A program made the position numbers and the translations under genes. From positions 32,001 to 96,000 of IMG/VR virus record IMGVR_UViG_3300044557_000107: 64,000 nucleotides of DNA. The stretch is one strand, 5' to 3'. This document shows positions 1 to 64,000 of this stretch, piece by piece. Under the pieces are notes generated by a model. That model saw only the letters and a list, made by a program, of their open reading frames with translations, was not told the DNA's origin and ran no database searches. This DNA comes from a virus. Its lineage: Duplodnaviria; Caudoviricetes. Position 1 is the stretch's first letter, and each line of letters starts with the position of its first letter.

Positions 1-352
1 ATTTAGATTGATGCTTTTTTAGAGCTACTCGTTGTACATTAGATTGAAATTGACGTTTTTTAAAGTTAGCTTGTACCCAGAAATTATCCCCGATGATCCG
101 ATAGTAGACAAATAGTTTTCCCCAGTATCTTTGCGAGTATTTAAAATAATAGGTTACATCCATACCTTGCTTAACATACTTGGTATGATACTCCTCTAAA
201 TAAACTAAGTCTTCTGGTAGTCCAATATCCCTTCCAATTTTACGAGCAATAAACTTAGGAAAATGATCAACTTCTTCTGAGGTTAGACCGAGATACTCAT
301 AAGTCTTATCTAAGTAGTAGTAACCCCATGGGTTCTTATATCCAATAAACAT
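1..352 (-). CDS. Hypothetical phage protein, partial (runs off window start)
   Basis: ATG at 352 overlaps the TAA of the upstream ORF (TAATG). Manual translation MFIGYKNPWGYYY...RVALKKHQSK stays open to base 1. Not in the ORF track. Confidence 0.7.
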   Translation of the reverse strand, partial: MFIGYKNPWGYYYLDKTYEYLGLTSEEVDHFPKFIARKIGRDIGLPEDLVYLEEYHTKYVKQGMDVTYYFKYSQRYWGKLFVYYRIIGDNFWVQANFKKRQFQSNVQRVALKKHQSK

Positions 353-960
353 TAAGGCAACACCTTGTATCTAATAATATTATGATCTGGATGAAAATCG
401 CCCCTGATGTACGCAGAGCAAATTACTAATGAAAGCTTCTTATGGTAGCTAATATATTTCATAAAAGATGCTTTCCTAGTCACCTTTAAGGTCTCCCCTA
501 GCTTCTTAGCCATTTCCTGTGCTATTTTCTTATATTCGTAGCTCCATAATAAATTATATCCATATTTAACTAAGTTACATTGAGAATTAACATGAGCTTC
601 CCGAATAACTCCTGGAAACAACTTACTATCTGTTTCCGTGTAGGCTACAATGCCGACCTGTGGGTATTGTTCAACAATCTCTGTAGCCTCATACAACATT
701 TCGTTATGAACTAAAATGTAGACTTTATAGCATACTTTCAGATAGTCTTTAATCTGATGATCTAGACGTTCCTTGCTATCATGCGCCGTTTTTATTTCAA
801 TGCCTATAATTCCCTCTGGGGTAAATATTAGACAGTCTGCACGAGTTCTATTAGTAATTTCCTTTTCAAAAACTGCTATAGAAGAACTAGCAGAATCTGT
901 AAACATATGCCCGCGATGCAGAATTAAATTCTTAACGTCAAGCTCATAAGCTTTGGGCAA
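352..960 (-). CDS. PD-(D/E)XK nuclease-like protein (Sce7726-like)
   Basis: Motif FEKEI...RADCL...GIEIKT..DS.ERL..Q...Y..V. Confidence 0.6.
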   Translation of the reverse strand: MPKAYELDVKNLILHRGHMFTDSASSSIAVFEKEITNRTRADCLIFTPEGIIGIEIKTAHDSKERLDHQIKDYLKVCYKVYILVHNEMLYEATEIVEQYPQVGIVAYTETDSKLFPGVIREAHVNSQCNLVKYGYNLLWSYEYKKIAQEMAKKLGETLKVTRKASFMKYISYHKKLSLVICSAYIRGDFHPDHNIIRYKVLP

Positions 961-1474
961 GATGATCCCTTAATTCTTCCAGCTTCATTGTAGGCTTTCC
1001 CCACCGAATGTTGTCTTCATTAACAAATACTCCAGTAGGTTCCCCTTTAATAAACCGATTGCGGATTACTTTATCAGGAGTATACTCTTTAAATCCTATG
1101 CAAGGCTTACCTGTAAAAGTATCTGTTCCTCGTTCTTGATAAGATATATACAGCGGTGGCTTAACTATTCTTTGACGTTGCCCCGTTTTCTTGTCGTCTT
1201 GATCGATTAAGCCGGCGGCAAGATTAGATAGGATAGTATGCCCAGAAAAGTGGGGAGCTTGTTTCTTAACCTCAATTGTTTTGTAGTCTTTAACCGGTAA
1301 TTTGGATCCTGATGTATTTGGCTTACTAGCATACACTAGGTAAGTCACTAACCCATCTGGGTATTCTACTTTGTCAATTATATACTGAGGCTCTTTATAC
1401 GACTTATCTCCTATGATATAAAGAACCCCTTCAGTGTATATGTTAACATCTATTTTATTAGATCTATCTTCCAT
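944..1474 (-). CDS. Hypothetical phage protein
   Basis: 176-aa ORF coupled to its neighbours. Confidence 0.6.
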   Translation of the reverse strand: MEDRSNKIDVNIYTEGVLYIIGDKSYKEPQYIIDKVEYPDGLVTYLVYASKPNTSGSKLPVKDYKTIEVKKQAPHFSGHTILSNLAAGLIDQDDKKTGQRQRIVKPPLYISYQERGTDTFTGKPCIGFKEYTPDKVIRNRFIKGEPTGVFVNEDNIRWGKPTMKLEELRDHLAQSL

Positions 1475-1486
1475 GATTAACCCAAC

Positions 1487-1849
1487 CTAGTCATTTTTTG
1501 AGTCCCCGTATTCATCTTTATTATTAGCAATTACTTTATTGGCGTGGTGTTTAATATAAGTACTTACAATTACTCGTACCACAAACTCACCTAGAACACT
1601 GAACAGAGAGGAACATAGAATAATTAAGCTTAAATAAAGCACTAATAATAACATGCTTGTGATAGAAATAAACGCAAATATTAAACTAAATACATAAATT
1701 CCGAGCACTCTACCTAATAATCTAGCTATAATAATCACCGGAGTACTAAAAACTAGTTTTTGGTGATACGTGTGACTATGATTTATAGCCGCCAACAACT
1801 GAAATAGATAAGTAAATACTGTGTAAACATATACTGGAATTAAAATCAT
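1487..1849 (-). CDS. Membrane protein
   Basis: About three hydrophobic segments; follows the metallophosphoesterase as in related phages. Confidence 0.6.
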   Translation of the reverse strand: MILIPVYVYTVFTYLFQLLAAINHSHTYHQKLVFSTPVIIIARLLGRVLGIYVFSLIFAFISITSMLLLVLYLSLIILCSSLFSVLGEFVVRVIVSTYIKHHANKVIANNKDEYGDSKND

Positions 1850-1864
1850 TTTAGGAACCCTCTT

Positions 1865-3124
1865 TTAGAGAAATACTGGTTGGAAAATAGGACTATCTAC
1901 ACGATCGTTTAGAACCATAATCATTTGGGAAGGTGCTGTATCTGGCATATTAAGTTCTTTTGAATAGTTATTAGCGCCCATTGGTGAACCGACATAAACA
2001 TTAAACCGCGAGTAATCTTCTTGAATAATACGTGTTGTATGAATATGCCCCATAATCAAATAATCAATACTATGATCTTTAATATGACTTGGAATCTTCA
2101 CATCATTAGCCTTTTTCTCTCGGTCCCCGTGTTCCACTAAAATATTCTTAACGCCAACTTGGTCTTCTAAATAATATATATCGTTTCGATTATCCATCAC
2201 AGTTACATTAGGAAGAAGCCCCATAGACTTAACTAGTAGTATTTGAGAAAGGGCGATATACATAGCACTATCATTGTATACTTGATCTTTCTTATTGCCG
2301 TTTAGACGATCATGATTACCACCTACGCACCCAAAAGTTACTTTCCCTAGTCCCCCTAAGCGGTTTAGAAATTCAATTAGTAATCGAATACCCTTAGCAA
2401 TTTGCTCCGCCATAGTAAACTCCGTATCAAAAGCCTGGTTTACATTTCGCATCGCAATATGCTCAATTAAGTCTCCAATATGGTAAACATGAATATCAGT
2501 CACATGCTGACTGATTACAGCATTTTTAACCTCTTCATAAAAAGTGTCTAAACGTTCTTTCAACAGCTTGTAGTCGTATCCTCCTGTTTCTACATTATCA
2601 ACAAGAGCCCCTACATGCCAGTCTGCTAAGCACACAATAATATGCTTTCGGTCGTCTACTTGAGTAACTTTTTCAGAAACATAGGTAGTCTTATTTAAAG
2701 ACTTAAGTTCTTTTAATAAGCTATCTTTAAGACTATCCATCAATAGCTCTAGTGTAGACCCATCTTTGATAGCTCGACGGTACTCACGAAGATAGTCTTG
2801 AGATAATTGATGTTGCTTATTATAGGTAGTTAAAATATCGTAAACTTCTGAATCATTATTTAGCTTGTGTGTCCCTGAATTAGGAAGATCCGCTAAAGAA
2901 ATTTTATCAGTATAAACTTCATCAAATAAATCATTATAATATTTAGTGTTCTGCTTGATCTTATCAAATAAATCATTATACCCTCTACGAGTAATATTTG
3001 TGTTTCCTAACGAACAATATATTTTATTAAAGTCACTTAAAGTTGCTTTACCTTTCTTTAATTGAAGATACGCAATAATTACTACTTTAGTTATTGTACT
3101 ATCAGATAAATTATATTTAGGCAT
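1865..3124 (-). CDS. Calcineurin-like metallophosphoesterase
   Basis: DWH, GDLIE, GNHDR, HGD and GHIH motifs. Confidence 0.8.
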   Translation of the reverse strand: MPKYNLSDSTITKVVIIAYLQLKKGKATLSDFNKIYCSLGNTNITRRGYNDLFDKIKQNTKYYNDLFDEVYTDKISLADLPNSGTHKLNNDSEVYDILTTYNKQHQLSQDYLREYRRAIKDGSTLELLMDSLKDSLLKELKSLNKTTYVSEKVTQVDDRKHIIVCLADWHVGALVDNVETGGYDYKLLKERLDTFYEEVKNAVISQHVTDIHVYHIGDLIEHIAMRNVNQAFDTEFTMAEQIAKGIRLLIEFLNRLGGLGKVTFGCVGGNHDRLNGNKKDQVYNDSAMYIALSQILLVKSMGLLPNVTVMDNRNDIYYLEDQVGVKNILVEHGDREKKANDVKIPSHIKDHSIDYLIMGHIHTTRIIQEDYSRFNVYVGSPMGANNYSKELNMPDTAPSQMIMVLNDRVDSPIFQPVFL

Positions 3125-3208
3125 AGTTAATCCCTTTCAAGTTTGATTAACCTCAGTATAACACACGGCAAATATAAAAAAGCCCAAATTACCCGCTTAG
3201 AAGGTAAT

Positions 3209-3877
3209 TTAGACAAATTTATCCAAAATAGTTGTATATTTTTCGATATCAGAATCGTAAACAGGACAACTATAAATTCCAGTGTAGTCCTCATAATACT
3301 TATCAAGTTTGGTTGCAAAATAAGTATCTGAAGTAACTATAAAGACATTAGATTGACTTCGCATTAAAATTAAAATATTAGGATTACTTCGAAGTAGCTT
3401 TATATAGGGCATTGTAGTATTACCATACATGAGTTCCTTATTAAATTTTGAAATATTCACTCGATGATTATAGTTATACATAAAATGCTTATTATTATTA
3501 TGCATTCCTTGCCTTATAAAATCATAATATTTAGTAAGATCCCCCTTAATATATCCAAGGTTCTCTTGAAGCATATAGCTTGCTTGAATAAGTAAACTAG
3601 CCTCTGAAGCATCTGAAACGTCTTTAACATAGTATCCTTGATCTAAGCAAGCAATAATATTGTTAGTAGTATCTAGGGTAAACTTCTTTAGCATAATATT
3701 CTTATCGGGAGTATCTGAGTGTAAATCAAAGTATCCTAAAGAATCTTCTTGAAGATCATTGTAATCCCCTAATTCAATGTCTGATGAGTTATATGAAAAC
3801 ACCACAGGATATTCATTTTCAAGCGCATAGTTAAGTAAATAATTATACGAGTTAGGTTTTATAACAAACTTTGGCAT
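3209..3877 (-). CDS. Hypothetical phage protein
   Basis: 222-aa ORF in operon orientation. Confidence 0.6.
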   Translation of the reverse strand: MPKFVIKPNSYNYLLNYALENEYPVVFSYNSSDIELGDYNDLQEDSLGYFDLHSDTPDKNIMLKKFTLDTTNNIIACLDQGYYVKDVSDASEASLLIQASYMLQENLGYIKGDLTKYYDFIRQGMHNNNKHFMYNYNHRVNISKFNKELMYGNTTMPYIKLLRSNPNILILMRSQSNVFIVTSDTYFATKLDKYYEDYTGIYSCPVYDSDIEKYTTILDKFV

Positions 3878-3881
3878 ATTT

Positions 3882-4103
3882 TTAGTTCTCCTCTCTATAA
3901 CCGTCTAAATCAAAGCCTCTAAATATATCATTTAGCGTTGGTTTAGATGGCTTCGAAACGCGGAGAAGTAACTCATGATTTTTGACGATAACTTCGAGTT
4001 CTTGACCAAGCGAATCTCCTATACCGATTTGATTCAAAATCGTTTTAGGAATTCGAACTCCTTGAGAATTACCAATTTTAACAACTTTCAGTGTTTGAGA
4101 CAT
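3882..4103 (-). CDS. AbrB/MazE-family DNA-binding protein (orphan antitoxin-like, short C-terminus)
   Basis: KIGNSQGVRIPKTIL swapped-hairpin signature. Likely start MSQTLK at 4103 after GGAGAAAGG. No adjacent toxin. Confidence 0.8.
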   Translation of the reverse strand: MSQTLKVVKIGNSQGVRIPKTILNQIGIGDSLGQELEVIVKNHELLLRVSKPSKPTLNDIFRGFDLDGYREEN

Positions 4104-4143
4104 CCTTTCTCCACTTCCTTCCATCTAAACATCTCTATTAATT

Positions 4144-4172
4144 ATAATAGACTATTTTAATTAATAAGTCAA
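4144..4172 (-). promoter_or_regulatory. Sigma-A-like promoter for the mazE-like gene cluster
   Basis: TTGACT-17-TATTAT on the minus strand. Confidence 0.65.
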
Positions 4173-4174
4173 GC

Positions 4175-4205
4175 AAAAAAAGAACCCCATAAATTGGAGT
4201 TCTTT
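4175..4205 (-). terminator. Rho-independent terminator
   Basis: AGAACTCC-loop-GGGGTTCT followed by a T run, directly after the frameshift-extension stop. Confidence 0.75.
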
Positions 4206-4218
4206 AGAGTATTTCTTA

Positions 4219-4415
4219 TTATCCTGCTACAGTCGTAGTAGTAGTAGTTGGAGCTACAGTCGTAGTGGTAGTCGTCGGCGCCACAGTCGTTGTGGACGTA
4301 GTAGGCGCTACGGTTGTAGTCGTGGTTGTCGGACTAACTGTGGTAGTCGTCGTTAGGGGTTTACCGTGGTTGTGGTAGTCGTGGTTGGTGCTACTGTAGT
4401 CGTAGTAGTTGTGGT
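4219..4415 (-). repeat. Coding tandem repeat, ~27-nt unit, encoding TTTTTTV(A/S/N)P
   Basis: Two units before the TAA at 4353 and five units after it in the -1 frame, with mixed Thr codons. Confidence 0.85.
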
Positions 4416-4853
4416 ATCCTTATCATTAGTAATACTATCTACTAATTCTGGCGCGTCATTAACGAAGACTTCATAATCACCGTAGTTAAAGGCCCCATCT
4501 ACATACGCTAAGAACCCTTTAACAATTTCAAGTTCCTCTGTTGAAGTACTTGCAATAGTCTTTTTAGCAATCCCAGGTTGATCAATAGGAAACTTTATTT
4601 CGTTATCGACATAGTATAAATGGTCAGATCCATCAGTATACACTACAGGAAGTGCATCGCTAACTAGTCCTCCAGCGGACTCACTAACTTTCATTGGAAA
4701 TACTGAATATCCTACATCTTTTTCAACCTTATAAATGTGATTTCCTGCGTAAATATTGTTCATCCCGTCGCTATCGGAAACAACAAAGAAATATTTATTT
4801 TCAATATCTGGTTTAGCTTGATTTACTAAACTTTTAATTGTAGTTGTTGCCAT
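4353..4853 (-). CDS. Late virion-associated protein; probable -1 frameshift extends it to 4219
   Basis: Late-promoter motif upstream; syntenic with the Ig-like/decoration gene after the sigma factor in Twort-like phages; A_AAC_CCC_TAA at the end. Confidence 0.65.
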   Translation of the reverse strand: MATTTIKSLVNQAKPDIENKYFFVVSDSDGMNNIYAGNHIYKVEKDVGYSVFPMKVSESAGGLVSDALPVVYTDGSDHLYYVDNEIKFPIDQPGIAKKTIASTSTEELEIVKGFLAYVDGAFNYGDYEVFVNDAPELVDSITNDKDTTTTTTTVAPTTTTTTTVNP

Positions 4854-4892
4854 TATTATTCCTACTTTCTTTATTCATTTGCTTTTCAGAAT

Positions 4893-4900
4893 TAATATAG
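4893..4900 (-). promoter_or_regulatory. Putative late promoter CTATATTA
   Basis: Same motif with downstream TTCTGAAA as in front of the capsid and protease genes. Confidence 0.65.
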
Positions 4901-4918
4901 GTGGCAACTTTTAGGACA

Positions 4919-5536
4919 TCAGAACAAGAAATTGACGTTCAAAAGAGTATTAGCAACATGGTTATAGGAGTTTTTAAATTCTTCTGCGGTATAGGAATCC
5001 TTAGTAGTATTATGGTTTTTAACTAAGCTCTTTATTCTAGTGAAATTAGACGTTTGATAATGAACCATAAAGTAGCCAATATTAAAACATAACTCCGAGG
5101 CATCCTGCTTGAGCAGTACCCCTGCTAGCTTTTCCCATACCGCATCTTTAACGCTGTCATCTTCTATCTCAAAGTAGTCTTTAGGATCTTCTAAATCAGA
5201 GAATACAAGGTCTGATGAATTACCCTCCGCAGTTTCATTTTTAATATCACGAGATCTTCGGGAAAGATGGGTTCCTAAAACTCGTTTTCCAAGTTTGTTG
5301 GCAATGTACCCGGGGAAGTCTATAGGTCCATTAATGTCGTACTCTTTGACTAGACGAACGAATTCAGTGTCAATGTATCCTTGTAAGTCATCATATCCCG
5401 CGTCATCGTAACTTTGACTAGATGTTGTGTATCCTCTAGTGTTATCCTTAAGAAACTTATACTTGTTCTTAGAAGCAATAGATTCTCGCAAAGGCTTGTA
5501 TTGCTGATAAAGAAACGCTATGTCCCGATTAAACAC
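4919..5536 (-). CDS. Phage RNA polymerase sigma factor
   Basis: RDI..LY..Y..LR and FVRLVKEYD....DFPGYI; synteny after recA. Confidence 0.75.
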   Translation of the reverse strand: MFNRDIAFLYQQYKPLRESIASKNKYKFLKDNTRGYTTSSQSYDDAGYDDLQGYIDTEFVRLVKEYDINGPIDFPGYIANKLGKRVLGTHLSRRSRDIKNETAEGNSSDLVFSDLEDPKDYFEIEDDSVKDAVWEKLAGVLLKQDASELCFNIGYFMVHYQTSNFTRIKSLVKNHNTTKDSYTAEEFKNSYNHVANTLLNVNFLF

Positions 5537-5813
5537 TAGGCAATTCCTTCTTTACAATTATTTTTGCAGACTTCCCTGAGTTCGTAGCTACTAAGTCTGC
5601 ATATAATAATGTAGCCGGAATATTAATATATCCCAGATCATCACTATACTGGCTAGAATGCCCTTTTGCAAAATATGGTCCTACATAGTCAATAGTAATA
5701 ACTCTAATATCAGGTGAACGAGTGTCCATGTTATTAATCATAAGTTCTGTATGGTTTAACTTGTAACTTATAAACTTTTTAATTAGGTCTTCGTATTTAG
5801 GCATCGTCTTCAC
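5529..5813 (-). CDS. Conserved hypothetical protein between recA and sigma factor
   Basis: Overlaps both neighbours; synteny. Confidence 0.6.
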   Translation of the reverse strand: MKTMPKYEDLIKKFISYKLNHTELMINNMDTRSPDIRVITIDYVGPYFAKGHSSQYSDDLGYINIPATLLYADLVATNSGKSAKIIVKKELPSV

Positions 5814-7023
5814 CTGATTTATCTACATTTTTTAATTGGTCGTAATGCTCTTTAACTCCTTGCATATCTTCCCATTTAGTTACATCAACGGTTTCATTTT
5901 GGAGTGGTTTAAATCCTTCGGGGAAGTAAATATATAGAATTCGTTGAAATAACTCTTTGCGTAACTCTTTACCTTCAGGACTCTTTAGAAAAGTAATGAA
6001 TTTGTTTTCTCCACTAACCCCTTCACTAGTAGCAAAGCTATACTCTTTTCCACTCAAGCTAGTATACTTACGATATTTACCTACGGTAGTAATAAGTCCT
6101 TGATTATGAGCTTCCATATAAATATTGTATTCATAATCTAATCCATCAACTTTAACTGCTTCTTCATCTGGCTTGTCTGGTTCCATACTCATACCAGCCA
6201 TTAAATAAGCTTCTTGCTTACGATGTGGACGACTTTGCTTAGACTTGTCTGTTATCATTCGAAGAACATGACCACCATATTCATTATTGTTGTCTTTAAC
6301 AACTTTCCCTTTGCGAAGTTCTAATCGTAAGCTACAGAAATGCTTAAGAGCTTCTCCACCGGGGTGGGTATACTTTGCATCAAATTTATTTATCATATTT
6401 TGGTTGGCTCGAACTTGATTAATAAAAATTAAGGCAATGTTAGCTTCACCTAAAATAGACTTTGTTTTCTTTACTAATTTAGTTACCGCAGAAGCTCCAC
6501 GTCCCCGCTGGCCTTCCTGATCGTATTCAATCTCTCCCTCAGCCTTAGAAAGAGTTCCCCCTACAGAATCCCAAATAATAACTACAGGGGTCTTCTGGAG
6601 TTCCTCAGTAGCCTTGTAGGCGTTGATGATATTTTCCATTGACTGACCGACACCTTCGATAGTCATATCGTCTTTTTCAGGCTGAGCTACAAAGGTCTTT
6701 GTAGTATCCACACCAAGTTCTTCCATACGATCTCGATCCGCCGTACCTTCTGTATCAATCCAATAAACAGTTACTCCTAAATGATTCAATACTTTAGTCA
6801 ATCCTATCATAAAAGTAGACTTTCCAACCTGTTCAGGAGCAAATATTTCAGTCATTCGGTTAAATGGAATTCCTCCACCTAACAGATAGTCATATTGAGG
6901 AATAAACGTAGGAACCATATCTTTAATGTGATTGAAATCTGCATCATTGACTTGAACAAAACCCAGCTTTTTAGCTAAATCTACAGTATTAACTTTTTCA
7001 TCTGTTTTCTTTGCACGTGGCAT
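5797..7023 (-). CDS. recA: RecA/UvsX-like recombinase
   Basis: LGGGIP, Walker A APEQVGKST, IDTEG, IIWDSV, FINQVR and PGGEALK motifs. Confidence 0.93.
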   Translation of the reverse strand: MPRAKKTDEKVNTVDLAKKLGFVQVNDADFNHIKDMVPTFIPQYDYLLGGGIPFNRMTEIFAPEQVGKSTFMIGLTKVLNHLGVTVYWIDTEGTADRDRMEELGVDTTKTFVAQPEKDDMTIEGVGQSMENIINAYKATEELQKTPVVIIWDSVGGTLSKAEGEIEYDQEGQRGRGASAVTKLVKKTKSILGEANIALIFINQVRANQNMINKFDAKYTHPGGEALKHFCSLRLELRKGKVVKDNNNEYGGHVLRMITDKSKQSRPHRKQEAYLMAGMSMEPDKPDEEAVKVDGLDYEYNIYMEAHNQGLITTVGKYRKYTSLSGKEYSFATSEGVSGENKFITFLKSPEGKELRKELFQRILYIYFPEGFKPLQNETVDVTKWEDMQGVKEHYDQLKNVDKSGEDDA

Positions 7024-7043
7024 GTTATAGCTCCTTAATTATT

Positions 7044-7075
7044 AAAAAGGTAAGCTAAATATTTAGCTTACCTTT
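7044..7075 (-). terminator. Perfect palindrome / terminator-like hairpin in the recA leader
   Basis: AAAGGTAAGCTAAATATTTAGCTTACCTTT plus T run. Confidence 0.6.
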
Positions 7076-7091
7076 AACTTTATTTAATTTA

Positions 7092-7102
7092 ATTATACCA
7101 CA
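7092..7102 (-). promoter_or_regulatory. Extended -10 promoter upstream of recA
   Basis: TGTGG-TATAAT. Confidence 0.5.
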
Positions 7103-7136
7103 CGACTATATTTGAATGAGGCTAATTACTAGAACG

Positions 7137-7317
7137 ATGAACTACACCATGTTTAAAAACACGGGTTTTTAGGAACGCTGCATGCTTGGGTACCCTAAAG
7201 TACCTAGAGGTTACAGTTATTTACTAAGGGTCGTTCCGACCCAGTTTACTTAAATACCTTTAAGTAACTTATTAAGATACTTGGTTTTCGCATCTAAAGT
7301 TACCTAAGTTCTTTATG
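7137..7317 (-). ncRNA. Putative TnpB omegaRNA A; guide CGUUCUAGUAAUUAGCC...
   Basis: Scaffold homologous to 43967-44081; internal promoter TTACGT(7352-7347)-17-TATACT(7329-7324). Confidence 0.65.
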
Positions 7318-7451
7318 GTTCTTAGTATACCACTAGTTGATTCATCACGTAACTAAAGTAACGTGTTTTATCAACTTTTATTTATAAAATACAATGGCGG
7401 TCATCTAAGATGTTGATTCATCTCGGCATTGAAATACCGAGCTTTCTCAAT
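7137..7451 (-). mobile_element. Composite non-autonomous IS200/IS605 derivative, copy A (outer left end of tnpB-element type + inner ~247-bp mini-element 7137-7383)
   Basis: 7388-7450 nearly matches 42716-42780; 7137-7383 matches copies B and C; ends in GTAGTTCAT like the tnpB element. Confidence 0.88.
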
Positions 7452-8629
7452 TAGAACGGTAAATCATCTTCTGAGATATCAATTGTTTGACCATTATTTG
7501 CGAAAGGATCCGCAGAAGTCTCCAAAGATTCTTTATTCGGTGTGTTATTAGCAACTGGATTAGCTGTAGGCGTATTATCCTTTTCACTTACGGTAGTAAA
7601 CCCGAGACTCGCTGGGCTAGGAGCAACACCCGCAGGAGTTGTATTAGGATTACTATTAGGAATTCCAGTGTTATCTTGAGCAGACACACTCCATGGAGTT
7701 TGTGGGTTTTCTGTAGGATTCCCTTGACTATTTACCGCAGGCGATACAGTTTCCTGAGCATATGGATTTTGCTGATTTGCCATAGGTGGCGTATTAACAT
7801 ACCCTTGGAAGGTAGTCGTTGACGTAGTAACTAATCCCAAAGCTTCATCCATTTTATCAACTGCCCAGCTAACAACTTTAGGCTTGTATTGATAAGATGG
7901 TGTTGCTTGATAATCTAAATCTTCTAATGACTTTTCCCATCCAGCGTCTAATGGTGCCAGCATGTTAGAAGACTGCAAAGAAATGTTAGACTCAAAAATA
8001 TTATTTTTTCCCAGACTACCTGACATATGAACCGGGTATGCAATTAAAGGACTCATGAAACTCCAATCATCAGATCCTTGTACCCCGTATTGTTGAGACA
8101 TCTGTGAATAAAATTGATTACTTGTTGGATTATTTGCCGGGTTCTTTGCTAATGCTTCTAGTTGAGTGAACTGCGTCCAGCTCATACTAAGAACATATAC
8201 TTTATAATTCCCTTGTTCATCCCGAACTTCTTGGTACTGATTATCCTTAAATACTAAAGGAATTACGTTTAAAAGGAACTTAGTAGTGTATCCTCTACCT
8301 GAATTACCATCACGATTATATGGAGTCAAAATGCGTTTTCCCCATCGTGGAATAGCTTGATTTAAAGGATCTTGAGGATCATTCTGAGAAGATGACTGAA
8401 ATACCATACTGCTACGTCCTTTACTAGTATCTAATACCATAGATACTGTTCGGAAATCTTTATAAAAGGTGTTTCCAGTAGGAAGAATACGTACATAGAA
8501 ATCCGGAGTTTTGCGTCCTAGCTTTACTAACCCATTTTTAAGTTTTGTATAAGGCTCTACAATATCATCATTACCTTGTTGTTCGCCATAGGCTTGTGTG
8601 AAACCACTTAATGCTTCTGATAATCCCAT
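7451..8629 (-). CDS. ssb: Single-stranded DNA-binding protein with host-like acidic tip (ISEDDLPF)
   Basis: Synteny before recA; VRILP motif; P/N/Q-rich linker; DDLPF C-terminus. Confidence 0.75.
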   Translation of the reverse strand: MGLSEALSGFTQAYGEQQGNDDIVEPYTKLKNGLVKLGRKTPDFYVRILPTGNTFYKDFRTVSMVLDTSKGRSSMVFQSSSQNDPQDPLNQAIPRWGKRILTPYNRDGNSGRGYTTKFLLNVIPLVFKDNQYQEVRDEQGNYKVYVLSMSWTQFTQLEALAKNPANNPTSNQFYSQMSQQYGVQGSDDWSFMSPLIAYPVHMSGSLGKNNIFESNISLQSSNMLAPLDAGWEKSLEDLDYQATPSYQYKPKVVSWAVDKMDEALGLVTTSTTTFQGYVNTPPMANQQNPYAQETVSPAVNSQGNPTENPQTPWSVSAQDNTGIPNSNPNTTPAGVAPSPASLGFTTVSEKDNTPTANPVANNTPNKESLETSADPFANNGQTIDISEDDLPF

Positions 8630-8663
8630 ATGATTACCCCTTTTCTTTCAATTTACAGTGTTA

Positions 8664-8692
8664 ATTGTAGCACACGATTGATAAAATGGCAA
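8664..8692 (-). promoter_or_regulatory. Sigma-A-like promoter for ssb
   Basis: TTGCCA-17-TACAAT with extended TG. Confidence 0.6.
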
Positions 8693-8694
8693 CC

Positions 8695-9198
8695 CTAATT
8701 ACCATTTCTGTAATCTTTTCTTTGCTCTGCCCCAAATTGAATCAGCATGTCCCTACGCTGTTCAAATGCTTTTACGAGGTACTGAAGCTGTAAGGAAAGT
8801 CGGTGAGACTCATTAACCTTTATAAGCTGCGCTTGATAACCTGTATCCTGTACAATTAAGGACTCAATATGGTCCTTTGTAGCTCGAATACCTTGCTTGC
8901 TAAGATCATTATAAACTTGATTATAATTATCGGATCTAATTTTGCTTAAAAGATTATTCTCGCTTTCTTCCTGTTCCTTACATATTGTATACACAGATGC
9001 CCAGTAAATATAATTAGAAGCTTGCTTAGTATACTCAATCTCATAGTTATCTGCGTTAAACTTTAAAAGATCTGATATGTTATATTCTTGAGCTTCACCG
9101 TTTTGGTCTACCAAACGGATAATATTAAAATCGAAGTTACCGATAGTTACTGTTATTTTACTCGTCATGTTTGTCCCCTCATATTTCTTGATATTCAT
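8695..9198 (-). CDS. UvsY-like recombination mediator (start may be 9168)
   Basis: Helical protein ending KAFEQRRDML; position between polymerase and SSB. Confidence 0.55.
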   Translation of the reverse strand: MNIKKYEGTNMTSKITVTIGNFDFNIIRLVDQNGEAQEYNISDLLKFNADNYEIEYTKQASNYIYWASVYTICKEQEESENNLLSKIRSDNYNQVYNDLSKQGIRATKDHIESLIVQDTGYQAQLIKVNESHRLSLQLQYLVKAFEQRRDMLIQFGAEQRKDYRNGN

Positions 9199-12100
9199 GC
9201 TTACGTTCTTTAAGTTCTTCTAGTCTCTTGTCATAAATATCACTATTTTCTTGGTCATCATCACTGAAATAATTAGAATCCTTTTGGTCGCTTAATTGAC
9301 TTATCTCATAATAGTATTTACAGTAACCTTGTGGTGAATTAAATGTTTTAAAGTCATCATAGTTAAAGTCTACCATATCGTTGTAAGTTAATCCAATAGA
9401 GTCTTCTGCCTCAATAGGGTATCTTACTTTCTTACCATTAATAGTAACTATAAGCCAATCATAAGGTAAGTTTTCCATAATATACTCGGCTTTCTGACCA
9501 GCCTTAGCCGCCTCATCAGCGGGGGAGTCTACTACAACAGAGTCATGAACAGTTAATACTACCCGAGACTTCATTTTGTTATCTATAAAGTATTTATTAA
9601 TGTAATAAATAGCGGTATTAGTTAAGAAAGTCCCAGTTCCTTGAACTATAGTATTTACAGATTGGCGAAGAGCTTTTTTAGATTCCCCCCGATCCCGAGA
9701 CCATATCCCACGAAGCCATCTTCTGAAGCCTGGAACTGTTAAGACATAGCCTTTGTCTTCAACAAACTTGTGGGAGTCATCAATAAACTTCTTCATTTCT
9801 GGCTTAGCATCCATGTACTTTTTTTCAAAGTCTTCGGCTTCTTCTACCGTCTGATTTGTTTGTTTCGCCACCGAAGCAGAACCTCTACCATACAGGATAC
9901 CAAAATTTAAAGACTTTGCGTTTTGACGCATTTGTCGAGTTACTTCATCTTCGGGAATCCCTAAAGCCTGTGCCGCAGTAGCCTTATGAATGTCTTCTCC
10001 ATTAACAAAAGTATCATACATACCTTTATCTCCGGAGATTAACCCCGCAATTCTCATTTCTAGGTTAGCATAATCAATATTGTGAAGAACACCATTAGGG
10101 AACCGGGAAATAAATTCTCGCTTAATAGGATTCTGATAATCGAATCTTCCCACATCTGTAGTTGCATGAGGTAATTGTTGCATATTAGGGTTAGATGCAG
10201 ACAAACGAGATGTTTCAGTTCCGGTCTCTGAAAAAGATCCATGAGAATATCCATCAACATTAGATAAGTGTTTTTTAAGCTTATCTGTAAAATCACTTTT
10301 AAGTGTCTTGACCTTAGCCAATTCAACTAATAAGTTAGCATACTCTTTTTGGAGCTTCGAACCATTATCCTGAATATACTTTAAAGTCGTCTTAGCACTT
10401 AATGAATAATCTTGCCACGTTGCGTCTTCCTTGCTATTCATTTTCTTCCATGCAGAGTCTCCAAAATAATCACTATCAAAAGGAACCTCGGCTTCTAAGA
10501 AATTAAACAAAGCATATCGAATATCAAAAGGAGTTCCTGTAAATCCCAGACTATTTTTAAATTTGTTGCGGTAAACTACTAAATCCTCATCTCGATATCC
10601 AGCTTTTTTGAGTTCTTTAGGATATTTCAAATTACTACCCTTATGCGTATACTCTCGGTATAACTTGTCATATTCCATAAATTTGGCTTTATCTGTATCG
10701 TCCAAATTAGCATCTTTGGCTTTTAGAGGCTTTCCATCAATATCAAACACTAAATGGTACTTAGATTTCTGGAACTCCTTTAGCCCAATATCATACAAAT
10801 TTTGTTTATATTCAATTACTGCTTGAGAAGCAGGAAGATTAGTTAATTCTTTCATGAGCCGATCATACTCATTTTGATAAGACTCTTGTAAATTATTCAT
10901 ATAGTCTATATCTACCGCAATCCCAAAGTTTTGAATCCATACTAGGCCTAATACAATTTTAGGATAAAAGTTAAGCCATAAATCGAGAATCTTATGTTGA
11001 GGGTCCTCTGTATCACTCAACATATAATTTTTCTCCCATTGACAACATCTATAGGTCGCTACAGCATCTCCGCAAGCATAGGGTGTCATAATACTTAATG
11101 GAATCCAATCATAGTTAAACTTACCACCATCGACCTCGTTTACTAGCATGTTTGCCATAGACTCATGCCGGTGCTCATTAATTTGCGGAATAATAATAGG
11201 AATTAAAAGCTTATTTATAATTTCGTCTTGGTTAAACTTGTATTTATTAAAAATACTTAGATCAGTATTTTCTAGAATAGATGGAACGTCTGCATCTGAT
11301 AACATTATACTATCCTTAAGTTGTTCTTTTTTAACTTTATACAGCTCATCCTTTTTATCTAAATTATCTTGAGCTTCCTTAATCTTGCCTTTAAGAATCT
11401 CATAAGCCCCTTTGAGTAATACTTGACTAACCCATTTATGGAAATCTTCCAATGGATCATCGTAACCACCCATATCAGTAAGCTCTTTAGATAAATCAGT
11501 AAGTCTTAGAGATTCTTTTACAGCCTGATTAATGGTTAAATAATAACCATCTTTAGTATCTATAACTTTGTTGAAATTAAAATTATAGTCTTTAAAAGTA
11601 TACATGATCATGCTTAAATCATATTTAGAGTTATGCATTACCTTGTAATTGTTATTAGCATAAATTTGAGCAATCTTTTTAATAATATTGTTTAATTGAT
11701 CAGAACTCCATCCTTTGAAATCTCGATGGTAAATTGGAATTTCATATCCAGTATTGGGGTCCATAGCTATGGTAAATACCAGTATTTTTGCTCCTTTAGT
11801 ATAGGCGTCCAAAGTATTAGTTTCCGTATCTAAAGCAACCAAAGGACTGTTAATAGCCTTATTTAGTACTTCCATTGTTTTATCATAATCATCTAAGAAA
11901 ACACTTTTATATCCTCCTAGATTACTATCAATAGAACCATCCAAAAGATAATCTTTAATATAAGCAAAACCAATATTACGCTTAAACGCTAAATTGGGGT
12001 CTAAATCAATACGTTCTTGAGAATAAATAGGAATAGTCCATTTAGTGCTTTTACTATCAGTCTTCAGGGATCGAGGAAAACTATAATCTACTTTAGAAAA

Positions 12101-12445
12101 CCCCAAATATTTCATACAAGCAATTCCCAAAGGACCTGTAGGGATTACAAGATCTACCTCAGAATCTATAACTTTACTACGTAGTCTCTCATAATAAGGT
12201 TCCATAGAAGATAACTTAGCTTTAGGGACATTATAAGACGTAATATTTCCGTAATAGTCTCTGTTTTTAACTTCTGGTATTTTCGTATAAACATAATCAA
12301 ATACATAATCTTTATTGTATATCATACCAATAGACTTCAAAACCTTAATAAATTCTTTTCCCGTATTGGATTTTGCATAGTCTAATTTACCATCAGCAAA
12401 ATAGTCCTGACGTAAGTATTCTATTAAAACTAAAACTTTAGGCAT
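9179..12445 (-). CDS. polA: Family A DNA polymerase with 3'-5' exonuclease and extended N-terminal domain
   Basis: ALDTET, HNSKYD, YACGD, RLSASNPNMQQLP, DYANLEMR, RQNAKSLNFGILYG and TVHDS motifs. Start MPKV at 12445 preferred over 12490. Uninterrupted. Confidence 0.95.
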   Translation of the reverse strand: MPKVLVLIEYLRQDYFADGKLDYAKSNTGKEFIKVLKSIGMIYNKDYVFDYVYTKIPEVKNRDYYGNITSYNVPKAKLSSMEPYYERLRSKVIDSEVDLVIPTGPLGIACMKYLGFSKVDYSFPRSLKTDSKSTKWTIPIYSQERIDLDPNLAFKRNIGFAYIKDYLLDGSIDSNLGGYKSVFLDDYDKTMEVLNKAINSPLVALDTETNTLDAYTKGAKILVFTIAMDPNTGYEIPIYHRDFKGWSSDQLNNIIKKIAQIYANNNYKVMHNSKYDLSMIMYTFKDYNFNFNKVIDTKDGYYLTINQAVKESLRLTDLSKELTDMGGYDDPLEDFHKWVSQVLLKGAYEILKGKIKEAQDNLDKKDELYKVKKEQLKDSIMLSDADVPSILENTDLSIFNKYKFNQDEIINKLLIPIIIPQINEHRHESMANMLVNEVDGGKFNYDWIPLSIMTPYACGDAVATYRCCQWEKNYMLSDTEDPQHKILDLWLNFYPKIVLGLVWIQNFGIAVDIDYMNNLQESYQNEYDRLMKELTNLPASQAVIEYKQNLYDIGLKEFQKSKYHLVFDIDGKPLKAKDANLDDTDKAKFMEYDKLYREYTHKGSNLKYPKELKKAGYRDEDLVVYRNKFKNSLGFTGTPFDIRYALFNFLEAEVPFDSDYFGDSAWKKMNSKEDATWQDYSLSAKTTLKYIQDNGSKLQKEYANLLVELAKVKTLKSDFTDKLKKHLSNVDGYSHGSFSETGTETSRLSASNPNMQQLPHATTDVGRFDYQNPIKREFISRFPNGVLHNIDYANLEMRIAGLISGDKGMYDTFVNGEDIHKATAAQALGIPEDEVTRQMRQNAKSLNFGILYGRGSASVAKQTNQTVEEAEDFEKKYMDAKPEMKKFIDDSHKFVEDKGYVLTVPGFRRWLRGIWSRDRGESKKALRQSVNTIVQGTGTFLTNTAIYYINKYFIDNKMKSRVVLTVHDSVVVDSPADEAAKAGQKAEYIMENLPYDWLIVTINGKKVRYPIEAEDSIGLTYNDMVDFNYDDFKTFNSPQGYCKYYYEISQLSDQKDSNYFSDDDQENSDIYDKRLEELKERKHEYQEI

Positions 12446-12476
12446 TATATTACCAACTTTCTTAATTATACTAAAA

Positions 12477-12507
12477 TAAGGGTACCACAAAGGTATCCTT
12501 AAGTCAA
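12477..12507 (-). promoter_or_regulatory. Palindrome overlapping a candidate promoter, upstream of the polymerase
   Basis: TAAGGATACC-N5-GGTACCCTTA-TTTT; TTGACT-17-TACCCT. Confidence 0.5.
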
Positions 12508-12516
12508 GTTAAAATA

Positions 12517-13290
12517 TTAATTTTGTTTTAATGCCTGATCTAGGCTAATCTTATGCCCATGACTAACAACATTCCCTTGATCACAGTCTCTATAGTAATT
12601 CAACAGAGCCTTTTCAGATACATTATTTGCTACTAATTGAATTCCCATACCCCACACTGATAGTGGCTGTTGCATAATCTTAAAGCATCTGAACTTATCC
12701 TCGGAATTAAGCAAGTAACTATCATTTACTTTATGATAATATCTTTCGCTATCTTTTGTAAGTTGAGACTCTTGCTTGCTTGGAAAGTTTAAAATTATTT
12801 GATCAACATTTGTATGAACTTGATACAGTCCAAAAAGAAGTTGTTCCGGGTCATCTTCTGGGAGACTGATATTAAGACTTAAAATAACTTCGGTAGCTTT
12901 AAAGGCTTCCTGAATATTAGTGACCATATCACCATATTCTTGATACTTATCCCATAAGTAAACTAAAGTCCCATTGGAGTACCTATTAAAAATATCCATG
13001 ATCTCTACAGGAATTGTATCTTCTGTATAAACATAAATATGAGCTACCTTTGGAGCCATTAATTCAATTAATTCAATATCCTTTTCAGTAGTACTATAAA
13101 ACTCATAAACGTCATTTAGATGCTCTAAATGATCAATTACAGAACCTTCAGTATTACTAAATACCTTTTTCAGACTATCAAAGTTTGCCTCAGTAACTTT
13201 TTGGCGTAATGCATAGTCACTAGGAATAACTAAGTTAAGATTATATTTATGGGTTGTATTATAGATTACTGGACGTTTCTGCTTTACCAT
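12517..13290 (-). CDS. Hypothetical phage protein
   Basis: 257-aa ORF in the replication operon. Confidence 0.6.
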   Translation of the reverse strand: MVKQKRPVIYNTTHKYNLNLVIPSDYALRQKVTEANFDSLKKVFSNTEGSVIDHLEHLNDVYEFYSTTEKDIELIELMAPKVAHIYVYTEDTIPVEIMDIFNRYSNGTLVYLWDKYQEYGDMVTNIQEAFKATEVILSLNISLPEDDPEQLLFGLYQVHTNVDQIILNFPSKQESQLTKDSERYYHKVNDSYLLNSEDKFRCFKIMQQPLSVWGMGIQLVANNVSEKALLNYYRDCDQGNVVSHGHKISLDQALKQN

Positions 13291-13549
13291 GATCCTTTAC
13301 CTTTGCTTTCCATGCTTTTATTTTCCCAATATTAAAGTCGTTCCATTCATCTACTTTTACGCCATCTTTGAATATCCTAACTAAGGGCGCCGATAGCATA
13401 TTAAGTTTATCCATATAGGATATCACATCACTATTAGTATTGCTCATTCGATCTATTAACTCCATATCAACAGGCATTGGGCTTAACTGCATCTCCGTAA
13501 GACGACATTTTTGACAACCTTTGGTATGAAATATTTGTGCAGTATACAT
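13259..13549 (-). CDS. nrdH: NrdH-like glutaredoxin
   Basis: CQKC active site, SAP motif, W.DF. Confidence 0.75.
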   Translation of the reverse strand: MYTAQIFHTKGCQKCRLTEMQLSPMPVDMELIDRMSNTNSDVISYMDKLNMLSAPLVRIFKDGVKVDEWNDFNIGKIKAWKAKVKDHGKAETSSNL

Positions 13550-13577
13550 TTAATCAAATCCCCTTGTATGCACTATA

Positions 13578-14102
13578 TCAAACAAACAAGTAGGGTAGAT
13601 CCAGTCTTTTAAGTAGCTGATTCGTTAACTTCTTATAGTCCTTTGTAACATCTTTAGGAATATTGCTCATGTAATGAAGATAGTTAATGTACACGTCATC
13701 TTTAATTAAATTCTGGGGGTATCCTAAGTTACTTGCTAGTTTCTTATAGTGCTCTTTTATATATTTATATAGCTCTATTAATTTAGTTGATTCTATCGAA
13801 AAATCTAAATTAAATTTAAATAGCTTAGGAACAACATCCAAAGCAAGTATGATCTGGCCAACAGCATCTAGTATAAACTGATATTGATACTGGTCGTCAC
13901 TAGATTTAATACTTGAAGAGTCTAAAAGTATCTTCGATACCTGATCATAGTATTCCCATGGTTCAATTGGACTTGGAAGATCTTTAAGTATATTATTAAG
14001 ACCAAAATTCTCAAAAATAGGCTTAGAATTAGGAATATCTTCTATAAGTTTATTATAGTAAGACTGCCATGTCGTATATTTAAAAGACGTCATTAATATC
14101 AA
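13578..14102 (-). CDS. Hypothetical phage protein
   Basis: 174-aa ORF. Confidence 0.55.
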   Translation of the reverse strand: MILMTSFKYTTWQSYYNKLIEDIPNSKPIFENFGLNNILKDLPSPIEPWEYYDQVSKILLDSSSIKSSDDQYQYQFILDAVGQIILALDVVPKLFKFNLDFSIESTKLIELYKYIKEHYKKLASNLGYPQNLIKDDVYINYLHYMSNIPKDVTKDYKKLTNQLLKRLDLPYLFV

Positions 14103-14733
14103 CTTCCTTTGTTAAACCCGGTGAATCTTTAGACTCTTCTAAAGAAATAGGACTGCTACAATCCCATTTATCCTTATCGTTTAGTATACTTTTCTGATAC
14201 CCCAAGTATTCTGATAAGTCTTGGACCTCTAAAAAATCGTCTAAGTCCATCAATAAAGTTTGAGAACTTCTGCGGTCTTCTCCTAGAGTATAATAGAATA
14301 GGTTATTACGAATAACATAATAATTGTCACGAATGTTATCAAGCAGTTCTGCATTATAAGGAAACACAATGTAGTTATGAGTATGGTAACCTGCGTAAAC
14401 TAGCAAAGGAACACTATGACTTGCGATAGATTCCCGCATTGTTTGGGACCACCATGTTTCCTCTTTACAAGTATCTCTAAATTGGTAAGTGTGGTAGCAG
14501 TAATGCTCGATTGAGGCATTATCATACTTTTTACATTCGATCAAAGAGTGCCATTCTGGTATCTCAGTAGTCATCACGTCACCATAAACATCTGGAGACC
14601 AATGTAAAGACCCTGAAGCGGGGGTTGAATGAAAATCCTTATTAGCCCAGTCCGAAAATTTGTGTGCAATAACATTCTGGTAGCTAAAACCTTTTGAATG
14701 TGCATCATGCCCTACTTTTGATCTTGACACCAT
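14080..14733 (-). CDS. Holliday junction resolvase (Hjc-like PD-(D/E)XK)
   Basis: SKG..Y, TPASG, GDV, IECKK and WWSQ motifs; synteny. Confidence 0.8.
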   Translation of the reverse strand: MVSRSKVGHDAHSKGFSYQNVIAHKFSDWANKDFHSTPASGSLHWSPDVYGDVMTTEIPEWHSLIECKKYDNASIEHYCYHTYQFRDTCKEETWWSQTMRESIASHSVPLLVYAGYHTHNYIVFPYNAELLDNIRDNYYVIRNNLFYYTLGEDRRSSQTLLMDLDDFLEVQDLSEYLGYQKSILNDKDKWDCSSPISLEESKDSPGLTKEVDINDVF

Positions 14734-14738
14734 AATAA

Positions 14739-15125
14739 CTACTTCTTATCTTCTTGCTGTTTGCTTACTTCTTTGTCTAAAGCATCTGAAATCCGCGAAT
14801 AATATTCTTTGTATTTTTCAACGGCGGCTTCAATCTTTTCTTTGGGAACAGTATCATCAATAATGTATTCTAGAATCGTGAGCTCTTTGTTAATATGATT
14901 GAGAAACTTTTCGTTTTGCATTCCGAGTCCCGCATAAAATTCATAAACGTCCCCTAAATTAACAGACTTACGCCGTAAGAACTCATATTCTTCTTTGTTA
15001 GTATCATCTACTCCATCGGTGACAATCTTAAAGAACTTATTAAGATCCCCATCATCAAGTTGCTTTTTCTGTAATTGCTTAATTTGTTCATTCGATAATT
15101 TATTCTTCATTTTTGCTGTCTTCAC
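14739..15125 (-). CDS. Hypothetical phage protein
   Basis: 128-aa helical ORF. Confidence 0.55.
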   Translation of the reverse strand: MKTAKMKNKLSNEQIKQLQKKQLDDGDLNKFFKIVTDGVDDTNKEEYEFLRRKSVNLGDVYEFYAGLGMQNEKFLNHINKELTILEYIIDDTVPKEKIEAAVEKYKEYYSRISDALDKEVSKQQEDKK

Positions 15126-15432
15126 CTTTCAAGAATGAGTCAATCCCATCTTCTGTTTGCTTATCTAGCAGTTTAATGTCTTCTGCTTGACGAGCAGTAA
15201 TTACTTTACTCTTTTCAAGCACACTTAAAATATTACTATGTTTGAGTTCGGCTTCTTTCTGAAAAGCTTTAATCAGTACAGTCATATTATAAATGCTATA
15301 GCTAACTGCATTTTCAATATCTTTCCAGGTCGCCGTTTTGTCACCAAAGGACTTTTCTAAATGTGCTACTTTTTCTTTGTCTTTATTCATCAGAGCAGTT
15401 TTAAGCTCTTCAATATACTCTTCGATACTCAA
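15100..15432 (-). CDS. Hypothetical phage protein
   Basis: TTG start with GAGGTGA RBS. Confidence 0.6.
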   Translation of the reverse strand: MSIEEYIEELKTALMNKDKEKVAHLEKSFGDKTATWKDIENAVSYSIYNMTVLIKAFQKEAELKHSNILSVLEKSKVITARQAEDIKLLDKQTEDGIDSFLKGEDSKNEE

Positions 15433-15468
15433 AATATCACCTCAACTTAATTATAACATACATCGTCT

Positions 15469-16536
15469 TTAGTTAAGACCAAATAGCATAGCACTCTTTA
15501 CAGAATATTTTACTTTATAGTCTCTAATTATACTATAAATTCTATCCTTACCCAGACTATTTGCGTCTCTATTTGTAGAATTAAATACCATGTATACATT
15601 AGGATGCTGTCTGGAAATCCTTTTAGCCAACTCAATCATAATGTTTTTGGCGTCCATGTCAAGCAGTACTATGATAGGCGTTTCTTTTGGTACTGATGAG
15701 CATATCAAGTCTACTTGCTCATTTGAAACAGATTTACCGAAGGTAGCTACTGCGGGTGCCCCTAACGTAATCGCATCTGGAACCCCTTCTGTTACGATTA
15801 AATAGGGTTGGCTTTTAGCAACATTTAAATTAAAAACACAGTTTCTTTTAGAATAATGACCCTCTATTTCTGGTGCGTTTTTAGCTTTAACTGGGGACTT
15901 AACAATAGATCTTGTATTCCAGTAAATGGGAAGACCCTGGAAATCGTAAGTGGTAAATATAAGAGACTTGTAAATACTTGTTAAGTAATTCCCATCTAAA
16001 TCATATACTCTAGAAAATGGACAGTATCCTATGTGGTAACTTCGAATATCCTCTATGGAAAACCCTCGGGATTGACAGTAAGCAAAATATGGATATGCTT
16101 CCGGATTATATAAATTGTCTTCAAGAAGTTTAAATTCAGTTGGGAAAATCGTAGGATATATACTATTAATTGCTTGACCATCTAAATTAGATTCATTTTT
16201 TAGTATCCCTGTGTTACTTTCTAAAGCAAGAATTAATTGTTCCTTATCACTGGATTCCGGATTATAATTACGACTATCAAAACCTGCACCATAGTTAATT
16301 GCAATATCTTTTGCATTATTAAACCCGATGTTGTTTATCTTCATAATAAATTGGATAAAATTACCTGATTCTTTACAATGCTTACAATCCCATAATCCTA
16401 CACGTTCACTACCTTCATCTGTATTTACATAGAACTTATAATTACTTTCATGGCAAAAAGGACACAAATATCTTGTTTGACCAGAATTTGTGTCCATGCT
16501 TGTTCCTAATTGTTCATCAAAATAATCTTTAATCAA
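15469..16536 (-). CDS. dnaG: DNA primase (Zn finger + TOPRIM)
   Basis: CPFC...CKHC, TEGVPDA, ATFGK and LDMDA motifs. Confidence 0.9.
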   Translation of the reverse strand: MIKDYFDEQLGTSMDTNSGQTRYLCPFCHESNYKFYVNTDEGSERVGLWDCKHCKESGNFIQFIMKINNIGFNNAKDIAINYGAGFDSRNYNPESSDKEQLILALESNTGILKNESNLDGQAINSIYPTIFPTEFKLLEDNLYNPEAYPYFAYCQSRGFSIEDIRSYHIGYCPFSRVYDLDGNYLTSIYKSLIFTTYDFQGLPIYWNTRSIVKSPVKAKNAPEIEGHYSKRNCVFNLNVAKSQPYLIVTEGVPDAITLGAPAVATFGKSVSNEQVDLICSSVPKETPIIVLLDMDAKNIMIELAKRISRQHPNVYMVFNSTNRDANSLGKDRIYSIIRDYKVKYSVKSAMLFGLN

Positions 16537-16543
16537 GGAAACA

Positions 16544-16882
16544 CCTCGCTACAATAAACTTATAAAATATTGCTAATATAAGTCTAAATTCCTGCTTCTT
16601 CCTATCCCTGTTCTACTATTAGATTAGTAATAGCTACTTAGGTTTGTATAATAGCCCACAAGCGTAAATTCCCGTTTAGCCAGCGGTACATATTTAAGTA
16701 GCAGTCTAATAAGCTAACTTGAATTTAGAAGTGTTACAGATATTCTCACTAGCGTTAATATCTCTATCTAGGTGCGAACAACAATTGGGACAATCCCACT
16801 TTCTCACACTAAGGAATCGTTGTCCCATTGTTCTAAAGGCTTCGTTATAGAAGCCACATTGTGAGCATGTTTTAGAGCTAGG
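16544..16882 (-). pseudogene. tnpB: Remnant of a second TnpB element (probably IS607-type): Zn-finger/RuvC-III fragment plus structured 3' end
   Basis: PSSKTCSQCG...RKWDCPNC..HLDRDINASENI, then GTACCGCTGGCTAAACGGGAATTTACGC...GAAGCAGGAA, unlike the 3' end of the intact element. Right boundary approximate. Confidence 0.75.
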
Positions 16883-17133
16883 GTGAACCACTCGTTACTA
16901 AAGTAACGAGCTTCTAGGAACACTGCATACTTGGGTACCCTAAAGTACCTAGAGGTTACAGCTATTTACTAAGGGTCGTCCCGACCCATATTAGTTTACT
17001 TTAAGATTCTTAAGTAACTTATTAAGATACTTGGTTTTCGCATCTAAGGTTACCTAAGTTCTTTATGGTTCTTAGTATACTACTAGTTGATTCATCACGT
17101 AACTAAAGTAACGTGTTTTATCAACTTTTATTT
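16883..17133 (-). mobile_element. 251-bp non-autonomous IS200/IS605 mini-element, copy B, with omegaRNA
   Basis: Preceded by TTAT; left hairpin CACGTTACTTTAGTTACGTG; right hairpin CTCGTTACTTTAGTAACGAG; ends TTCAC. Confidence 0.9.
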
Positions 17134-17141
17134 ATAAATAA

Positions 17142-17828
17142 TTAGTTACTGTTGCTTACCTTCTTAACTTTCCGGCATTCCTGTAGCATATTGTATAGTG
17201 ACTGTAACTGATAAATTTTAAATTCTGTTTCTTTAGAAAGAACTACGTTTTTACCACTAGTCCCTTCACTAATTCCCAAAGGATATCCCTTGAAACGGTC
17301 CCCAGTAATTAAACTGTAAAGTAACATAACACCTTCACCGTGTGTATATGTTGGTAAAACATCTAAAAATCCTTGACTGATGTAAGCCCCATCTAAGATA
17401 TAGTCTATTTCAGAATTAATGGTTTTTATGCTCGACATAACATCTTCCATAGTATAACTACTGGGGTCATCAAGCCATGTAATAATAGAATATTCTTGTG
17501 ACCAAAATTTTAAATTTGAATTTGCCTTCTTAACACATTCAATAACATTATTACTTAATTTAGGCAACTCTTTAGCTTTCTGAGTGTTACCAATTTCTTT
17601 ATAAGCTGGGTCTTCATACCCTTTCAAATATTTAACATTTCGAGATAAATACACATCGTTAATTTTAGTATTTGTATAAAGATCGTATTGAAAGTTGCAT
17701 GGGTACCAATTGGGTAGTGTGTCATAGTCAAAATTAAATTCTGTACTAGGTCCCTTTTCAAATTTCGAGTAAATTGTTGCATGTCCTTGTAAATTTCCAG
17801 ATTCATCTAAATAATAATTCGTTCTCAT
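17142..17828 (-). CDS. Hypothetical phage protein
   Basis: 228-aa ORF with GAGGG RBS, between sbcC and primase. Confidence 0.6.
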   Translation of the reverse strand: MRTNYYLDESGNLQGHATIYSKFEKGPSTEFNFDYDTLPNWYPCNFQYDLYTNTKINDVYLSRNVKYLKGYEDPAYKEIGNTQKAKELPKLSNNVIECVKKANSNLKFWSQEYSIITWLDDPSSYTMEDVMSSIKTINSEIDYILDGAYISQGFLDVLPTYTHGEGVMLLYSLITGDRFKGYPLGISEGTSGKNVVLSKETEFKIYQLQSLYNMLQECRKVKKVSNSN

Positions 17829-17894
17829 AATTAGTCCCTCTAATTCCGTTTTCTTTATTATATCCTTTATCTTGCAGAAAATCTACCCAGTACC

Positions 17895-19787
17895 TCACTT
17901 GACTGTGGAATTACCATCAATGTCTTTAGACACCGTAATAATATTATCAAAGGAACTTTTAAGTGCATCGTTATGTGACACCACAAAAACAGAGTCTAAG
18001 GTAGCATAGTTAGTATGTAGCATCTCCATTACATATTCCATGCCAATGCTATCAAGCCCATCAAAACATTCGTCATAAATAGCAATATTGAAATTAGACT
18101 GGCTTTGTTTAGCAATTAAATCTCGTATTGCAAAACTAATCGCAAGATCTACGCGTTTCCGCTCTCCTGTAGACGCGTTCTTGTACATTAGATTTTCACC
18201 TTTCATATCAAAAAGTGATATATCAAATTTTTCTTTGATGTCCCCTGATTTATTAGTACTCTGAGTTGATAAATGCATAGTCATAGTTTCACCAGTTAGC
18301 TGAGACAAATACTTATTTGCCTGAGCATCCAGAAACGGAGTAATAGCCTGCAAAACATATGATCGAATACCCGAATTTGAAAATATCTTTTTAGCAACTA
18401 ACCCATATTCTTCGATATCCTTATCAAGTTCCTTATGATCTTTAACCATTTTGCTTAAAGATTCTTGATATTTCTTAATTTCATCTTCCCAGTTTACTAG
18501 TGAATTTAACTGAACTAGTAAGTTATCATGCTTACGTTGTTCGTCTTCAACTTGACGCTCTCTGTTTTGCAAGTCATTGTTTAACTGTTGAACGCGCTTA
18601 ATAGACTCCTGAATATTACTATTAAGTTCTCCATATCCGGATAAACTATCCTTTACTTTATTGAATTTAAATTCAAGATCTTTCTTTTTATCTTCCAAGG
18701 GACCTAAACTATTTACTTTATCTAAATAATCCTTTTTAATTTGAACTCCTTGCTGAGTTATTCTGTCAATTTCTTGTTTGCGATGTGCTTCGTCTAGGAT
18801 TGCTCCACACCATGGACAAGTTTTTTGATAAGAACTTTCAGAATACTGATTTCGGAGTTCTACCAACTTACTCTGTAAATCTGAAACTTGGTAATTAATT
18901 TGTGAAATATCATTAGATACCTTACTAATATCAGAGCTAATATCTTGATAATCTTGTTGATACTGCTTATAACTATCAATACTTCTTTGCCATACTACTT
19001 GCTGAGCATTTTCCTCGGCTATTTGTCTACTATAGTCAACCTTAAAATTAGAAAGACTCTTGTTTAATAATTCTTTATTACTCAGGGATTCTTGCAACTT
19101 TTGATTTATTTCTTTCGACTTATCCTCAGTTTCCTGTTGCTTATCAGAAAGTTGTTCAATAGTGTGCGTACTACTATTTATTTTTGCTTGAAGCACTTGT
19201 GACTTTGTATCTAATTCTTTATATTTATTTAATGCAATTTCGTGAGCTTTATCATAGATAGACAGTTTAGCGATATTCTCTAAAATATCCTTTTTTTGGC
19301 TATCTGAAGCATCTGCAAATAAGGGAACCGTATCTGATTTTCCTACATGAATTCCTGTTATATATGTTTCATAGTCTGTGCCAATTACTTGCTGAATATG
19401 CTGATCGGTCTTAGCTGTAGTGGCTTCTGTAATTTCTTCACCATTAGCATACAATAATACTCGATTATGATTAGTTTTGTCCTTACGATAACGTTCAATC
19501 CTATACTTGGTATTACTTTCAGTATCTACAAAATCAAGTTTTACATAAGTTCCTTTAGCAAAATTTCGATTAATAATATCATCAGACTTAAGACCATTAA
19601 TCGTTTTCCCATATAGTGCATACGTGATGGAACCAATTAATGAAGACTTGCCACTTCCGTTACTATCTAGGCCTTCAGCCAAACTATTTTCACCGGTAAT
19701 TAAAGTAATTCCCTGGTTATCTAATGGCAAAATTGCGTGATGGAACGAAAGAAAATTATTTAATTCTACTTGTGTTAACTTAATCAT
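17895..19787 (-). CDS. sbcC: SbcC/Rad50-like (gp46) ATPase
   Basis: Walker A NGSGKSS, CPWC zinc hook, STGE signature, YDECFDGLD, SH. Confidence 0.92.
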   Translation of the reverse strand: MIKLTQVELNNFLSFHHAILPLDNQGITLITGENSLAEGLDSNGSGKSSLIGSITYALYGKTINGLKSDDIINRNFAKGTYVKLDFVDTESNTKYRIERYRKDKTNHNRVLLYANGEEITEATTAKTDQHIQQVIGTDYETYITGIHVGKSDTVPLFADASDSQKKDILENIAKLSIYDKAHEIALNKYKELDTKSQVLQAKINSSTHTIEQLSDKQQETEDKSKEINQKLQESLSNKELLNKSLSNFKVDYSRQIAEENAQQVVWQRSIDSYKQYQQDYQDISSDISKVSNDISQINYQVSDLQSKLVELRNQYSESSYQKTCPWCGAILDEAHRKQEIDRITQQGVQIKKDYLDKVNSLGPLEDKKKDLEFKFNKVKDSLSGYGELNSNIQESIKRVQQLNNDLQNRERQVEDEQRKHDNLLVQLNSLVNWEDEIKKYQESLSKMVKDHKELDKDIEEYGLVAKKIFSNSGIRSYVLQAITPFLDAQANKYLSQLTGETMTMHLSTQSTNKSGDIKEKFDISLFDMKGENLMYKNASTGERKRVDLAISFAIRDLIAKQSQSNFNIAIYDECFDGLDSIGMEYVMEMLHTNYATLDSVFVVSHNDALKSSFDNIITVSKDIDGNSTVK

Positions 19788-19792
19788 CTGCT

Positions 19793-20845
19793 TTATTCAC
19801 CTCTCATAGCCTGTTCAAGACATTCTAAAGACTTATCAAGTAAACTACTATCAATTGACTTTACATAGTCCCTAACGGTGTCTAAGGGGCTCTCAATACG
19901 ATCCTCGTTAATTTCTAGTTCCTTGTGGTCACTTGTTGACTCTCTAATAAAACGAATATGATTACTTGTAAGGTCATCTAAAGAATCTAAAACGTCCTTA
20001 TCATCCTTAGTACCCGTAAATTTTACATAGTTACCCTCTTTAACCATTTTTTTGACTTCATCAATGTTAGTAGCGGTTAAAAACTGAGGGGCAACAGACT
20101 TTTCGAATGATTGTTTTAAAGTAAGGTTATCTTCATCAATATCTATAATGTCATATCCTTTATCCGAACCAGCGTCACTGAAAGAATTCTCAATTGTAGA
20201 TCCTCCATAAAACATGTTATCTGTTAGCGCTTGACGCATATGATAATGTCCTAAGTATACTAAATCAAATTTATCGGAGTACATATCAGCTATCTTAAAA
20301 GGGCCTTCAATTACTCGATTACCTACGCCTTTAGACCCATCAACGCCTAAATGAGCAATTAGAATATTAACTTTTTCTGTATCAAGTTCATCAGCCCACG
20401 ATCTAATTTGATCTTTCATAAGCTTGTTATTGTTGCTATATGGTAGACAATATAATTTAACCTTACTTGATAAATTAACTACTTGAGGAACTGAAGCTAC
20501 TCTTGAATTATCTAAAGTATCTAACAAATCAATAGATGCTGGGCTACCCATGGTTTCATTAATCGAGTCGTGATTACCTCGTAGAAATACTTTATTAACA
20601 TTAGAATACTTATTTAAAATTCTAAAAGTATTATTAAATGTAACAGTATCAACCTTCGTTCGATCATGAAATAAGTCTCCTCCAAAAATAACTGTTGCAT
20701 TCTCATTATTTGCCTTTTTATAAATAGTTTCTAGAACTTTAAGCTGGTTTTCGAAACGATCGGTTAATTTAGTATGTGGATCAACTGTAGAAAAATCAGT
20801 AAATCCAGAATTCATATGAATATCTGTATATAATATAAGCTTCAA
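19793..20845 (-). CDS. sbcD: SbcD/Mre11-like (gp47) nuclease
   Basis: TDIH, GGDLFH, GNHD and GHYH motifs. Confidence 0.92.
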   Translation of the reverse strand: MKLILYTDIHMNSGFTDFSTVDPHTKLTDRFENQLKVLETIYKKANNENATVIFGGDLFHDRTKVDTVTFNNTFRILNKYSNVNKVFLRGNHDSINETMGSPASIDLLDTLDNSRVASVPQVVNLSSKVKLYCLPYSNNNKLMKDQIRSWADELDTEKVNILIAHLGVDGSKGVGNRVIEGPFKIADMYSDKFDLVYLGHYHMRQALTDNMFYGGSTIENSFSDAGSDKGYDIIDIDEDNLTLKQSFEKSVAPQFLTATNIDEVKKMVKEGNYVKFTGTKDDKDVLDSLDDLTSNHIRFIRESTSDHKELEINEDRIESPLDTVRDYVKSIDSSLLDKSLECLEQAMRGE

Positions 20846-20872
20846 TTTTAAGCCCCCTTCAGTTAACTAAAA

Positions 20873-20903
20873 TAAGGATACCACTAAGGTATCCTTAAAG
20901 CAA
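20873..20903 (-). promoter_or_regulatory. Palindrome overlapping a candidate promoter, upstream of sbcD
   Basis: TAAGGATACC-N5-GGTATCCTTA-TTTT; TTGCTT-17-TATCCT; near copy of 12477-12507. Confidence 0.5.
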
Positions 20904-20904
20904 A

Positions 20905-22419
20905 TTATACTCGTAGATCCTCTGGAATATTATTCCGTAATTCTGATAGTTCTTTCTCCGACTTTTTAAAGGCTTCTGGTTTATGCCCCTTATTCCCAAT
21001 ACTTGATAGCAAATTATCATGATTATCACTTTCATCAGGTGTCTCACATGAAATTCTAACAGTCTTGGTATTAACTTTAAATTTTAACATAGAGTTACGT
21101 TGAGGATCCTCAGTAGATTCCGGACGATTACGACTCTTATCTACATAAATACGCATAAACCCTTTAGAAAACTCTTCACTAGTCTGGTTGAGTGTTCCAC
21201 AAAATTCTACAGAGTTTAATTTCTCTTTAGAACCTTCAATACTTTGAACAGTTTTAATATCCTGAGTATACGCAGTCCGATTAGTTTGAGACACAACCCA
21301 AAGAACTACCTTATACCGATTAGCTACTGCTCGGAGTTCATGGTATAAGCGACCCATAGCTGAATATTCATTAATACCTTTACGCTCAAAAGGATTATTT
21401 AGTAATTCAGGATAGTCAATGACAACCACGTCCGGATATGCCCCATCTCGCCTTAAAGTATCATTCAAGACTCGTTCAATGTCTTTAGGAGTTAATTGAT
21501 AGGGTTCCTTTACCCACAAGCGAACATCTCCTACACGTTTCTCTTCATATGCTTTTTCCATGTACTTATTTAATTGCTTAAACTTTTCTTCGTCTAACTT
21601 AGGTTCTATTTTATTCCCATCATCGTCTTTGTCTTTATAATAGAAATGACGATTTTGGTTACTTAGCAAAGATAACATTTTATTTTCCATACGTGCCATG
21701 CGCTCTTCCAAAACAAAGTATAATACATGCTTCCCGTTAAGCACATAGTTAGTGGCCAAGTTCATTAATAACGTTGTCTTACCAGTTCCAGAAGGTGCCA
21801 CTAGCATACCCATTTCACCATATCCTAGTCCGCCATCGGTAACTTCGTCTAAGTTATCCCATCCTGTAGACAAAGAATTACCATAGGTTTCTTTAGCGTA
21901 CTCAATTCGAAGATCTTCGTCTTCTGGCTTAAACATGCTTAGAGTTTCACCAAGATCATCGTCATTCGTTACATGGGAAATTTCATCTAAGTCTTGAGCT
22001 AGTGATTCCAGGCCCTGTTGACTATTATCATTGTCTAAAATATATCGCTTAATTCGCTTAACAGTTAGCTGGTTATATAACCACTTCGTTGTTTCTTGTT
22101 CAATTAACTTAGTATTACTAAAATTTTCACCATTAGCTACTTGTACGATGTCATTAATATCCTGTACAAAATTCAAGTACAAGTCATCCGTATATTTACG
22201 CCGCTTTTTTAAATCTACGCTAATAGCTATTTTTAGCTCTTCACTGCTAATAGCACTATCATGACTCTGATAATGCTTTGTAATATACTTAGCTAAATCT
22301 AAATACTCTCCATAAATATCTTCTGTTAAAGGAACCTTAGAAAACCCTTTCGTCCCATAAGAAGTGTCAATTAAAGAACGATAAAATATTTGCTTTAATG
22401 TTTCTTCCAAATCATGCAC
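20905..22419 (-). CDS. dnaB: DnaB-like replicative helicase
   Basis: TGWDNLD...GG, APSGTGKTT, LEE, IDY, SQTNR and KSRNR motifs. Confidence 0.9.
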   Translation of the reverse strand: MHDLEETLKQIFYRSLIDTSYGTKGFSKVPLTEDIYGEYLDLAKYITKHYQSHDSAISSEELKIAISVDLKKRRKYTDDLYLNFVQDINDIVQVANGENFSNTKLIEQETTKWLYNQLTVKRIKRYILDNDNSQQGLESLAQDLDEISHVTNDDDLGETLSMFKPEDEDLRIEYAKETYGNSLSTGWDNLDEVTDGGLGYGEMGMLVAPSGTGKTTLLMNLATNYVLNGKHVLYFVLEERMARMENKMLSLLSNQNRHFYYKDKDDDGNKIEPKLDEEKFKQLNKYMEKAYEEKRVGDVRLWVKEPYQLTPKDIERVLNDTLRRDGAYPDVVVIDYPELLNNPFERKGINEYSAMGRLYHELRAVANRYKVVLWVVSQTNRTAYTQDIKTVQSIEGSKEKLNSVEFCGTLNQTSEEFSKGFMRIYVDKSRNRPESTEDPQRNSMLKFKVNTKTVRISCETPDESDNHDNLLSSIGNKGHKPEAFKKSEKELSELRNNIPEDLRV

Positions 22420-23159
22420 CCACTTCTATCTACTGTTAATTTACCTGTGTTTCCAATCTTTTGATAATTATTACATGTCCCAATAAACTTTGCAATAGAT
22501 ATAATTTCACTCCGAGTCTTATTAGATAGCTCCATTAGATCAAACCCATACAAATACTTTAAATATTGACCGATATTGTCTATTGTATAAGACCATAAAT
22601 TTGTAACTTCATGTTCTAATGTTGGAAATTGATTGATTATTTCTAATCCTCTTTCAATAACCGCTAATTGATCTTCACTAATGTAATCATAGTAGTTACT
22701 AATTAAATCTGGCGTAATTTTTTGAAAATCTCTGATACCATAGTATAGCTGGCATAGGCAATTAATTATAATAGATTCCGAACCAATAACTTTATTAAAA
22801 TTATTTAGCTGAGTAGAATTAGCTATCAAATACGACCAGACATTTAAGACCTTACTATCTAATAGTTTATCTAAATCAGGACCGCGGTTACTCTTATATG
22901 GAGTATATAAAGAGTAACAACTAAAGAGCGCATTAAAATATACTCTCGGATCCTTTGCTCCAATAACATAAGAAACCTCTTTGAACTTTTGAGCAACCTT
23001 TATGTTAGAACTAAGTTTAATCTTGTGACCAGTATAAATTATGGAGTACTCCTCAAATAGCCGCATTAAAGAATACCATTCATAATTATGTTTATCTAAT
23101 CTTAAAGAATCATTAGTAGTTAACGATGTATATTTTTTGATGTGCCCTTGATTAGTCAA
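22395..23159 (-). CDS. Hypothetical replication-cluster protein
   Basis: Lies between the two helicases and overlaps both. Confidence 0.55.
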   Translation of the reverse strand: MTNQGHIKKYTSLTTNDSLRLDKHNYEWYSLMRLFEEYSIIYTGHKIKLSSNIKVAQKFKEVSYVIGAKDPRVYFNALFSCYSLYTPYKSNRGPDLDKLLDSKVLNVWSYLIANSTQLNNFNKVIGSESIIINCLCQLYYGIRDFQKITPDLISNYYDYISEDQLAVIERGLEIINQFPTLEHEVTNLWSYTIDNIGQYLKYLYGFDLMELSNKTRSEIISIAKFIGTCNNYQKIGNTGKLTVDRSGCMIWKKH

Positions 23160-25387
23160 TTTGTCACCAGCTCCTTAACAAATACTACAGGGAACTTTTC
23201 AATTCCGTAAACCTCTTGGCGTTCTTTAGAATGCTTTTGAAGATAATCATTATTTCGATCATAGAAGTCAAATATTTTAGCCGTATTATCTCCTTCTTTC
23301 TTACGAAGCGCACGACCAATTCTCTGAACTACCTGTCTAAAGCTTTTCCCTGCTCCTGCTAATACTAGCACATTAAATCCAGATACGTCAAGTCCTTCAT
23401 CAAAGATACTTGTAGCAATAACTACTCGAAGTTTACCATCCCGAACTTGCTGAATATATTCTTTCCGGTACTTAATATCCTGAGTCCCATTTAAAAACTT
23501 ATTAGGGACTTGCTCGTCGTCTAAGTACTTTGAAAGAATTTCACCTTGTTCTGCATAATTAACAATAATCAAGATAATATTATTACCCGCATAAGCTCGC
23601 TTTGTTAAATAAGCAATCATTTTATTACGGTGCTCATTTTGAACAATCCCATACCGGTACGTATCCATCCAGTTTAGCTTAGCACCTTTTTGAGCAACCT
23701 CATCAGGTATATTAAACCCTTGTGTATTATTGATCGTATAAATTGTAGGCTTGGCAAGAATTCCTTCTTTAATTAGGCTTTCCGCATCCTTTTTTGCAAT
23801 GATTTCACCAAAAATAGCTTGAAGTCGCATCCACAATACCGGATCTCGCTGATCAACTGTGGCTGATAATCCAATATGATAGCGAGCATTATTACACTGG
23901 AGCAAGGATGTATACCATGTATCACTCTTGGTATGATGGCACTCATCTGCAAAATAAGCAACAATGGAATCTAGAAACTTATGAACAAATTGTTGCTTTT
24001 TCAGCTTGTCTCCAGCTTTGTCTTTTAAAACATCCAACCATTGGCTACTATACCGCTTAAAAAGATCCTGAACATCCTTATCAGAACCACAAGAATACAA
24101 GTCATCTTCTAAAGACTGCTTGATCCGCTGTTCAATTTTACTTTTAGGACTAAAGAACCTAATAAATGACTTAAATGCAGATAAAGCATTAGGATTGTCT
24201 ACAAACTGGGGTGCATAATTTAGAGCTATCTTTTTAAGTTCGGATTTCTTTCCGGATATTTTTAGTTTTGCCATTGGGTCTATTGCAAGTGCTGAGCTAA
24301 CCGTTGGTAGCATTACAACCATAACTTTAGATAGTTTACGTTTACTACCACCCCAGTACCCTACAGAAAGTCCAAGCCGGGTGCTTAAACGATCAATGGT
24401 TTGCTTATAAATCTCAGTTGAACCAGTAAAGAAAACAATACGTTCATCCTTTTGCAATTCTGGTAATAATTGCTTGATAAGTCCCGCGGCAATTTCCGTG
24501 TTATGATTAATGATACCATTAGCTACAAACGAATGTGTCTCGGGCATGCTTACATCATAAGTAAACTTATGACCAGCTGGGACTTTATTAATCACCTTTT
24601 CATATGCATACTGAGGGAGATCCCTAGCACTAATACCCTTGTAAGTAACTACTAAGTCATCTACCTCGATGTCCTTAGCTTGTACCCATGTTTGACCAGT
24701 GTTTCTACTTACTAGAAGCGGGTGATTTAGAGTAATCTCTTCATGCTTACCAGACTCTAACATGATATTAACAACTTCACGTTCGCCATTTCGAGTGAAC
24801 TGACCAATTTCTTCGAGCTTCCCATAACGGTTAACTAACTTTAGCGGTTTATTTGGCAGTATCGCCTTTGCATATCCGTCTAGTAGAATTCCTTGATCCT
24901 TGAAAATATCTTCAATAGTCTCATATCCATTTTCTGTAAGCAACTCTGTATCACTCGTCACACACTTTCCTGCGGCCGTTGCAAAATTCATAATACCATA
25001 GCCCTTTTCAAGACCGTTGAAGACTGCTCGCCGCTGATATGGCCGCAACGTGATTTCACTATTGGTATCCTGTAGTTTAATATCACTTGGAATATCATTA
25101 CCGTCTACAAATAAATCTGGTCGCTTGTCAAATGATTCAATACTATATCCATGGCTCATTAAAATCTGCTTAACTTTCTTAACAAGTCCTGTTGGAAACT
25201 CTTGCGTTTTAGCATTATAAAAATTAATAGAAGGATCGCCACCATGCTTAAACGCCCAGCTATACTGATAGTCCTTTGGTAATACTGAAAGTTCATCCGT
25301 TAAGATAGTTTCTATTTTCTTTTGAAGGTCCGCTTCAGTATCTTTAAATTTTATTTTAGTATATGAGGAGTCTATATATAACTTCAA
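23156..25387 (-). CDS. SF2 (UvsW-like) DNA helicase containing a mini-intein
   Basis: LRPYQ, split Walker A TAAGK/TE, DECHH, SAT, EGLD and QRIGRALR motifs. Confidence 0.92.
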   Translation of the reverse strand: MKLYIDSSYTKIKFKDTEADLQKKIETILTDELSVLPKDYQYSWAFKHGGDPSINFYNAKTQEFPTGLVKKVKQILMSHGYSIESFDKRPDLFVDGNDIPSDIKLQDTNSEITLRPYQRRAVFNGLEKGYGIMNFATAAGKCVTSDTELLTENGYETIEDIFKDQGILLDGYAKAILPNKPLKLVNRYGKLEEIGQFTRNGEREVVNIMLESGKHEEITLNHPLLVSRNTGQTWVQAKDIEVDDLVVTYKGISARDLPQYAYEKVINKVPAGHKFTYDVSMPETHSFVANGIINHNTEIAAGLIKQLLPELQKDERIVFFTGSTEIYKQTIDRLSTRLGLSVGYWGGSKRKLSKVMVVMLPTVSSALAIDPMAKLKISGKKSELKKIALNYAPQFVDNPNALSAFKSFIRFFSPKSKIEQRIKQSLEDDLYSCGSDKDVQDLFKRYSSQWLDVLKDKAGDKLKKQQFVHKFLDSIVAYFADECHHTKSDTWYTSLLQCNNARYHIGLSATVDQRDPVLWMRLQAIFGEIIAKKDAESLIKEGILAKPTIYTINNTQGFNIPDEVAQKGAKLNWMDTYRYGIVQNEHRNKMIAYLTKRAYAGNNIILIIVNYAEQGEILSKYLDDEQVPNKFLNGTQDIKYRKEYIQQVRDGKLRVVIATSIFDEGLDVSGFNVLVLAGAGKSFRQVVQRIGRALRKKEGDNTAKIFDFYDRNNDYLQKHSKERQEVYGIEKFPVVFVKELVTN
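24500..24964 (-). mobile_element. Mini-intein (155 aa, no homing endonuclease)
   Basis: Starts CVTSDT after GK; block B TLNHP; ends YDVSM..THSFVANGIINHN followed by Thr. Confidence 0.93.
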
Positions 25388-25427
25388 AATTACACCTTCT
25401 AAATTTATTTTTTAAAATCTTTGCTAA

Positions 25428-25460
25428 TTGACTTGTTATTCTGTTCTACTATGATATAAT
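25428..25460 (+). promoter_or_regulatory. Sigma-A-like promoter divergent from the helicase
   Basis: TTGACT-16-TATGAT, with overlapping TG-A-TATAAT. Confidence 0.65.
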
Positions 25461-25464
25461 GATA

Positions 25465-25965
25465 GTACATATTTAAAAGAATAGCAAAAGAGTAATACGT
25501 TTTTGGCATACGTTACAATGTTGGGTCGCACCCACTAGCAAAAGGACTGGTTCATCTCTCGAGTCGCTCTCTGAATTAACCCATGAGAATATAGTAGTAT
25601 TCTTGCAGTCAACAACGGAATACCAATCCATCAGGATGAAAAACCCTGTAAAAGAGCGGGGGTAGCCTGTAGAGACTACCATGGAAACCATGAATTTAGT
25701 TATCATTCCCCAGATTGTAGTCTAGTGGGTTACACGAGTTACCACTTAAATAACAACTCACTACAACTGGTTGCGTGGGCATGGAGAGCATAATGAATGC
25801 CGTAATTCTTGACGATGTAAGCTAATTAATTGCTATTGTTGCAGTTCTTTAGTTAATAATTATTACATCTTAAATTACTTACGGGTGTTATCTGAGATAC
25901 TATCTTAAGAGACATATTAGCCTGCACTAGGTTAAGTGTCTTTTGAGATACTACAAGCACTAAAA
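25465..25965 (+). ncRNA. Putative large structured non-coding RNA (may extend to the terminator at 26124)
   Basis: Many nested helices and a 9-bp pseudoknot; G-U pairs favour the + strand; no credible ORF. Confidence 0.55.
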
Positions 25966-26092
25966 TAAAGGTTCTTAAGGTGATTATAGTCCATAAAATA
26001 TCCTAATAGTTCCTTTAAGGTACTAAAGTATCTAATATTGACAATTATAGTTTGCTTAAAAGTACATAATATTTATTCATAGAAATGAATAT

Positions 26093-26124
26093 AAAAGAGG
26101 ACTCTAATATAGAAGTCCTCTTTT
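26093..26124. terminator. Bidirectional terminator
   Basis: AAAAGAGGACT-loop-AGTCCTCTTTT. Confidence 0.8.
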
Positions 26125-26127
26125 ACT

Positions 26128-26331
26128 TTAATTGATATTATTAAGTTGGTCCTTAAGGTCTTGCTTAAGTTTCTTAACTTCTTCTAGTTCTTTATGAAGT
26201 TCTTGAGACTCTTTAATAATAGTATGCTTAGCTTTCCAAAGATCTTGGTCATGCTTTGTTGGAACATGGATAAAGGCAATTGCTCTTCCATGCTTATTAT
26301 ACTGTTTCTCCTGATATCCCATACATACCAC
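26128..26331 (-). CDS. Small conserved tail-module protein
   Basis: Follows the adsorption protein; coiled-coil C-terminus; start uncertain. Confidence 0.6.
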   Translation of the reverse strand: MVCMGYQEKQYNKHGRAIAFIHVPTKHDQDLWKAKHTIIKESQELHKELEEVKKLKQDLKDQLNNIN

Positions 26332-26344
26332 ACTCCGTGTTACT

Positions 26345-29300
26345 TTATTCCTGTGTCATGATGCATTGAAGTGCTTTTACCCGCGGACGTTCATAACTGT
26401 TAGATGTGGATAAGTCTAAACGTATCTTGAATTGCTTACTCCAGTTATCGGTATTATCACCAGTTGCGGTGGTTTGAGTATAAGATACACCTGTCCAATC
26501 TCCTTGAGTAGTCGTTACAGGGTTCGCTGTAAATGCCGTCCATGTAGTACCACCATCCGTACTGTATTTTGGAACAACATTAGCAGTTGAAGGAGTTATC
26601 TGACCATACGTTACCTTTAGAGTATTATATGGACTTGCTGTCATATCAACATTGAGACCAATGTAGGAACCCGAAAGTCCATGCAAGAAAGCACCAAGGG
26701 ATAGATCTTCAGTACTCAGTAGTGGTGAAGAATACATAGAGGCATCAAAGGTTGCTTTTAATTGGAGTTGCTTAATTAGTCCATTTGCTTGAACTAACGT
26801 ATAATTTGATAATGCTATCCAAGGCAACGTTGTAATATCAGTATTAGATGCTGTACTAGAATAGATTGCGCGGTAGTACCAAGTAGCACCCGTATTATTT
26901 GGTGTTAAGTAAGTACTTAACAAGAGAAGACTATCTAAGTTAACGGTCATAGGCTTAAATAGAATAGTGGCTGATGAGTTATATTGAGCCGCGTAGATAT
27001 TAAACTTCAAATCAGAAGTTTGTTGCTCAGACCATGTATAGGCGTTAGAAGATTCAAACATCATTCCTGGAGTATAAGCATTCTGATTAAGTGTCCCTAC
27101 GTTGCCAATTAATGTTTCTCCTTGTTTAGCATAGTAAACGGAGTAATCATCAGAATTTGCTAATATTACGATACAATATTGTGTACCAGAGTCTAATCGG
27201 ATCATATCGTCAAAAGATACTTTAGTTTCTACAGAAGCATCTGATGATACACTAACTTGACTAGATGACAGAATTGCAGTTCCATAGATGGTTTCATTAG
27301 GAAATCCTGAAGTCATTCCACGTACTTGAACTTTAACACTGTCTGTGTTAGACTTAGAAGCGAAATAGAGTCCTAAGGACGTCATGTTGTAATACGTAGT
27401 AGGAACAAATGACTGAGCTAGAGGATCTGTAAAATGTGCGGTTACATAAGTCTTAAAGATAATATCTTCGACAGTCTTTTTAATCCCTTGAGCTTCATAA
27501 GGAGCCTCAGCAGAATCTGCATCATTGGTGAAGACAACTTCACGGGTACCACAAGGAACATTAGCTGGGATAACAAAAGTTCCTTGATATGATCCATCAG
27601 CGGCTACTTGAACTTGACCAGAACTATTAGCGGCGTTATAACCAGAACCGGCGGTAATTGGACAAGTTATTCCATAAAAAGTGATATAGAATCCCGTTGC
27701 ATTAGGAGTTAATCCAGTAGCTGAAAATGATAATGTACGAGAGCGAATATACTGTTCCATGGATTCGGTAGTCTGAGTACCACCAGCACTTAAAACAGTT
27801 CCTTGAAGATCTTGAATACCAAGGTTTGTTCCTTCTGTAAATTCAGTCCAGTTACCATTAACATAACTACTTGAATAAGAACTATTTGCAGTATTCCAAG
27901 TAGCATTTTGGACATACCATTCGGCATCTGATGAGTTTATATATCCCCCATGTTGCCACCAGCGATCAAGATAAATTGTCTTATACTGGTCTTCAGTAAC
28001 GGTAACATTGTCAGTATCAATCCAGTTATCAGAACTTGGTGTTAATACTAGCTTACCTTCTCGGGCTTGGTCATATGGATTGACATTTATTGTACTAGTA
28101 GCTTGAGTTTGCTTAATTACTGCGGTTTCCGTAAAGGGTGCCGTAATTAAAGTACTCGTTGTATCTAAGTTGGACTGAGTTAAGTCAAGTTCCGGAGTAA
28201 CATCGACTTGTGCAGTATACGGAAGAGTTAATTCTGCGTCATCGAAGCTCATAGCCGCATCCCAAATAGGATTAGTAGTATCTGCTTTGTCTAGGCTAAT
28301 AAAGCCATCAGAAAATACGCCTCGAAGACTTGTTGGATCTGTTGCATTATAAGATGCTTTATCAAGCATATTAATAGCTTCATTATACTCAATATTGTCT
28401 ACTCGGGTCTTTAGCTTTCCTAAGTCACTCATAGTTAAATTAGAGGTTACATAGACGTTAGAAGAACTATTAGATGAATTAGGGTATAATTCTACATACC
28501 CAATTTGAAGTACCGTACTATCAACTAAGTTAGGTGCCGCAACAGTATCTGCATTAGCTGGAGTCCCTGTATGAACAGTTAAGTTACCATCTTTATCAAT
28601 TGTGATAAGATCTTTACGGTATAAGTAGTATTCGTAAGTAGTCTGAATTAAGCTATTACTAATTAAGACACCACCTGTACTATCACCGGATCCTACAATT
28701 CCCATACCGGTAAAGTCAATATAAGTAACAGCCAAATCACCGGTTCCAGTAACGACCTTGTAGTCTGTATTTAAGACTAATGTTTTGTTGTATACATACG
28801 TAACCCGATAAGAAGTACCCGCAGTAGGATAACTTCCAGAAGCCTTCCAAGTAATACTAGTGTGATCGTTAGTGTAGTCGGTTCCAGCAGTATAAGTAAC
28901 ACCACTGGTACCTTCCGTAAATACTTTTTCGACGGTCAAGACATTACTATCGGGGAAAGTATCAGTTCCCCCAACAGTAGCTCCCCGAGTCATCGTTACA
29001 GTTTTACGAACCTGAGCTACAACGGTATCTACAGATTTAACTGCGGGATAGCTTAAATTGTACTTATAGGTTCCTGTAGTGTAGTAATTTCCTTCAGACT
29101 GTTCGGTAGCTGTAGTTAATGATTTATCTACAGCAATACGTGTAGGGTATTTCTTCTTTACTGGGTATCCTAACACGTAGGCATTTCCTGAATCTACGAT
29201 AATATCCACTTTATTTGTATTAGATGCGTTTTGTGCGGTGCTTAATCCAAATCCATTAGTACCTGAGCGGAAACTACCATTAGTATCATAACTCGTATTA

Positions 29301-29848
29301 GCAATCAGTTCTTGGACCTTACTAAGTTCCGTACTAATATTATTATTAACTAAAACACCGTCTTTAAACGTATAAATAGTTGCCGCGGTAGAATCATTTG
29401 CGACAAGACTAACAGTCTCTTGAAGTCGATCAGCCCCTAGAGACTGGTAAGCATCGGTACCAACTGCGGGATTCTTTAAACTAGGATCATCGTCTGCTGT
29501 AATGATGCTTTGAATTAATTTAACGCCTAGAGTTTCTGTTCCAGCTCCGGTGATTGACACCGTTTGTTCTGGAAAGTGACGACGCATGCCTCCAAGATAA
29601 ACGTCGCCTTCAGATACGGTAATGCTATTTCCAGATTGGGTATATCCCATTCCAGACTGTTTATCACCATCCGACATAACTGAATCTCCAACACCTTTAA
29701 TAGCATAATGGAGTTCAGATTGCATTTCATTTAATTCAGATGCTGATAGTTGTCGGTCAACGTTAAATAAAACCATGGTTCGATTATTACTAGAGTCATA
29801 ACGATCATAGTAAGGACTAACAGTTAAGTCAATGGTTGTGTCTGCCAA
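26345..29848 (-). CDS. Adsorption-associated tail/baseplate protein (DUF4815-like)
   Basis: SPYYDRY, LSASELNEMQ, GADRLQE and DPLAQSF motifs; size and synteny. Confidence 0.85.
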   Translation of the reverse strand: MADTTIDLTVSPYYDRYDSSNNRTMVLFNVDRQLSASELNEMQSELHYAIKGVGDSVMSDGDKQSGMGYTQSGNSITVSEGDVYLGGMRRHFPEQTVSITGAGTETLGVKLIQSIITADDDPSLKNPAVGTDAYQSLGADRLQETVSLVANDSTAATIYTFKDGVLVNNNISTELSKVQELIANTSYDTNGSFRSGTNGFGLSTAQNASNTNKVDIIVDSGNAYVLGYPVKKKYPTRIAVDKSLTTATEQSEGNYYTTGTYKYNLSYPAVKSVDTVVAQVRKTVTMTRGATVGGTDTFPDSNVLTVEKVFTEGTSGVTYTAGTDYTNDHTSITWKASGSYPTAGTSYRVTYVYNKTLVLNTDYKVVTGTGDLAVTYIDFTGMGIVGSGDSTGGVLISNSLIQTTYEYYLYRKDLITIDKDGNLTVHTGTPANADTVAAPNLVDSTVLQIGYVELYPNSSNSSSNVYVTSNLTMSDLGKLKTRVDNIEYNEAINMLDKASYNATDPTSLRGVFSDGFISLDKADTTNPIWDAAMSFDDAELTLPYTAQVDVTPELDLTQSNLDTTSTLITAPFTETAVIKQTQATSTINVNPYDQAREGKLVLTPSSDNWIDTDNVTVTEDQYKTIYLDRWWQHGGYINSSDAEWYVQNATWNTANSSYSSSYVNGNWTEFTEGTNLGIQDLQGTVLSAGGTQTTESMEQYIRSRTLSFSATGLTPNATGFYITFYGITCPITAGSGYNAANSSGQVQVAADGSYQGTFVIPANVPCGTREVVFTNDADSAEAPYEAQGIKKTVEDIIFKTYVTAHFTDPLAQSFVPTTYYNMTSLGLYFASKSNTDSVKVQVRGMTSGFPNETIYGTAILSSSQVSVSSDASVETKVSFDDMIRLDSGTQYCIVILANSDDYSVYYAKQGETLIGNVGTLNQNAYTPGMMFESSNAYTWSEQQTSDLKFNIYAAQYNSSATILFKPMTVNLDSLLLLSTYLTPNNTGATWYYRAIYSSTASNTDITTLPWIALSNYTLVQANGLIKQLQLKATFDASMYSSPLLSTEDLSLGAFLHGLSGSYIGLNVDMTASPYNTLKVTYGQITPSTANVVPKYSTDGGTTWTAFTANPVTTTQGDWTGVSYTQTTATGDNTDNWSKQFKIRLDLSTSNSYERPRVKALQCIMTQE

Positions 29849-29874
29849 TTTATTAATACCTCTTTCTTTTTTAT

Positions 29875-30125
29875 AAATAAAAGTTGAGAAAACACGTTAC
29901 TTTAGTTGCGTGATGAATCAATTAGTGATATACTAAGAACTATAAAGAACTTAGGTAACCTTAGATGCGAAAACCAAGTATCTTAATAGGTTGCTTAAGT
30001 ATATTTAAGTAAACCAATATGGGTCGGGACGACCCTTAGTAAATAGCTGTAACCTCTAGGTACTTTAGGGTACCCAAGTATGCAGTGTTCCTAGAAGCTC
30101 GCTACTAAAGTAACGAGTGGTTCAC
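29875..30125 (+). mobile_element. 251-bp non-autonomous IS200/IS605 mini-element, copy C, with omegaRNA
   Basis: TTAT at 29871-29874; hairpin 29893-29912; promoter TTGCGT(29906)-17-TATACT(29929); scaffold 30019-30125 ending TTCAC. Confidence 0.9.
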
Positions 30126-30135
30126 TTCCTTCTTT

Positions 30136-30726
30136 CTAGTTCGCTAATAGAATTTCAATGGGAACAATCGCGCTTAAAGTAACTTGAGTATTACTTTGAG
30201 GATAAATTGGGGATATATTAGAGTATTCTATTAGTGTTCCTGTATTAGATATTTCTGTAGGCTTTAAAATAGTTTTTTGTGTACTAGCAGTAACTCCCAA
30301 GCAAATCCCATATTGTCTAAAACCATTAGTAATTGAAATATCACTATTAGTAAATGATGTTACGAAATAGACACAATCAGGTACATTAGTTGCACTAAGA
30401 TTACTTTCATCCATTATTTCGTAGGTAGTACCTTGAAATTCTATTGTACTTACAGGTACTGAAGTTGTCGTTGTAGTAGTGGTAGTAGAGTTACTTGTTG
30501 TAGTCGTGGTAGTAGTCGGAATAGTATATTTTTTTAAGGGGACTGCTTTAGTTGCTTGAACGTAATACTGAATATCTTCAAGATTGCTTGTAGTTACACT
30601 TTCTGTATCCGGGGTAGCTTCATTGATCCAAGCACTTGTTTTACCCAATGAAAAGTATATTTGAGTTACGTTACTAATCAAATATTTATATATTAAATTT
30701 TTTAAGTTATTTGTTGGGGTTGCCAT
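30136..30726 (-). CDS. Baseplate protein with internal poly-Thr insertion
   Basis: LGKTSAW..E..P and GFRQYG motifs; synteny. Confidence 0.75.
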   Translation of the reverse strand: MATPTNNLKNLIYKYLISNVTQIYFSLGKTSAWINEATPDTESVTTSNLEDIQYYVQATKAVPLKKYTIPTTTTTTTSNSTTTTTTTTSVPVSTIEFQGTTYEIMDESNLSATNVPDCVYFVTSFTNSDISITNGFRQYGICLGVTASTQKTILKPTEISNTGTLIEYSNISPIYPQSNTQVTLSAIVPIEILLAN

Positions 30727-30744
30727 AATTTTCCTTTCCGAGTA

Positions 30745-33033
30745 CTATGGTGCTGTCGTTGTTGTAGTCGTAGTAGCTAAGGGTACTAATATTTCTTCAC
30801 TTTCACTATTAATATAGGCGGTTGTATCATTATATTTATCAAATATTCCTTGTAAATATAAGTAAATATTATTAAAAATAGTATTTATTAATGAATTTTC
30901 TGGATCACTACATGATAACAGAGAGTACCCTGATGTGCTTACATAATCCTGCAAATTGCTTATTTTAGAACCTGAGGTTAAGCTATCAAAAGTACTTGTA
31001 TTAAAATTATATAGCATAATCGGAAGACTAGGCGAAATATTTGCATTTAAAGTTACTTCTAAATTGCTTATAATTGACTTCCATGCAGAATCATAATTTA
31101 ATGTAGGATTATCTTTTATGTAAAGACTTATGAAGCTCCCAAAACGATTATAAAAGATATCTTTAAAAGCAATAGATACACTTAAATTTTTAAGCACATC
31201 TGCTGGATTAGGTGTCCATGGAGTGGCTGTGGCACCTTTCTCTAGTTTAAGATGACTAATAGTAGCAGTACCTGTACCACTGAGTTGAATATATCCAAAA
31301 CCTTGATTTACATTTGTTACTACTGTAGGTACTCTGAAGAAAGCAGACATTCTACCGGATCCTGAATCACTATTGTAGTTTATAGGGTACACCCAAGGTC
31401 CATGATATGCATTATCTGATGGAGTACTAAATCTTACTTCCCATCCTAATCTATTATTACCACTGCCTACTGTGAAATCAACATATTCATAATCATAAGA
31501 GATGGTTACTAATTGTCCTTCTAATGATTGAAATAATGCTAGTAATCCATCTTGATTCTCATTACACAGATATCCTTGGGTATTGCTTCCTACAACACTA
31601 GCTTGACCTGTTCCAGTCAGTAAGTTATTTCCAACTGTATCACTACTATTATCTTTACCATCGAAATTAAGATCTTTTGATTGGATATTGATGGGGTTAA
31701 AATAGGATTCTGATGATGGGCTGAGTGATATTAAGTTTTCATTCGTTAGATCATATGATACATAGGTAAATTCTGCTGGATTAGGGCACCAATCAGTTGC
31801 TACACTACCCTTTTCTAGCTTTTCTTCTTTCCAATAAACAAGTATGTCTTTGCTTTGTGCAGAAAATCCTAGTGGAGTTAAGTTAATATATCTTACTTCT
31901 GCTGGAATTGTAAAAGTAACTTTAGATACCCCACCAGTATTAGCTAATACAATGTTCCCTTGACCAATGATGTCATACCAATTCTTGTTTTCATCATATG
32001 AACCAATGAGAACACGAGCGTCCACCGGATTTTCTTTTCCTACATACACTTGATATGTGTAAGTTTCCCCTGCATTAACTTCGTATTGAAACCCGTTAGT
32101 AGCTTCTTGCCCACTGTCTTCATTTCCAGCGGGGACAGTTCCTGATTTTAATTCACTACTGGTACCGGTTAGTAGGTTATTCCCTAAAGAGCTCCAATAG
32201 TTTAATTGATCTAAATAATTACTATCAAAGTTATTTTCAATCCCACTTAAAGTATTCTCAGTTATAACTCCACTACTATACATTGTACGATCTTTATTAA
32301 TATCACCACCCAGTACATCAGGACCATCAAGATAGCTACTATCTAGCTTAAAAATATTACTATTAATAATATTCTTGTAAGCATAACTACTGTCAATTAT
32401 TTGATCAATATTAAAATTAGATCCCATATAGGTACTAATAATAGAATCGGTCAAGGTATCTAATCTTAATTTATAGGTGTCCTTGTAATAACTTCCGCCA
32501 TCTAATTTGGAGTTTATCCAGAACATAACTCCAGCCGGTTTAAATGCTTGAATAATATCTGAAATTTCTTGTGAAGGGGCTTGATCAATATTTACAGTAA
32601 TGATCGCATATCTGTAATAATGACCTTCTAAGTGATCTGCACCATCTAGAAAGCTTTTATCTAAAGTAAACATATTTTTATAGGGTTCATAAACACTAAT
32701 ATTAGCATTAGGCAAGTCTAAAATAGTTTTTAGGGCATGCACAATAGAATTAACAGTACCCCGCTTTAAAAGTACAAAATCATGAATCCATTGACGATAA
32801 TCATCATCTGATTGCCCATCTTTTCGATATACGCCAAACCATGATCCAAACTCGTCAAGGTAGCTCCCATCAGCAGTATTTAAGAAACTTTCTATTTTAG
32901 ATTGAATGCCATACGATTCTGCTGTTGTTAGAGAGTCTCCAATAGCTTGTAGTAAAGCATAACCCGCAGTAGAATTTGAATTATCATTTTTTGTTACTCG
33001 TAGTAAAGGATGAAGATTCTTAAAGAAGTTCAA
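30745..33033 (-). CDS. Baseplate/tail morphogenetic protein with two inserted CBM-like modules
   Basis: N-terminus FFKNLHPLL...YLDEFG.WFGVYR...KPAGV; two GNNLLTGT...KLEKG..AT.W.PNPA modules. Confidence 0.75.
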   Translation of the reverse strand: MNFFKNLHPLLRVTKNDNSNSTAGYALLQAIGDSLTTAESYGIQSKIESFLNTADGSYLDEFGSWFGVYRKDGQSDDDYRQWIHDFVLLKRGTVNSIVHALKTILDLPNANISVYEPYKNMFTLDKSFLDGADHLEGHYYRYAIITVNIDQAPSQEISDIIQAFKPAGVMFWINSKLDGGSYYKDTYKLRLDTLTDSIISTYMGSNFNIDQIIDSSYAYKNIINSNIFKLDSSYLDGPDVLGGDINKDRTMYSSGVITENTLSGIENNFDSNYLDQLNYWSSLGNNLLTGTSSELKSGTVPAGNEDSGQEATNGFQYEVNAGETYTYQVYVGKENPVDARVLIGSYDENKNWYDIIGQGNIVLANTGGVSKVTFTIPAEVRYINLTPLGFSAQSKDILVYWKEEKLEKGSVATDWCPNPAEFTYVSYDLTNENLISLSPSSESYFNPINIQSKDLNFDGKDNSSDTVGNNLLTGTGQASVVGSNTQGYLCNENQDGLLALFQSLEGQLVTISYDYEYVDFTVGSGNNRLGWEVRFSTPSDNAYHGPWVYPINYNSDSGSGRMSAFFRVPTVVTNVNQGFGYIQLSGTGTATISHLKLEKGATATPWTPNPADVLKNLSVSIAFKDIFYNRFGSFISLYIKDNPTLNYDSAWKSIISNLEVTLNANISPSLPIMLYNFNTSTFDSLTSGSKISNLQDYVSTSGYSLLSCSDPENSLINTIFNNIYLYLQGIFDKYNDTTAYINSESEEILVPLATTTTTTTAP

Positions 33034-33048
33034 GGTTCCACCACCTTT

Positions 33049-34626
33049 CTAAGATGTTTGTGCGTCAATGTCTAATGTGACTGTACCAGAACGAATTAGT
33101 TGGCTAGGTTCTGCAATAATGTTAGAATGTTCATATTCATAAATTTTCTGATTAAGATCTACTAGTTCTGTATTATAGGAATTTAATATTGTATTAGCGG
33201 CTTCTTGAACTAAGTAGCTAAAGCTAACACGACTATCAAAGTATTGAGCAAACGTACTTTGATACGTTGTATAGTCAATAGTAGTTTGAGATTCCGAATC
33301 AGCGGCAATAGAATTTATATAGGTTACGACATTATTATACGCATTAACATATGCCGCATAAGAAACACTGTAAGTATGCATCAATGCAGTGTCGCTGATA
33401 TAGTTACTGTTAATTGTTGCAAGTAAAGCATTTAAAGTTACTTTATCAGTTGGTGTAATAATAGTATCGGCTCCAATAGCAAGAATATTGGGTAAGGTAA
33501 CAGAAACATCATTCTGAGCCGTAGCGACTAATAGGTTCATATTCTGTAAGGATGTAGTAGCACTAGATATATTATCTTGTAGATTACTTACTTGAGTGTT
33601 AAGATCATCCGAAATAGGCTGGGTAATTTGAACATCTACAATTATTTTAGAGTCCACTTGCATAACTTGGCTTACTAAGTAATTCAATATTAAGTCTTGA
33701 CCCGCAGTTAAAGTATTGATTGAATTTTGAACCTTAGCAATAATAGTATTTTCTAGGTTAACTGTATCATTATCAATATTATTAACTGTTACGGATACAA
33801 TTAAGTCTACGTTGTTTTTATCAATTGCGAGTACTTGGAGAGGAACTCCCGCGGGTTTATAATCGTCCATAATTCCTTGGTTCATCGTTCCGTCACCATC
33901 TAAGGTTTTAAGAATACTATTTTTAAGATCATCGCTAAGATTACCGTTAGCATCATGTGCATATACCGTAATCATTCCAGGTTCTTCATAAACATAAACT
34001 CCAGTAACATTTTCAACACTTCGAGTACCATAATCAATAGACTTTACAGTAGCTCTTCCAAGAGCTAGGATAAATCGACGAAATCTTGAACGTAAATTGG
34101 CGTCGGATTCTTCATCTTGACCGGTACTCAAGGCATACTGATTAGTTACTACAGATATATTTGATACCGTTGTTTTAATACGATTAATAAATCCTGCTGG
34201 AATATTACCAATAGTACCTGTTACGGTACAATACACAGGAACAGTAGCGGACATGGAGTTAGCAGGTATTCTAATAGGAGTGATTGTGCTATAGGTCTGA
34301 TTATAACCCGAAACATCACTATAGAATGTGGTTCCTTGCGGTAATACAAAGTCTTGGCTAAGGATATTAAAAAAGTCTACAGTAACTGTTCCATAAGCGG
34401 CTATGGCTTCTCGCTTATCAAATCCAAAAGCTTGAGTGATTCCATTGGCAATTCCCGCTAGGATATTTTCTTGAGTTAACATGTAGTAAGACTCTAATTC
34501 TTCAGCTACAGCATCATAGATAGATCTTACAATAGACCCTGGTGTAAAATCAGTTAGCTCAGAAGTATGAATCATTGTTACATCAATTAGTCTTCCTAGA
34601 ATATCTGTAATACTTTTAAATTTCAC
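33049..34626 (-). CDS. Baseplate J-like wedge protein with C-terminal helical insertion
   Basis: TDFTPGS, GQDEESD..LRSR and KPAGV motifs. Confidence 0.85.
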   Translation of the reverse strand: MKFKSITDILGRLIDVTMIHTSELTDFTPGSIVRSIYDAVAEELESYYMLTQENILAGIANGITQAFGFDKREAIAAYGTVTVDFFNILSQDFVLPQGTTFYSDVSGYNQTYSTITPIRIPANSMSATVPVYCTVTGTIGNIPAGFINRIKTTVSNISVVTNQYALSTGQDEESDANLRSRFRRFILALGRATVKSIDYGTRSVENVTGVYVYEEPGMITVYAHDANGNLSDDLKNSILKTLDGDGTMNQGIMDDYKPAGVPLQVLAIDKNNVDLIVSVTVNNIDNDTVNLENTIIAKVQNSINTLTAGQDLILNYLVSQVMQVDSKIIVDVQITQPISDDLNTQVSNLQDNISSATTSLQNMNLLVATAQNDVSVTLPNILAIGADTIITPTDKVTLNALLATINSNYISDTALMHTYSVSYAAYVNAYNNVVTYINSIAADSESQTTIDYTTYQSTFAQYFDSRVSFSYLVQEAANTILNSYNTELVDLNQKIYEYEHSNIIAEPSQLIRSGTVTLDIDAQTS

Positions 34627-34641
34627 AGGGAAATCTCCTTT

Positions 34642-35145
34642 CTAAAATATTTTAATAAAACTAATAATTTTGCTTAGTGAGAAAACGTTAGCCGCTAAAA
34701 GTCCGTTATCTCTGACAATCATTGGAATAGATTGTTTAAACGTCCGATGCACGTCTAAGTATGGATTGTAGTGGTCTGGCTTTTCAACATGAAAGATAAT
34801 TCTATAAATATCTTTTTTTCGATATATATAAAGATATCCATGAGGAAGGTCAATTAGTTCTTGATCATCTTGATCAATATTACTATCATTGCCTAAGAAC
34901 CCAGGGAGAGACAAGTTGCCAAGTTTAGGTGGATTAGCCAGAAGAACTCCTAAAGTGTCCTGACGGTCGTTTAAGTGTCCTTCAAGAGAGGTTTGACTGG
35001 TGTCTGATAATCTTTTAGTAGCTAAGTAAGATACAGCAAGTACATATTCCTTTAAAAATTTCTGATACTGTTTAACTTCTTTTTGTTTTATTTTAAGAAC
35101 TTTATAGGACTCTTTCCGAGCTACTTTGGGGTTTATTTTGTACAT
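34642..35145 (-). CDS. Hypothetical protein within the baseplate operon
   Basis: 167 aa, AGGAG RBS. Confidence 0.6.
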   Translation of the reverse strand: MYKINPKVARKESYKVLKIKQKEVKQYQKFLKEYVLAVSYLATKRLSDTSQTSLEGHLNDRQDTLGVLLANPPKLGNLSLPGFLGNDSNIDQDDQELIDLPHGYLYIYRKKDIYRIIFHVEKPDHYNPYLDVHRTFKQSIPMIVRDNGLLAANVFSLSKIISFIKIF

Positions 35146-35155
35146 TTAAAGTCTC

Positions 35156-35905
35156 CTAGTCTGTTAGAGTAAAGTTTCCTGTATCATTTGCGTTTAGGAC
35201 AAATGTCCAGCTAGTTTCAAGTCCTTGAGGAACAACTGTCCAGGAACTTGTTACTTTATTTCCTAGTGCCGTAAAATAATTACACGTAACGCTTCCAACT
35301 CGACTATCTGTTTCTAAGCATTGTTGAATGGAGTTTTTAGTGGCTTCTAAGTATATAGACGAAGGTTGCCCAATCATAGTACTTAAAGTAGATCCATATC
35401 CGGTATGTAATGCTAGAGTTCCTTTACGAGTACTTAAACGCATAATAATAGCTTGCTTTAGATTATTGGAACCTTTGTTTAGTGCTAGATCTCCTTTACC
35501 ATTAGCTTCCATATCGGCTAATCCATCATAAGTACCTAGATTAGCGAACTCTGAGTTTGTGTAGTCTATGGCTAGGTCATTTCCAAGGGCTAGCTGTTCA
35601 ATTGTTTCTTGGTCGCGCACAGGTAAATTATTTGGGTCAATATCGGACAGAGATGTATTCGATGGAATAATGATAGTATCGCCCGGGCACATTAGATGAG
35701 ATACATTATTTAATTTTTCTTCCGGAGTATCTACTAAGTATGGATACTGTAATCCATTGTACTTGACAATGTCTTTCCATAAGCTTACGTCTCCTAAATA
35801 GTTAGCCGCTATTTGTTGGATGGTTTCATCTTGCGTAATTACATGCTTATATTGACGAACGTTAATAGAACTGTCTGTGTAATTTGTTAAGTTATTGTTA
35901 GCCAT
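35156..35905 (-). CDS. Baseplate wedge subunit (LysM-like + gp25-like)
   Basis: DETIQQIA..YLGD...W..I..YN; NLKQAI..RL.T..G.L..H..YGS; DSRV. Confidence 0.8.
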   Translation of the reverse strand: MANNNLTNYTDSSINVRQYKHVITQDETIQQIAANYLGDVSLWKDIVKYNGLQYPYLVDTPEEKLNNVSHLMCPGDTIIIPSNTSLSDIDPNNLPVRDQETIEQLALGNDLAIDYTNSEFANLGTYDGLADMEANGKGDLALNKGSNNLKQAIIMRLSTRKGTLALHTGYGSTLSTMIGQPSSIYLEATKNSIQQCLETDSRVGSVTCNYFTALGNKVTSSWTVVPQGLETSWTFVLNANDTGNFTLTD

Positions 35906-36452
35906 TACTGTACCCCCCTAACTTTAGTTCATTGTTATATGTGTTAACTGCGGCAGTCATGTAGCCCACGTATATTGCTAAATTCTGTAAGGATGTTATA
36001 AGGTCTACATAGTTACTTGAACTAATAGACTCTAGCTCACTAACAACATAATTAATATTTTGAATATTTTGTGTAATAGCATCAGTGGTTGCATAGGCTA
36101 AGTAATCAGTTGAGGAATCCCCATTAATAGCATAAGCTAGTGAGAAAGTTTCTAGGCATATTACTCGAATCATTAGGTATATATTTGGATATTGGTACGG
36201 TAAATCAGAGTTACTTGATAAATATGCAATAGAATCTTGACTTAGATCTGAGTAGTCATTAAAGTCATTATTTGTCTGAATTAACCGATTAATGAGAACT
36301 GCTAAATAGCTAACTTTTAATTCTGGTGTATAGTAATCCGAAGTAAAAGTTAAGTCCGCGTCTAAATTTGATTTCACATACCCATCTGAATCTATATTTG
36401 AAATAGTTATAAAATATAAATACTTGTTTGGCTGGTTAATTGATATACTCAA
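35898..36452 (-). CDS. Baseplate protein
   Basis: Synteny; overlaps the next gene. Confidence 0.55.
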   Translation of the reverse strand: MSISINQPNKYLYFITISNIDSDGYVKSNLDADLTFTSDYYTPELKVSYLAVLINRLIQTNNDFNDYSDLSQDSIAYLSSNSDLPYQYPNIYLMIRVICLETFSLAYAINGDSSTDYLAYATTDAITQNIQNINYVVSELESISSSNYVDLITSLQNLAIYVGYMTAAVNTYNNELKLGGYSNG

Positions 36453-36473
36453 GTATAGGGATCTCCTTTCCTA

Positions 36474-37151
36474 TTATTTAGAACCGGTTGCTTGTGCGGC
36501 GGCCGTTGCGGCTGATGTTGAAGTTGTCGATGATGTATTAGGGTTTACAGCGGCGGCTGAGGTGGCGGCTGAGTTTCCTGTAGTTGCGGTACCCGCAGTA
36601 GATACTGCTTCAGACGTCTGAACATTGTTAAGTCCTGTTACACTAGGATATATATTTCCTAGTTCCGTACTGTCTCGGTCATTAGGGTCAGCTTCACCAG
36701 CAGGTTTAAGAATAATAAAGTTAATAGCATAAACATACCATAGAGGATTATCAACGTCCCGTTGGATACTATAACCATCTGCGTCTATATGGACGGTATA
36801 AGAGTATCCATCTGTATTATTGTAAAAAATTAGGGGGTTAGCTGGACGCATTCCTCCGTTAGAAGCAAGAACATAGTTATCTAGAATACTTTGTAAGTTA
36901 TCCATTCTTTGCTTTCCGGAGGTTCCATCAGACATTAATTTAACACCAGTATTCCCGGATAAAGTGATTGTGCCAAGTCCATGACTAAAATCTTGTACAG
37001 CAACTGTGGTTTGCGTTTGGGAGACGGTAGTCCGGTGTGGCCATGTTATTTCATACTGTTGAGGGTTAATATCTAAGGTAACTACTTGAGATCCATATTG
37101 GATACTCATGTTATCTAGTCTTGTTGAGCTTACTCCATCGTTTTGAGCCAT
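36474..37151 (-). CDS. Baseplate hub / tube-initiator-like protein
   Basis: INPQQY...P.RT, ITLSGNTG and R....P..Y.Y.I motifs. Confidence 0.65.
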   Translation of the reverse strand: MAQNDGVSSTRLDNMSIQYGSQVVTLDINPQQYEITWPHRTTVSQTQTTVAVQDFSHGLGTITLSGNTGVKLMSDGTSGKQRMDNLQSILDNYVLASNGGMRPANPLIFYNNTDGYSYTVHIDADGYSIQRDVDNPLWYVYAINFIILKPAGEADPNDRDSTELGNIYPSVTGLNNVQTSEAVSTAGTATTGNSAATSAAAVNPNTSSTTSTSAATAAAQATGSK

Positions 37152-37179
37152 TAATACACCTTCTTTTTATTATCAAAGT

Positions 37180-37187
37180 TAATCTAG
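37180..37187 (-). promoter_or_regulatory. Putative late promoter CTAGATTA
   Basis: Immediately after a terminator and before the baseplate operon. Confidence 0.6.
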
Positions 37188-37194
37188 TTGTACT

Positions 37195-37228
37195 AAAAAG
37201 GACTACATACCAACTATGTAGTCCTTTT
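37195..37228. terminator. Rho-independent terminator
   Basis: AAAAGGACTACATA-loop-TATGTAGTCCTTTT. Confidence 0.8.
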
Positions 37229-37231
37229 ACC

Positions 37232-37456
37232 TTACTTTTTAGCAAGCTTACTCTTAATATTCTCTAAGTCCTTATTTTGTTTCTCGACTGTAGTATTAAG
37301 TTTTTTAAACTTATTAATAAGATTCTTATTATTAATTTCAGCTTCTTTTTTAGCAATTTCTAAGTTTGCTAAGTCCGCGCCTAGTTCTTTAGTAAGCTGG
37401 TCCTTACGGTGCACTAACTCAATTAATTGGTCTTTACTTAAGTCTTCTAATTTCAA
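37232..37456 (-). CDS. Small coiled-coil protein
   Basis: Heptad-rich 74 aa after the tail-fibre-like gene. Confidence 0.55.
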   Translation of the reverse strand: MKLEDLSKDQLIELVHRKDQLTKELGADLANLEIAKKEAEINNKNLINKFKKLNTTVEKQNKDLENIKSKLAKK

Positions 37457-37462
37457 TTTGGA

Positions 37463-37825
37463 TTACTCGCTTTCTGTAGTAGTGGTTGTTGTGGTTGTGG
37501 AGGTGCTCGATGGAATGCTAGATAGAGATACTCGAATATCATTCACATCGTCTTCGGAAGAAATGGTATGAACACTTGATAGGACTATAGGTAAGTCTGC
37601 CATAAATAAAGGATTATTTTTTAGGGTAACAAGATCTTGATAGATACTATCAGTATCTTTATAGTCTACATATAGTATTCCCTGCTGTGCTTTTGCCAAT
37701 AGGTCTGTAGATAATTGACTACTAATATTATTCCAAGCACTTTCACATTTATCTTGAATAGCCTCATTGGCTGTTTTTTGTGCTTGTGTATAGGCATTTT
37801 CTATTTCTGAAAGATCAAAACTCAA
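37463..37825 (-). CDS. Hypothetical protein with poly-Thr C-terminus
   Basis: TTG start with GAAGGAAG RBS. Confidence 0.6.
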   Translation of the reverse strand: MSFDLSEIENAYTQAQKTANEAIQDKCESAWNNISSQLSTDLLAKAQQGILYVDYKDTDSIYQDLVTLKNNPLFMADLPIVLSSVHTISSEDDVNDIRVSLSSIPSSTSTTTTTTTTESE

Positions 37826-37843
37826 TTAAATTCTTCCTTTCTT

Positions 37844-40800
37844 TTAATCGTCCCACCGAGGAACCCAAGGTTGTGGAATATTTCCAATAGACATCTGAGG
37901 CATTTTAAACGACATTGAAGTATTGTTGGGCCCGGAAGCAACATTGAAATGTATATGGGAAATATCAGCAGAAGTTGTAGTCATTCCAGACCACTCATAA
38001 TATTTATAAGTATGTCCTGAAGTTTCTGTGGGGGTAGTAAGTGTAGCGGTTTGTACTAGGTTACCAGAAGAATCATAAAATTGAACAAAACAATACCATC
38101 CATTATTATTACCATTCCAAGAGGCTTCATATATGCTAAAATAAAATGGATTATTTGTTTGATTTAGGGGAGAAAGAGAATCTACCCATGCAATACTATT
38201 ACCAGATCCTAACCACGCTGAAGGAGTACCAAACGCATCATAAGTTCCGGATCCAAAATCACCGGATCCAGATGAACGTTGCCATGTATCGAATTTTACA
38301 CTATGGGGTATTAGATTAACATGAAGATGACCATGAAATAAGAAATCCCGGAAAGAACTTCCTGTGGAAAGATCATTTCCATTTTTTTGAGCGGTCTCAT
38401 CTGCAAAAGTCCCATAGTAAGCCATGTCTGCCGCAGTTATATCTATTGGTTCTGGTAGAGAGCTTCCCCAAAAATACAAGTCTTCAGGAACAATGTTAAG
38501 TGCGGCTCCGGTTACATCCCGCATGTCAAGGCTAGATGCACCTATATTTAAGTAGCTAAAGTTTTTAACATTATTTGCAGTTTCTTCTGAGTTAATACTG
38601 ATAGTCCCTAAAGGAGAAACCTGAGTAGTAATAGTAAACTCATCCGTGCTTGAAACCGTGTTCTTATTCTCAAGAATAACTCCTAAGAATGGTGAAACGG
38701 AAGAACTCATAGTACTGTTATATGCTCTATCTTGTGCTGGAACCCACGCAGTAGCTGTACTACCCGATTCATATTTTATCATGCTTATTAGCAAAACACC
38801 AGTTCCACCGAGGTATAGTTTAAGAACACCGGCAGTATCCGTGGCGGTAATTGAAGCAGAATACTTAGCCCAACTAGTAGTTACCGTAAATGTATTACTA
38901 GTTTTATCAGATGTGGTTATACTTGTGTTTCCACTGATAGATTTAGCATAGAAAGAAACCGTGGTAGTTGAACCGCTAGAAAAAGCGCCTTGAGAAGTAT
39001 AGTCCAAACCAACATAATTGCTACTATCTCCCGCACCTGTAGACGTTATTTTAAGGCTTCCAATGTACAAATTCTTAGGAGCAGAACTAGGATAATCATC
39101 TGTATCAATAACATAGGTATGATTACCGGATTCTGTAATAGAATCCGTTCCTAAAGACTGATCATAGGCATATCCGCCAGCATTGAACTGAGAAAAGTTC
39201 AGGTAGTTAGGTGGAAGGGGGGTATTATCACTAGTATACTGGAATGACTGATTATCAATAGTCCAATTTTCAGAAGCTAAATACCCCTTACCTGAATCTA
39301 CTTGAGTATTAGAATAAGGACCTCCAGATACAATCATATCCCCGGTTATTTCAAGTTCTTGACCAAAGAGACTGATCTTTTTATCAGTAATAGTAAATCC
39401 AGTAGTTATTTGAGATTCTGTTACATAGGTATTCGTGGCGTCATCTTTAGTAAGGTACGTTCCGGATACTTCGGCGGTAATAGACGTGGCAGTTTGCTCT
39501 ATCTTGCTTTCAGCGCTAGCTAAAGTAGCACTGGCGGCACTATCTGTGTACGAATTAGCACTTGATAGTGCAGTGGCTCCAGCGGCGCTTGCCGCGCTAT
39601 CGGCGTGAATATTAGCACTTGACAGTGCAGTGGCTCCAGCGGCGCTTGCCGCGCTATTAGCGTGAATATTAGCACTTGACAGTGCAGTGGCTCCAGCGGC
39701 GCTTGCCGCGCTATCGGCGTGAATATTAGCACTTGACAGTGCAGTGGCTCCAGCGGCGCTTGCCGCGCTATCGGCGTGACTATTAGCAGAGCTTAACGTT
39801 GCTGAATTAGCACTTGAAGTTTCATCCTTAGTCGTGTAGGTAGCACTTACAGTATCTGTAATAGATGTGGCTGTTTGCTCCATTTCAGACTTTGTAGAGT
39901 ACGTTGTGGCCGCCGCACTGTTTGTCAAATAATTATTTGCTAGATCCGTATTGATAGCTGAAACTTCTGTGTCTATTTTGGTAGATGTTTCCGTAATTTT
40001 AGACGCATTTTGCTGAATATTAGTGTTCATTGTGTTAATTTCATCAGAGTCTAAAACATTTTGAGTTATGGTTTCCATAACTGTTGATGAAATCATATCA
40101 GGAGTAACCTTAAAATCAGAGAATTTAGTATCTATATAATTTTGAGTATCTTCTGGGGCGGCACTCCATGATGATGGGGTATTACCATGTTCTAGCATTA
40201 AGTAACTAATCGTTATCTTAGTGTTAGTTGGCATTTTAATTGTTAAAGTATGGTCGTTTCCAGAAATAGTTTTCCAATTTTCAAAGGTATACGTAAAGGA
40301 TCCGGTTAACGTAGTTGGTTCCCATAGATAAGAATTACCCCCAGTATCATCGGCAATAGTAATCTGCTCTAAGCTACTCAGTGTATATTTGAAAGATAAA
40401 GTTACAGGTTCAATTAAGTTACCGATATTACTAGATAGGTTATATAGAGTTCCATTAGTAGTTACAGATACCGCGGTTCCTGTTTCTAAGGCAAAGTTAA
40501 CTCCACCAACCGAAGTACTAGTTAATGAGGTTAATGTTCCTTGTAAAGTTGTTTCAATAGTTGCATAGCTATCTTTAGTAGCGCTTGCTAAATCACTAAA
40601 TGCTGATTGATAGCTATTAATTGCAGAGTTCATACTAGTAGAACTATAAGATAAACTAGAGGATACGGTGGCCAGATAACTGTTTAAGTTAAGATAAGCT
40701 GTTTTTAGAGCACTCGTATCATTTCCAGAACGAGTAGCTTCTTGATACATTTCTGCGTAGGTACCTTCAAGTGTATTTACTCCAGTTTTAATACTAGATA

Positions 40801-42571
40801 GTTGTGAATTGCTAATAGCTCCTGTGTTGATACTTGATATTGTATTTTGTAATGATACAATATCGCTGTTCATTGTAGACATTTCCGAATTTATGGTATC
40901 TTGATAGGACTTAGCTTTTTCAATTAGCAAGCTTAAAATAGACACGTTAGCAATCATGTCTTGAGGTGCCGGAGTCCAGCTAGTTAATGAATCTGTTTTA
41001 GCAAATTTAACTAAATATATAGAACTCGTTGTGGAAGATGAGGTATTATCTCCGCTAGAGGATGTAGTTGTCGTTGTAGTTACATTTTGAGAAACACTAA
41101 TGCTTACTTTAATATATGAAGTATCTTTACTGGTCAATATATGCTGGGATAAATCCATATTATCTTTATCCGCAGTTAAATAGCTGTAATCAATAAAATT
41201 ATTATTACTATCATATTCAGCCCAAGCTAAAGTAGTACCATTTAATACACCATATGCAGATACATAGTAGTCATCTTCCCCGCTAACAGACATACTTGCA
41301 GAAGTTACTCCTGTAGAATCGGTAATAAGCGATCCATCAGTAGAACTTATGCGGCTTCCTGATGTGGACATAGTAAGCGAAAATAAATTAGTAGCGGTAG
41401 CATCATTTCCATATAAGGTGTAAATAGTATCATTTTTACTAATAGTTTCTGTAGCACTAAGTTCAATCTTATCTGTAAGTTGGTTAATTGACGTTTGGGT
41501 GTCATTGTATCCTTTGGAAAGCGTTTCAATTTGTTCTAAAGTAGTTTTTTGCTGATTTTGCTGGTTAATAATACTCTTTTTAATGTCAATAGCGTCATCG
41601 CCAGTACCAATAGTGAGTCCATCAGAAGTTAGACTAAAAGGATCACCACTACCTGCGCTAATTGTAATACCATTTTTACCAACTTGAAGATATATTTCAT
41701 CGCCATTATCAGAGTTTCTAAGTTTAGACGTTGGCTGATAACGTAGTTGTGACGTTCCATCGTGGTTAAGTTCAATAGATCCTCGATAGTCTTCATTTTT
41801 ATCCATTGTACTTACCCGAGCATCACCATTTTGGTTAACAGCTAGAAGGGTCTCATGGGTATCCGTATTATTATTTTTGTCTAGTATTCCTTGATGCTTT
41901 AATAGAATACTGGGTGCTTTTGAGTTTATAGGTTCTATCTCGGTATTATCACTAAAGTAACTCGTATCAAGGTTATTATAACCAGGACCTTCTAAAGTAT
42001 CATCCATTGGATCTTGAAGGTCTACATTATCGGATTGTAGCATTAAGAAAGTCTTACCATTAAATGATAAAACTTCGTTTCCAAGTCCATCTTTAGACTT
42101 GTATGTTTGATCAGGATAAACCACAAACTGTTGTCCAATGGTTCCTTGATCGTTTGGAGAGTCGCTATCCGTACTATTATCTGGATCTCGACTGAGCTGT
42201 TCCATTACTGCGTCGTTTCCTACAATTGACAATACAATAGGAGTTTTACCGTCTTCATTAAGAAAACCAACAATGATATAATCTCCAGTATTTACTGGGT
42301 TAATTGCACCGTAAGGTTTTCCATAGCCATTTTGTCCGCTAAAAGACACAGGTAATCGGGCACTAGATTGTCCATTCAGATCAGAGCTATGAGAATAGCT
42401 GGCTCCAGTATACATATCCGTAAAATCTACGGAGTTATTTGAGTGGTATACTTTAGTTACTCTTCCAAGAGTTAGCCGACTAATTCTTGAATTACTTTGA
42501 GTATTTCTAACTACTTGTTTTCCAAGAGAAGATTGGAGTCTTTGGTTCAAATTTACGTATTCTTCGGACAA
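37844..42571 (-). CDS. Central tail spike/fibre-like protein (conserved N-terminus, coiled coils, CBM-like modules)
   Basis: RLQSSLG and SARLPV..G...YG N-terminus; WTPAPQD, WSAAPED and WVPAQD module ends. Confidence 0.7.
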   Translation of the reverse strand: MSEEYVNLNQRLQSSLGKQVVRNTQSNSRISRLTLGRVTKVYHSNNSVDFTDMYTGASYSHSSDLNGQSSARLPVSFSGQNGYGKPYGAINPVNTGDYIIVGFLNEDGKTPIVLSIVGNDAVMEQLSRDPDNSTDSDSPNDQGTIGQQFVVYPDQTYKSKDGLGNEVLSFNGKTFLMLQSDNVDLQDPMDDTLEGPGYNNLDTSYFSDNTEIEPINSKAPSILLKHQGILDKNNNTDTHETLLAVNQNGDARVSTMDKNEDYRGSIELNHDGTSQLRYQPTSKLRNSDNGDEIYLQVGKNGITISAGSGDPFSLTSDGLTIGTGDDAIDIKKSIINQQNQQKTTLEQIETLSKGYNDTQTSINQLTDKIELSATETISKNDTIYTLYGNDATATNLFSLTMSTSGSRISSTDGSLITDSTGVTSASMSVSGEDDYYVSAYGVLNGTTLAWAEYDSNNNFIDYSYLTADKDNMDLSQHILTSKDTSYIKVSISVSQNVTTTTTTSSSGDNTSSSTTSSIYLVKFAKTDSLTSWTPAPQDMIANVSILSLLIEKAKSYQDTINSEMSTMNSDIVSLQNTISSINTGAISNSQLSSIKTGVNTLEGTYAEMYQEATRSGNDTSALKTAYLNLNSYLATVSSSLSYSSTSMNSAINSYQSAFSDLASATKDSYATIETTLQGTLTSLTSTSVGGVNFALETGTAVSVTTNGTLYNLSSNIGNLIEPVTLSFKYTLSSLEQITIADDTGGNSYLWEPTTLTGSFTYTFENWKTISGNDHTLTIKMPTNTKITISYLMLEHGNTPSSWSAAPEDTQNYIDTKFSDFKVTPDMISSTVMETITQNVLDSDEINTMNTNIQQNASKITETSTKIDTEVSAINTDLANNYLTNSAAATTYSTKSEMEQTATSITDTVSATYTTKDETSSANSATLSSANSHADSAASAAGATALSSANIHADSAASAAGATALSSANIHANSAASAAGATALSSANIHADSAASAAGATALSSANSYTDSAASATLASAESKIEQTATSITAEVSGTYLTKDDATNTYVTESQITTGFTITDKKISLFGQELEITGDMIVSGGPYSNTQVDSGKGYLASENWTIDNQSFQYTSDNTPLPPNYLNFSQFNAGGYAYDQSLGTDSITESGNHTYVIDTDDYPSSAPKNLYIGSLKITSTGAGDSSNYVGLDYTSQGAFSSGSTTTVSFYAKSISGNTSITTSDKTSNTFTVTTSWAKYSASITATDTAGVLKLYLGGTGVLLISMIKYESGSTATAWVPAQDRAYNSTMSSSVSPFLGVILENKNTVSSTDEFTITTQVSPLGTISINSEETANNVKNFSYLNIGASSLDMRDVTGAALNIVPEDLYFWGSSLPEPIDITAADMAYYGTFADETAQKNGNDLSTGSSFRDFLFHGHLHVNLIPHSVKFDTWQRSSGSGDFGSGTYDAFGTPSAWLGSGNSIAWVDSLSPLNQTNNPFYFSIYEASWNGNNNGWYCFVQFYDSSGNLVQTATLTTPTETSGHTYKYYEWSGMTTTSADISHIHFNVASGPNNTSMSFKMPQMSIGNIPQPWVPRWDD
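39554..39788. repeat. Coding VNTR, four 57-bp units plus a partial unit
   Basis: ATTAGCACTTGA recurs at 39554, 39611, 39668 and 39725; encodes SSANIHADSAASAAGATAL. Confidence 0.95.
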
Positions 42572-42593
42572 AATTCCACCACCTTTTCGTTAA

Positions 42594-42601
42594 TAATATA
42601 G
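42594..42601 (-). promoter_or_regulatory. Putative late promoter CTATATTA
   Basis: About 25 nt upstream of the 1575-aa tail gene. Confidence 0.6.
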
Positions 42602-42668
42602 TTTTTTTTAATAATTTTACGTGTATTATAAATAGACCTGAAAGGATCTATTTTTGTGCTATAGAATG

Positions 42669-42696
42669 TTGACAATTTTGAATCCTATGCTATAAT
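42669..42696 (+). promoter_or_regulatory. Consensus sigma-A promoter reading into the tnpB element
   Basis: TTGACA-16-TATAAT with extended TG. Confidence 0.75.
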
Positions 42697-42808
42697 ATAC
42701 TTATTACCAAGTTAGTTGAGAAAGCTTGGTATTTTAATGCCGAGATGAATCAACGTCTTGAGTGACCACCATTGTATTTTGTAATATAATTAGAAGAGGT
42801 GATAATTA

Positions 42809-43945
42809 ATGACTTTGAAAGGAATCAAACTAAGAATCTACCCTAATAGAGAACAACAATTAAAGATTAAACTTAACTTTGGATATAACAGATTTGTTTG
42901 GAATCAGATGTTAGACATGATGATTAAACGCTATGAAAATAATCCCGAAGCGCCTTTTCTGGGAGCCTATACCCTAGATAAACTATTACCAACCCTAAAA
43001 TGTGAATACCCATTCTTAAAAGATGCTGAATCTACCAGTCTTCAAAATACTAATCATGACTTGATTGAAGCTTATAAGAAATTCTTTAGAGAACACAAAG
43101 GATTTCCTAAGTTTAAATCACGTAAATTTCCTAAGCAGAGTTACCAATCAAAAATGGGAATTAGCAAGGCTTCAACAAATTATTTAAAGCTACCTAAGAT
43201 TGGTGTTGTTAAAGCCAAAGGACAAATACCAGACTGTAAAATTAATAGGGTTACTATCAGATTATCTGCCACAGGAAAATTCTATGTGGTTTTGTTAGTT
43301 GATACAGATATTAATAGTCTTCCTAAAACTAATAATGCCGTAGGCATTGACATGGGTGTAGCAGATCTGATGATTACTAGTGATGGTATTAAATATCCCA
43401 CGATTAGATTTGATAAACTCCTCAGTAAAAAGAAACATTATTGGGAGAAACGGTTAGCTAGACGTAGACTGCAAGCTAAGAAGGAAATAGCTTGGGATAA
43501 GCATAATAAAGTAGCAGAGCCACATGAATTAAGTGATTTCAAGAACTACCAAAAAGCTAAAACTATGGTTGCCAAGTATAATGAGAAAATAGCTAACCAG
43601 CGCAATGATTATCTTCATAAGTTAACTAAGTCTTTAGTAGAGCAGTATGATGTGATTAAGATTGAAGATTTGAAAGCCAAAAATCTTCTAAAGAATCACA
43701 AGCTCGCTAGAGCAATTGCTAACCAATCATGGAGAGAACTACGTACACAGTTAGAATATAAATGTGAATGGTATGGTAAACAACTAGTCATTGTTAACCC
43801 CAGAAAAACATCACAAATTTGCTCTAATTGTGGTTATGATGATGGTAAACACACATTGGATATTCGACAGTGGACATGTCCTATGTGTGGTACCCATCAT
43901 GATAGAGATATTAATGCTGCTAAGAACATCTTAGCTAGTGAATAA
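42809..43945 (+). CDS. tnpB: RNA-guided endonuclease TnpB
   Basis: LRIYPN HTH; RuvC residues in GIDMG, IEDL and DRDINAA all intact; CSNC/CPMC Zn finger. Confidence 0.96.
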   Translation: MTLKGIKLRIYPNREQQLKIKLNFGYNRFVWNQMLDMMIKRYENNPEAPFLGAYTLDKLLPTLKCEYPFLKDAESTSLQNTNHDLIEAYKKFFREHKGFPKFKSRKFPKQSYQSKMGISKASTNYLKLPKIGVVKAKGQIPDCKINRVTIRLSATGKFYVVLLVDTDINSLPKTNNAVGIDMGVADLMITSDGIKYPTIRFDKLLSKKKHYWEKRLARRRLQAKKEIAWDKHNKVAEPHELSDFKNYQKAKTMVAKYNEKIANQRNDYLHKLTKSLVEQYDVIKIEDLKAKNLLKNHKLARAIANQSWRELRTQLEYKCEWYGKQLVIVNPRKTSQICSNCGYDDGKHTLDIRQWTCPMCGTHHDRDINAAKNILASE

Positions 43946-44081
43946 CCAATAAAGACAAAGACTAACATGGGCTGGGGCAGCCCTTAGTAAATAGCCATAA
44001 CCTCTATTTAGTACTCTAGTAGTATTAAACAAGTATGTGGTGTTCCTAGAAACCTGTGTTTTTAAACACAGTGTAGTTCAT
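43946..44081 (+). ncRNA. Cognate omegaRNA scaffold of TnpB; guide UUCGGACGAGCAACAUC...
   Basis: Structured right end downstream of tnpB; 5' end unknown. Confidence 0.7.
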
Positions 44082-47056
44082 TTCGGACGAGCAACATCTC
44101 CCGAAAATTTACCCCACCAATAACTTGTAGTCGCATCAAATTTTGAAAGCCCTGTTGAAGTATTATCAGCAATACACATGTTATTACCGATATATATTCC
44201 TACATGCCCCCGGGTTCCACTAGTATTCCAGAATACCAAGTCACCTTCTTTAAGATTTTTCCAGACATCACTTTTATCGCTTCCACTAACATGAGACAAC
44301 ACGGAGCTACTCCACATACTGTTTGTAGTTCCAATAGTAGAACCTGTTAGTGGATCACCAATGTCTTTATATAACCAACACATTGTGGACGAGCAATCTG
44401 CACTGGCGCCCGTTGTTGAGAATATGTCTTGGCTACCCCTACCGGCTCCTATAACATACCTAATAGACCCTTGACCATTCTTATTATAATAGCTTGTGAT
44501 TTTGCTTACAGCCGCTTGCGCCGCTGCTGTACCAGACTTAGTAGACCCATCAGATGAACTTGAATCGCTAGAGGAGCTACTAGACTCATCAACAGACCAT
44601 GCCATATTACTAAAGGTAGCTTCACCCATTAGTCCTCCTTGGAAGTCTGATGATTGCCCCCATAGGTTATTAAACCGATATTGGCCACTTTGGGGAAGAC
44701 CTCTAGTAACACCAAGGGTAGTTTCCCAACCGGACTGAAATGAGAAGCTATGAGAGACGGATTCAATATAAAATTCAAAGGTATCATTATAGTTATTTAG
44801 ATATACAGTAACACGGTCCCCAACTCGGTAATCTGGATGACCTACGACAACAATATCTCCGCTATAAAAATTAGGGTTATCGGCATACCAATTGAATAAT
44901 CTTTGTGTAAACTTTTTAAGGGAACTAGCAGAGCTATCTATTGTAGATGCATTAGTTGTTTTTGTAGTAGAACCTTTTACAATACTTTCTAGGTCCTTTT
45001 TAGATAGCTTATTACCTCCGTTATGATACTGATCCCATATAGCTAGTAATTCATTATCATCTACATTTTTTAGGGTGGACTTAGCTAATTTCATATAGTC
45101 TACAATGTCGCCTTTAGAATCACTAATAACCTTTTTTACATTAGACACATTTAAGGCTTTAGTTCCGGTATTAGCATATCCCCCACCTTGTGAAATGTGC
45201 ATATCGTCATTCCACTTAGTAGTAGGAAGTTGAAAGTCATTGTTGATATAATCATTAATTAAATTTACAGCCTCTTGTGCTGAAATATTATTAGCACTAT
45301 TTGTAAGGTTTTGAGCATACGTAGCTTTATTAATTCGTAATAAATTACGGTCAATAGCATTTAAGAAGGCTACAGTTGAATCATACGTGTAGGTAGTACC
45401 ATGTTCAGCACTATCCGTGTCACCTTTACTATAATCAGAATTACTACCGGATTCTGCATCACCCATGCTGAGATACTGATTAGTTTTTTCAAGGTAGCTG
45501 TACCCATACTGATCAACTAAAGTTTGATTATACTGGGGGTAGGACCCAATTGCTCCTGAGTTATTAGTGATACTGAACAAAGAGTAACTATCAGGATTTA
45601 CGTTGAATACAGAGTAAGCCTGTGCATTTGACTGGTTAACAGTAACGTTTTTTATAGACCCAGAATCAATCTCAATAGTCTCTAAAGAATTCCAATCATC
45701 AGGATCGAAAGGGGTTCTACGTACATTTACATGACACAGCCCCGTAGACTCAAATTCAAAATAGAGTTCATTGAAAGGTTCTACACGAATATCATCCATA
45801 AGTTCTAATAGAGATCCACTAAATGAGGTGTACTGAGTAGAGTCTGTTAGTTTTTCATCAACATCCCAACTTTGAAAATTACTGGTATCTAAAAAGTCAA
45901 AGATAGTTTTGGAGCCGTTATCATAACTATAGTTTATATAGGGCTTGAAACGTTCTATAATTTCATTTTCAATGGTAGCTACATCATTACCCATAAATGC
46001 AACGCCAGTACTATTCTCTTTTTCGGAGTCGATAGAACTAGAAGAAGCATCTACATTTCCTGATGTAGACCCACTGCTATCGCTACTACCAGAAGATGAA
46101 CTACTATCATCACCGGAAGAATCTCCGCCATTATACTCAGCGTAACCAGTTTCTAGGTTTTTTGTGTAATGAGCTAAGTTATCTCCAAAGTAGTTATGTG
46201 CTTTAAGAATTTGGGCAAATTGAGGAATACTAGTAGCATTTTGAACACCATCATTATAGAGAGTTGTGGCATAATCACTAGCATAAGCACTCCATGAAGA
46301 ATATTTATAGCTAGGTCCTACATGCATACCTGTTAGATTTTTAGAAGAGTATGCGGGGGCTCCTGGTTGGTCTTTTCCTCCGGATTCTGCCATGATTTGA
46401 GCAAATACATATCCCGACTTAAGCCCAATAGCTTTAGTGACGGCTTTATCAATAGCACGTGCAATAGGCTTACCGGGTCCTGCGTTAGTATCTACATTGA
46501 CCGTTATTTTTTTACCCGAGGTTGACGAAGATGTATTTGTAGAACTATCATCGCTATCACCAGATGAGCTAGATTCTGCTTCATAATCCGCATTTGTATC
46601 CCATAGCCATCCCATATTTGAAAGGTTAACTTGGGCTTCTTCAATAAGTCCTAATTTATACTGAGAGAATACTTTAGATAAGCTTTGACCCGTGATTTGA
46701 TAATATAAATTGTTATTTTCAAATTCGCCAATAATGTCTATTTCAGAAACCATGCCCACGAAAATAACATTATTATTAACAGTACCAATATTAGCACTTC
46801 CAACACCCATATTTGGATCTGCTCGAATAATAATGATATCGTTTTCATTAACAACATAATCCCACCGGTAGTCTCCAGCAAGCATAACAGAAAATGCAGG
46901 GGAATCCAACGACATATCATTTGAAGTACTCAATCCAAGCAATCCTTTAGTTAAGGTGTCATTTGATAGGGTGTCGTCTGAATAACTAATCTGGTACCCA
47001 TTAGACGAACTATGGATTTCTAATGAAAAGTTAGGAAACATTATGTTGTTTGCCAA
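44078..47056 (-). CDS. Tail lysin / baseplate hub with glucosaminidase-like insertion and C-terminal NlpC/P60 domain
   Basis: PFNELYF and RRTPFDP hub motifs; AQIMAESG...NLTGM; DCSS...HVGIYIG. Confidence 0.85.
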   Translation of the reverse strand: MANNIMFPNFSLEIHSSSNGYQISYSDDTLSNDTLTKGLLGLSTSNDMSLDSPAFSVMLAGDYRWDYVVNENDIIIIRADPNMGVGSANIGTVNNNVIFVGMVSEIDIIGEFENNNLYYQITGQSLSKVFSQYKLGLIEEAQVNLSNMGWLWDTNADYEAESSSSGDSDDSSTNTSSSTSGKKITVNVDTNAGPGKPIARAIDKAVTKAIGLKSGYVFAQIMAESGGKDQPGAPAYSSKNLTGMHVGPSYKYSSWSAYASDYATTLYNDGVQNATSIPQFAQILKAHNYFGDNLAHYTKNLETGYAEYNGGDSSGDDSSSSSGSSDSSGSTSGNVDASSSSIDSEKENSTGVAFMGNDVATIENEIIERFKPYINYSYDNGSKTIFDFLDTSNFQSWDVDEKLTDSTQYTSFSGSLLELMDDIRVEPFNELYFEFESTGLCHVNVRRTPFDPDDWNSLETIEIDSGSIKNVTVNQSNAQAYSVFNVNPDSYSLFSITNNSGAIGSYPQYNQTLVDQYGYSYLEKTNQYLSMGDAESGSNSDYSKGDTDSAEHGTTYTYDSTVAFLNAIDRNLLRINKATYAQNLTNSANNISAQEAVNLINDYINNDFQLPTTKWNDDMHISQGGGYANTGTKALNVSNVKKVISDSKGDIVDYMKLAKSTLKNVDDNELLAIWDQYHNGGNKLSKKDLESIVKGSTTKTTNASTIDSSASSLKKFTQRLFNWYADNPNFYSGDIVVVGHPDYRVGDRVTVYLNNYNDTFEFYIESVSHSFSFQSGWETTLGVTRGLPQSGQYRFNNLWGQSSDFQGGLMGEATFSNMAWSVDESSSSSSDSSSSDGSTKSGTAAAQAAVSKITSYYNKNGQGSIRYVIGAGRGSQDIFSTTGASADCSSTMCWLYKDIGDPLTGSTIGTTNSMWSSSVLSHVSGSDKSDVWKNLKEGDLVFWNTSGTRGHVGIYIGNNMCIADNTSTGLSKFDATTSYWWGKFSGDVARPK

Positions 47057-47071
47057 ATTACACCCTTCTTT

Positions 47072-50000
47072 CTATGACTGTTGTGACCAGTTTACTGTAT
47101 GATCACTTAAGCTACTTTTTAATTTGGTAGCAATCTTATTTCCGATAGTTGTTCCTGTTGCATTAGCATCATCAATATTACCATTAACATTGACTGTAAT
47201 TGGAATATTTATCCCACCAGAGTTTCCTCCCGAGGTAACCCCTGTTTTCTGAGCGGCATAGGCGGCTAGCGCTTTAGAACGTCCACTAGAAGCGGCACTT
47301 CCACCAGTAGGAACCACAGTTTCTTCGGAGTTCTCTGATATCCATGAAAGCGTAGGCTTTTCAATAACATTACCCGTGGCATTAGCCGTGGGTGCTTTGG
47401 ATCCTGTATTAATAGTCGTATTTGCGCTATAGGATGATCCCGATTTGCTTGTGGTAGTCTTTGTTGTGGAAGACGAAGAACTAGAACTAGAACTTTGAGT
47501 AATTGCACTAGCATTACTTGCTTTACCAAAGAAACCGTTTTGGGCTCTAGCTTGTTCTAGCAGTTGGGCTGTTTGATCAAGGTTACGTTTTTCTTTATCT
47601 GTGGCCTTGACTTTCTTATTGTCGTTAATGGTACTTGCCCTACTAATTTCTTTTTTAAGACGACTTCCTGCTTTAGTAACACCATCAAAAGCTTTGGTAC
47701 CACCAAAGTACCCGGCGATACCTCCAATAAGCCCTCCAGCGGCTTCTCCAATCCCGGTCTCACCAAGTACAGGAATAGCCGCACCAATTCCAGCTCCTAC
47801 TTCACCACCGGCAACTGCACCACCCCAACCAGATGCATCACGAGCACCCGTCTTAACAGCTTTTCTTCTGGCCGTTCTTTTCGCGTTTGCTTGTGCTCTT
47901 TTTCTACTTTGGCCTTTATTCTCATTAGCAATTTCAGCAGATTCTTTTGTCGAAGTATAGGTTCCGTAGATATCCATAGCTGTGGTAGCTCCTGCAAGAA
48001 GCGCATTCCCTTTACCGCCTAAAAGTTTAGTCCCTTTTTCAAGAACGCTACCTGTCTTAGTCAGCACACTACCCGTTCGACCAGTCCGAAGCCAGCCACC
48101 TGCTTTGGTCCCATATTTTCCAATGGTTCTACTTAGTCTGGAATTAGTAACTCTTGAGGTAGCTCTATAAGCACGATCTCGGATTCCGCCAGACTTTCCT
48201 CCGCCACCACCTACAACAGTTGTTTTAGACGAAGTACCTTCGCCGGTTCCTCCAGTTTTATTACTAGTATTTTCTCTGGTTTTAGACGTTGTTTCCTTAG
48301 TCGCCGTAGTCTCATTATAAGAACTACTAGTCCCTGTTTTAATAGATTCTGCAATTTTAGCCTCAAGAATTGCTTTAACAATCTGTGCAGTTCCCAGTCC
48401 GGTTGCAGTTACGATAGAAGCTAATCCTGAAGGTAACTTGTTAACCGCAATACTAATACTATTAACATATTTACCAATGGTATTCTGCTCATTACTAATA
48501 GATTTCTCATATTGAGCAGTACTTTGAAAGTTTGATGAATCTGTAGAGCTATTATAAGACTTAGAGTTTTGATTCTTCCTATTACTACCCGTTATATTGT
48601 TTTCTTTTTCCCATTTTTTAATATCAGAAGACGTTAGGTCTCCCTTTTCAGTCATTTCTGCTAGGGACTTCGCGGCTTTAGGATCGGATACGAGTCCTAG
48701 TTTCTGGTAAGCAAGGGCGGCTGTAGATACATTTCCTCTGGAGTAATTTTTAACTATTCCAGATATATCTTGAATATTATTAGGGTTTGTAATACCTTCA
48801 GAAGCTTGGATCTCTGCTCTTAAGTATCCACTTTGTCCTTGAAACTTGGTAGGATTTGATTGAATTAAGGATCTTAAAAGAGTACTGTTACCCCCAGTAC
48901 CCGCGGACTTGAAGGCACTATTCATCTGATTAAGATTGTTTCCACCAGCAGTTCCTTTCCAAGAACTACCCCCGTTTTTAGCAAGGTATGTCTGAGTAGC
49001 AGATGCTGTTTTAATACCCGAGGTAGTTACCTTTTGAGTATCCGTTTGATTCTTAACAATTTGGGATAGGTACTTAACCTGTTCTTGTAAAAGCCCTTGC
49101 GTATTCGAGTTTTTAGCGCCCCCAATAGCTTGATTAACAATTGAGTTAACTTGACGGGAGTTAGTAGCCGCACCCCCAGAGATGGCTGTGTTCATAAGCT
49201 CATTATAGTTAGATATACCAAACCCAGAACTTCTAGCATTTTGCATAATAGTCTTTAAATAGGAACTTGATACATTAGGGTTAGAACCATAGTTAGCACC
49301 TTGGGCCAATTGCATATAGGCTAATGAATCGCTCATACCAAACCCGGTTGATCTTTGAGCACCAACATTAATGGCGCGATTACGTGCCGACTGTGCGCTT
49401 ATTCCCGAGTTGTCTCCGACTTGGAACGCTAAATCCGCGGTACGCATATTTAAGTTCTTTCCTTGAGAATACCGTCGAGTAAAGTTACCCGTAGTAGCCC
49501 CTAAAACGTTAGACGTAAACGATACTGCACGAGATTGGAGAATATCTTGAAAAGACCCTCGTTTAGGGTCTACTGTAGGGTTCGCAGAGTTAACTGAAGC
49601 ACTGGACTTTGATAAGTTTCCAGCGGCTTCATTAGTTGCTTGTGAAAGGCTATTCAATGACTTAATCAGCTTTGTTTCAGCATCTTCCTGAAGCTTTAAT
49701 TTTGCAAGCTGGTTGTTATATTCGCTTCCAGAAATATTTCCACTTGCAAAGTCTTGAGTAGCAATACTTCGTTGTTGCTGATACATATTTATATTTTCTT
49801 GAGAAGACTGCCGTTGTTGCTTGATCCAGTCTTGCTGTTGCTGAATCATTTTTGATCCGTCACGGCTATCTCTTGAGAATCTTTGACTATCAATATAAGA
49901 CATATGCCCAGAGTCTACAGCCCTATTTGCACGTTCTCTTTGTCTAGTGCCTAAGTTGCTTACTTGACGTTGACGCATACGAATGTTTTCATGAGCTTCT

Positions 50001-50419
50001 CGGTGAGATATATCATCAGTACTACCCGCATAAGAACGTTTAGCAGAGTTCCAAGCGCCTCTAGAAATTCCAGATTGGCTCTCACTAACTAATTCTTTAA
50101 ACATTGCTCGGGTAGAATCTAACTGCTTTTCTAACTGCTGTGCTTGTTGTTGCAAATTAGTAAGTTCTCGGCTGTTACCCGCAGTACTAGCTTGCTGTTG
50201 TAGTTTATTTAAGCTACCCTGAGCAGTACCTGATAAGGTGTTAACTAGTTTCATTTGGGCTACTAAGTTCTGAAATCCAGTACTACTGGTATAGCCACCA
50301 GACTTAAGCATAGTTTCGCCGCGTTCAGCAATACTATCCTGCAATTGACTAATTTGCTCTAATGCTTTTTGTGCTTGGCTTGCATCAGAAGTAACTTCAA
50401 AGTTATATTTATTTGCCAC
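47072..50419 (-). CDS. Tape measure protein
   Basis: Long A/S/Q/G-rich helical protein after the chaperone pair; GAxxGA region. Confidence 0.85.
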   Translation of the reverse strand: MANKYNFEVTSDASQAQKALEQISQLQDSIAERGETMLKSGGYTSSTGFQNLVAQMKLVNTLSGTAQGSLNKLQQQASTAGNSRELTNLQQQAQQLEKQLDSTRAMFKELVSESQSGISRGAWNSAKRSYAGSTDDISHREAHENIRMRQRQVSNLGTRQRERANRAVDSGHMSYIDSQRFSRDSRDGSKMIQQQQDWIKQQRQSSQENINMYQQQRSIATQDFASGNISGSEYNNQLAKLKLQEDAETKLIKSLNSLSQATNEAAGNLSKSSASVNSANPTVDPKRGSFQDILQSRAVSFTSNVLGATTGNFTRRYSQGKNLNMRTADLAFQVGDNSGISAQSARNRAINVGAQRSTGFGMSDSLAYMQLAQGANYGSNPNVSSSYLKTIMQNARSSGFGISNYNELMNTAISGGAATNSRQVNSIVNQAIGGAKNSNTQGLLQEQVKYLSQIVKNQTDTQKVTTSGIKTASATQTYLAKNGGSSWKGTAGGNNLNQMNSAFKSAGTGGNSTLLRSLIQSNPTKFQGQSGYLRAEIQASEGITNPNNIQDISGIVKNYSRGNVSTAALAYQKLGLVSDPKAAKSLAEMTEKGDLTSSDIKKWEKENNITGSNRKNQNSKSYNSSTDSSNFQSTAQYEKSISNEQNTIGKYVNSISIAVNKLPSGLASIVTATGLGTAQIVKAILEAKIAESIKTGTSSSYNETTATKETTSKTRENTSNKTGGTGEGTSSKTTVVGGGGGKSGGIRDRAYRATSRVTNSRLSRTIGKYGTKAGGWLRTGRTGSVLTKTGSVLEKGTKLLGGKGNALLAGATTAMDIYGTYTSTKESAEIANENKGQSRKRAQANAKRTARRKAVKTGARDASGWGGAVAGGEVGAGIGAAIPVLGETGIGEAAGGLIGGIAGYFGGTKAFDGVTKAGSRLKKEISRASTINDNKKVKATDKEKRNLDQTAQLLEQARAQNGFFGKASNASAITQSSSSSSSSSTTKTTTSKSGSSYSANTTINTGSKAPTANATGNVIEKPTLSWISENSEETVVPTGGSAASSGRSKALAAYAAQKTGVTSGGNSGGINIPITVNVNGNIDDANATGTTIGNKIATKLKSSLSDHTVNWSQQS

Positions 50420-50424
50420 GAGTA

Positions 50425-51051
50425 CTATTCCACCTTCTTAGTAATTGTATTAGCCCGGCTCTTACCAATAGATTCTAGATATTTGGACTTCTCTTGCATT
50501 TCTTTCAGTTTTTGCTTAGCCTCTATATTTTTAGAGTCTAATATTTGCTTTTGATTGTACTTAGTGAAGTTTCGTTCGAAGTCTCCCCCAGCTTTTTCCA
50601 TGAAGTCCTTCTGTTCTTTACGACTAAGTTCTTCTAGCTGAGCTTCAATTTTAGACTTAGACATCCCCTCCGGAATTAGTTCAAAGTCTCCATCTTTGTC
50701 TTTCCATGAAGTATCGTCATCTCTAAAGCTATTCTGTTCTCCTTTAAGAACTCGACTTCCTTTATTGTCATAACCATATATTTTACGCTTAGAATTTCCA
50801 GAAGAATTATCATTAGAATCCTCTAAAGAATCTTGTGAGTTTTCTAATGCTTGAGATTCTTCAAGTTGCATTTCTTGGTAAGCCATAAGATACCAAGTAA
50901 CCTGATCTTCTGATAAATTATTAATTAAAGGATCTCCAGGAAGTGTATGGGACAAGTACATGACTCTAAAGTAATTTTTAGATAGATTAGTCTTAACTAG
51001 TTTGCTTATCTCGGTATTATTGTCATTTTTAGAAGTCTTATTAAAGCTGAA
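50425..51051 (-). CDS. Tail assembly chaperone, frameshift (GT-like) extension
   Basis: Overlaps the upstream chaperone in the +1 frame; TLPGDP motif; directly before the tape measure gene. Confidence 0.7.
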   Translation of the reverse strand, partial: FSFNKTSKNDNNTEISKLVKTNLSKNYFRVMYLSHTLPGDPLINNLSEDQVTWYLMAYQEMQLEESQALENSQDSLEDSNDNSSGNSKRKIYGYDNKGSRVLKGEQNSFRDDDTSWKDKDGDFELIPEGMSKSKIEAQLEELSRKEQKDFMEKAGGDFERNFTKYNQKQILDSKNIEAKQKLKEMQEKSKYLESIGKSRANTITKKVE

Positions 51052-51562
51052 ACTGATCCTTCCAATTAAGGAAGTCTTCTCCAATCACATACAGAATATC
51101 TGTATTATAAATATTTTCAGGATCTTGTAGGATTGCTGGAAGATTTCTACCGTATAGCTCAAGTAATTTCATAGTGTAATAGACAATATATTGGTAATCA
51201 GGTATGCCACCAGTTACATCGGGGAATAGAGACCAGACAAAATTCTTGATAGGGGCTTCTTCTAAGGCGTTAGGTGTTTTTATTTCAATATCGAATTCAA
51301 CACCCATTTCTTTAAAGTCAAAATGATGAGTATAAATATCGTTAACACCTTTAAGAATAATACGTAATTTATTAGCGTCATCAATAGTATTCTGTGGATT
51401 TACCGTAGTAGTTGTGGTTGTAACAGTATGTTCTTTTTTAGTTTCTACTTCTTTAGCTTCTTCCAACTTCTTTTGTGAGCTCTCTGGGGCGTCCTTAACT
51501 GCTTTTTGTTGGAGTAATTGATGCTGTTCTTCTATTTTTGCTTGAATTTCCTTACTAGCCAT
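51041..51562 (-). CDS. Tail assembly chaperone (G-like)
   Basis: ILKGVND, PNALEE and IYNTDILYVIGEDF motifs; position between tube and tape measure. Confidence 0.75.
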   Translation of the reverse strand: MASKEIQAKIEEQHQLLQQKAVKDAPESSQKKLEEAKEVETKKEHTVTTTTTTVNPQNTIDDANKLRIILKGVNDIYTHHFDFKEMGVEFDIEIKTPNALEEAPIKNFVWSLFPDVTGGIPDYQYIVYYTMKLLELYGRNLPAILQDPENIYNTDILYVIGEDFLNWKDQFQL

Positions 51563-51597
51563 GTAATTTTCTCACTTTCTTTGTTAGTTTCTAGTTA

Positions 51598-51605
51598 TAA
51601 TCTAG
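51598..51605 (-). promoter_or_regulatory. Putative late promoter CTAGATTA
   Basis: After the tube terminator, before the chaperone. Confidence 0.6.
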
Positions 51606-51616
51606 TTGTTTGAACT

Positions 51617-51646
51617 AAAAAAGAATCCCTTATTAGGATTCTTTTT
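51617..51646. terminator. Rho-independent terminator after the tail tube gene
   Basis: AAAAAGAATCC-loop-GGATTCTTTTT. Confidence 0.8.
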
Positions 51647-51664
51647 ACTAGGGTTCTTAATTAT

Positions 51665-52090
51665 TTAGCTTCCCGCATTTGCATTAAGGAAGGTAAATTC
51701 AATTTCTTCTGTAACTAATTCATTAGCTCGAATAGTTAGACGGTAGCTATTAGCAGTACAGCTACGGTAAGCGGCGACAACGTTACCAGTACCTTTATCA
51801 GTAATGATAACGTCAATGACACCCTTAGTAAGAATCTCATCTGCGCCAATTGCCGCGATACCTAATTCAATTAGATCACTACTCCGGAGACGCATATCTT
51901 CCAAAGTTACAGTACCTTGGTACTTTAAGTAATCTGATTCAACCGGAGCAGTACTACCAATTTGGTATACGTTTGTCGTTCCAAACTCTACTGTTGAACT
52001 TGCATCTTGTGCACGACCAATGATATTACCAGCAATAGAGATGCTGACAAGATCCGCAGAGAATGTAGTTTGACTAGTTTTATCAGCCAT
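51665..52090 (-). CDS. Tail tube protein
   Basis: IGRAQ, FGT..VYQIGS..P.E..YLKY.G.VT motifs. Confidence 0.9.
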   Translation of the reverse strand: MADKTSQTTFSADLVSISIAGNIIGRAQDASSTVEFGTTNVYQIGSTAPVESDYLKYQGTVTLEDMRLRSSDLIELGIAAIGADEILTKGVIDVIITDKGTGNVVAAYRSCTANSYRLTIRANELVTEEIEFTFLNANAGS

Positions 52091-52108
52091 TTAAATATTC
52101 ACTCTCCT

Positions 52109-53944
52109 TTAAGATGTTGACGTCGAAGTTGACAGGGTTGACTGGTCATATACAAGTCCTAAGCTAACATGCTTAATATTACGACTAATATCAACAACCA
52201 TGTCTATTTGCCATTTACTTCCGTCTTGATTGATTGTCGTTACAGTAACGTTTGAAGCGTCATAAGCATAGATAAGTCCATCAGTGATAGCACCATCTAA
52301 GAAGCTTAACATTTTGGTTTTGATTGTTGATGGGCTGTTAGCCGCAACCTTTTGACCAATTAAGTTATTATCAATATAATTATTTGCGGCGGTAACAATC
52401 ATATCAGAAGCTTCACCTACACCCATTTCAGTATCAACAGGACTAGTAGATCCATTGCTTGCATAAGTTGATACATCATCGGTAATACGGAAGCTCGATG
52501 TAGATGACGAGTTACGAACATGTTGTATTGCGATAACGCCAGCGCCATCAAGAGAGTTGAGGTCGTCAATATCAAAGGTTACATCGCAACCCACAATATT
52601 TAGGTACTTATACGTTACTGAATCACCTTTTGGCAACCCTGAAGCGATACCCGCAACCATGGCCGCGGCCATATAGGCTGGGTAGGACGCGGTAGTTCCT
52701 GTAGTAGCATTCGTAATTTGAACACTGTTAGCAACTAGGTATCCACGGTCAGAGTCTAGTTGAGCGGCCCGAGAAATAGCTTCTTTCTTGGACTCGCTAA
52801 TGCCGCCACCAACGATAACACGCATAGGGTTTGCTAAATTAGCCTGTGCTTGTACATAAGCATTTGCTTCGGATTGAATAGACTGATCCGCAGTAAGTGG
52901 AACAATGTAGAAAGCGCCATCTTCATTACTAAACAAGTTAAAGTAATTTGCCCAGCTAGAAGGACTAATCCCCGTACTACCACCCGTTAAGTTGGTTGCA
53001 CTAAAGTTAGTTACAGGTACTTCCGCAGTTTCCGCAGTGGCTGTGATAGTTGCAACACCATTTGACACATTTACGGATACATTTGTAGGTTCTGATACGA
53101 CTCCTCCAAAAGGATCATAGGATACACTAACAGTGTTGTCGTATTCTACAGCGTTCAAAATATCCCCAGCAAGAGCTGTAAAGGTGGTTTCGGAAGTTTT
53201 TAAAGGAACTTCGTCTGTAGAATCTAAATAGTAACTATAAATGTTATGGTTACCCACACTAAAGAAATCAGCAGTAAATCCACTGATGTTATTAATGGTA
53301 TTAATCAAATCGCCTAGTTTAGGCTGGGCGGAAGATGATCCAAGATCAATAGTAGATACTACAGTAGCAGTGCTTTGGGAAGCCCCAGCTTTAAGTGTTA
53401 AAGTATCGGCGTACCCAGTATCATCATGATGAACTTGCGCAGAAGCATAGTTAAAAGTACCACTATAAGATAGTACAAGTACATTTCCTAGATTATCGTA
53501 GGTAGTATTAACATTGTCTGTATTGAAGCGAATATTTAATCGTTTGGTATTTGTAATTAAGTTATCAGTTAAGCTAACTTGAATTTCATTTGCCAAGCTA
53601 CTATAAAGATCTGAGGTAAACGTCAAAGGTCCTTCGACAAGAGAGGCTTGAGTTGCTGGTTGTGCACGAGTTGCAAGGATATCTCCAGCATAATAAGTTC
53701 CATCTGGAGTTGGATTCCAAGCTAACTGAATTGCATCAAGCAAATCGCCACTCCGCAGTACGTCTTTTGCGTTACTGTAGTTAGTAAACTTATAAACTAC
53801 TCCGGGTTCTCCACCTTCGGAAGTACCTACAAGCATTAATTTCTTGTCGCTTGAACTTGACGTTCCTGTAATGGCGCTGTCATTTACAGTAGTTTGTACG
53901 CCCGGGATAGTGTTAGCATATTTCGGGTACTTAGTAATTGCCAT
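52109..53944 (-). CDS. Contractile tail sheath protein
   Basis: GGEPG.VY, LRSGDLLDAI..AWNP, YDNLG and FRITDDVST motifs. Confidence 0.93.
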   Translation of the reverse strand: MAITKYPKYANTIPGVQTTVNDSAITGTSSSSDKKLMLVGTSEGGEPGVVYKFTNYSNAKDVLRSGDLLDAIQLAWNPTPDGTYYAGDILATRAQPATQASLVEGPLTFTSDLYSSLANEIQVSLTDNLITNTKRLNIRFNTDNVNTTYDNLGNVLVLSYSGTFNYASAQVHHDDTGYADTLTLKAGASQSTATVVSTIDLGSSSAQPKLGDLINTINNISGFTADFFSVGNHNIYSYYLDSTDEVPLKTSETTFTALAGDILNAVEYDNTVSVSYDPFGGVVSEPTNVSVNVSNGVATITATAETAEVPVTNFSATNLTGGSTGISPSSWANYFNLFSNEDGAFYIVPLTADQSIQSEANAYVQAQANLANPMRVIVGGGISESKKEAISRAAQLDSDRGYLVANSVQITNATTGTTASYPAYMAAAMVAGIASGLPKGDSVTYKYLNIVGCDVTFDIDDLNSLDGAGVIAIQHVRNSSSTSSFRITDDVSTYASNGSTSPVDTEMGVGEASDMIVTAANNYIDNNLIGQKVAANSPSTIKTKMLSFLDGAITDGLIYAYDASNVTVTTINQDGSKWQIDMVVDISRNIKHVSLGLVYDQSTLSTSTSTS

Positions 53945-53947
53945 ACA

Positions 53948-54157
53948 TTAGGACTCCTTGTTCAAAAATTTATTTAGGTAAGGAATAAAATCAACGTCTT
54001 TAGGAAGAACAGAATTACCTTGCATAAACGTTTTAAATCCGGCTACTTGCATATAGTTCATGTGGTACATAGGAATTGCTGTCTGTAAGAAAGCATCTAT
54101 GTCTACCCACGGGGTATCCGTAATTTTATTCACTTTATTATTCTTTCTATTAGTCAT
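53948..54157 (-). CDS. Small conserved protein before the sheath gene
   Basis: VDIDAFL.TA...AGFK..M; start MTNR at 54157 preferred. Confidence 0.65.
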   Translation of the reverse strand: MTNRKNNKVNKITDTPWVDIDAFLQTAIPMYHMNYMQVAGFKTFMQGNSVLPKDVDFIPYLNKFLNKES

Positions 54158-54178
54158 TATTTTCCTGCCTTTCAAAAA

Positions 54179-54186
54179 TAATATAG
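54179..54186 (-). promoter_or_regulatory. Putative late promoter CTATATTA (sheath/tube operon)
   Basis: Motif plus downstream TTTTTGAAAG. Confidence 0.6.
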
Positions 54187-55047
54187 CTATGCTAGTGTTG
54201 CTGTAGGCTTTGCGGACTGAATAGTTTTAATTAAGTCATAATGGACGGTATAGGTGGAAGTATAACTAAAAGATACTTGAATTCCATATACGGGAAGGTC
54301 TTTAGGAGTACCATCAACAAGAGCTACAGCATCTTCTTGATAGCTAGGTAAGTTAAGTCCAAATGGGCCTTCATTGGTTTCTTTGATGAGAATAACAATG
54401 AATTTTAGTAAATTATCTAAGCATCGTAAGACATCCATATTACTAGATATGATATAAATATCCAAGGTATCTTCGATGCTAAATCCTTTGGCAATTCCGG
54501 AGTACTTAGAGTTATCACCCGTAAGCAAAGCATAATAGCTTACACCAAGGTAGTTTCCTAAAATGCTTTCTGAAATGCCCTTTAAGTTAATACGTTTCTG
54601 GTTTGAATCATCAAGACTATAAACATTATTAGATACCCCCTGAACAGCCGCTAGACTTCCAATAGGATTAGATGTAGCTAGAAAGTATCCTTGTGAGTCT
54701 TGTTGAACTTGTAGATTTTCTTGAGTAATTCCAGTATCCCAATTACTATACTGGGTAACATTATTTCCAATATCACTGTTCTGTTTTTGAGCACCTCCAC
54801 GTGTCAGTACATAGAGTGCATCGAATCCCAGGGTATTATCTGGAAACGTATAATCAACAGTAATATTATGCTCCGGATTAGTTCCCCCAAAGGCTTTCTT
54901 AAATGAAGCTACTACGTTAGGCTCAAGGTCTCCTAAAGCGCTATCTGTAATATAAGTTTCATTATTGGTTCCTACGCAACTTAGTATTTTGTCTAAGTAC
55001 TCTGTAAGCATTTTCTTGAAGTAACTATCATAAGATACAATTGACAC
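54187..55047 (-). CDS. Tail completion/terminator-like neck protein
   Basis: Synteny; S.NMD..RCLD..LK motif. Confidence 0.65.
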   Translation of the reverse strand: MSIVSYDSYFKKMLTEYLDKILSCVGTNNETYITDSALGDLEPNVVASFKKAFGGTNPEHNITVDYTFPDNTLGFDALYVLTRGGAQKQNSDIGNNVTQYSNWDTGITQENLQVQQDSQGYFLATSNPIGSLAAVQGVSNNVYSLDDSNQKRINLKGISESILGNYLGVSYYALLTGDNSKYSGIAKGFSIEDTLDIYIISSNMDVLRCLDNLLKFIVILIKETNEGPFGLNLPSYQEDAVALVDGTPKDLPVYGIQVSFSYTSTYTVHYDLIKTIQSAKPTATLA

Positions 55048-55667
55048 TATAGGTCACCTACTTTCTCTACCATCTGCTTGAACATTCGATCCATATTGTT
55101 AATCATAGTCTTACTAAAGTTATCTTCGTTAATACGATCACGATTTAGAATCCATGCGGAGGGGCTTGTTTTATCTGATACAGTTCTGAAAGATACATAC
55201 ATAGACTTAGATCCCTGACTGATCCTTGTAAGATTTTTAGATACAGGTGTGTAATTAGCATAACTAATAGTGCTGTTACTACTTCGGTTCTCATATAAAA
55301 GAGACACTGTGGATGTTCCGGATAGCTTGCTTGGGGGAATAACTATGCTATGAGCTTGCCGATATAATGCGTTGCTCATACCAGCTACCTTGCGGCGAAT
55401 AGGAACTACTAGATACCACCCACCTGATTTACTACGCTTAGCAAAGGGACTCGCCTTGAAGAAAGGTTTTAAATCTACTACACCGTGTTTATTTGCGCGT
55501 TGTGCAGTTACTTCAAGATAATGCGGTGAAACTTTAGGGTTTAAACCGAACTGTGAAGCAACTACGGCCGCTCGATTAATAATGTCTTGGGAAAGATTAT
55601 CTCCGATGTTTTTTAGATATTTATCAGTATTTTCAAATAGATCTGGCTTAGTTACTTTTTCTGTCAA
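55047..55667 (-). CDS. Neck/virion morphogenesis protein
   Basis: DLKPFF, GGWYLVVPIR and FRTVS..S...W motifs. Confidence 0.65.
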   Translation of the reverse strand: MTEKVTKPDLFENTDKYLKNIGDNLSQDIINRAAVVASQFGLNPKVSPHYLEVTAQRANKHGVVDLKPFFKASPFAKRSKSGGWYLVVPIRRKVAGMSNALYRQAHSIVIPPSKLSGTSTVSLLYENRSSNSTISYANYTPVSKNLTRISQGSKSMYVSFRTVSDKTSPSAWILNRDRINEDNFSKTMINNMDRMFKQMVEKVGDL

Positions 55668-56644
55668 ATATGGAAGCCTTCTTTACTAATGTCAGGGATA
55701 GAGCCAATAGTATTATTACCAGTGACCTCATTTAAGGATTCATTTAAGTTATTTAAAATATCAGAGCTACTTGCAAGACTCTTAGTCGTTTCTCCAATAA
55801 TACTTTGTTCTCGTGTTAGCTCACATAACTTTGGCAATGCTTCATAGCGAATATGCTTATCTAGGATACCTCGGCTAGAATACTGATAGCGATTTTCCTT
55901 GTCAATATTTGTTATGATATACCTTAAAGTCATATCAAACCTGATGGATATGTTCTGATTTAGCAGGTCTTTATTCAGTACTTTAAATAGTTGATTTTTA
56001 GTGTCATAGCTAAAGTCTATATCTTGCTTGAGTTGTTTCTTTGAGTATCCTACATATAGGAATTTGTATACTCGGTAGGGTAATCGAATACCTTTATCTA
56101 TGATATTTTGTTTAGCATTAAAGATGAAGGCTTGGATAACGTGAATATCCGGGCAAGTAATTCGGTCCCTTGTAGCTACAGGTGTTTCCATCTGGGTAGT
56201 TCCTAAAGCATCACCTTTTTGGTATACTCCCATGTTATTATAAGTTTCTTTTCGGTTCTGTGATTGGATCATCATTTTAATAGAGACTCCAGGAAGATAC
56301 GCGCGTCCAGTTCCTCCACAGATTGGACAATTAATATCTGGTTTACCGGTATCGGGATCTCGGCAAGTACATAAATAACTGCGTTCCCAGATGACTTGCA
56401 TACCATGATCTTCTACAAATTTATACAGATCAGATGTTTCAAAGTCTACACTTAAAGATGAGTTACTTTTCCGTGGTGTATTCTGATCACTTGAGTAGTC
56501 ATTCTCGCCCTTATTATACGAATAGGTAGAATTACTCCTTAGATCATTTTCAACGGTGCTTGATGGTAACGTAGGGTACTCTGGAATAGATGTGGCATCG
56601 TCTGTCTTAGAGGATTCTGAAAAGCTGATTGGTTTTTCTCCCAT
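55664..56644 (-). CDS. Neck (head-tail joining) protein with Zn finger
   Basis: WERSYLCTC...CPICGGTG. Confidence 0.7.
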   Translation of the reverse strand: MGEKPISFSESSKTDDATSIPEYPTLPSSTVENDLRSNSTYSYNKGENDYSSDQNTPRKSNSSLSVDFETSDLYKFVEDHGMQVIWERSYLCTCRDPDTGKPDINCPICGGTGRAYLPGVSIKMMIQSQNRKETYNNMGVYQKGDALGTTQMETPVATRDRITCPDIHVIQAFIFNAKQNIIDKGIRLPYRVYKFLYVGYSKKQLKQDIDFSYDTKNQLFKVLNKDLLNQNISIRFDMTLRYIITNIDKENRYQYSSRGILDKHIRYEALPKLCELTREQSIIGETTKSLASSSDILNNLNESLNEVTGNNTIGSIPDISKEGFHI

Positions 56645-56668
56645 AGTTTTTGATAGACTCCTTTCTGG

Positions 56669-57568
56669 TTAGACACTATATAAGGGAACTACGTACTTAG
56701 ATTTCAAACTAGCTTCAAGACTTGCAATATCGTTCCGAACAAGATCAATATCCGCCGCAGAACCAGTATACATAGCACTTTGAGTAGTAACTACTCGTTC
56801 ACTAATTCCATCCATAGTAATTTCTTTTTCGGCGATACCAGCACCTAGAATAAGTTTCCCCCATTGTTCCAGGATTTCAATTAAGCAATATTTAAGGATA
56901 AGTTCTTGTAGGGAAGCAGGTATTTCCCAGTCTTGATTATAATTCCCGTTCTTAGCCGGTAGCATTCCAGCAACGTAGTCTAAACTAAACACTTGAGGAG
57001 CATTATTTGATCCTGGAGCCATTGCAACACCATACCCATAACCATAAGGGAACATTGCGGCTAACGCGGCGTTATTAAACGTGCTACTTACACCATTTCC
57101 AAGTAGGAAACTGGTTAAAGGGTACGCCTGAATACTGCCGAACAGATTGTATACACGCCACCACTGTGAAGGATATGCCATCATTTGAGTAAGTCCGAAC
57201 TGCATTTCCATTGATTCAACCTGAATAACCGGATGCTTATATAACTTTATATTATTATAAGAGTTAACATCTGCTTCATACATATCGTGTTTTTCTCGTT
57301 GAATAAGTCGAGGGAAAATAGCAATATCCAGCTTGTGTTCTGCAAGTGCAATTTTAGTTTGTATCATTCGCTTATAGAATGTATCTGGAAGTTCTTTTCC
57401 TGTATTAGGGTCAACTACGTTTAGTCCAAATAAGTATGCTTTAATTGCGTCTGGTGTTAAATCATAATCTGCTACTGACAGTGTGTCTAAGTCTGCTAAA
57501 TTAACATGCTTAGGGTTTCCTTGAGAATAGGGTGCCGCAGTAGGGTTAGTTAGATCAGTTAAAGGCAT
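56669..57568 (-). CDS. Neck (adaptor) protein
   Basis: DAIKAYLFG, YVAGMLP, WG.LI.GAGIA and TTQSAMY motifs. Confidence 0.75.
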   Translation of the reverse strand: MPLTDLTNPTAAPYSQGNPKHVNLADLDTLSVADYDLTPDAIKAYLFGLNVVDPNTGKELPDTFYKRMIQTKIALAEHKLDIAIFPRLIQREKHDMYEADVNSYNNIKLYKHPVIQVESMEMQFGLTQMMAYPSQWWRVYNLFGSIQAYPLTSFLLGNGVSSTFNNAALAAMFPYGYGYGVAMAPGSNNAPQVFSLDYVAGMLPAKNGNYNQDWEIPASLQELILKYCLIEILEQWGKLILGAGIAEKEITMDGISERVVTTQSAMYTGSAADIDLVRNDIASLEASLKSKYVVPLYSV

Positions 57569-57580
57569 TTAGATTCTCCT

Positions 57581-57841
57581 TTACTTTTTATCCGTAGTTT
57601 TTGTAGTAGTACTTTTTCGGGTCCGCGGAGTTCTTGTAGTTTTTTTAGTCGTTGTTTTAGAGGTTACCGTATCAGTTGCTTTAGCCGGTTTCTTGTTAGG
57701 CGTAAAAGTGTACCAACGCAGGTCTTTAAATTCTTGTTCTTGGTCTTCTGTTAGTCCTTTAATAACACCTTGACCATCAATAGTTACTTCTCCAAACTTG
57801 GTACCTAATTTCATATTTCTTAGTACTTTTTGTTTTAACAT
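57581..57841 (-). CDS. Small basic virion-associated protein
   Basis: Follows the capsid gene; K/T/R-rich C-terminus. Confidence 0.6.
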   Translation of the reverse strand: MLKQKVLRNMKLGTKFGEVTIDGQGVIKGLTEDQEQEFKDLRWYTFTPNKKPAKATDTVTSKTTTKKTTRTPRTRKSTTTKTTDKK

Positions 57842-57864
57842 ATTTTTAATCCTCCTGTATAATT

Positions 57865-57890
57865 AAAAAGGAAGGCATTCCGCCTTCCTC
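57865..57890 (-). terminator. Terminator after the major capsid gene
   Basis: AGGAAGGC-loop-GCCTTCCTTTTT. Confidence 0.75.
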
Positions 57891-57915
57891 CTCGATGAAC
57901 AACACTAGTATTAAA

Positions 57916-59367
57916 TTAGAATTGTGGTACTGCTGGAGTGTATCCAACGTTCTTGATGCGAGCGAAACGCTTTGGCGCGATAAGAGCTAAAGCACCATTC
58001 CAGATAACTGACCAAGCCAGTGTTTTGTTTTGTGTAGGCAATGGAAGTGACATCAAAGGTAACAATTCGTAAAGACGAATAGTCAAGTTATTTACTTCAC
58101 CAACAAAGACATCTACAGTAGCTGGAATGTTTTCGTTACGATCGACAAAGGTAATTACACCGTTAACAGCTTGGTTAACACCTACTCGGTTGATCAAGTA
58201 GTATTGACCAGAAGCGTTATCTAAACGGTAGATTGAAGCAAACTTAGGTGTAGCTGTATAAGTTGCAGGAACCGTAATTGCCAATGAAATTGATGAGTCT
58301 ACCTTGTCTAATGCCGCATTAACTTCCGTATATACGGATTGAGCTTGATCAGACCAAAGGGTTACTCGATAAGATACCGTCCCAATGTCAGAAGCTGTAA
58401 ACTTAGCATTGTCTGTTTCTTTAACAGTTGGAGTAGCAACGGCTGGAGCTTCAGGAGCATTTTGACCGCCTAAGAACTGTGTATCCAGGAACTTATCATT
58501 TTCCATTACGGCTGAACCATTAAGTTCAATCTGTGAAATAGTAGATGACCATTGGGTTACATTAAGGCCCGCAGTTACTGAATTAGTATTTTGGCCACCA
58601 ATACCATTTGAGAAGTAACGAGCATTTGGAATGAATGATGTAGAGAATTTAGATAGAACTCCTAAAGGCATGAAAGCGTCCGTTGGAGTACCATATCCTT
58701 TAGCAACATACAAGCAAGCGGTATTAAGAAGTTCTGGAGTTAAATCTGCTCCACGAGCATCAATAACATTGTTAGGATCAATCTGTTGAGTCAATCCATT
58801 AAATTCCAGACCTTCTCCGCCGCCCATGTTATCTTGAACTTCGTCTGTTAATGACTTGTCACCATAGAACGAAGCCCATTCAATACCCTTAACGACTGAG
58901 ACAATAGCGTCATCTGTGTAAATTTGGACAGGTTGGGCAATATTGTCTACGGCTTGGGAGATCAATGATACTGAACGCGTTGCCGATAGGTTCTTAGTAC
59001 GTACTAAGCGACGATGCATAGCAGGATCTGATGGGGCACTTAGGCCAACTTCTGTATCGAACATTGAGTGACCTGTCTCACCATGCCGATCAAAGGTTGT
59101 ATATTCTACTACAGTTGAGGCTGACTTCAACTTAGGAAGTTTACTGAAGAATACCATAGCTTGAGACGAATAAGACAGTTGACTTACTCGGTTGTCTAAG
59201 AATTGACGACGTAGGGCCGGGACACCCGCAAGAGTTTCAGGATCTACATCCGTTCCTGTTACAGCGGCTTTCTGTACAATTTCATTTAATCCATCGCTAT
59301 TTACATCAAGCGCTTGAGGAAAGCTTTTAAGAGCATTTTGTTGTTGTAGGCTTAATTTTTCGCTCAT
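57916..59367 (-). CDS. Major capsid protein
   Basis: ALRRQFLD, IEWASFYGD, GLEFNGL, GYGTPTDAFMP and GALALIAPK motifs. Confidence 0.95.
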   Translation of the reverse strand: MSEKLSLQQQNALKSFPQALDVNSDGLNEIVQKAAVTGTDVDPETLAGVPALRRQFLDNRVSQLSYSSQAMVFFSKLPKLKSASTVVEYTTFDRHGETGHSMFDTEVGLSAPSDPAMHRRLVRTKNLSATRSVSLISQAVDNIAQPVQIYTDDAIVSVVKGIEWASFYGDKSLTDEVQDNMGGGEGLEFNGLTQQIDPNNVIDARGADLTPELLNTACLYVAKGYGTPTDAFMPLGVLSKFSTSFIPNARYFSNGIGGQNTNSVTAGLNVTQWSSTISQIELNGSAVMENDKFLDTQFLGGQNAPEAPAVATPTVKETDNAKFTASDIGTVSYRVTLWSDQAQSVYTEVNAALDKVDSSISLAITVPATYTATPKFASIYRLDNASGQYYLINRVGVNQAVNGVITFVDRNENIPATVDVFVGEVNNLTIRLYELLPLMSLPLPTQNKTLAWSVIWNGALALIAPKRFARIKNVGYTPAVPQF

Positions 59368-59413
59368 TTAGTTTATTTGCACCTTTCATTAATTAATTAA
59401 TTACTTTCAGAAA

Positions 59414-59421
59414 TAATATAG
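59414..59421 (-). promoter_or_regulatory. Putative late promoter CTATATTA (capsid)
   Basis: Motif plus TTTCTGAAAG. Confidence 0.7.
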
Positions 59422-59445
59422 CTAGTTGCATGGTATAGAGGTTGT

Positions 59446-60510
59446 TTAGCCCTTATTCTTCTTGTTGAGGAATTCAAAGACTTCAACTGCGTCCTCATCA
59501 GTTGCGTTACCATAGAAAGCTTTTCCAAGGATGTCTTGGAAATGACGAGTCTTATATCCTAATATATTGCCTTTAGCAAACTCTGTTTCAAATGATTGTT
59601 GGAACTCATCCTGGATTTCTGGAGTTAAAGATTTTGCAGTAATTTTGTCTGTACCACTTTCAGTGGCTTTAGTTTCTTGAACATTTTGGTGTTGCTCAGG
59701 AGATAGCCGGTCCACAAAATTGACAGATTGTCCATTGGCATCTTTGGCAGATTTTACAGTTTCCTCAGGTGCTTTTACGTCATCTTGGGGATCTTCTGGG
59801 ATACTAGTAGACTTTTCAGACTTTTTATCTTTATCCTTATCAGAGTCTTCTTTTTCTGGTCCTTGATCTTCGGGCTTCATTGAGTCATCTGGTTTATCTG
59901 TAGACTTTTTCTTATCTTTGTCTTCTTTGTGGCTTTCTTCAATATCGTCGTCTTCATCGTCATCTTTGTGCATGTTATCACAGTTTTTATCTGTATCTTT
60001 AGTAGCCTTTAAGCTTTCTAACAAAGGAACGATTGGTTCAATATGTTTGTTAATTGCTTCATCTAAGTTATTATAGGCTTTAGCAGATAATTCAATTAAA
60101 TGATTGAAGTCTTCATAGCTAACACTCTTAGTTACTTCATGATTTTCTTCAAAGCTTCGCTTGAAACTATCGTTTTGACTAGCTGTTTGCTGAGCTAAGT
60201 TGTCCAGCTTTGCAGATAATATATCAATCTTTTTACCAAATCCATCAATCATAGTTTTTAATTCTGGTGACATAGGAATATCTGTAACAGATTCTGGTTT
60301 ATTGCCTTTTTCAAAGTCTTTCGTATCAGAAGCACCACCATCATCATATTCACTTTTCTTAGCAGTTTCTTTGTCAGAGTCTTTAGTAGAATCTTTAGTA
60401 GAATCCTTTACGTCATTTTCTTTAGTATCTTTCTTATCCGAATCTTCTGGCTTATTATTTAATGACTTTTCAAATTCGTCTAAGATACTGTTGTTTTCTT
60501 TTTCTGCCAT
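59446..60510 (-). CDS. Capsid scaffolding-like acidic protein
   Basis: D/E/K-rich, repeated KS motifs, between protease and capsid. Confidence 0.65.
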   Translation of the reverse strand: MAEKENNSILDEFEKSLNNKPEDSDKKDTKENDVKDSTKDSTKDSDKETAKKSEYDDGGASDTKDFEKGNKPESVTDIPMSPELKTMIDGFGKKIDILSAKLDNLAQQTASQNDSFKRSFEENHEVTKSVSYEDFNHLIELSAKAYNNLDEAINKHIEPIVPLLESLKATKDTDKNCDNMHKDDDEDDDIEESHKEDKDKKKSTDKPDDSMKPEDQGPEKEDSDKDKDKKSEKSTSIPEDPQDDVKAPEETVKSAKDANGQSVNFVDRLSPEQHQNVQETKATESGTDKITAKSLTPEIQDEFQQSFETEFAKGNILGYKTRHFQDILGKAFYGNATDEDAVEVFEFLNKKNKG

Positions 60511-60511
60511 T

Positions 60512-61318
60512 CTAATTTATATCTCCTTCGTTAATAAACTTAATTGCATCCTTTCGACCAATGCCCGCGCCTAATTGCAATAAAACACATTTAGTAGTAT
60601 TATCTAAGGCTCCTCGTGCGAGAAGTTCCTTTTCAGTATCTCGAAAAAGGTCTTTAAAGTTATCTCGCCGGATAGCCGATGTTAAACATGAGATACTATC
60701 CGCTAGGTTACTAATAGATAAAACTCCAGAGTGTTGATCCAAGTTCTCAGGGTTAGCTGGAAATCCTGTTTCGTAGTCTTTGTCCAGATGATCTTTAAAA
60801 GACTTTTCAAAAGACTCCCAAGTAGCCTCGGGATTGGCAGGGTGCGTTGTAATAGCTACATTAAGAACTTTTAAACCAGTTATTTTTGTGTTATCATTGG
60901 GATCACGACTAGTAATGTAACCCTCAATAGAGAATCCAAGATTTCTTTGAGAATCTGCATTTTTCATAGATTTTGATAAGTCCCACATTTCTTGTACAAT
61001 AGGCTTATCTTTATATAAAAGCGCAGTAACATGAAGACCTTCGGCGTCTACATAACAGCTATTTGATAAAGGTTCTCCTACAATATCACGAGGAGCTTGT
61101 TTGTGGTCAAAATTAATGAAGCCATAGTCTTTAAAATAACCAATATTTAAACCATTAGGATCTACACTTTCTCCATCAAGGTCTTTATCACCAGTTGAGG
61201 CGATTCCCTTAATGTACCATTGCTTTTCCTTTGTTGGATTATTGTCTTGAGGCTCAATACTAAAACTGGAGAACTCTCCGGAGCCTACAAATAGTTTTCC
61301 TTTAGTGTATACTTGCAA
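60512..61318 (-). CDS. Prohead protease
   Basis: GIAST...DLDGE, INFDH, GFSIEG and PANPEATW motifs; TTG start at 61318 after AGAGGT preferred over 61366. Confidence 0.88.
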   Translation of the reverse strand: MQVYTKGKLFVGSGEFSSFSIEPQDNNPTKEKQWYIKGIASTGDKDLDGESVDPNGLNIGYFKDYGFINFDHKQAPRDIVGEPLSNSCYVDAEGLHVTALLYKDKPIVQEMWDLSKSMKNADSQRNLGFSIEGYITSRDPNDNTKITGLKVLNVAITTHPANPEATWESFEKSFKDHLDKDYETGFPANPENLDQHSGVLSISNLADSISCLTSAIRRDNFKDLFRDTEKELLARGALDNTTKCVLLQLGAGIGRKDAIKFINEGDIN

Positions 61319-61397
61319 GGTATCAGTTACCTCTTTCGTTTTAGATTTAATGCAGGATACTCTCAAAATACTGAGGTGTGGTCCTGCTTTTCAGAAA

Positions 61398-61405
61398 TAA
61401 TATAG
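61398..61405 (-). promoter_or_regulatory. Putative late promoter CTATATTA (protease/scaffold)
   Basis: Motif plus TTTCTGAAAAG. Confidence 0.7.
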
Positions 61406-61410
61406 TGCTA

Positions 61411-63060
61411 TTAGCGGAGTTCTCCATTTTGTTTAACTCCAGCTCTATCTGATGGTTTAGTTTTACCATCAAAGCCATGTTGTTGGTCCTGAAAGTTACT
61501 ATTAGGTTTATTAGGGTCTGGATTACCAGCTTGAGTATTACTAGGAATCGTAGCAAATTCCTTAAGTAAATTTATAGTATCCATCGCAAAGGTGTGCTCT
61601 ACTGTTTTCTCTTGAATAGTCTGAGCCGCGCGCTGAATAGCATATTGATTAAGTACTACATCGTCCCCAGGAATATGCCCACGGAGTTTCTTTTCCTTCC
61701 GTACTTCATGAACAGTTTTATAAGATGACAACTCTTTAGCTAGCTTATCAATTTCTTGAAGTTCTGCCGAAGTATCTCCACCAATAAATTTAAACTTATA
61801 TTCATCACCGAAGTTAGGCTTTACTAAGTATCGGTTAATCGCATCTTCAATAGCTATCATTAAAGGACGTAATCCACGGTTTTTCGAGTCCTGAATCTTT
61901 TGAGATGAGTTTCCTTCATTAAGAGAATGTGACTTAGTACCAGTAGCTCCTCCCCGATTAGGGAAACCAATTTCTGCGGAGTCAATACCGAAAACAGCAG
62001 AGATGATATAAATTAAATAATTTAACCATTTTTCAAATTCCATATCTCTAGCTTGCGGTGTTAAGTTAACGTATTGAATATCATCAGGGGCACTAATTAC
62101 AGGCATTTGCCAAGATCCGTTAATACCCTGAAGGGATACATTCCACATTCTTTTAAAGTCATCCATAGCTTGACGAGACTGTGCTTGAGTAGCATCGCCA
62201 CTTTGCTTAAGATTAAGAATTCCCCGAGTAGTTCCACCATGAGAGAAAAAGCGATCATTAAATATTTCTGTGTTCTCGTGTGCCATAAATTCTCGGATAC
62301 AGATCATTAGTTCAGATAATCCATATCCAGAACTATAAATATCTGACTGAGGATTTCTGATAACCATTGCCAATTCTTTATCATCGAAGAATCGTCTAAC
62401 TTGCTGGTCTACTACTTGCACATAGCGTTTACCTGAGTTAACTAGCTTTCCATCATCATTAGCTCTAAAGAATATTGTTGAAGGGTCAACCATGGTTGTA
62501 TACAGCCACTTACCATGCTTGCTATCATAAACATTTTCAAAGTTTACTTGGTCATAAACATAGGTGTCATGAACAAACATTTTAATAAACTGATGAAGAT
62601 CCATATGCCGATTTGACGAAGCAATCCCCATGTTCATTACTTGCTTTTCTAAACGTTTAAACAATTCTCTTTCACGGGCATTTGGCTTCCGATCAATGTC
62701 CTCAAAACCGATGCTGAATCCCACTCCCTGTTCAGATTCTTCAACGGGCTGACAGAAAGTTAATACTTGCCCTGACCGAGTATTTAAAATAGCATTTAGA
62801 ACTGGATTATTTGCATACGTTTTTAGCGTAGCATTAACTGATGCAACACCGTTATAAAATGGCTTATCACGGAATCCAGGATTAATGCCCCCAATAGAAA
62901 TAGAATTGAAGGGTTCTGTAATCGCTGTAGTTTTACCATGGTACCCCTTAGTGACATCTGGCATACCTTTAAGTTGATTATCTAGTATTTTTTGGTAATC
63001 GTTTAGTTCTTTATTGGTAACTGCATCTTTATTAGAAGATGCAAATGGATTAAGTTTCAA
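61411..63060 (-). CDS. Portal protein
   Basis: YDQVNFE, GYGLSEL, FNDRFFSHGGTTRGIL and DMEFEKWLNYLI motifs. Confidence 0.95.
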   Translation of the reverse strand: MKLNPFASSNKDAVTNKELNDYQKILDNQLKGMPDVTKGYHGKTTAITEPFNSISIGGINPGFRDKPFYNGVASVNATLKTYANNPVLNAILNTRSGQVLTFCQPVEESEQGVGFSIGFEDIDRKPNARERELFKRLEKQVMNMGIASSNRHMDLHQFIKMFVHDTYVYDQVNFENVYDSKHGKWLYTTMVDPSTIFFRANDDGKLVNSGKRYVQVVDQQVRRFFDDKELAMVIRNPQSDIYSSGYGLSELMICIREFMAHENTEIFNDRFFSHGGTTRGILNLKQSGDATQAQSRQAMDDFKRMWNVSLQGINGSWQMPVISAPDDIQYVNLTPQARDMEFEKWLNYLIYIISAVFGIDSAEIGFPNRGGATGTKSHSLNEGNSSQKIQDSKNRGLRPLMIAIEDAINRYLVKPNFGDEYKFKFIGGDTSAELQEIDKLAKELSSYKTVHEVRKEKKLRGHIPGDDVVLNQYAIQRAAQTIQEKTVEHTFAMDTINLLKEFATIPSNTQAGNPDPNKPNSNFQDQQHGFDGKTKPSDRAGVKQNGELR

Positions 63061-63075
63061 AGTTCCACCACCTTC

Positions 63076-63423
63076 CTATTCATAGTACTGGAAACTATCC
63101 TTTCCTAGTACAGTTTCGTCACTAAGAAATTCCGTAGTTTTATGCAATTTTTCGATATTCTCAAAGGCCTTTTTCATTACCGTAGCTTCGTGGGTACTGA
63201 TTGATAATAGCCCATCATCTTTCAAAACATAAGTAATATCTTGATCTGTATTTGCGAGTACTCGATAGCGGGACTTATTCTCCGTATCTACAACGTACAG
63301 TTGAATACAGTTACCACCTAGTGCATTATAAAGAGTAATAACATAGCACCAGTCGTTATTTTTACCTTCACGCTTGCTTAAAGTCTTTGCTTTGTTCCAT
63401 AAAGTATCAGTAGTAAAGTTCAA
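63076..63423 (-). CDS. Conserved hypothetical protein before the portal
   Basis: W..AK......DW.YV..LY..LGG; synteny. Confidence 0.6.
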   Translation of the reverse strand: MNFTTDTLWNKAKTLSKREGKNNDWCYVITLYNALGGNCIQLYVVDTENKSRYRVLANTDQDITYVLKDDGLLSISTHEATVMKKAFENIEKLHKTTEFLSDETVLGKDSFQYYE

Positions 63424-63466
63424 AATTCTACCTCTTTTGCTAAAATATTATTAGTTCTTACAATAA

Positions 63467-63474
63467 TAATATAG
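63467..63474 (-). promoter_or_regulatory. Putative late promoter CTATATTA (portal operon)
   Basis: Motif match. Confidence 0.55.
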
Positions 63475-63488
63475 TTTTCACTTAATTT

Positions 63489-64000
63489 TTAAAAAAGTAA
63501 CTTACTAATATCTTTAGTTTCAAAAGCTTCCCGCAAAGGTGTTTTGGTGGGAGTAACTGATGCTTCCGTATTGTTTGCATTAAGCACATCAAACTCAAAG
63601 GTTCCTCCAGCATCTAACTGGTTTTTAAGATAGTCTAATCCTAAAATGCAATATACCATTGATTGAACATAGTGGTCGGCGCCTTTTCTTGAGATAGATT
63701 CACGATACTCGCCGCTTTTATCTTCAACGTCTTGAATAATAACATTATCAAAATGCTTAATTAATTTATCTACTTCTTTTCCTGTAGGGAATCCTACTTT
63801 ACCTTGTTTAATTAAGCTTACCAGTCGTTTGTTTTGCACCAGTTTATCCACAACTACAATTCGTTTATTCTCATTAAATGATGGTTCAATTTGTTGACTA
63901 GCTGTAATAAGTCCACTTGTAGGAGACGTTGAGTACCTGCAACCAAAGACTCGATTACGACCGTAAACATCCATAAGGTCAATAATCTTGTTACCAGCGT
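63489..64000 (-). CDS. terL: Terminase large subunit, C-terminal part (runs off window end)
   Basis: VDKLVQNK, HFDNV.I.D and KGADHYVQS motifs; synteny. Confidence 0.75.
   Translation of the reverse strand, partial: AGNKIIDLMDVYGRNRVFGCRYSTSPTSGLITASQQIEPSFNENKRIVVVDKLVQNKRLVSLIKQGKVGFPTGKEVDKLIKHFDNVIIQDVEDKSGEYRESISRKGADHYVQSMVYCILGLDYLKNQLDAGGTFEFDVLNANNTEASVTPTKTPLREAFETKDISKLLF

Follow-up and report, generated by a model that had tools for sequence, protein, structure and literature searches.

Do the gene-less elements that lie scattered around a phage-borne tnpB gene supply the nuclease with additional guide RNAs? This question is raised by a 64-kb stretch of DNA, analysed as a whole and referred to as the window, from a large Lactobacillus-type phage with a genome of 139.8 kb. 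A first-pass annotation had described one intact TnpB and three dispersed omegaRNA cassettes, by which a single nuclease would be loaded with four guides. The carrier phage is known only from a metagenome.

Mini-elements and TnpB genes of the phage

All copies were recovered by BLAST and motif scans. Elements A, B and C were found again where they had first been placed (Table 1), with E-values of 1e-88 to 1e-112 in the whole-genome blastn. Each comprises ~250 nt, and they are mutually 81-95% alike, with 94-95% identity between B and C (94% across 259 nt). Two further mini-elements, D and E, lie outside the 64-kb window, which brings the total to five. The order of parts is a left-end hairpin, a remnant of the left-end tnpB promoter, the omegaRNA scaffold and a right-end hairpin, and no ORF of at least 50 aa is present within A, B or C. 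Their scaffold is common to the 3' end of tnpB-1 (42809-43945) and its right end. The copies occur singly and dispersed, at distances of 9.7-20.7 kb; neither a CRISPR-like repeat-spacer array nor an Rfam match was found within the window.

Table 1. Positions of the elements, their parts and their flanks in the window.
Feature	Position	Strand	Remarks
Element A, composite	7137..7462	-	outer type-I and inner type-II left end
A core as first described	7137-7383	-	
A outer type-I left end	hairpin 7441-7422	-	hairpin, then ATGAAT
A inner type-II left end	start 7383; hairpin 7365-7346	-	start after TTTAT 7388-7384
A -10 box TATACT	7329-7324	-	
A omegaRNA scaffold	~7318 to 7137	-	terminus GTTCAT
A guide/flank	7117..7136	-	begins CGTTCTAGTAATTAGC; last codons and stop of ancestral ssb end
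Element B, type-II ends	16883..17138	-	TTTAT 17138-17134, left end from 17133
B -10 box TATACT	17079-17074	-	without TG extension
B scaffold terminus GTTCAC	16883	-	
B guide	16882-16863	-	inside tnpB relic
B flank	16706..16882	-	remainder of another, destroyed tnpB: ~60 C-terminal residues with zinc finger and RuvC-III
Element C, type-II ends	29870..30125	+	TTTAT 29870-29874, left end from 29875
C -10 box TATACT	29929-29934	+	TG precedes
C scaffold terminus GTTCAC	30125	+	
C guide/flank	30126..30145	+	begins TTCCTTCTTTCTAGTT; overlaps baseplate wedge gene stop 30136-30138
Sigma-70-type promoter	42669..42696	+	TTGACA, 16-nt spacer, TG, TATAAT; promoter scan 12/12
Element T1, tnpB-only, type-I ends	42705..44081	+	left-end hairpin 42725-42744
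tnpB-1	42809-43945	+	
T1 omegaRNA scaffold and right end	terminus at 44081	+	terminus GTTCAT
T1 guide/flank	44082..44101	+	begins TTCGGACGAGCAACAT; 3' end of NlpC/P60 tail lysin gene

The product of tnpB-1 is an intact TnpB, as first described. It comprises the domains HTH_OrfB, OrfB_IS605 and TNB, shows the RuvC D/E/D residues and the zinc finger, and can be aligned over its full length with TnpB of ISDra2 (residues 4-374, E 2.6e-58). It is, however, not the only one. The phage genome comprises six TnpB-family genes, five of which keep D/E/D. TnpB-1, -3, -4 and -6 are of full length with D/E/D intact, TnpB-2 keeps D/E/D and lacks ~33 N-terminal residues, and TnpB-5 is nuclease-dead, having lost the RuvC-I Asp and the RuvC-II Glu. 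With at least three related TnpBs (TnpB-1, TnpB-2 and TnpB-3), three distant ones and five mini-elements, the picture of one nuclease with four guides has to be given up.

The phage flank contributes a promoter that lies 8 nt before the left end of the full-length element T1 and is directed into tnpB-1, and the terminator-promoter module of this flank recurs at genome position 25950-26004. At the other end, the final 4 nt of T1 provide the stop codon of the opposite-strand tail lysin gene.

Ends, promoters and flanking sites

The long 5' hairpin reported earlier is real and corresponds to the IS200/IS605 left-end hairpin, which is followed by ATGAAT. Subterminal imperfect hairpins are present at both ends, whereas terminal inverted repeats are absent. 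The right-end hairpin is separated from the element end by 8-10 nt, both hairpins are located at IS608-like distances from the ends, and the sequences of their arms covary among the copies. The motif TTTAT occupies the left boundary of seven elements whose flanks are unrelated, 17-19 nt before the left-end hairpin; three of the seven belong to other genomes, and the others are tnpB-3, B, C and A with its inner left end. In the three mini-elements it includes the TTAT proposed before, the TAM and the boundaries being deduced from the multi-copy comparison alone. Target-site duplications are absent in B and C, the ends of which are of the tnpB-3 type and not of the tnpB-1 type. Autonomous elements with tnpA and tnpB and the same end hairpins occur in genomes of Lentilactobacillus, Liquorilactobacillus and Secundilactobacillus, while the domain search of the phage genome returned neither a Y1_Tnp nor a serine recombinase. 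Judged by their sequence, A, B and C can be classed as PATE-like, gene-less derivatives of IS200/IS605 elements.

Element A is a chimera of two element types. At its outer left end it shows 84-87% identity to the corresponding ends of tnpB-1 and tnpB-2, and its last 94 nt are about 95% (94.7%) identical to the right end of tnpB-2 compared to 76% for that of tnpB-1. The right flank begins with the same 7 nt as the outer left end. That the closest right end of A belongs to the N-truncated TnpB-2 counts against the explanation favoured below. A pairing of mini-elements with TnpBs by end type was considered and rejected, as the bacterial TnpBs adjoining type-II ends are nearer to TnpB-1 than to TnpB-3. 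Since the end type does not track the TnpB phylogeny, partner TnpBs are not assignable, a further point against that explanation.

A promoter inside the left end had been claimed for A, B and C. The TATACT -10 box is indeed present, downstream of the left-end hairpin and thus matching the place of the promoter in the full-length left end of tnpB-3, where a 12/12 promoter directly follows the hairpin. The -35 box, however, is lost in all three and the -10 box alone survives: the respective sequence is TTACGT or TTGCGT with 2-3 of six consensus matches, and the promoter scan called none of the three elements, which also speaks against the favoured explanation. The promoters of D and E reach 11/12 in the promoter scan, and the mini-elements of other phages show TTGACA or TTGATA, a 16-nt spacer and TATACT or TATAAT.

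Each guide is the DNA adjoining the right end, and the four guides could be confirmed as first quoted: all copies terminate exactly with GTTCA(C/T) and diverge directly thereafter, A, B and C each with a different flank. Concerning the loci, the earlier list of targets (ssb, baseplate and tail lysin) holds for A, C and the tnpB-1 element. The ORF upstream of A matches phrog_1867, a single-strand DNA-binding protein, and C is located antisense to the baseplate operon between the BW3TFN stop codon and the DUF4815 ribosome-binding site. The target of B, in contrast, is a tnpB remnant, which matches Pfam Cas12f1-like_TNB (E 7e-12) and has its best blastx match in TnpB-4 with 48% identity. Since B is nested in another insertion-sequence relic, a deliberate choice of ssb, baseplate and lysin as targets becomes less convincing. 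The nesting fits what selfish transposition predicts, and as a plain selfish insertion it is a further point against the favoured explanation.

A more far-reaching interpretation would be a multi-guide system of RNA-directed homing and exclusion, in which one or two TnpBs, loaded with at least five stand-alone omegaRNAs, would cut the element-free alleles of co-infecting relatives in the tRNA island as well as in ssb, the baseplate operon and the tail lysin. Neighbouring phage alleles would thereby be dragged into the progeny. D and E, with mobility lost and consensus promoters gained, would represent a step towards fixed, host-owned guide genes and an early stage on the way to a CRISPR-like guide set. 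We regard this as unlikely.

Within the phage genome each guide matches its own flank alone, and this flank follows a right end and not a TAM. The possibility that the guides are aimed at other loci was rejected, as no second site with at most 3 mismatches and a preceding TAM was found in the genome.

Scaffold fold and possible functions

In an alignment of 21 copies the core scaffold comprises 34 predicted pairs, 19 of which show compensatory changes. A and C keep 33/34 of these pairs, B and T1 34/34, and D and E 32-33/34, so that the mini-elements with 32-34/34 equal the tnpB-linked copies. The description of A, B and C as gene-less omegaRNA-bearing derivatives with intact scaffolds is therefore sustained. 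Of the three helices for which covariation had been proposed, GGGCTG/CAGCCC versus GGGTCG/CGACCC and GCCA/TGGT versus GCTG/CAGT covary in this alignment, whereas for TAACTT/AAGTTA other pairings are favoured by RNAalifold, and B, D and E show a mismatch there.

A 5' hairpin specific to the mini-elements was compared among those from one short viral contig and three phage records. Its loop GAAAACCAA is invariant, while the stem occurs in four different paired versions. A tie to the part of tnpB that codes for RuvC-II, where a hairpin shows an identical loop, was rejected, because the alignment sets the mini-element hairpin opposite the codons of the last residues of tnpB and because the 9-mer is common in the A-rich phage genome.

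These structures bear on the question whether the mini-elements are inert, MITE-like relics, i.e. recent products of transposition whose intact structure reflects youth and descent from functional parents and not use by a TnpB. The reduced promoters of A, B and C would agree with this, as would the high identity of B and C, which could be young, the origin of A as a recombination chimera and the position of B on another relic. The covariation, moreover, lies mostly between lineages, each of which possibly stems from a different tnpB-linked parent. However, D and E have lost the left-end hairpin and the TAM, and with them the mobility features, and yet keep their promoters and scaffold pairs; the loop of the 5' hairpin is retained across several phages while its stem covaries; and at least three phage records show this architecture. 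Altogether, inert relics appear a minority possibility to us, roughly one case in four.

Another explanation would be that the elements act mainly as punctuation of phage DNA and RNA, as terminators or antisense promoters in operons, with the guide function being irrelevant. In A-E the GGGTCG...CGACCC helix with a T-rich run is terminator-like on the strand opposite to the omegaRNA, and C lies antisense within the baseplate operon. Nonetheless, the T-tracts are poor, the same helix covaries within the omegaRNA fold of bacterial tnpB-linked copies, and the orientation to the phage genes is inconsistent, with A and B in sense and C in antisense. This explanation is considered very improbable.

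Equally remote is a role as domesticated, TldR-like guides, which would not cut but repress or mark DNA together with the dead TnpB-5, or with TnpB-1 or TnpB-3 and short matches. The loss of catalytic residues in TnpB-5 and the immobilised D and E with their strong promoters could be seen as indications. On the other hand, TnpB-5 is only 24% identical to TnpB-1 and has no related scaffold, TnpB-1 and TnpB-3 keep the D/E/D residues whose loss characterises TldR, and A, B and C retain mobility features. Since the guides match their own TAM-less flanks alone, the genome also offers no plausible regulatory target.

The explanation we favour, and hold to be probably correct, is that A-E are non-autonomous PATE-like derivatives which supply guides in trans to the TnpBs of the phage, with homing at element-free alleles. 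They would have originated by an internal deletion that brought the omegaRNA region, together with the right end, next to the left end, whereby the latter would supply the hairpin recognised by TnpA, followed by the tnpB promoter. Movement would require a Y1 TnpA, which the phage lacks and which Lactobacillaceae hosts encode in elements with the same ends. Transcription could start at what is left of the left-end promoter; A and B might alternatively be transcribed by read-through from phage genes on the same strand. The predicted product comprises the scaffold and ~16-20 nt of flank as guide. These RNAs may be loaded in trans onto a compatible TnpB of the phage (TnpB-1 or TnpB-3), and the complex would cut alleles in which the guide match lies directly next to a TAM, TTTAT for B and C and probably TTAC in the case of A and T1. 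Such a site would be either the scarless joint that excision leaves in the donor or, in a co-infecting relative, the empty site, and recombinational repair off the occupied genome would restore or spread the element. Trans-loading and homing against element-free alleles appear to be the best reading of the sequence data, and homing between phages seems plausible. The scaffolds of the mini-elements and of tnpB-1, -2 and -3 are 47-68% identical over their full length, so that compatibility is assumed; this identity and the terminal-hairpin mismatches in C, D and E (one each) count against the favoured explanation.

Concerning potential recipients, the flanks were compared by megablast with 50,697 phage records, which gave matches to tnpB alone and no empty sites, and the exact 27-nt flank pattern had no match in metagenomes. 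Relatives with a baseplate protein of 97, 96 and 90% identity exist; in IMG/VR and the JGI metagenomes no relative of this protein was found. Two IMG/VR phages share the elements; their flanking proteins are only 26-36% identical, and at the DNA level the flanks do not match.

Should the RNAs be made and loaded, the phage would represent a compact natural case of one or two TnpBs served by dispersed stand-alone guides. It would then also provide a direct test system for RNA-guided homing among co-infecting phages, which has been proposed in reviews. Furthermore, the comparison of A-C (mobile-looking, weak promoters) with D-E (immobilised, strong promoters) suggests a testable route from a transposon guide to a fixed gene of the carrier.

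Comparison with known systems

The principle of stand-alone omegaRNAs acting in trans is already published, and the phage elements belong to a described class. As far as the account in PMC10691335 extends, stand-alone omegaRNAs work in trans with a compatible effector (Altae-Tran et al. 2021), and those OMEGA loci are likewise gene-less, evidently mobilised, located in genomes with effector loci and a source of extra trans guides. The phage combines such loci and effectors in one genome, with five mini-elements and three related TnpBs of assumed compatibility. Compared to that account, the elements described here are phage-borne and keep a remnant of the left-end promoter, D and E show no mobility features but consensus promoters, and the trans activity is putative.

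PATEs encode omegaRNAs that require TnpB in trans (Meers et al. 2023, PMC10055086). The PATE-like elements of Geobacillus stearothermophilus share the subterminal hairpins, the lack of a protein gene, the omegaRNA and the dependence on TnpB and TnpA in trans (PMC10055086). While those reside in a bacterial chromosome, here the carrier is a phage without tnpA, the predicted TAM is TTTAT or TTAC, and two end types are combined in one chimeric copy. With the ISDra2 TnpB-omegaRNA complex (PDB 8bf8, 8h1j, 8ex9) the phage system has in common D/E/D, the zinc finger, a scaffold overlapping the tnpB 3' end and the right end, and a guide directly 3' of the right end, whereas organism, TAM and scaffold sequence differ and the mini-elements carry no protein gene.

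Homing between phages was anticipated in a 2026 review (PMC13565253), and no demonstration of homing by a phage TnpB was found in the literature searched. A functional parallel is offered by the intronless homing of the free-standing homing endonucleases of T-even phages (reviewed in PMC13565253), since the outcome proposed for the phage TnpBs is the same, a cut in the element-free allele of a co-infecting relative and repair off the occupied genome. In contrast to these enzymes, which read a polymorphism by protein, recognition would here be RNA-guided and set by the presence or absence of the insertion.

Mini-elements, their ends and related sequences

Repeat finding combined with whole-genome blastn (E 1e-88 to 1e-112) recovered the three gene-less elements A, B and C that had been described from the window, with a scaffold identity of 95% between B and C and of 81-83% between A and B or C. 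The four guides quoted in the first-pass annotation were borne out as well, since GTTCA(C/T) closes every copy and the sequences part right after it. Two further mini-elements, D and E, are listed with the TnpB-family genes in the table.

Positions of mini-elements and TnpB-family genes (window coordinates unless marked as genome, i.e. whole record)
Feature	Position	Strand	Length	Identity to TnpB-1	Remarks
Mini-element A	7137-7383	-			repeat finding + blastn
Mini-element B	16883-17133	-			repeat finding + blastn
Mini-element C	29875-30125	+			repeat finding + blastn
Mini-element D	genome 102882-103105				outside window, among phage tRNA genes
Mini-element E	genome 103497-103741				outside window, among phage tRNA genes
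TnpB-1	42809-43945		378 aa		full length, D/E/D intact
TnpB-2	genome 10605-11648	-	347 aa	87%	D/E/D intact, N-terminus missing
TnpB-3	genome 128920-130065		381 aa	69%	full length, D/E/D intact
TnpB-4	genome 120959-122347		462 aa	31%	D/E/D intact
TnpB-5	genome 131253-132524		423 aa	24%	RuvC-I Asp and RuvC-II Glu lost
TnpB-6	genome 110021-111232	-	403 aa	27%	D/E/D intact

The structure previously read as a 5' hairpin is real and was identified as the left-end hairpin of an IS200/IS605 element. In B it comprises CACGTTAC-TTTA-GTTACGTG, followed by ATGAAT, and the same combination with covarying arms is located upstream of tnpB-1, -2, -3 and related tnpB genes elsewhere. In the mini-elements, the left end is followed by a remnant of the last tnpB codons, the scaffold and the right end, where a second hairpin lies 8-10 nt short of the terminus. 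A conserved 23-nt scaffold motif also picked out family members in a further two large phage contigs of IMG/VR and in four Lactobacillaceae species. In Lentilactobacillus kosonis, Liquorilactobacillus sicerae and Secundilactobacillus pentosiphilus, tnpA (Y1) and tnpB lie together between these ends. Since the hairpin ends are common to tnpB and tnpA+tnpB elements, the mini-elements are, by their sequence, PATE-like deletion derivatives. The IMG/VR contigs 3300044557_000104 and 3300029822_000001, from large Lactobacillaceae-type phages, contain at least four and at least eight scaffold copies, respectively, and their gene-less mini-elements show the order left end, promoter, 5' hairpin, core, as here.

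Two types of ends were observed. Type I (tnpB-1, tnpB-2 and the outer left end of A) comprises a left-end hairpin CTTGGTAT…ATGCCGAG, a right-end hairpin CxGTGTTT…AAACAxxG, a right end finishing with GTTCAT and a left flank compatible with TTAC. Type II (tnpB-3, B and C, in decayed form also D and E) comprises a left-end hairpin of the CACGTTAY type, a right-end hairpin CTCGTTAC…GTAACGAG, a right end finishing with GTTCAC and the left flank TTTAT. In seven elements whose flanks are unrelated, TTTAT stands 17-19 nt 5' of the left-end hairpin. This supports TTAT, proposed earlier as TAM (the motif at the left-end boundary), for B and C.

Element A combines both types: a type-I left end (7462-7390) is followed by a complete type-II left end and the scaffold, the last 94 nt of which have their closest match in the tnpB-2 right end (94.7% identity). 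In the simplest history, a type-I tnpB element would first have received a type-II mini-element in its left end and would then have lost tnpB when one scaffold recombined with the other. The sequence CGTTCTA forms a direct repeat of 7 nt, with one copy at A's outer left-end junction (window 7451-7462) and the other just past its right end (7130-7136). Such a repeat is not expected from IS200/IS605 insertion, which makes no duplications.

TnpB-family nucleases of the phage

The 139,820-bp IMG/VR virus record, of which the window represents bases 32001-96000, has direct terminal repeats and is rated complete. As the baseplate proteins of SPO1-like myophages of Lactobacillus brevis and Listeria share 42-44% identity with the one encoded here, the phage is assigned as distant Herelleviridae-like, with a lactobacillus as its probable host. 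We infer that it is virulent. Close relatives exist, with baseplate proteins of 97%, 96% and 90% identity, for which the longest contigs measure 36,997, 26,180 and 137,033 bp, respectively. Neither a Y1 transposase nor a serine recombinase was found in the phage genome.

The claim of one intact TnpB holds true inside the window, but genome-wide tblastn and ORF calling revealed six TnpB-family genes. TnpB-1 contains the domains HTH_OrfB, OrfB_IS605 and TNB, and its alignment with ISDra2 TnpB spans residues 4-374 (E 2.6e-58). In the tnpB-2 element (genome 10605-11741), a 107-nt deletion fuses the left end to codon ~34 and thereby takes the start and about 33 residues. Since the remaining ORF lacks the N-terminal HTH_OrfB segment, TnpB-2 is probably inactive. 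TnpB-5 is of full length, and with VVLGV at the RuvC-I Asp position and IINRP at the RuvC-II Glu position it is classified as a TldR-like nuclease-dead TnpB. A non-cutting role of the mini-elements together with this protein is conceivable, at a very low probability.

The TnpB phylogeny does not agree with the end type, as bacterial TnpBs beside type-II ends are nearer to TnpB-1 than to TnpB-3. Therefore, end type was ruled out as a means of assigning a partner nuclease to each mini-element.

The stretch of tnpB that encodes the surroundings of the RuvC-II Glu (EDLKTKNLL) contains a perfect 8-bp hairpin, GAAGATTT-GAAAACCAA-AAATCTTC, for example at genome 129784-129808 (tnpB-3) and 10868-10892 (tnpB-2). 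It is kept at synonymous sites in phage and bacterial TnpBs with 66-85% identity and may reflect an RNA-level constraint within the coding region.

Scaffold structure and promoters

The last 145 nt of the scaffold were aligned for 21 copies (eight from this genome, eight from other viral contigs, five from bacteria), which resulted in 34 consensus pairs, 19 of them with compensatory double changes. The first two helices for which covariation had been reported are among these, while the third was not chosen by RNAalifold and is mismatched in B, D and E. Of these 34 pairs, 32-34 are retained in the mini-elements, which thus equal the tnpB-linked copies. Rfam contained no family for the scaffold RNA. 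The 5' half of the mini-elements comprises a common hairpin with the invariant loop GAAAACCAA, which folds in nine of ten cases. Among mini-elements from three phage records and one short viral contig, its stem occurs in four versions that differ in sequence yet are all paired. No other feature speaks as clearly for selection acting on the stand-alone RNAs themselves.

The tnpB-3 left end contains a perfect TTGACA-16-TATAAT right after the hairpin, and mini-elements of other phages show TTGACA or TTGATA, a 16-nt spacer and TATACT or TATAAT. The promoters of D and E match 11/12 each, with spacers of 17 nt and 16 nt, respectively. From these occurrences, the mini-element promoter is taken to be the ancestral left-end tnpB promoter. 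For A, B and C the promoter proposed earlier stands only in part: the -10 TATACT is kept, the original -35 was removed by deletion, and with the remaining TTACGT or TTGCGT none was called in a promoter scan. B additionally lacks the TG extension. In D and E the -35 is kept, the left-end hairpin is missing its 3' arm (in D its 5' arm as well) and the TAM is degraded. Hence, A-C look mobile with weak promoters, whereas D and E look immobile with strong promoters. It is regarded as unlikely that the mini-elements are inert relics.

Read-through from same-strand phage genes could be another transcription route for A and B; C lies in the baseplate operon in antisense orientation, past the stop codon of the baseplate gene for BW3TFN and ahead of the ribosome-binding site for DUF4815. 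That the mini-elements serve as transcriptional punctuation is considered highly improbable.

A module of a hairpin and a perfect TTGACA-16-TG-TATAAT promoter occurs twice (window 42640-42704, genome 25950-26004). In the window, its promoter (42669-42696) adjoins the tnpB-1 left end and is directed into tnpB-1, between two minus-strand structural genes.

Insertion sites, guides and relation to known systems

For each 16-nt guide, its own flank was the sole match in the genome, and this flank sits after the right end, not after a TAM. The flank of A is the end of the SSB gene (phrog_1867). Since the outer left end of A opens with CGTTCTA, the same 7 nt with which the right flank begins, the SSB protein ends with EDDLPF whether or not the element is there. 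The NlpC/P60 tail lysin takes its stop codon from the tnpB-1 right end. B adjoins the remains (final ~60 residues; TNB domain match E 7e-12, 48% identity to TnpB-4) of a destroyed tnpB that belongs to another family. The guide of B is therefore tnpB sequence, and its site fits selfish nesting, not aimed targeting.

The codons of this seventh-tnpB relic (window 16540-16891, minus strand; PSSKTCSQCG ... DRDINASEN) continue straight from the right end of B and are followed by a ~165-nt non-coding tail up to the primase start, which may be the scaffold remnant of that element. Joining the left and right flanks of B gives LIIYPSSKTC, which resembles the usual TnpB motif. Two further repeats were observed. 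Within a 1575-aa tail-fibre-like ORF, four to five tandem 57-nt repeats (window 39519-39803) encode SSANxHADSAASAAGATAL units. A 51-nt intergenic repeat (82% identical; window 12461-12511 and 20857-20907) holds a GGGTACC...GGTATCC hairpin and probably serves the replication module as a terminator or regulatory site used in common.

Altogether, the observed anatomy is best read as standard OMEGA logic working in trans, an interpretation considered reasonably probable. Mini-element RNAs would be made and loaded on TnpB-1 and/or TnpB-3, which would cut wherever a TAM-plus-guide joint had arisen through excision by a host TnpA or was present in a co-infecting relative that lacks the element; recombination would afterwards restore or spread the element. 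Homing by a phage TnpB was not shown in the literature found, and transposon homing into co-infecting phages is treated as a theoretical category in PMC13565253. Stand-alone omegaRNAs without effector, evidently mobilised and working in trans, are described in a passage of PMC10691335 citing Altae-Tran 2021, and PATE-like elements encoding omegaRNAs that need TnpB in trans in PMC10055086. Therefore, the mini-elements belong to an already described class, and the phage that carries them has an unusual wealth of OMEGA components.

Follow-up and report, generated by a model that had tools for sequence, protein, structure and literature searches.

What does a phage keep in 740 bases that hold no credible ORF? 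The question is raised by a gap at positions 25388-26127 of a 64,000-nt stretch of phage DNA (the window, to which all coordinates below refer unless the genome is named). The phage is of the Herelleviridae type, with a genome of roughly 140 kb and, probably, heterofermentative Lactobacillaceae as hosts. This genome has only about ten ORF-free gaps of at least 350 nt, and the present one sits between the tail operon and the replication module, immediately upstream of a gene for an UvsW-like helicase, which is accompanied by genes for a DnaB-like helicase and a nuclease. An initial annotation had suggested that about 700 bp of this region encode a large, structured RNA on the plus strand. We arrive at a similar view: positions 25433-26126 would be a self-contained plus-strand gene for a structured non-coding RNA of about 660 nt that works in trans, in the form of a stable folded particle, and we give this reading an even chance of being correct.

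Coding content and gene-like architecture

The plus strand of the gap has no ORF of 30 amino acids or more: all ORFs on this strand have between 3 and 14 codons, each without a ribosome binding site (RBS). Neither tRNA nor tmRNA was found in 25300-26200, and no tRNA was found in the whole 64,000-nt window. The GC content peaks at 43% in the central domain A, inside flanks of 23-27% GC.

Two overlapping promoter candidates are present on the plus strand, and only one of them, TTGTTA-16-TGnTATAAT (10 of 12 consensus matches, TG present), is intact in all six genomes compared; the alternative (TTGACT/TATGAT) is mutated in three of the six. The promoter annotated at 25428-25460 is found again within slightly narrower limits (Table 1). 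All 14 positions that define it are invariant in the six genomes, and the surrounding positions 25431, 25432, 25446, 25447 and 25454 vary; with 15 variable sites among 129 in the flanks, the probability of such invariance by chance is about 0.18, which is consistent with conservation but not significant. Transcription would start near 25467. A candidate promoter for the helicase gene is arranged back-to-back with this promoter, and the two -10 boxes (25455-60 on the plus strand, 25464-59 on the minus strand) overlap at 25459-25460. The -35 box of the helicase candidate varies at 25482 and 25484 in two of the genomes (L093 and L094).

At the other end of the gap, the bidirectional terminator annotated at 26093-26124 was found again with two further positions on each side: it is called by prediction on the minus strand and folds on the plus strand, where its reading as a terminator requires that the basal A-U pairs are counted as the U tract. 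To judge from its sequence, it may end both the tail operon (minus strand) and the candidate RNA (plus strand). L093 and L094 have six substitutions at the apex, which in our reading restore three apical pairs in a shifted register. The locus has the architecture of a gene: its own promoter and terminator, both conserved in six genomes, and no ORF between them, as is generally expected of non-coding RNA genes.

Table 1. Positions of the sequence elements and predicted structures of the candidate RNA locus in the window
Feature	Position	Strand	Details
Extended -10 promoter, sigma-A type	25433..25460	+	-35 TTGTTA 25433-38, 16-nt spacer, TG 25452-53, -10 TATAAT 25455-60
Candidate helicase promoter TTGCTA-17-TATCAT	25459..25487	-	9/12 matches; putative function
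5' leader	25461..25504	+	variable, A/U-rich; mostly unpaired in MFE and centroid folds
Domain A	25505..25801	+	297 nt, multi-branched; closed by GGCAU/AUGCC and CGUUA/UAAUG; MFE and RNAalifold agree
Pseudoknot 5' strand (candidate), ACCCACUAG	25530..25538	+	exact complement of 25722-25730
Helix CGCTCT / AGAGCG	25565 / 25653		
Helix GGTAG / CTACC	25661 / 25676		
Helix CATGG / CCATG	25680 / 25688		
Helix CCAGATTGTAGT / ACTACAACTGG	25710 / 25760		
Pseudoknot 3' strand (candidate), CUAGUGGGU	25722..25730	+	exact complement of 25530-25538
Helix GAGTT / AACTC	25736 / 25755		
Helix GGCAT / ATGCC	25778 / 25797		second copy of GGCAT at 25505
Hairpin B	25802..25878	+	long, interrupted, A/U-rich; -17.3 kcal/mol, z -3.72
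Helix GATGTAA / TTACATC	25814 / 25863		
Hairpin C	25884..25950	+	short hairpin 25884-25901, then 22-bp hairpin 25902-25949 with five G-U pairs
Long stem	25902-25949		
3' spacer	25954..26090	+	A/T-rich (25-27% GC), variable; z -0.87 and -0.42, no structure beyond chance
Bidirectional intrinsic terminator	26091..26126	both	stem 26093-26103 / 26114-26124, invariant

A core with strand-specific fold stability

The core of the gap (25500-25960) folds to -131.4 kcal/mol on the plus strand (z -4.41, 0 of 100 shuffles as good) versus -110.4 kcal/mol on the minus strand (z -1.10), so that the plus strand passes the shuffle test that had been proposed with the initial annotation. Compared with 32 control folds of this length from the genome, its energy on the plus strand is the lowest; only one control had a more extreme z, and by its coordinates this segment overlies a putative mini-transposon. 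The strand signal derives mainly from hairpins B and C (z -3.7 and -5.4): on the minus strand, hairpin B reaches -10.4 kcal/mol (z -1.67), and hairpin C changes from -27.1 kcal/mol on the plus strand (z -5.42, 0 of 200 shuffles as good) to -10.4 kcal/mol (z -0.90). Stability beyond shuffles on one strand, a further general property of non-coding RNA genes, is thus found for the core and is weaker for domain A alone (z -2.26 on the plus versus -1.62 on the minus strand); with this modest z and little strand bias, the constraint on domain A could be on its sequence or on the DNA.

Twenty of the 146 predicted pairs are G-U pairs. The sequence motifs of all helices that had been annotated by eye are present, as checked one by one (Table 1), but not all of these pairings are favoured: relative to the MFE alternatives, CGCUCU/AGAGCG is 12 kcal/mol and the local GGCAU/AUGCC 32 kcal/mol less stable. 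A long-range pseudoknot had also been claimed. Its basis, the exact 9-nt complementarity between ACCCACTAG at 25530 and CTAGTGGGT at 25722, is correct, and both strands are invariant among the genomes compared; about 0.4-0.9 perfect 9-nt inverted repeats are expected by chance in such a length (our estimate). The pseudoknot duplex is calculated at -14 kcal/mol; when its two strands are left unpaired in the remaining fold and the duplex is added, the total is about -86.5, versus -83.7 for the MFE, which makes a pseudoknot between 25530-25538 and 25722-25730 plausible.

Sequence conservation

A comparison of five sister genomes identified variation at 3 of the 437 core positions (0.69%); L010 and L093-L096 derive from samples of the cheese, silage and fermentation kind. 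The flanks have 10.1% and 13.2% (the latter for 25954-26127) and the adjacent genes 3.4-4.3%, with 8.5-11.2% at third codon positions. No site at all varies between 25517 and 25804 (0 of 288), the longest invariant run in 5.1 kb, and the limits of the conserved block (25496-25804) match those of the closing helix predicted for domain A. The 5' leader has six variable sites (25471, 25473, 25474, 25482, 25484 and 25495), and one genome (L096) has a 9-nt insertion in the 3' spacer region. Variation of 0.69% between flanks of 10-13%, with no codon periodicity, is the pattern of strong purifying selection expected of a non-coding RNA gene; low diversity alone would not prove selection, since these phages are recombination mosaics and one 437-nt segment within the tail gene is equally poor in variation. 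That the core is more constrained than the adjacent helicase and tail genes implies a real contribution to the fitness of the phage.

Two of the few substitutions keep pairs solely on the plus strand, in agreement with the earlier observation that some G-U pairs work on this strand only. Position 25805 is A or G opposite U25875 in hairpin B, resulting in A-U in two and G-U in four genomes, a standard pair on the plus strand only; in hairpin C, the U>C change at 25906 of L093, opposite G25945, converts U-G to C-G, and again the pair is kept only on the plus strand. The C>A change at 25761 of L096 breaks a predicted pair. Over all 146 predicted pairs, the six near-identical sequences have no double changes, two pairs kept by a one-sided change and two broken pairs, and the covariation term is -0.03; with only six near-identical copies, compensatory changes can hardly be assessed.

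Homologue searches and the same site in related phages

No homologue of the candidate was found by blastn against phage and plasmid records, by a search of IMG/VR with five exact 18-20-mers (the single match, L192, is a chance 13-nt hairpin) or by nhmmer and a covariance model of the candidate (R1) at 80 helicase loci of related phages; nhmmer and R1 also found no paralogue in the rest of the same genome. Blastn against 401 Lactobacillaceae genomes returned only A/T-rich chance matches of 20-40 nt, and R1 had no match in 151 of these genomes. The family of the candidate rests on one lineage, with no homologue outside the clade in these searches.

Related phages carry something else at this site. 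A lineage with a 56-58% identical helicase (L011) has an unrelated ORF-free insert of 1063 nt, which folds with z -4.81 versus -1.71 on the opposite strand and ends in an A/T-rich tail followed by a terminator hairpin, the same layout as in the candidate. It was rejected as a homologue by blastn, by k-mer chaining in comparison to shuffles and by R1 with the filters off, and no relatives of its 306-aa neighbour protein were found. A metagenome scan with a clade-specific helicase alignment only recovered the L011 contig again, and L191 is 99.9% identical to L011 and thus adds no independent information. In a third lineage (L190), at least 767 nt at this site are free of ORFs; this stretch, again unrelated, runs up to the contig end and has no clear fold signal (z -2.05 versus -1.87). 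In SAC12B-type phages, the site is occupied by an opposite-strand gene that matches PHROG 9432, 'replication protein'. Lbab1 and L099 have essentially no spacer at the tail/helicase junction; L099 and L100 either have no comparable gap or are truncated. Three unrelated inserts in three lineages and the SAC12B-type gene, all at one junction, indicate a hot-spot for swaps. The gap itself is not a decayed gene of this kind, as tblastn identified no trace of the SAC12B replication protein, of TnpB or of the L011 306-aa protein.

Comparison with known RNA families

The initial annotation had considered ROOL and GOLLD, a new class or an origin-associated RNA. The first option is rejected, as no Rfam 15 model matches the gap: a permissive scan (E<=10) of 25300-26250 returned for the gap only terminator-like fragments, far below gathering scores. 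In the same mode, the true ROOL copy at 104155-104706 of this genome, our positive control, is recovered at 103.1 bits. A scan of the entire genome, window included, at gathering thresholds found four tRNAs only and missed the real ROOL, hence only the permissive result counts; that default Rfam filters miss a bona fide ROOL in this genome is also of practical relevance. The covariance model of ROOL (RF03087, gathering threshold 99.1 bits) has no match at E<=10 on 25300-26250 and did not match the gap in a genome-wide search either, GOLLD (RF02032, gathering threshold 150 bits) has none at E<=10 genome-wide with 13 candidates scored, and RF01998, a group II intron domain model, gave no relevant match. 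TnpB omega-RNA was rejected too: there is no shared scaffold, no tnpB remnant in tblastn and there are no IS ends. Among the options considered initially, a new RNA class fits best, and the underlying idea of a large structured RNA reaching from promoter to terminator on the plus strand is supported by the fold, the selection on the core and the conserved signals.

Proposed function and alternative explanations

In our preferred explanation, host sigma-A RNA polymerase would initiate at the extended -10 promoter, a promoter type that suggests that the RNA is probably early, and transcription would head away from the helicase gene and stop at the terminator common with the tail operon. The functional part would be the 440-nt core, consisting of the 297-nt domain A, possibly locked by the 9-bp pseudoknot, and the two G-U-rich hairpins (25802-25950), with the 5' leader and the A/U-rich 3' spacer drifting freely. 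The RNA may act in trans as a protein-binding scaffold or decoy, or form an RNA-only assembly like ROOL and GOLLD; antisense pairing is disfavoured because the RNA overlaps no gene.

Alternatively, promoter, folded transcript and A/T-rich tract could make up a transcription-primed origin that heads the replication module. A persistent R-loop of the transcript with the A/T-rich tract would then prime leading-strand synthesis, and the UvsW-like helicase could resolve this R-loop. Such origins are known from ColE1 (RNA II) and T4 (ori(uvsY), ori(34)), and T4 UvsW acts on such R-loops. The likeness is a promoter-driven folded transcript that continues into a readily melting tract close to replication functions: the folded core is followed by a 137-nt tract of 25-27% GC that drifts in sequence but keeps its length and A/T-richness, with the same layout in L011, and the replication genes are next to it. 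This architecture is not specific, and in a genome with 36% GC, neutral spacers rich in A/T are to be expected. The gene for the PHROG 9432 'replication protein' at the same site of SAC12B-type phages also fits an origin, as does a change in the slope of the cumulative GC skew at about 57 kb of the genome, which is this locus; however, the skew change coincides with the change of gene modules and is not a global extreme. The gap has no iterons and no DnaA-box cluster (one box with one mismatch in the gap; the whole window is below chance), and no close relative has a mapped origin; a literature search for mapped replication origins in this virus family (Herelleviridae-type) found none. Also, unlike the primer transcripts of ColE1 and T4, the candidate is predicted to end at a strong intrinsic terminator rather than in an obvious hybrid-forming G-rich/C-rich pair. 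We regard an origin or primer RNA as unlikely, though as the strongest of the alternatives to our reading.

With still lower probability, the locus is a cis-acting device in which transcription itself matters and the RNA is a by-product: a strong early plus-strand promoter would keep the helicase promoter occluded, and the unit as a whole would act as an insulator between the late tail operon and the replication operon. The overlap of the two -10 boxes, which presumably prevents two polymerases from binding at once, and a bidirectional terminator that separates the tail and replication operons are what such a device would need. However, a by-product RNA would retain neither an unbroken run of 288 invariant bases, with 10-13% variation in the flanks, nor hairpins that are stable only as plus-strand RNA, and Lbab1 and L099 manage without this unit at the junction.

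Similarly improbable is that the core is a protein-binding DNA site, or a recent selfish insert spread by recombination, with the low diversity reflecting recent descent. The unrelated inserts of three lineages at one junction would agree with a mobile insert or DNA site, as would the little strand bias of domain A and the richness of this genome in TnpB elements and mini-elements, as read from its sequence. However, the core has no paralogue within the genome, resembles neither the resident omega-RNA scaffolds nor tnpB and is not bounded by terminal repeats, and the word scans of IMG/VR and the searches of phage and plasmid records and of 401 Lactobacillaceae genomes yielded no copy. Vertical descent would predict flanks that diverge without indels, as is the case here, and G-U-rich hairpins make no sense as DNA.

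One or more overlooked small-protein genes are very improbable: the longest minus-strand ORF (77 aa, 25473-25706) is on the same strand as the adjacent genes, but it lacks a spaced RBS (GGGGA directly abuts the ATG, with zero spacing), loses its stop codon in L010 (25473-74 TT to AA) and has no Pfam or PHROG match above cut-off, and the gap is more conserved than real genes are, with no three-base period in its conservation; with this ORF rejected, the initial description of the region as ORF-free holds.

Significance and relation to known systems

The non-coding RNA gene that we prefer could be the founding member of a new RNA class, and the tail/replication junction a fast-swapping 'RNA slot', based on two lineages that have mutually unalignable, strand-specifically folded ORF-free inserts of 740 and 1063 nt. 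The RNA would then be present alongside the resident ROOL as a stable particle, be it an RNA-only assembly or a molecule that serves host or defence proteins as a scaffold or decoy. We put this extended proposal forward tentatively, at rather less than an even chance. That the non-coding inserts at this site are unrelated would indicate either a function that evolves quickly, as it would in an arms race, or a replication origin specific to the lineage. To our knowledge, bacteria and phages have only a small number of large ornate RNAs (such as ROOL, GOLLD, OLE and raiA), most of them without an assigned function; any further family gives independent access to the role of such RNAs, and a virulent phage of lactic acid bacteria with both ROOL and the candidate would allow the comparison of two large RNAs in one tractable system.

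ROOL is the closest parallel within this genome: it is likewise a large (about 0.5-0.6 kb), multi-helix non-coding RNA of Lactobacillales phages and is independently transcribed, as is predicted for the candidate. However, there is no sequence similarity between the candidate and the resident ROOL, and the candidate is found in a single phage lineage. ROOL is also usually located beside tRNA genes, while the candidate is not: the tRNAs and ROOL of this genome are about 45 kb away. GOLLD is a very large ornate non-coding RNA of Lactobacillales and their phages. The candidate is shorter, and neither oligomers nor an association with tRNA can be inferred for it; for GOLLD and ROOL, RNA-only assemblies are reported from cryo-EM (10.1101/2024.12.08.627333).

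Precedents come from the Herelleviridae phages K and vB_SauM-515A1, in which lncRNAs are expressed at high levels, one of them reportedly from an early promoter of its own, and lnc001 and lnc002 of Staphylococcus phage K (Kayvirus) are intergenic, abundantly expressed and 0.6-1.15 kb long (PMC9241854, PMC10383478). The phage K lncRNAs adjoin tRNA genes, whereas the candidate sits between tail and helicase genes, and blastn against the phage database, the sole comparison to these lncRNAs, found no match to the candidate. The TnpB omega-RNAs of the same genome, finally, are promoter-driven structured RNAs too, some of them apparently without an attached gene, and the candidate is two to three times longer.

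Setting of the gap

The virus record has 139,820 bp with direct terminal repeats (the window being its bases 32001-96000), and the phage is placed in Herelleviridae by the sequences of the proteins that flank the gap: tail protein and UvsW-like helicase have about 42-43% identity to those of the Levilactobacillus/Lacticaseibacillus phages SAC12B, 521B and Lbab1, and the same identity to those of Listeria A511-type and Enterococcus phages. A heterofermentative lactobacillus is the probable host, as the TnpB encoded in this genome shares 74-81% identity with copies in Levilactobacillus senmaizukei, Secundilactobacillus silagei, S. hailunensis and Lentilactobacillus parakefiri; this similarity is indicative of the host range and of IS elements recently exchanged by phage and host.

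The gap is among about ten stretches of at least 350 nt in the genome that are free of ORFs. Both its neighbours are on the minus strand and the 67-aa ORF is the end of the tail operon. The helicase mini-intein (residues about 143-296 of 743) directly follows the Walker A GK; the helicase of the related L011 lineage (L011:6001-8547) has no intein at this position, but a larger one interrupts its DExH motif (ADE/CHH), thus two different inteins have invaded the same gene.

Features of the gap and its surroundings (window coordinates; variable sites across five genomes, third codon positions in brackets; z, folding z-score)
Feature	Position	Strand	Variable sites	z on +	z on -
UvsW-like helicase, intein-bearing, flanks gap	23156-25387	-	3.4% (8.5%)
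Gap (740 nt), helicase start to 67-aa ORF	25388-26127
Gap 5' flank			10.1%
Gap 3' flank			13.2%
Promoter	25433-25460	+
Core	25517-25953		0.69% (3/437 sites)
Invariant run	25517-25804		0/288
Domain A	25505-25801			-2.26	-1.62
Hairpin B	25802-25878			-3.72	-1.67
Hairpin C	25884-25950			-5.42	-0.90
3' spacer	25954-26090			-0.87	-0.42
Terminator	26091-26126
Tail protein (DUF4815), flanks gap	26345-29848	-	4.3% (11.2%)
tnpB, phage-resident	42809-43945	+

The unit is delimited and conserved

The plus-strand promoter proposed by the initial annotation, here read as TTGTTA-16-TGnTATAAT, is intact in six of six genomes while the surrounding bases vary; it is one of two overlapping candidates in the gap, the second of which is mutated in three genomes. 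The proposed terminator is real and its stem is invariant. In two sister genomes (L093, L094), six substitutions are clustered at its apex (26104-26113, CTA...AGA to TCT...TAG); after these changes three apical pairs seem to re-form in a different register, above an invariant 11-bp basal stem. The only notable ORF on the minus strand (77 aa) was rejected as a gene: it has no spaced RBS, its stop codon is gone in one sister genome and it belongs to no family.

Searches with the helicase and the 67-aa ORF yielded five near-identical relatives (L010, L093, L094, L095, L096). The invariant run of the core is the longest within 5.1 kb (the runner-up has 164 nt), and a conserved block at 25496-25804, with a single, unpaired variable base, lines up with the helices that are predicted to close domain A. 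One 437-nt window of the tail gene is as invariant as the core and these phages are mosaics; low diversity alone is therefore not the argument, which lies in how the core contrasts with hypervariable flanks that diverge without indels. Among six genomes the core has seven variable sites: three fall on unpaired bases, one closes a triloop, one (25761 in L096) breaks a predicted pair, and two (25805 A/G opposite U25875 and 25906 U>C opposite G25945) stay paired on the plus strand only. RNAalifold on the six near-identical sequences detected no double compensatory changes, as expected for sequences so alike. The gap holds a real non-coding unit that is well delimited and strongly conserved.

Fold stability

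The region 25460-26124 folds with a z-score of -4.25 on the plus and -2.65 on the minus strand. For the core (25500-25960) the folding check suggested earlier was favourable: -131.4 kcal/mol and z -4.41 on the plus strand, versus -110.4 kcal/mol and z -1.10 on the minus strand. Controls were sixteen windows of equal length from the same genome, on both strands; with one window excepted, their z-scores ranged from +2.5 to -2.6. No control window, the exception included, reached the folding stability of the core. The outlying window, 7001-7461 (genome 39001-39461), is the most extreme, with z -6.7 on the minus and -3.6 on the plus strand. The z-scores of the individual parts show that the strand call derives for the most part from hairpins B and C; thermodynamic support for domain A is only modest.

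All helices of the initial annotation and its 9-nt complement are found in the sequence at the positions given, but two of the helices are energetically inferior to long-range MFE pairings, and the candidate pseudoknot that the complement would form, while energetically acceptable, is a match expected by our estimate about once by chance in a region of this length. An 18-nt direct repeat (25885-25902 and 25936-25953, 83% identical) offers the 5' arm of hairpin C (25902-25915) a second, weaker upstream partner, making an alternative pairing or switch possible.

No match to known RNA families

Of the known classes that had been considered, ROOL is rejected, as a permissive Rfam scan of the gap returned terminator-like fragments only, and no GOLLD occurs anywhere in the genome. 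A full-length ROOL (RF03087) is present elsewhere, at 104155-104706 (+) of the whole record (G000:C1; L007:8656-9207), in a tRNA island beside four tRNA genes about 8 kb past the window end. It was missed by cmscan at gathering thresholds over 80 kb and recovered by a family-specific search and by the permissive short-range scan (103.1 bits, cut-off 99.1), which validates the negative result for the gap. The gap has nothing in common with the resident omega-RNA scaffolds, contains no tRNA or tmRNA, and holds no relic of tnpB, of a replication-protein gene or of any other gene. No homologues were identified in phage or plasmid records, IMG/VR word scans, 80 syntenic loci of related phages or Lactobacillaceae genomes (401 by blastn, 151 with the covariance model R1). 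The best fit is a new class; the RNA matches no Rfam family and, in these searches, has no homologue beyond one lineage.

The junction in related phages

The contents of the tail/helicase junction differ between lineages, indicating a variable slot. At the same site, L011 and L191 (helicase 56-58% and tail protein 65% identical) have an insert of 1063 nt that is free of ORFs and unalignable with the gap sequence; its stability is likewise orientation-specific (z -4.81 versus -1.71), and its other features are a terminator hairpin, an A/T-rich tail and, by eye, an extended -10-like motif. In L190 (tail protein 70% identical), unrelated sequence free of ORFs runs for at least 767 nt up to the contig end, and no clear fold signal was found in it. 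Lbab1 and L099 have no spacer. In SAC12B-type phages (L003:9705-11171, -; also L012 and L023) the junction carries a gene on the strand opposite to its neighbours, oriented as the RNA unit; its 488-aa product matches PHROG 9432 'replication protein' (E 2e-57) and has no Pfam domain. In this clade, what occupies the slot tends to be a long non-coding insert whose transcription opposes that of the operons on either side.

Possible functions

The main rival to an RNA gene, a transcription-primed origin, has a low but appreciable probability. It is suggested by several features: the replication module begins next to the unit, an A/T-rich tract lies downstream of the folded core, SAC12B has its replication-protein gene at the same site and the GC-skew slope changes at the unit. 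The skew change coincides with a module boundary, and iterons and DnaA boxes were not found. A purely cis-acting device (promoter occlusion or insulator) is less likely: the body is more constrained than the adjacent proteins, so what counts is the RNA molecule (or its DNA) and not transcription alone. Antisense action in cis is also unlikely, because the unit overlaps no gene. Less likely, too, are an element that acts as DNA or a recently arrived mobile insert, and a hidden small protein gene. The gap has no plus-strand ORF of at least 30 aa, in agreement with the initial annotation.

Most parsimoniously, the unit is read as an independent non-coding RNA gene. The host sigma-A polymerase would start near 25467, the RNA would fold into domain A and hairpins B and C, and the transcript would stop at the terminator shared with the tail operon. 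The unit very probably encodes a structured plus-strand RNA that represents a new family, known so far from a single lineage; it is neither ROOL nor GOLLD. We favour, at even odds, a stable trans-acting particle, with transcription, fold and partner all presumed, by analogy to ROOL and GOLLD (10.1101/2024.12.08.627333) and to phage K, whose lncRNAs are abundant (PMC9241854, PMC10383478).
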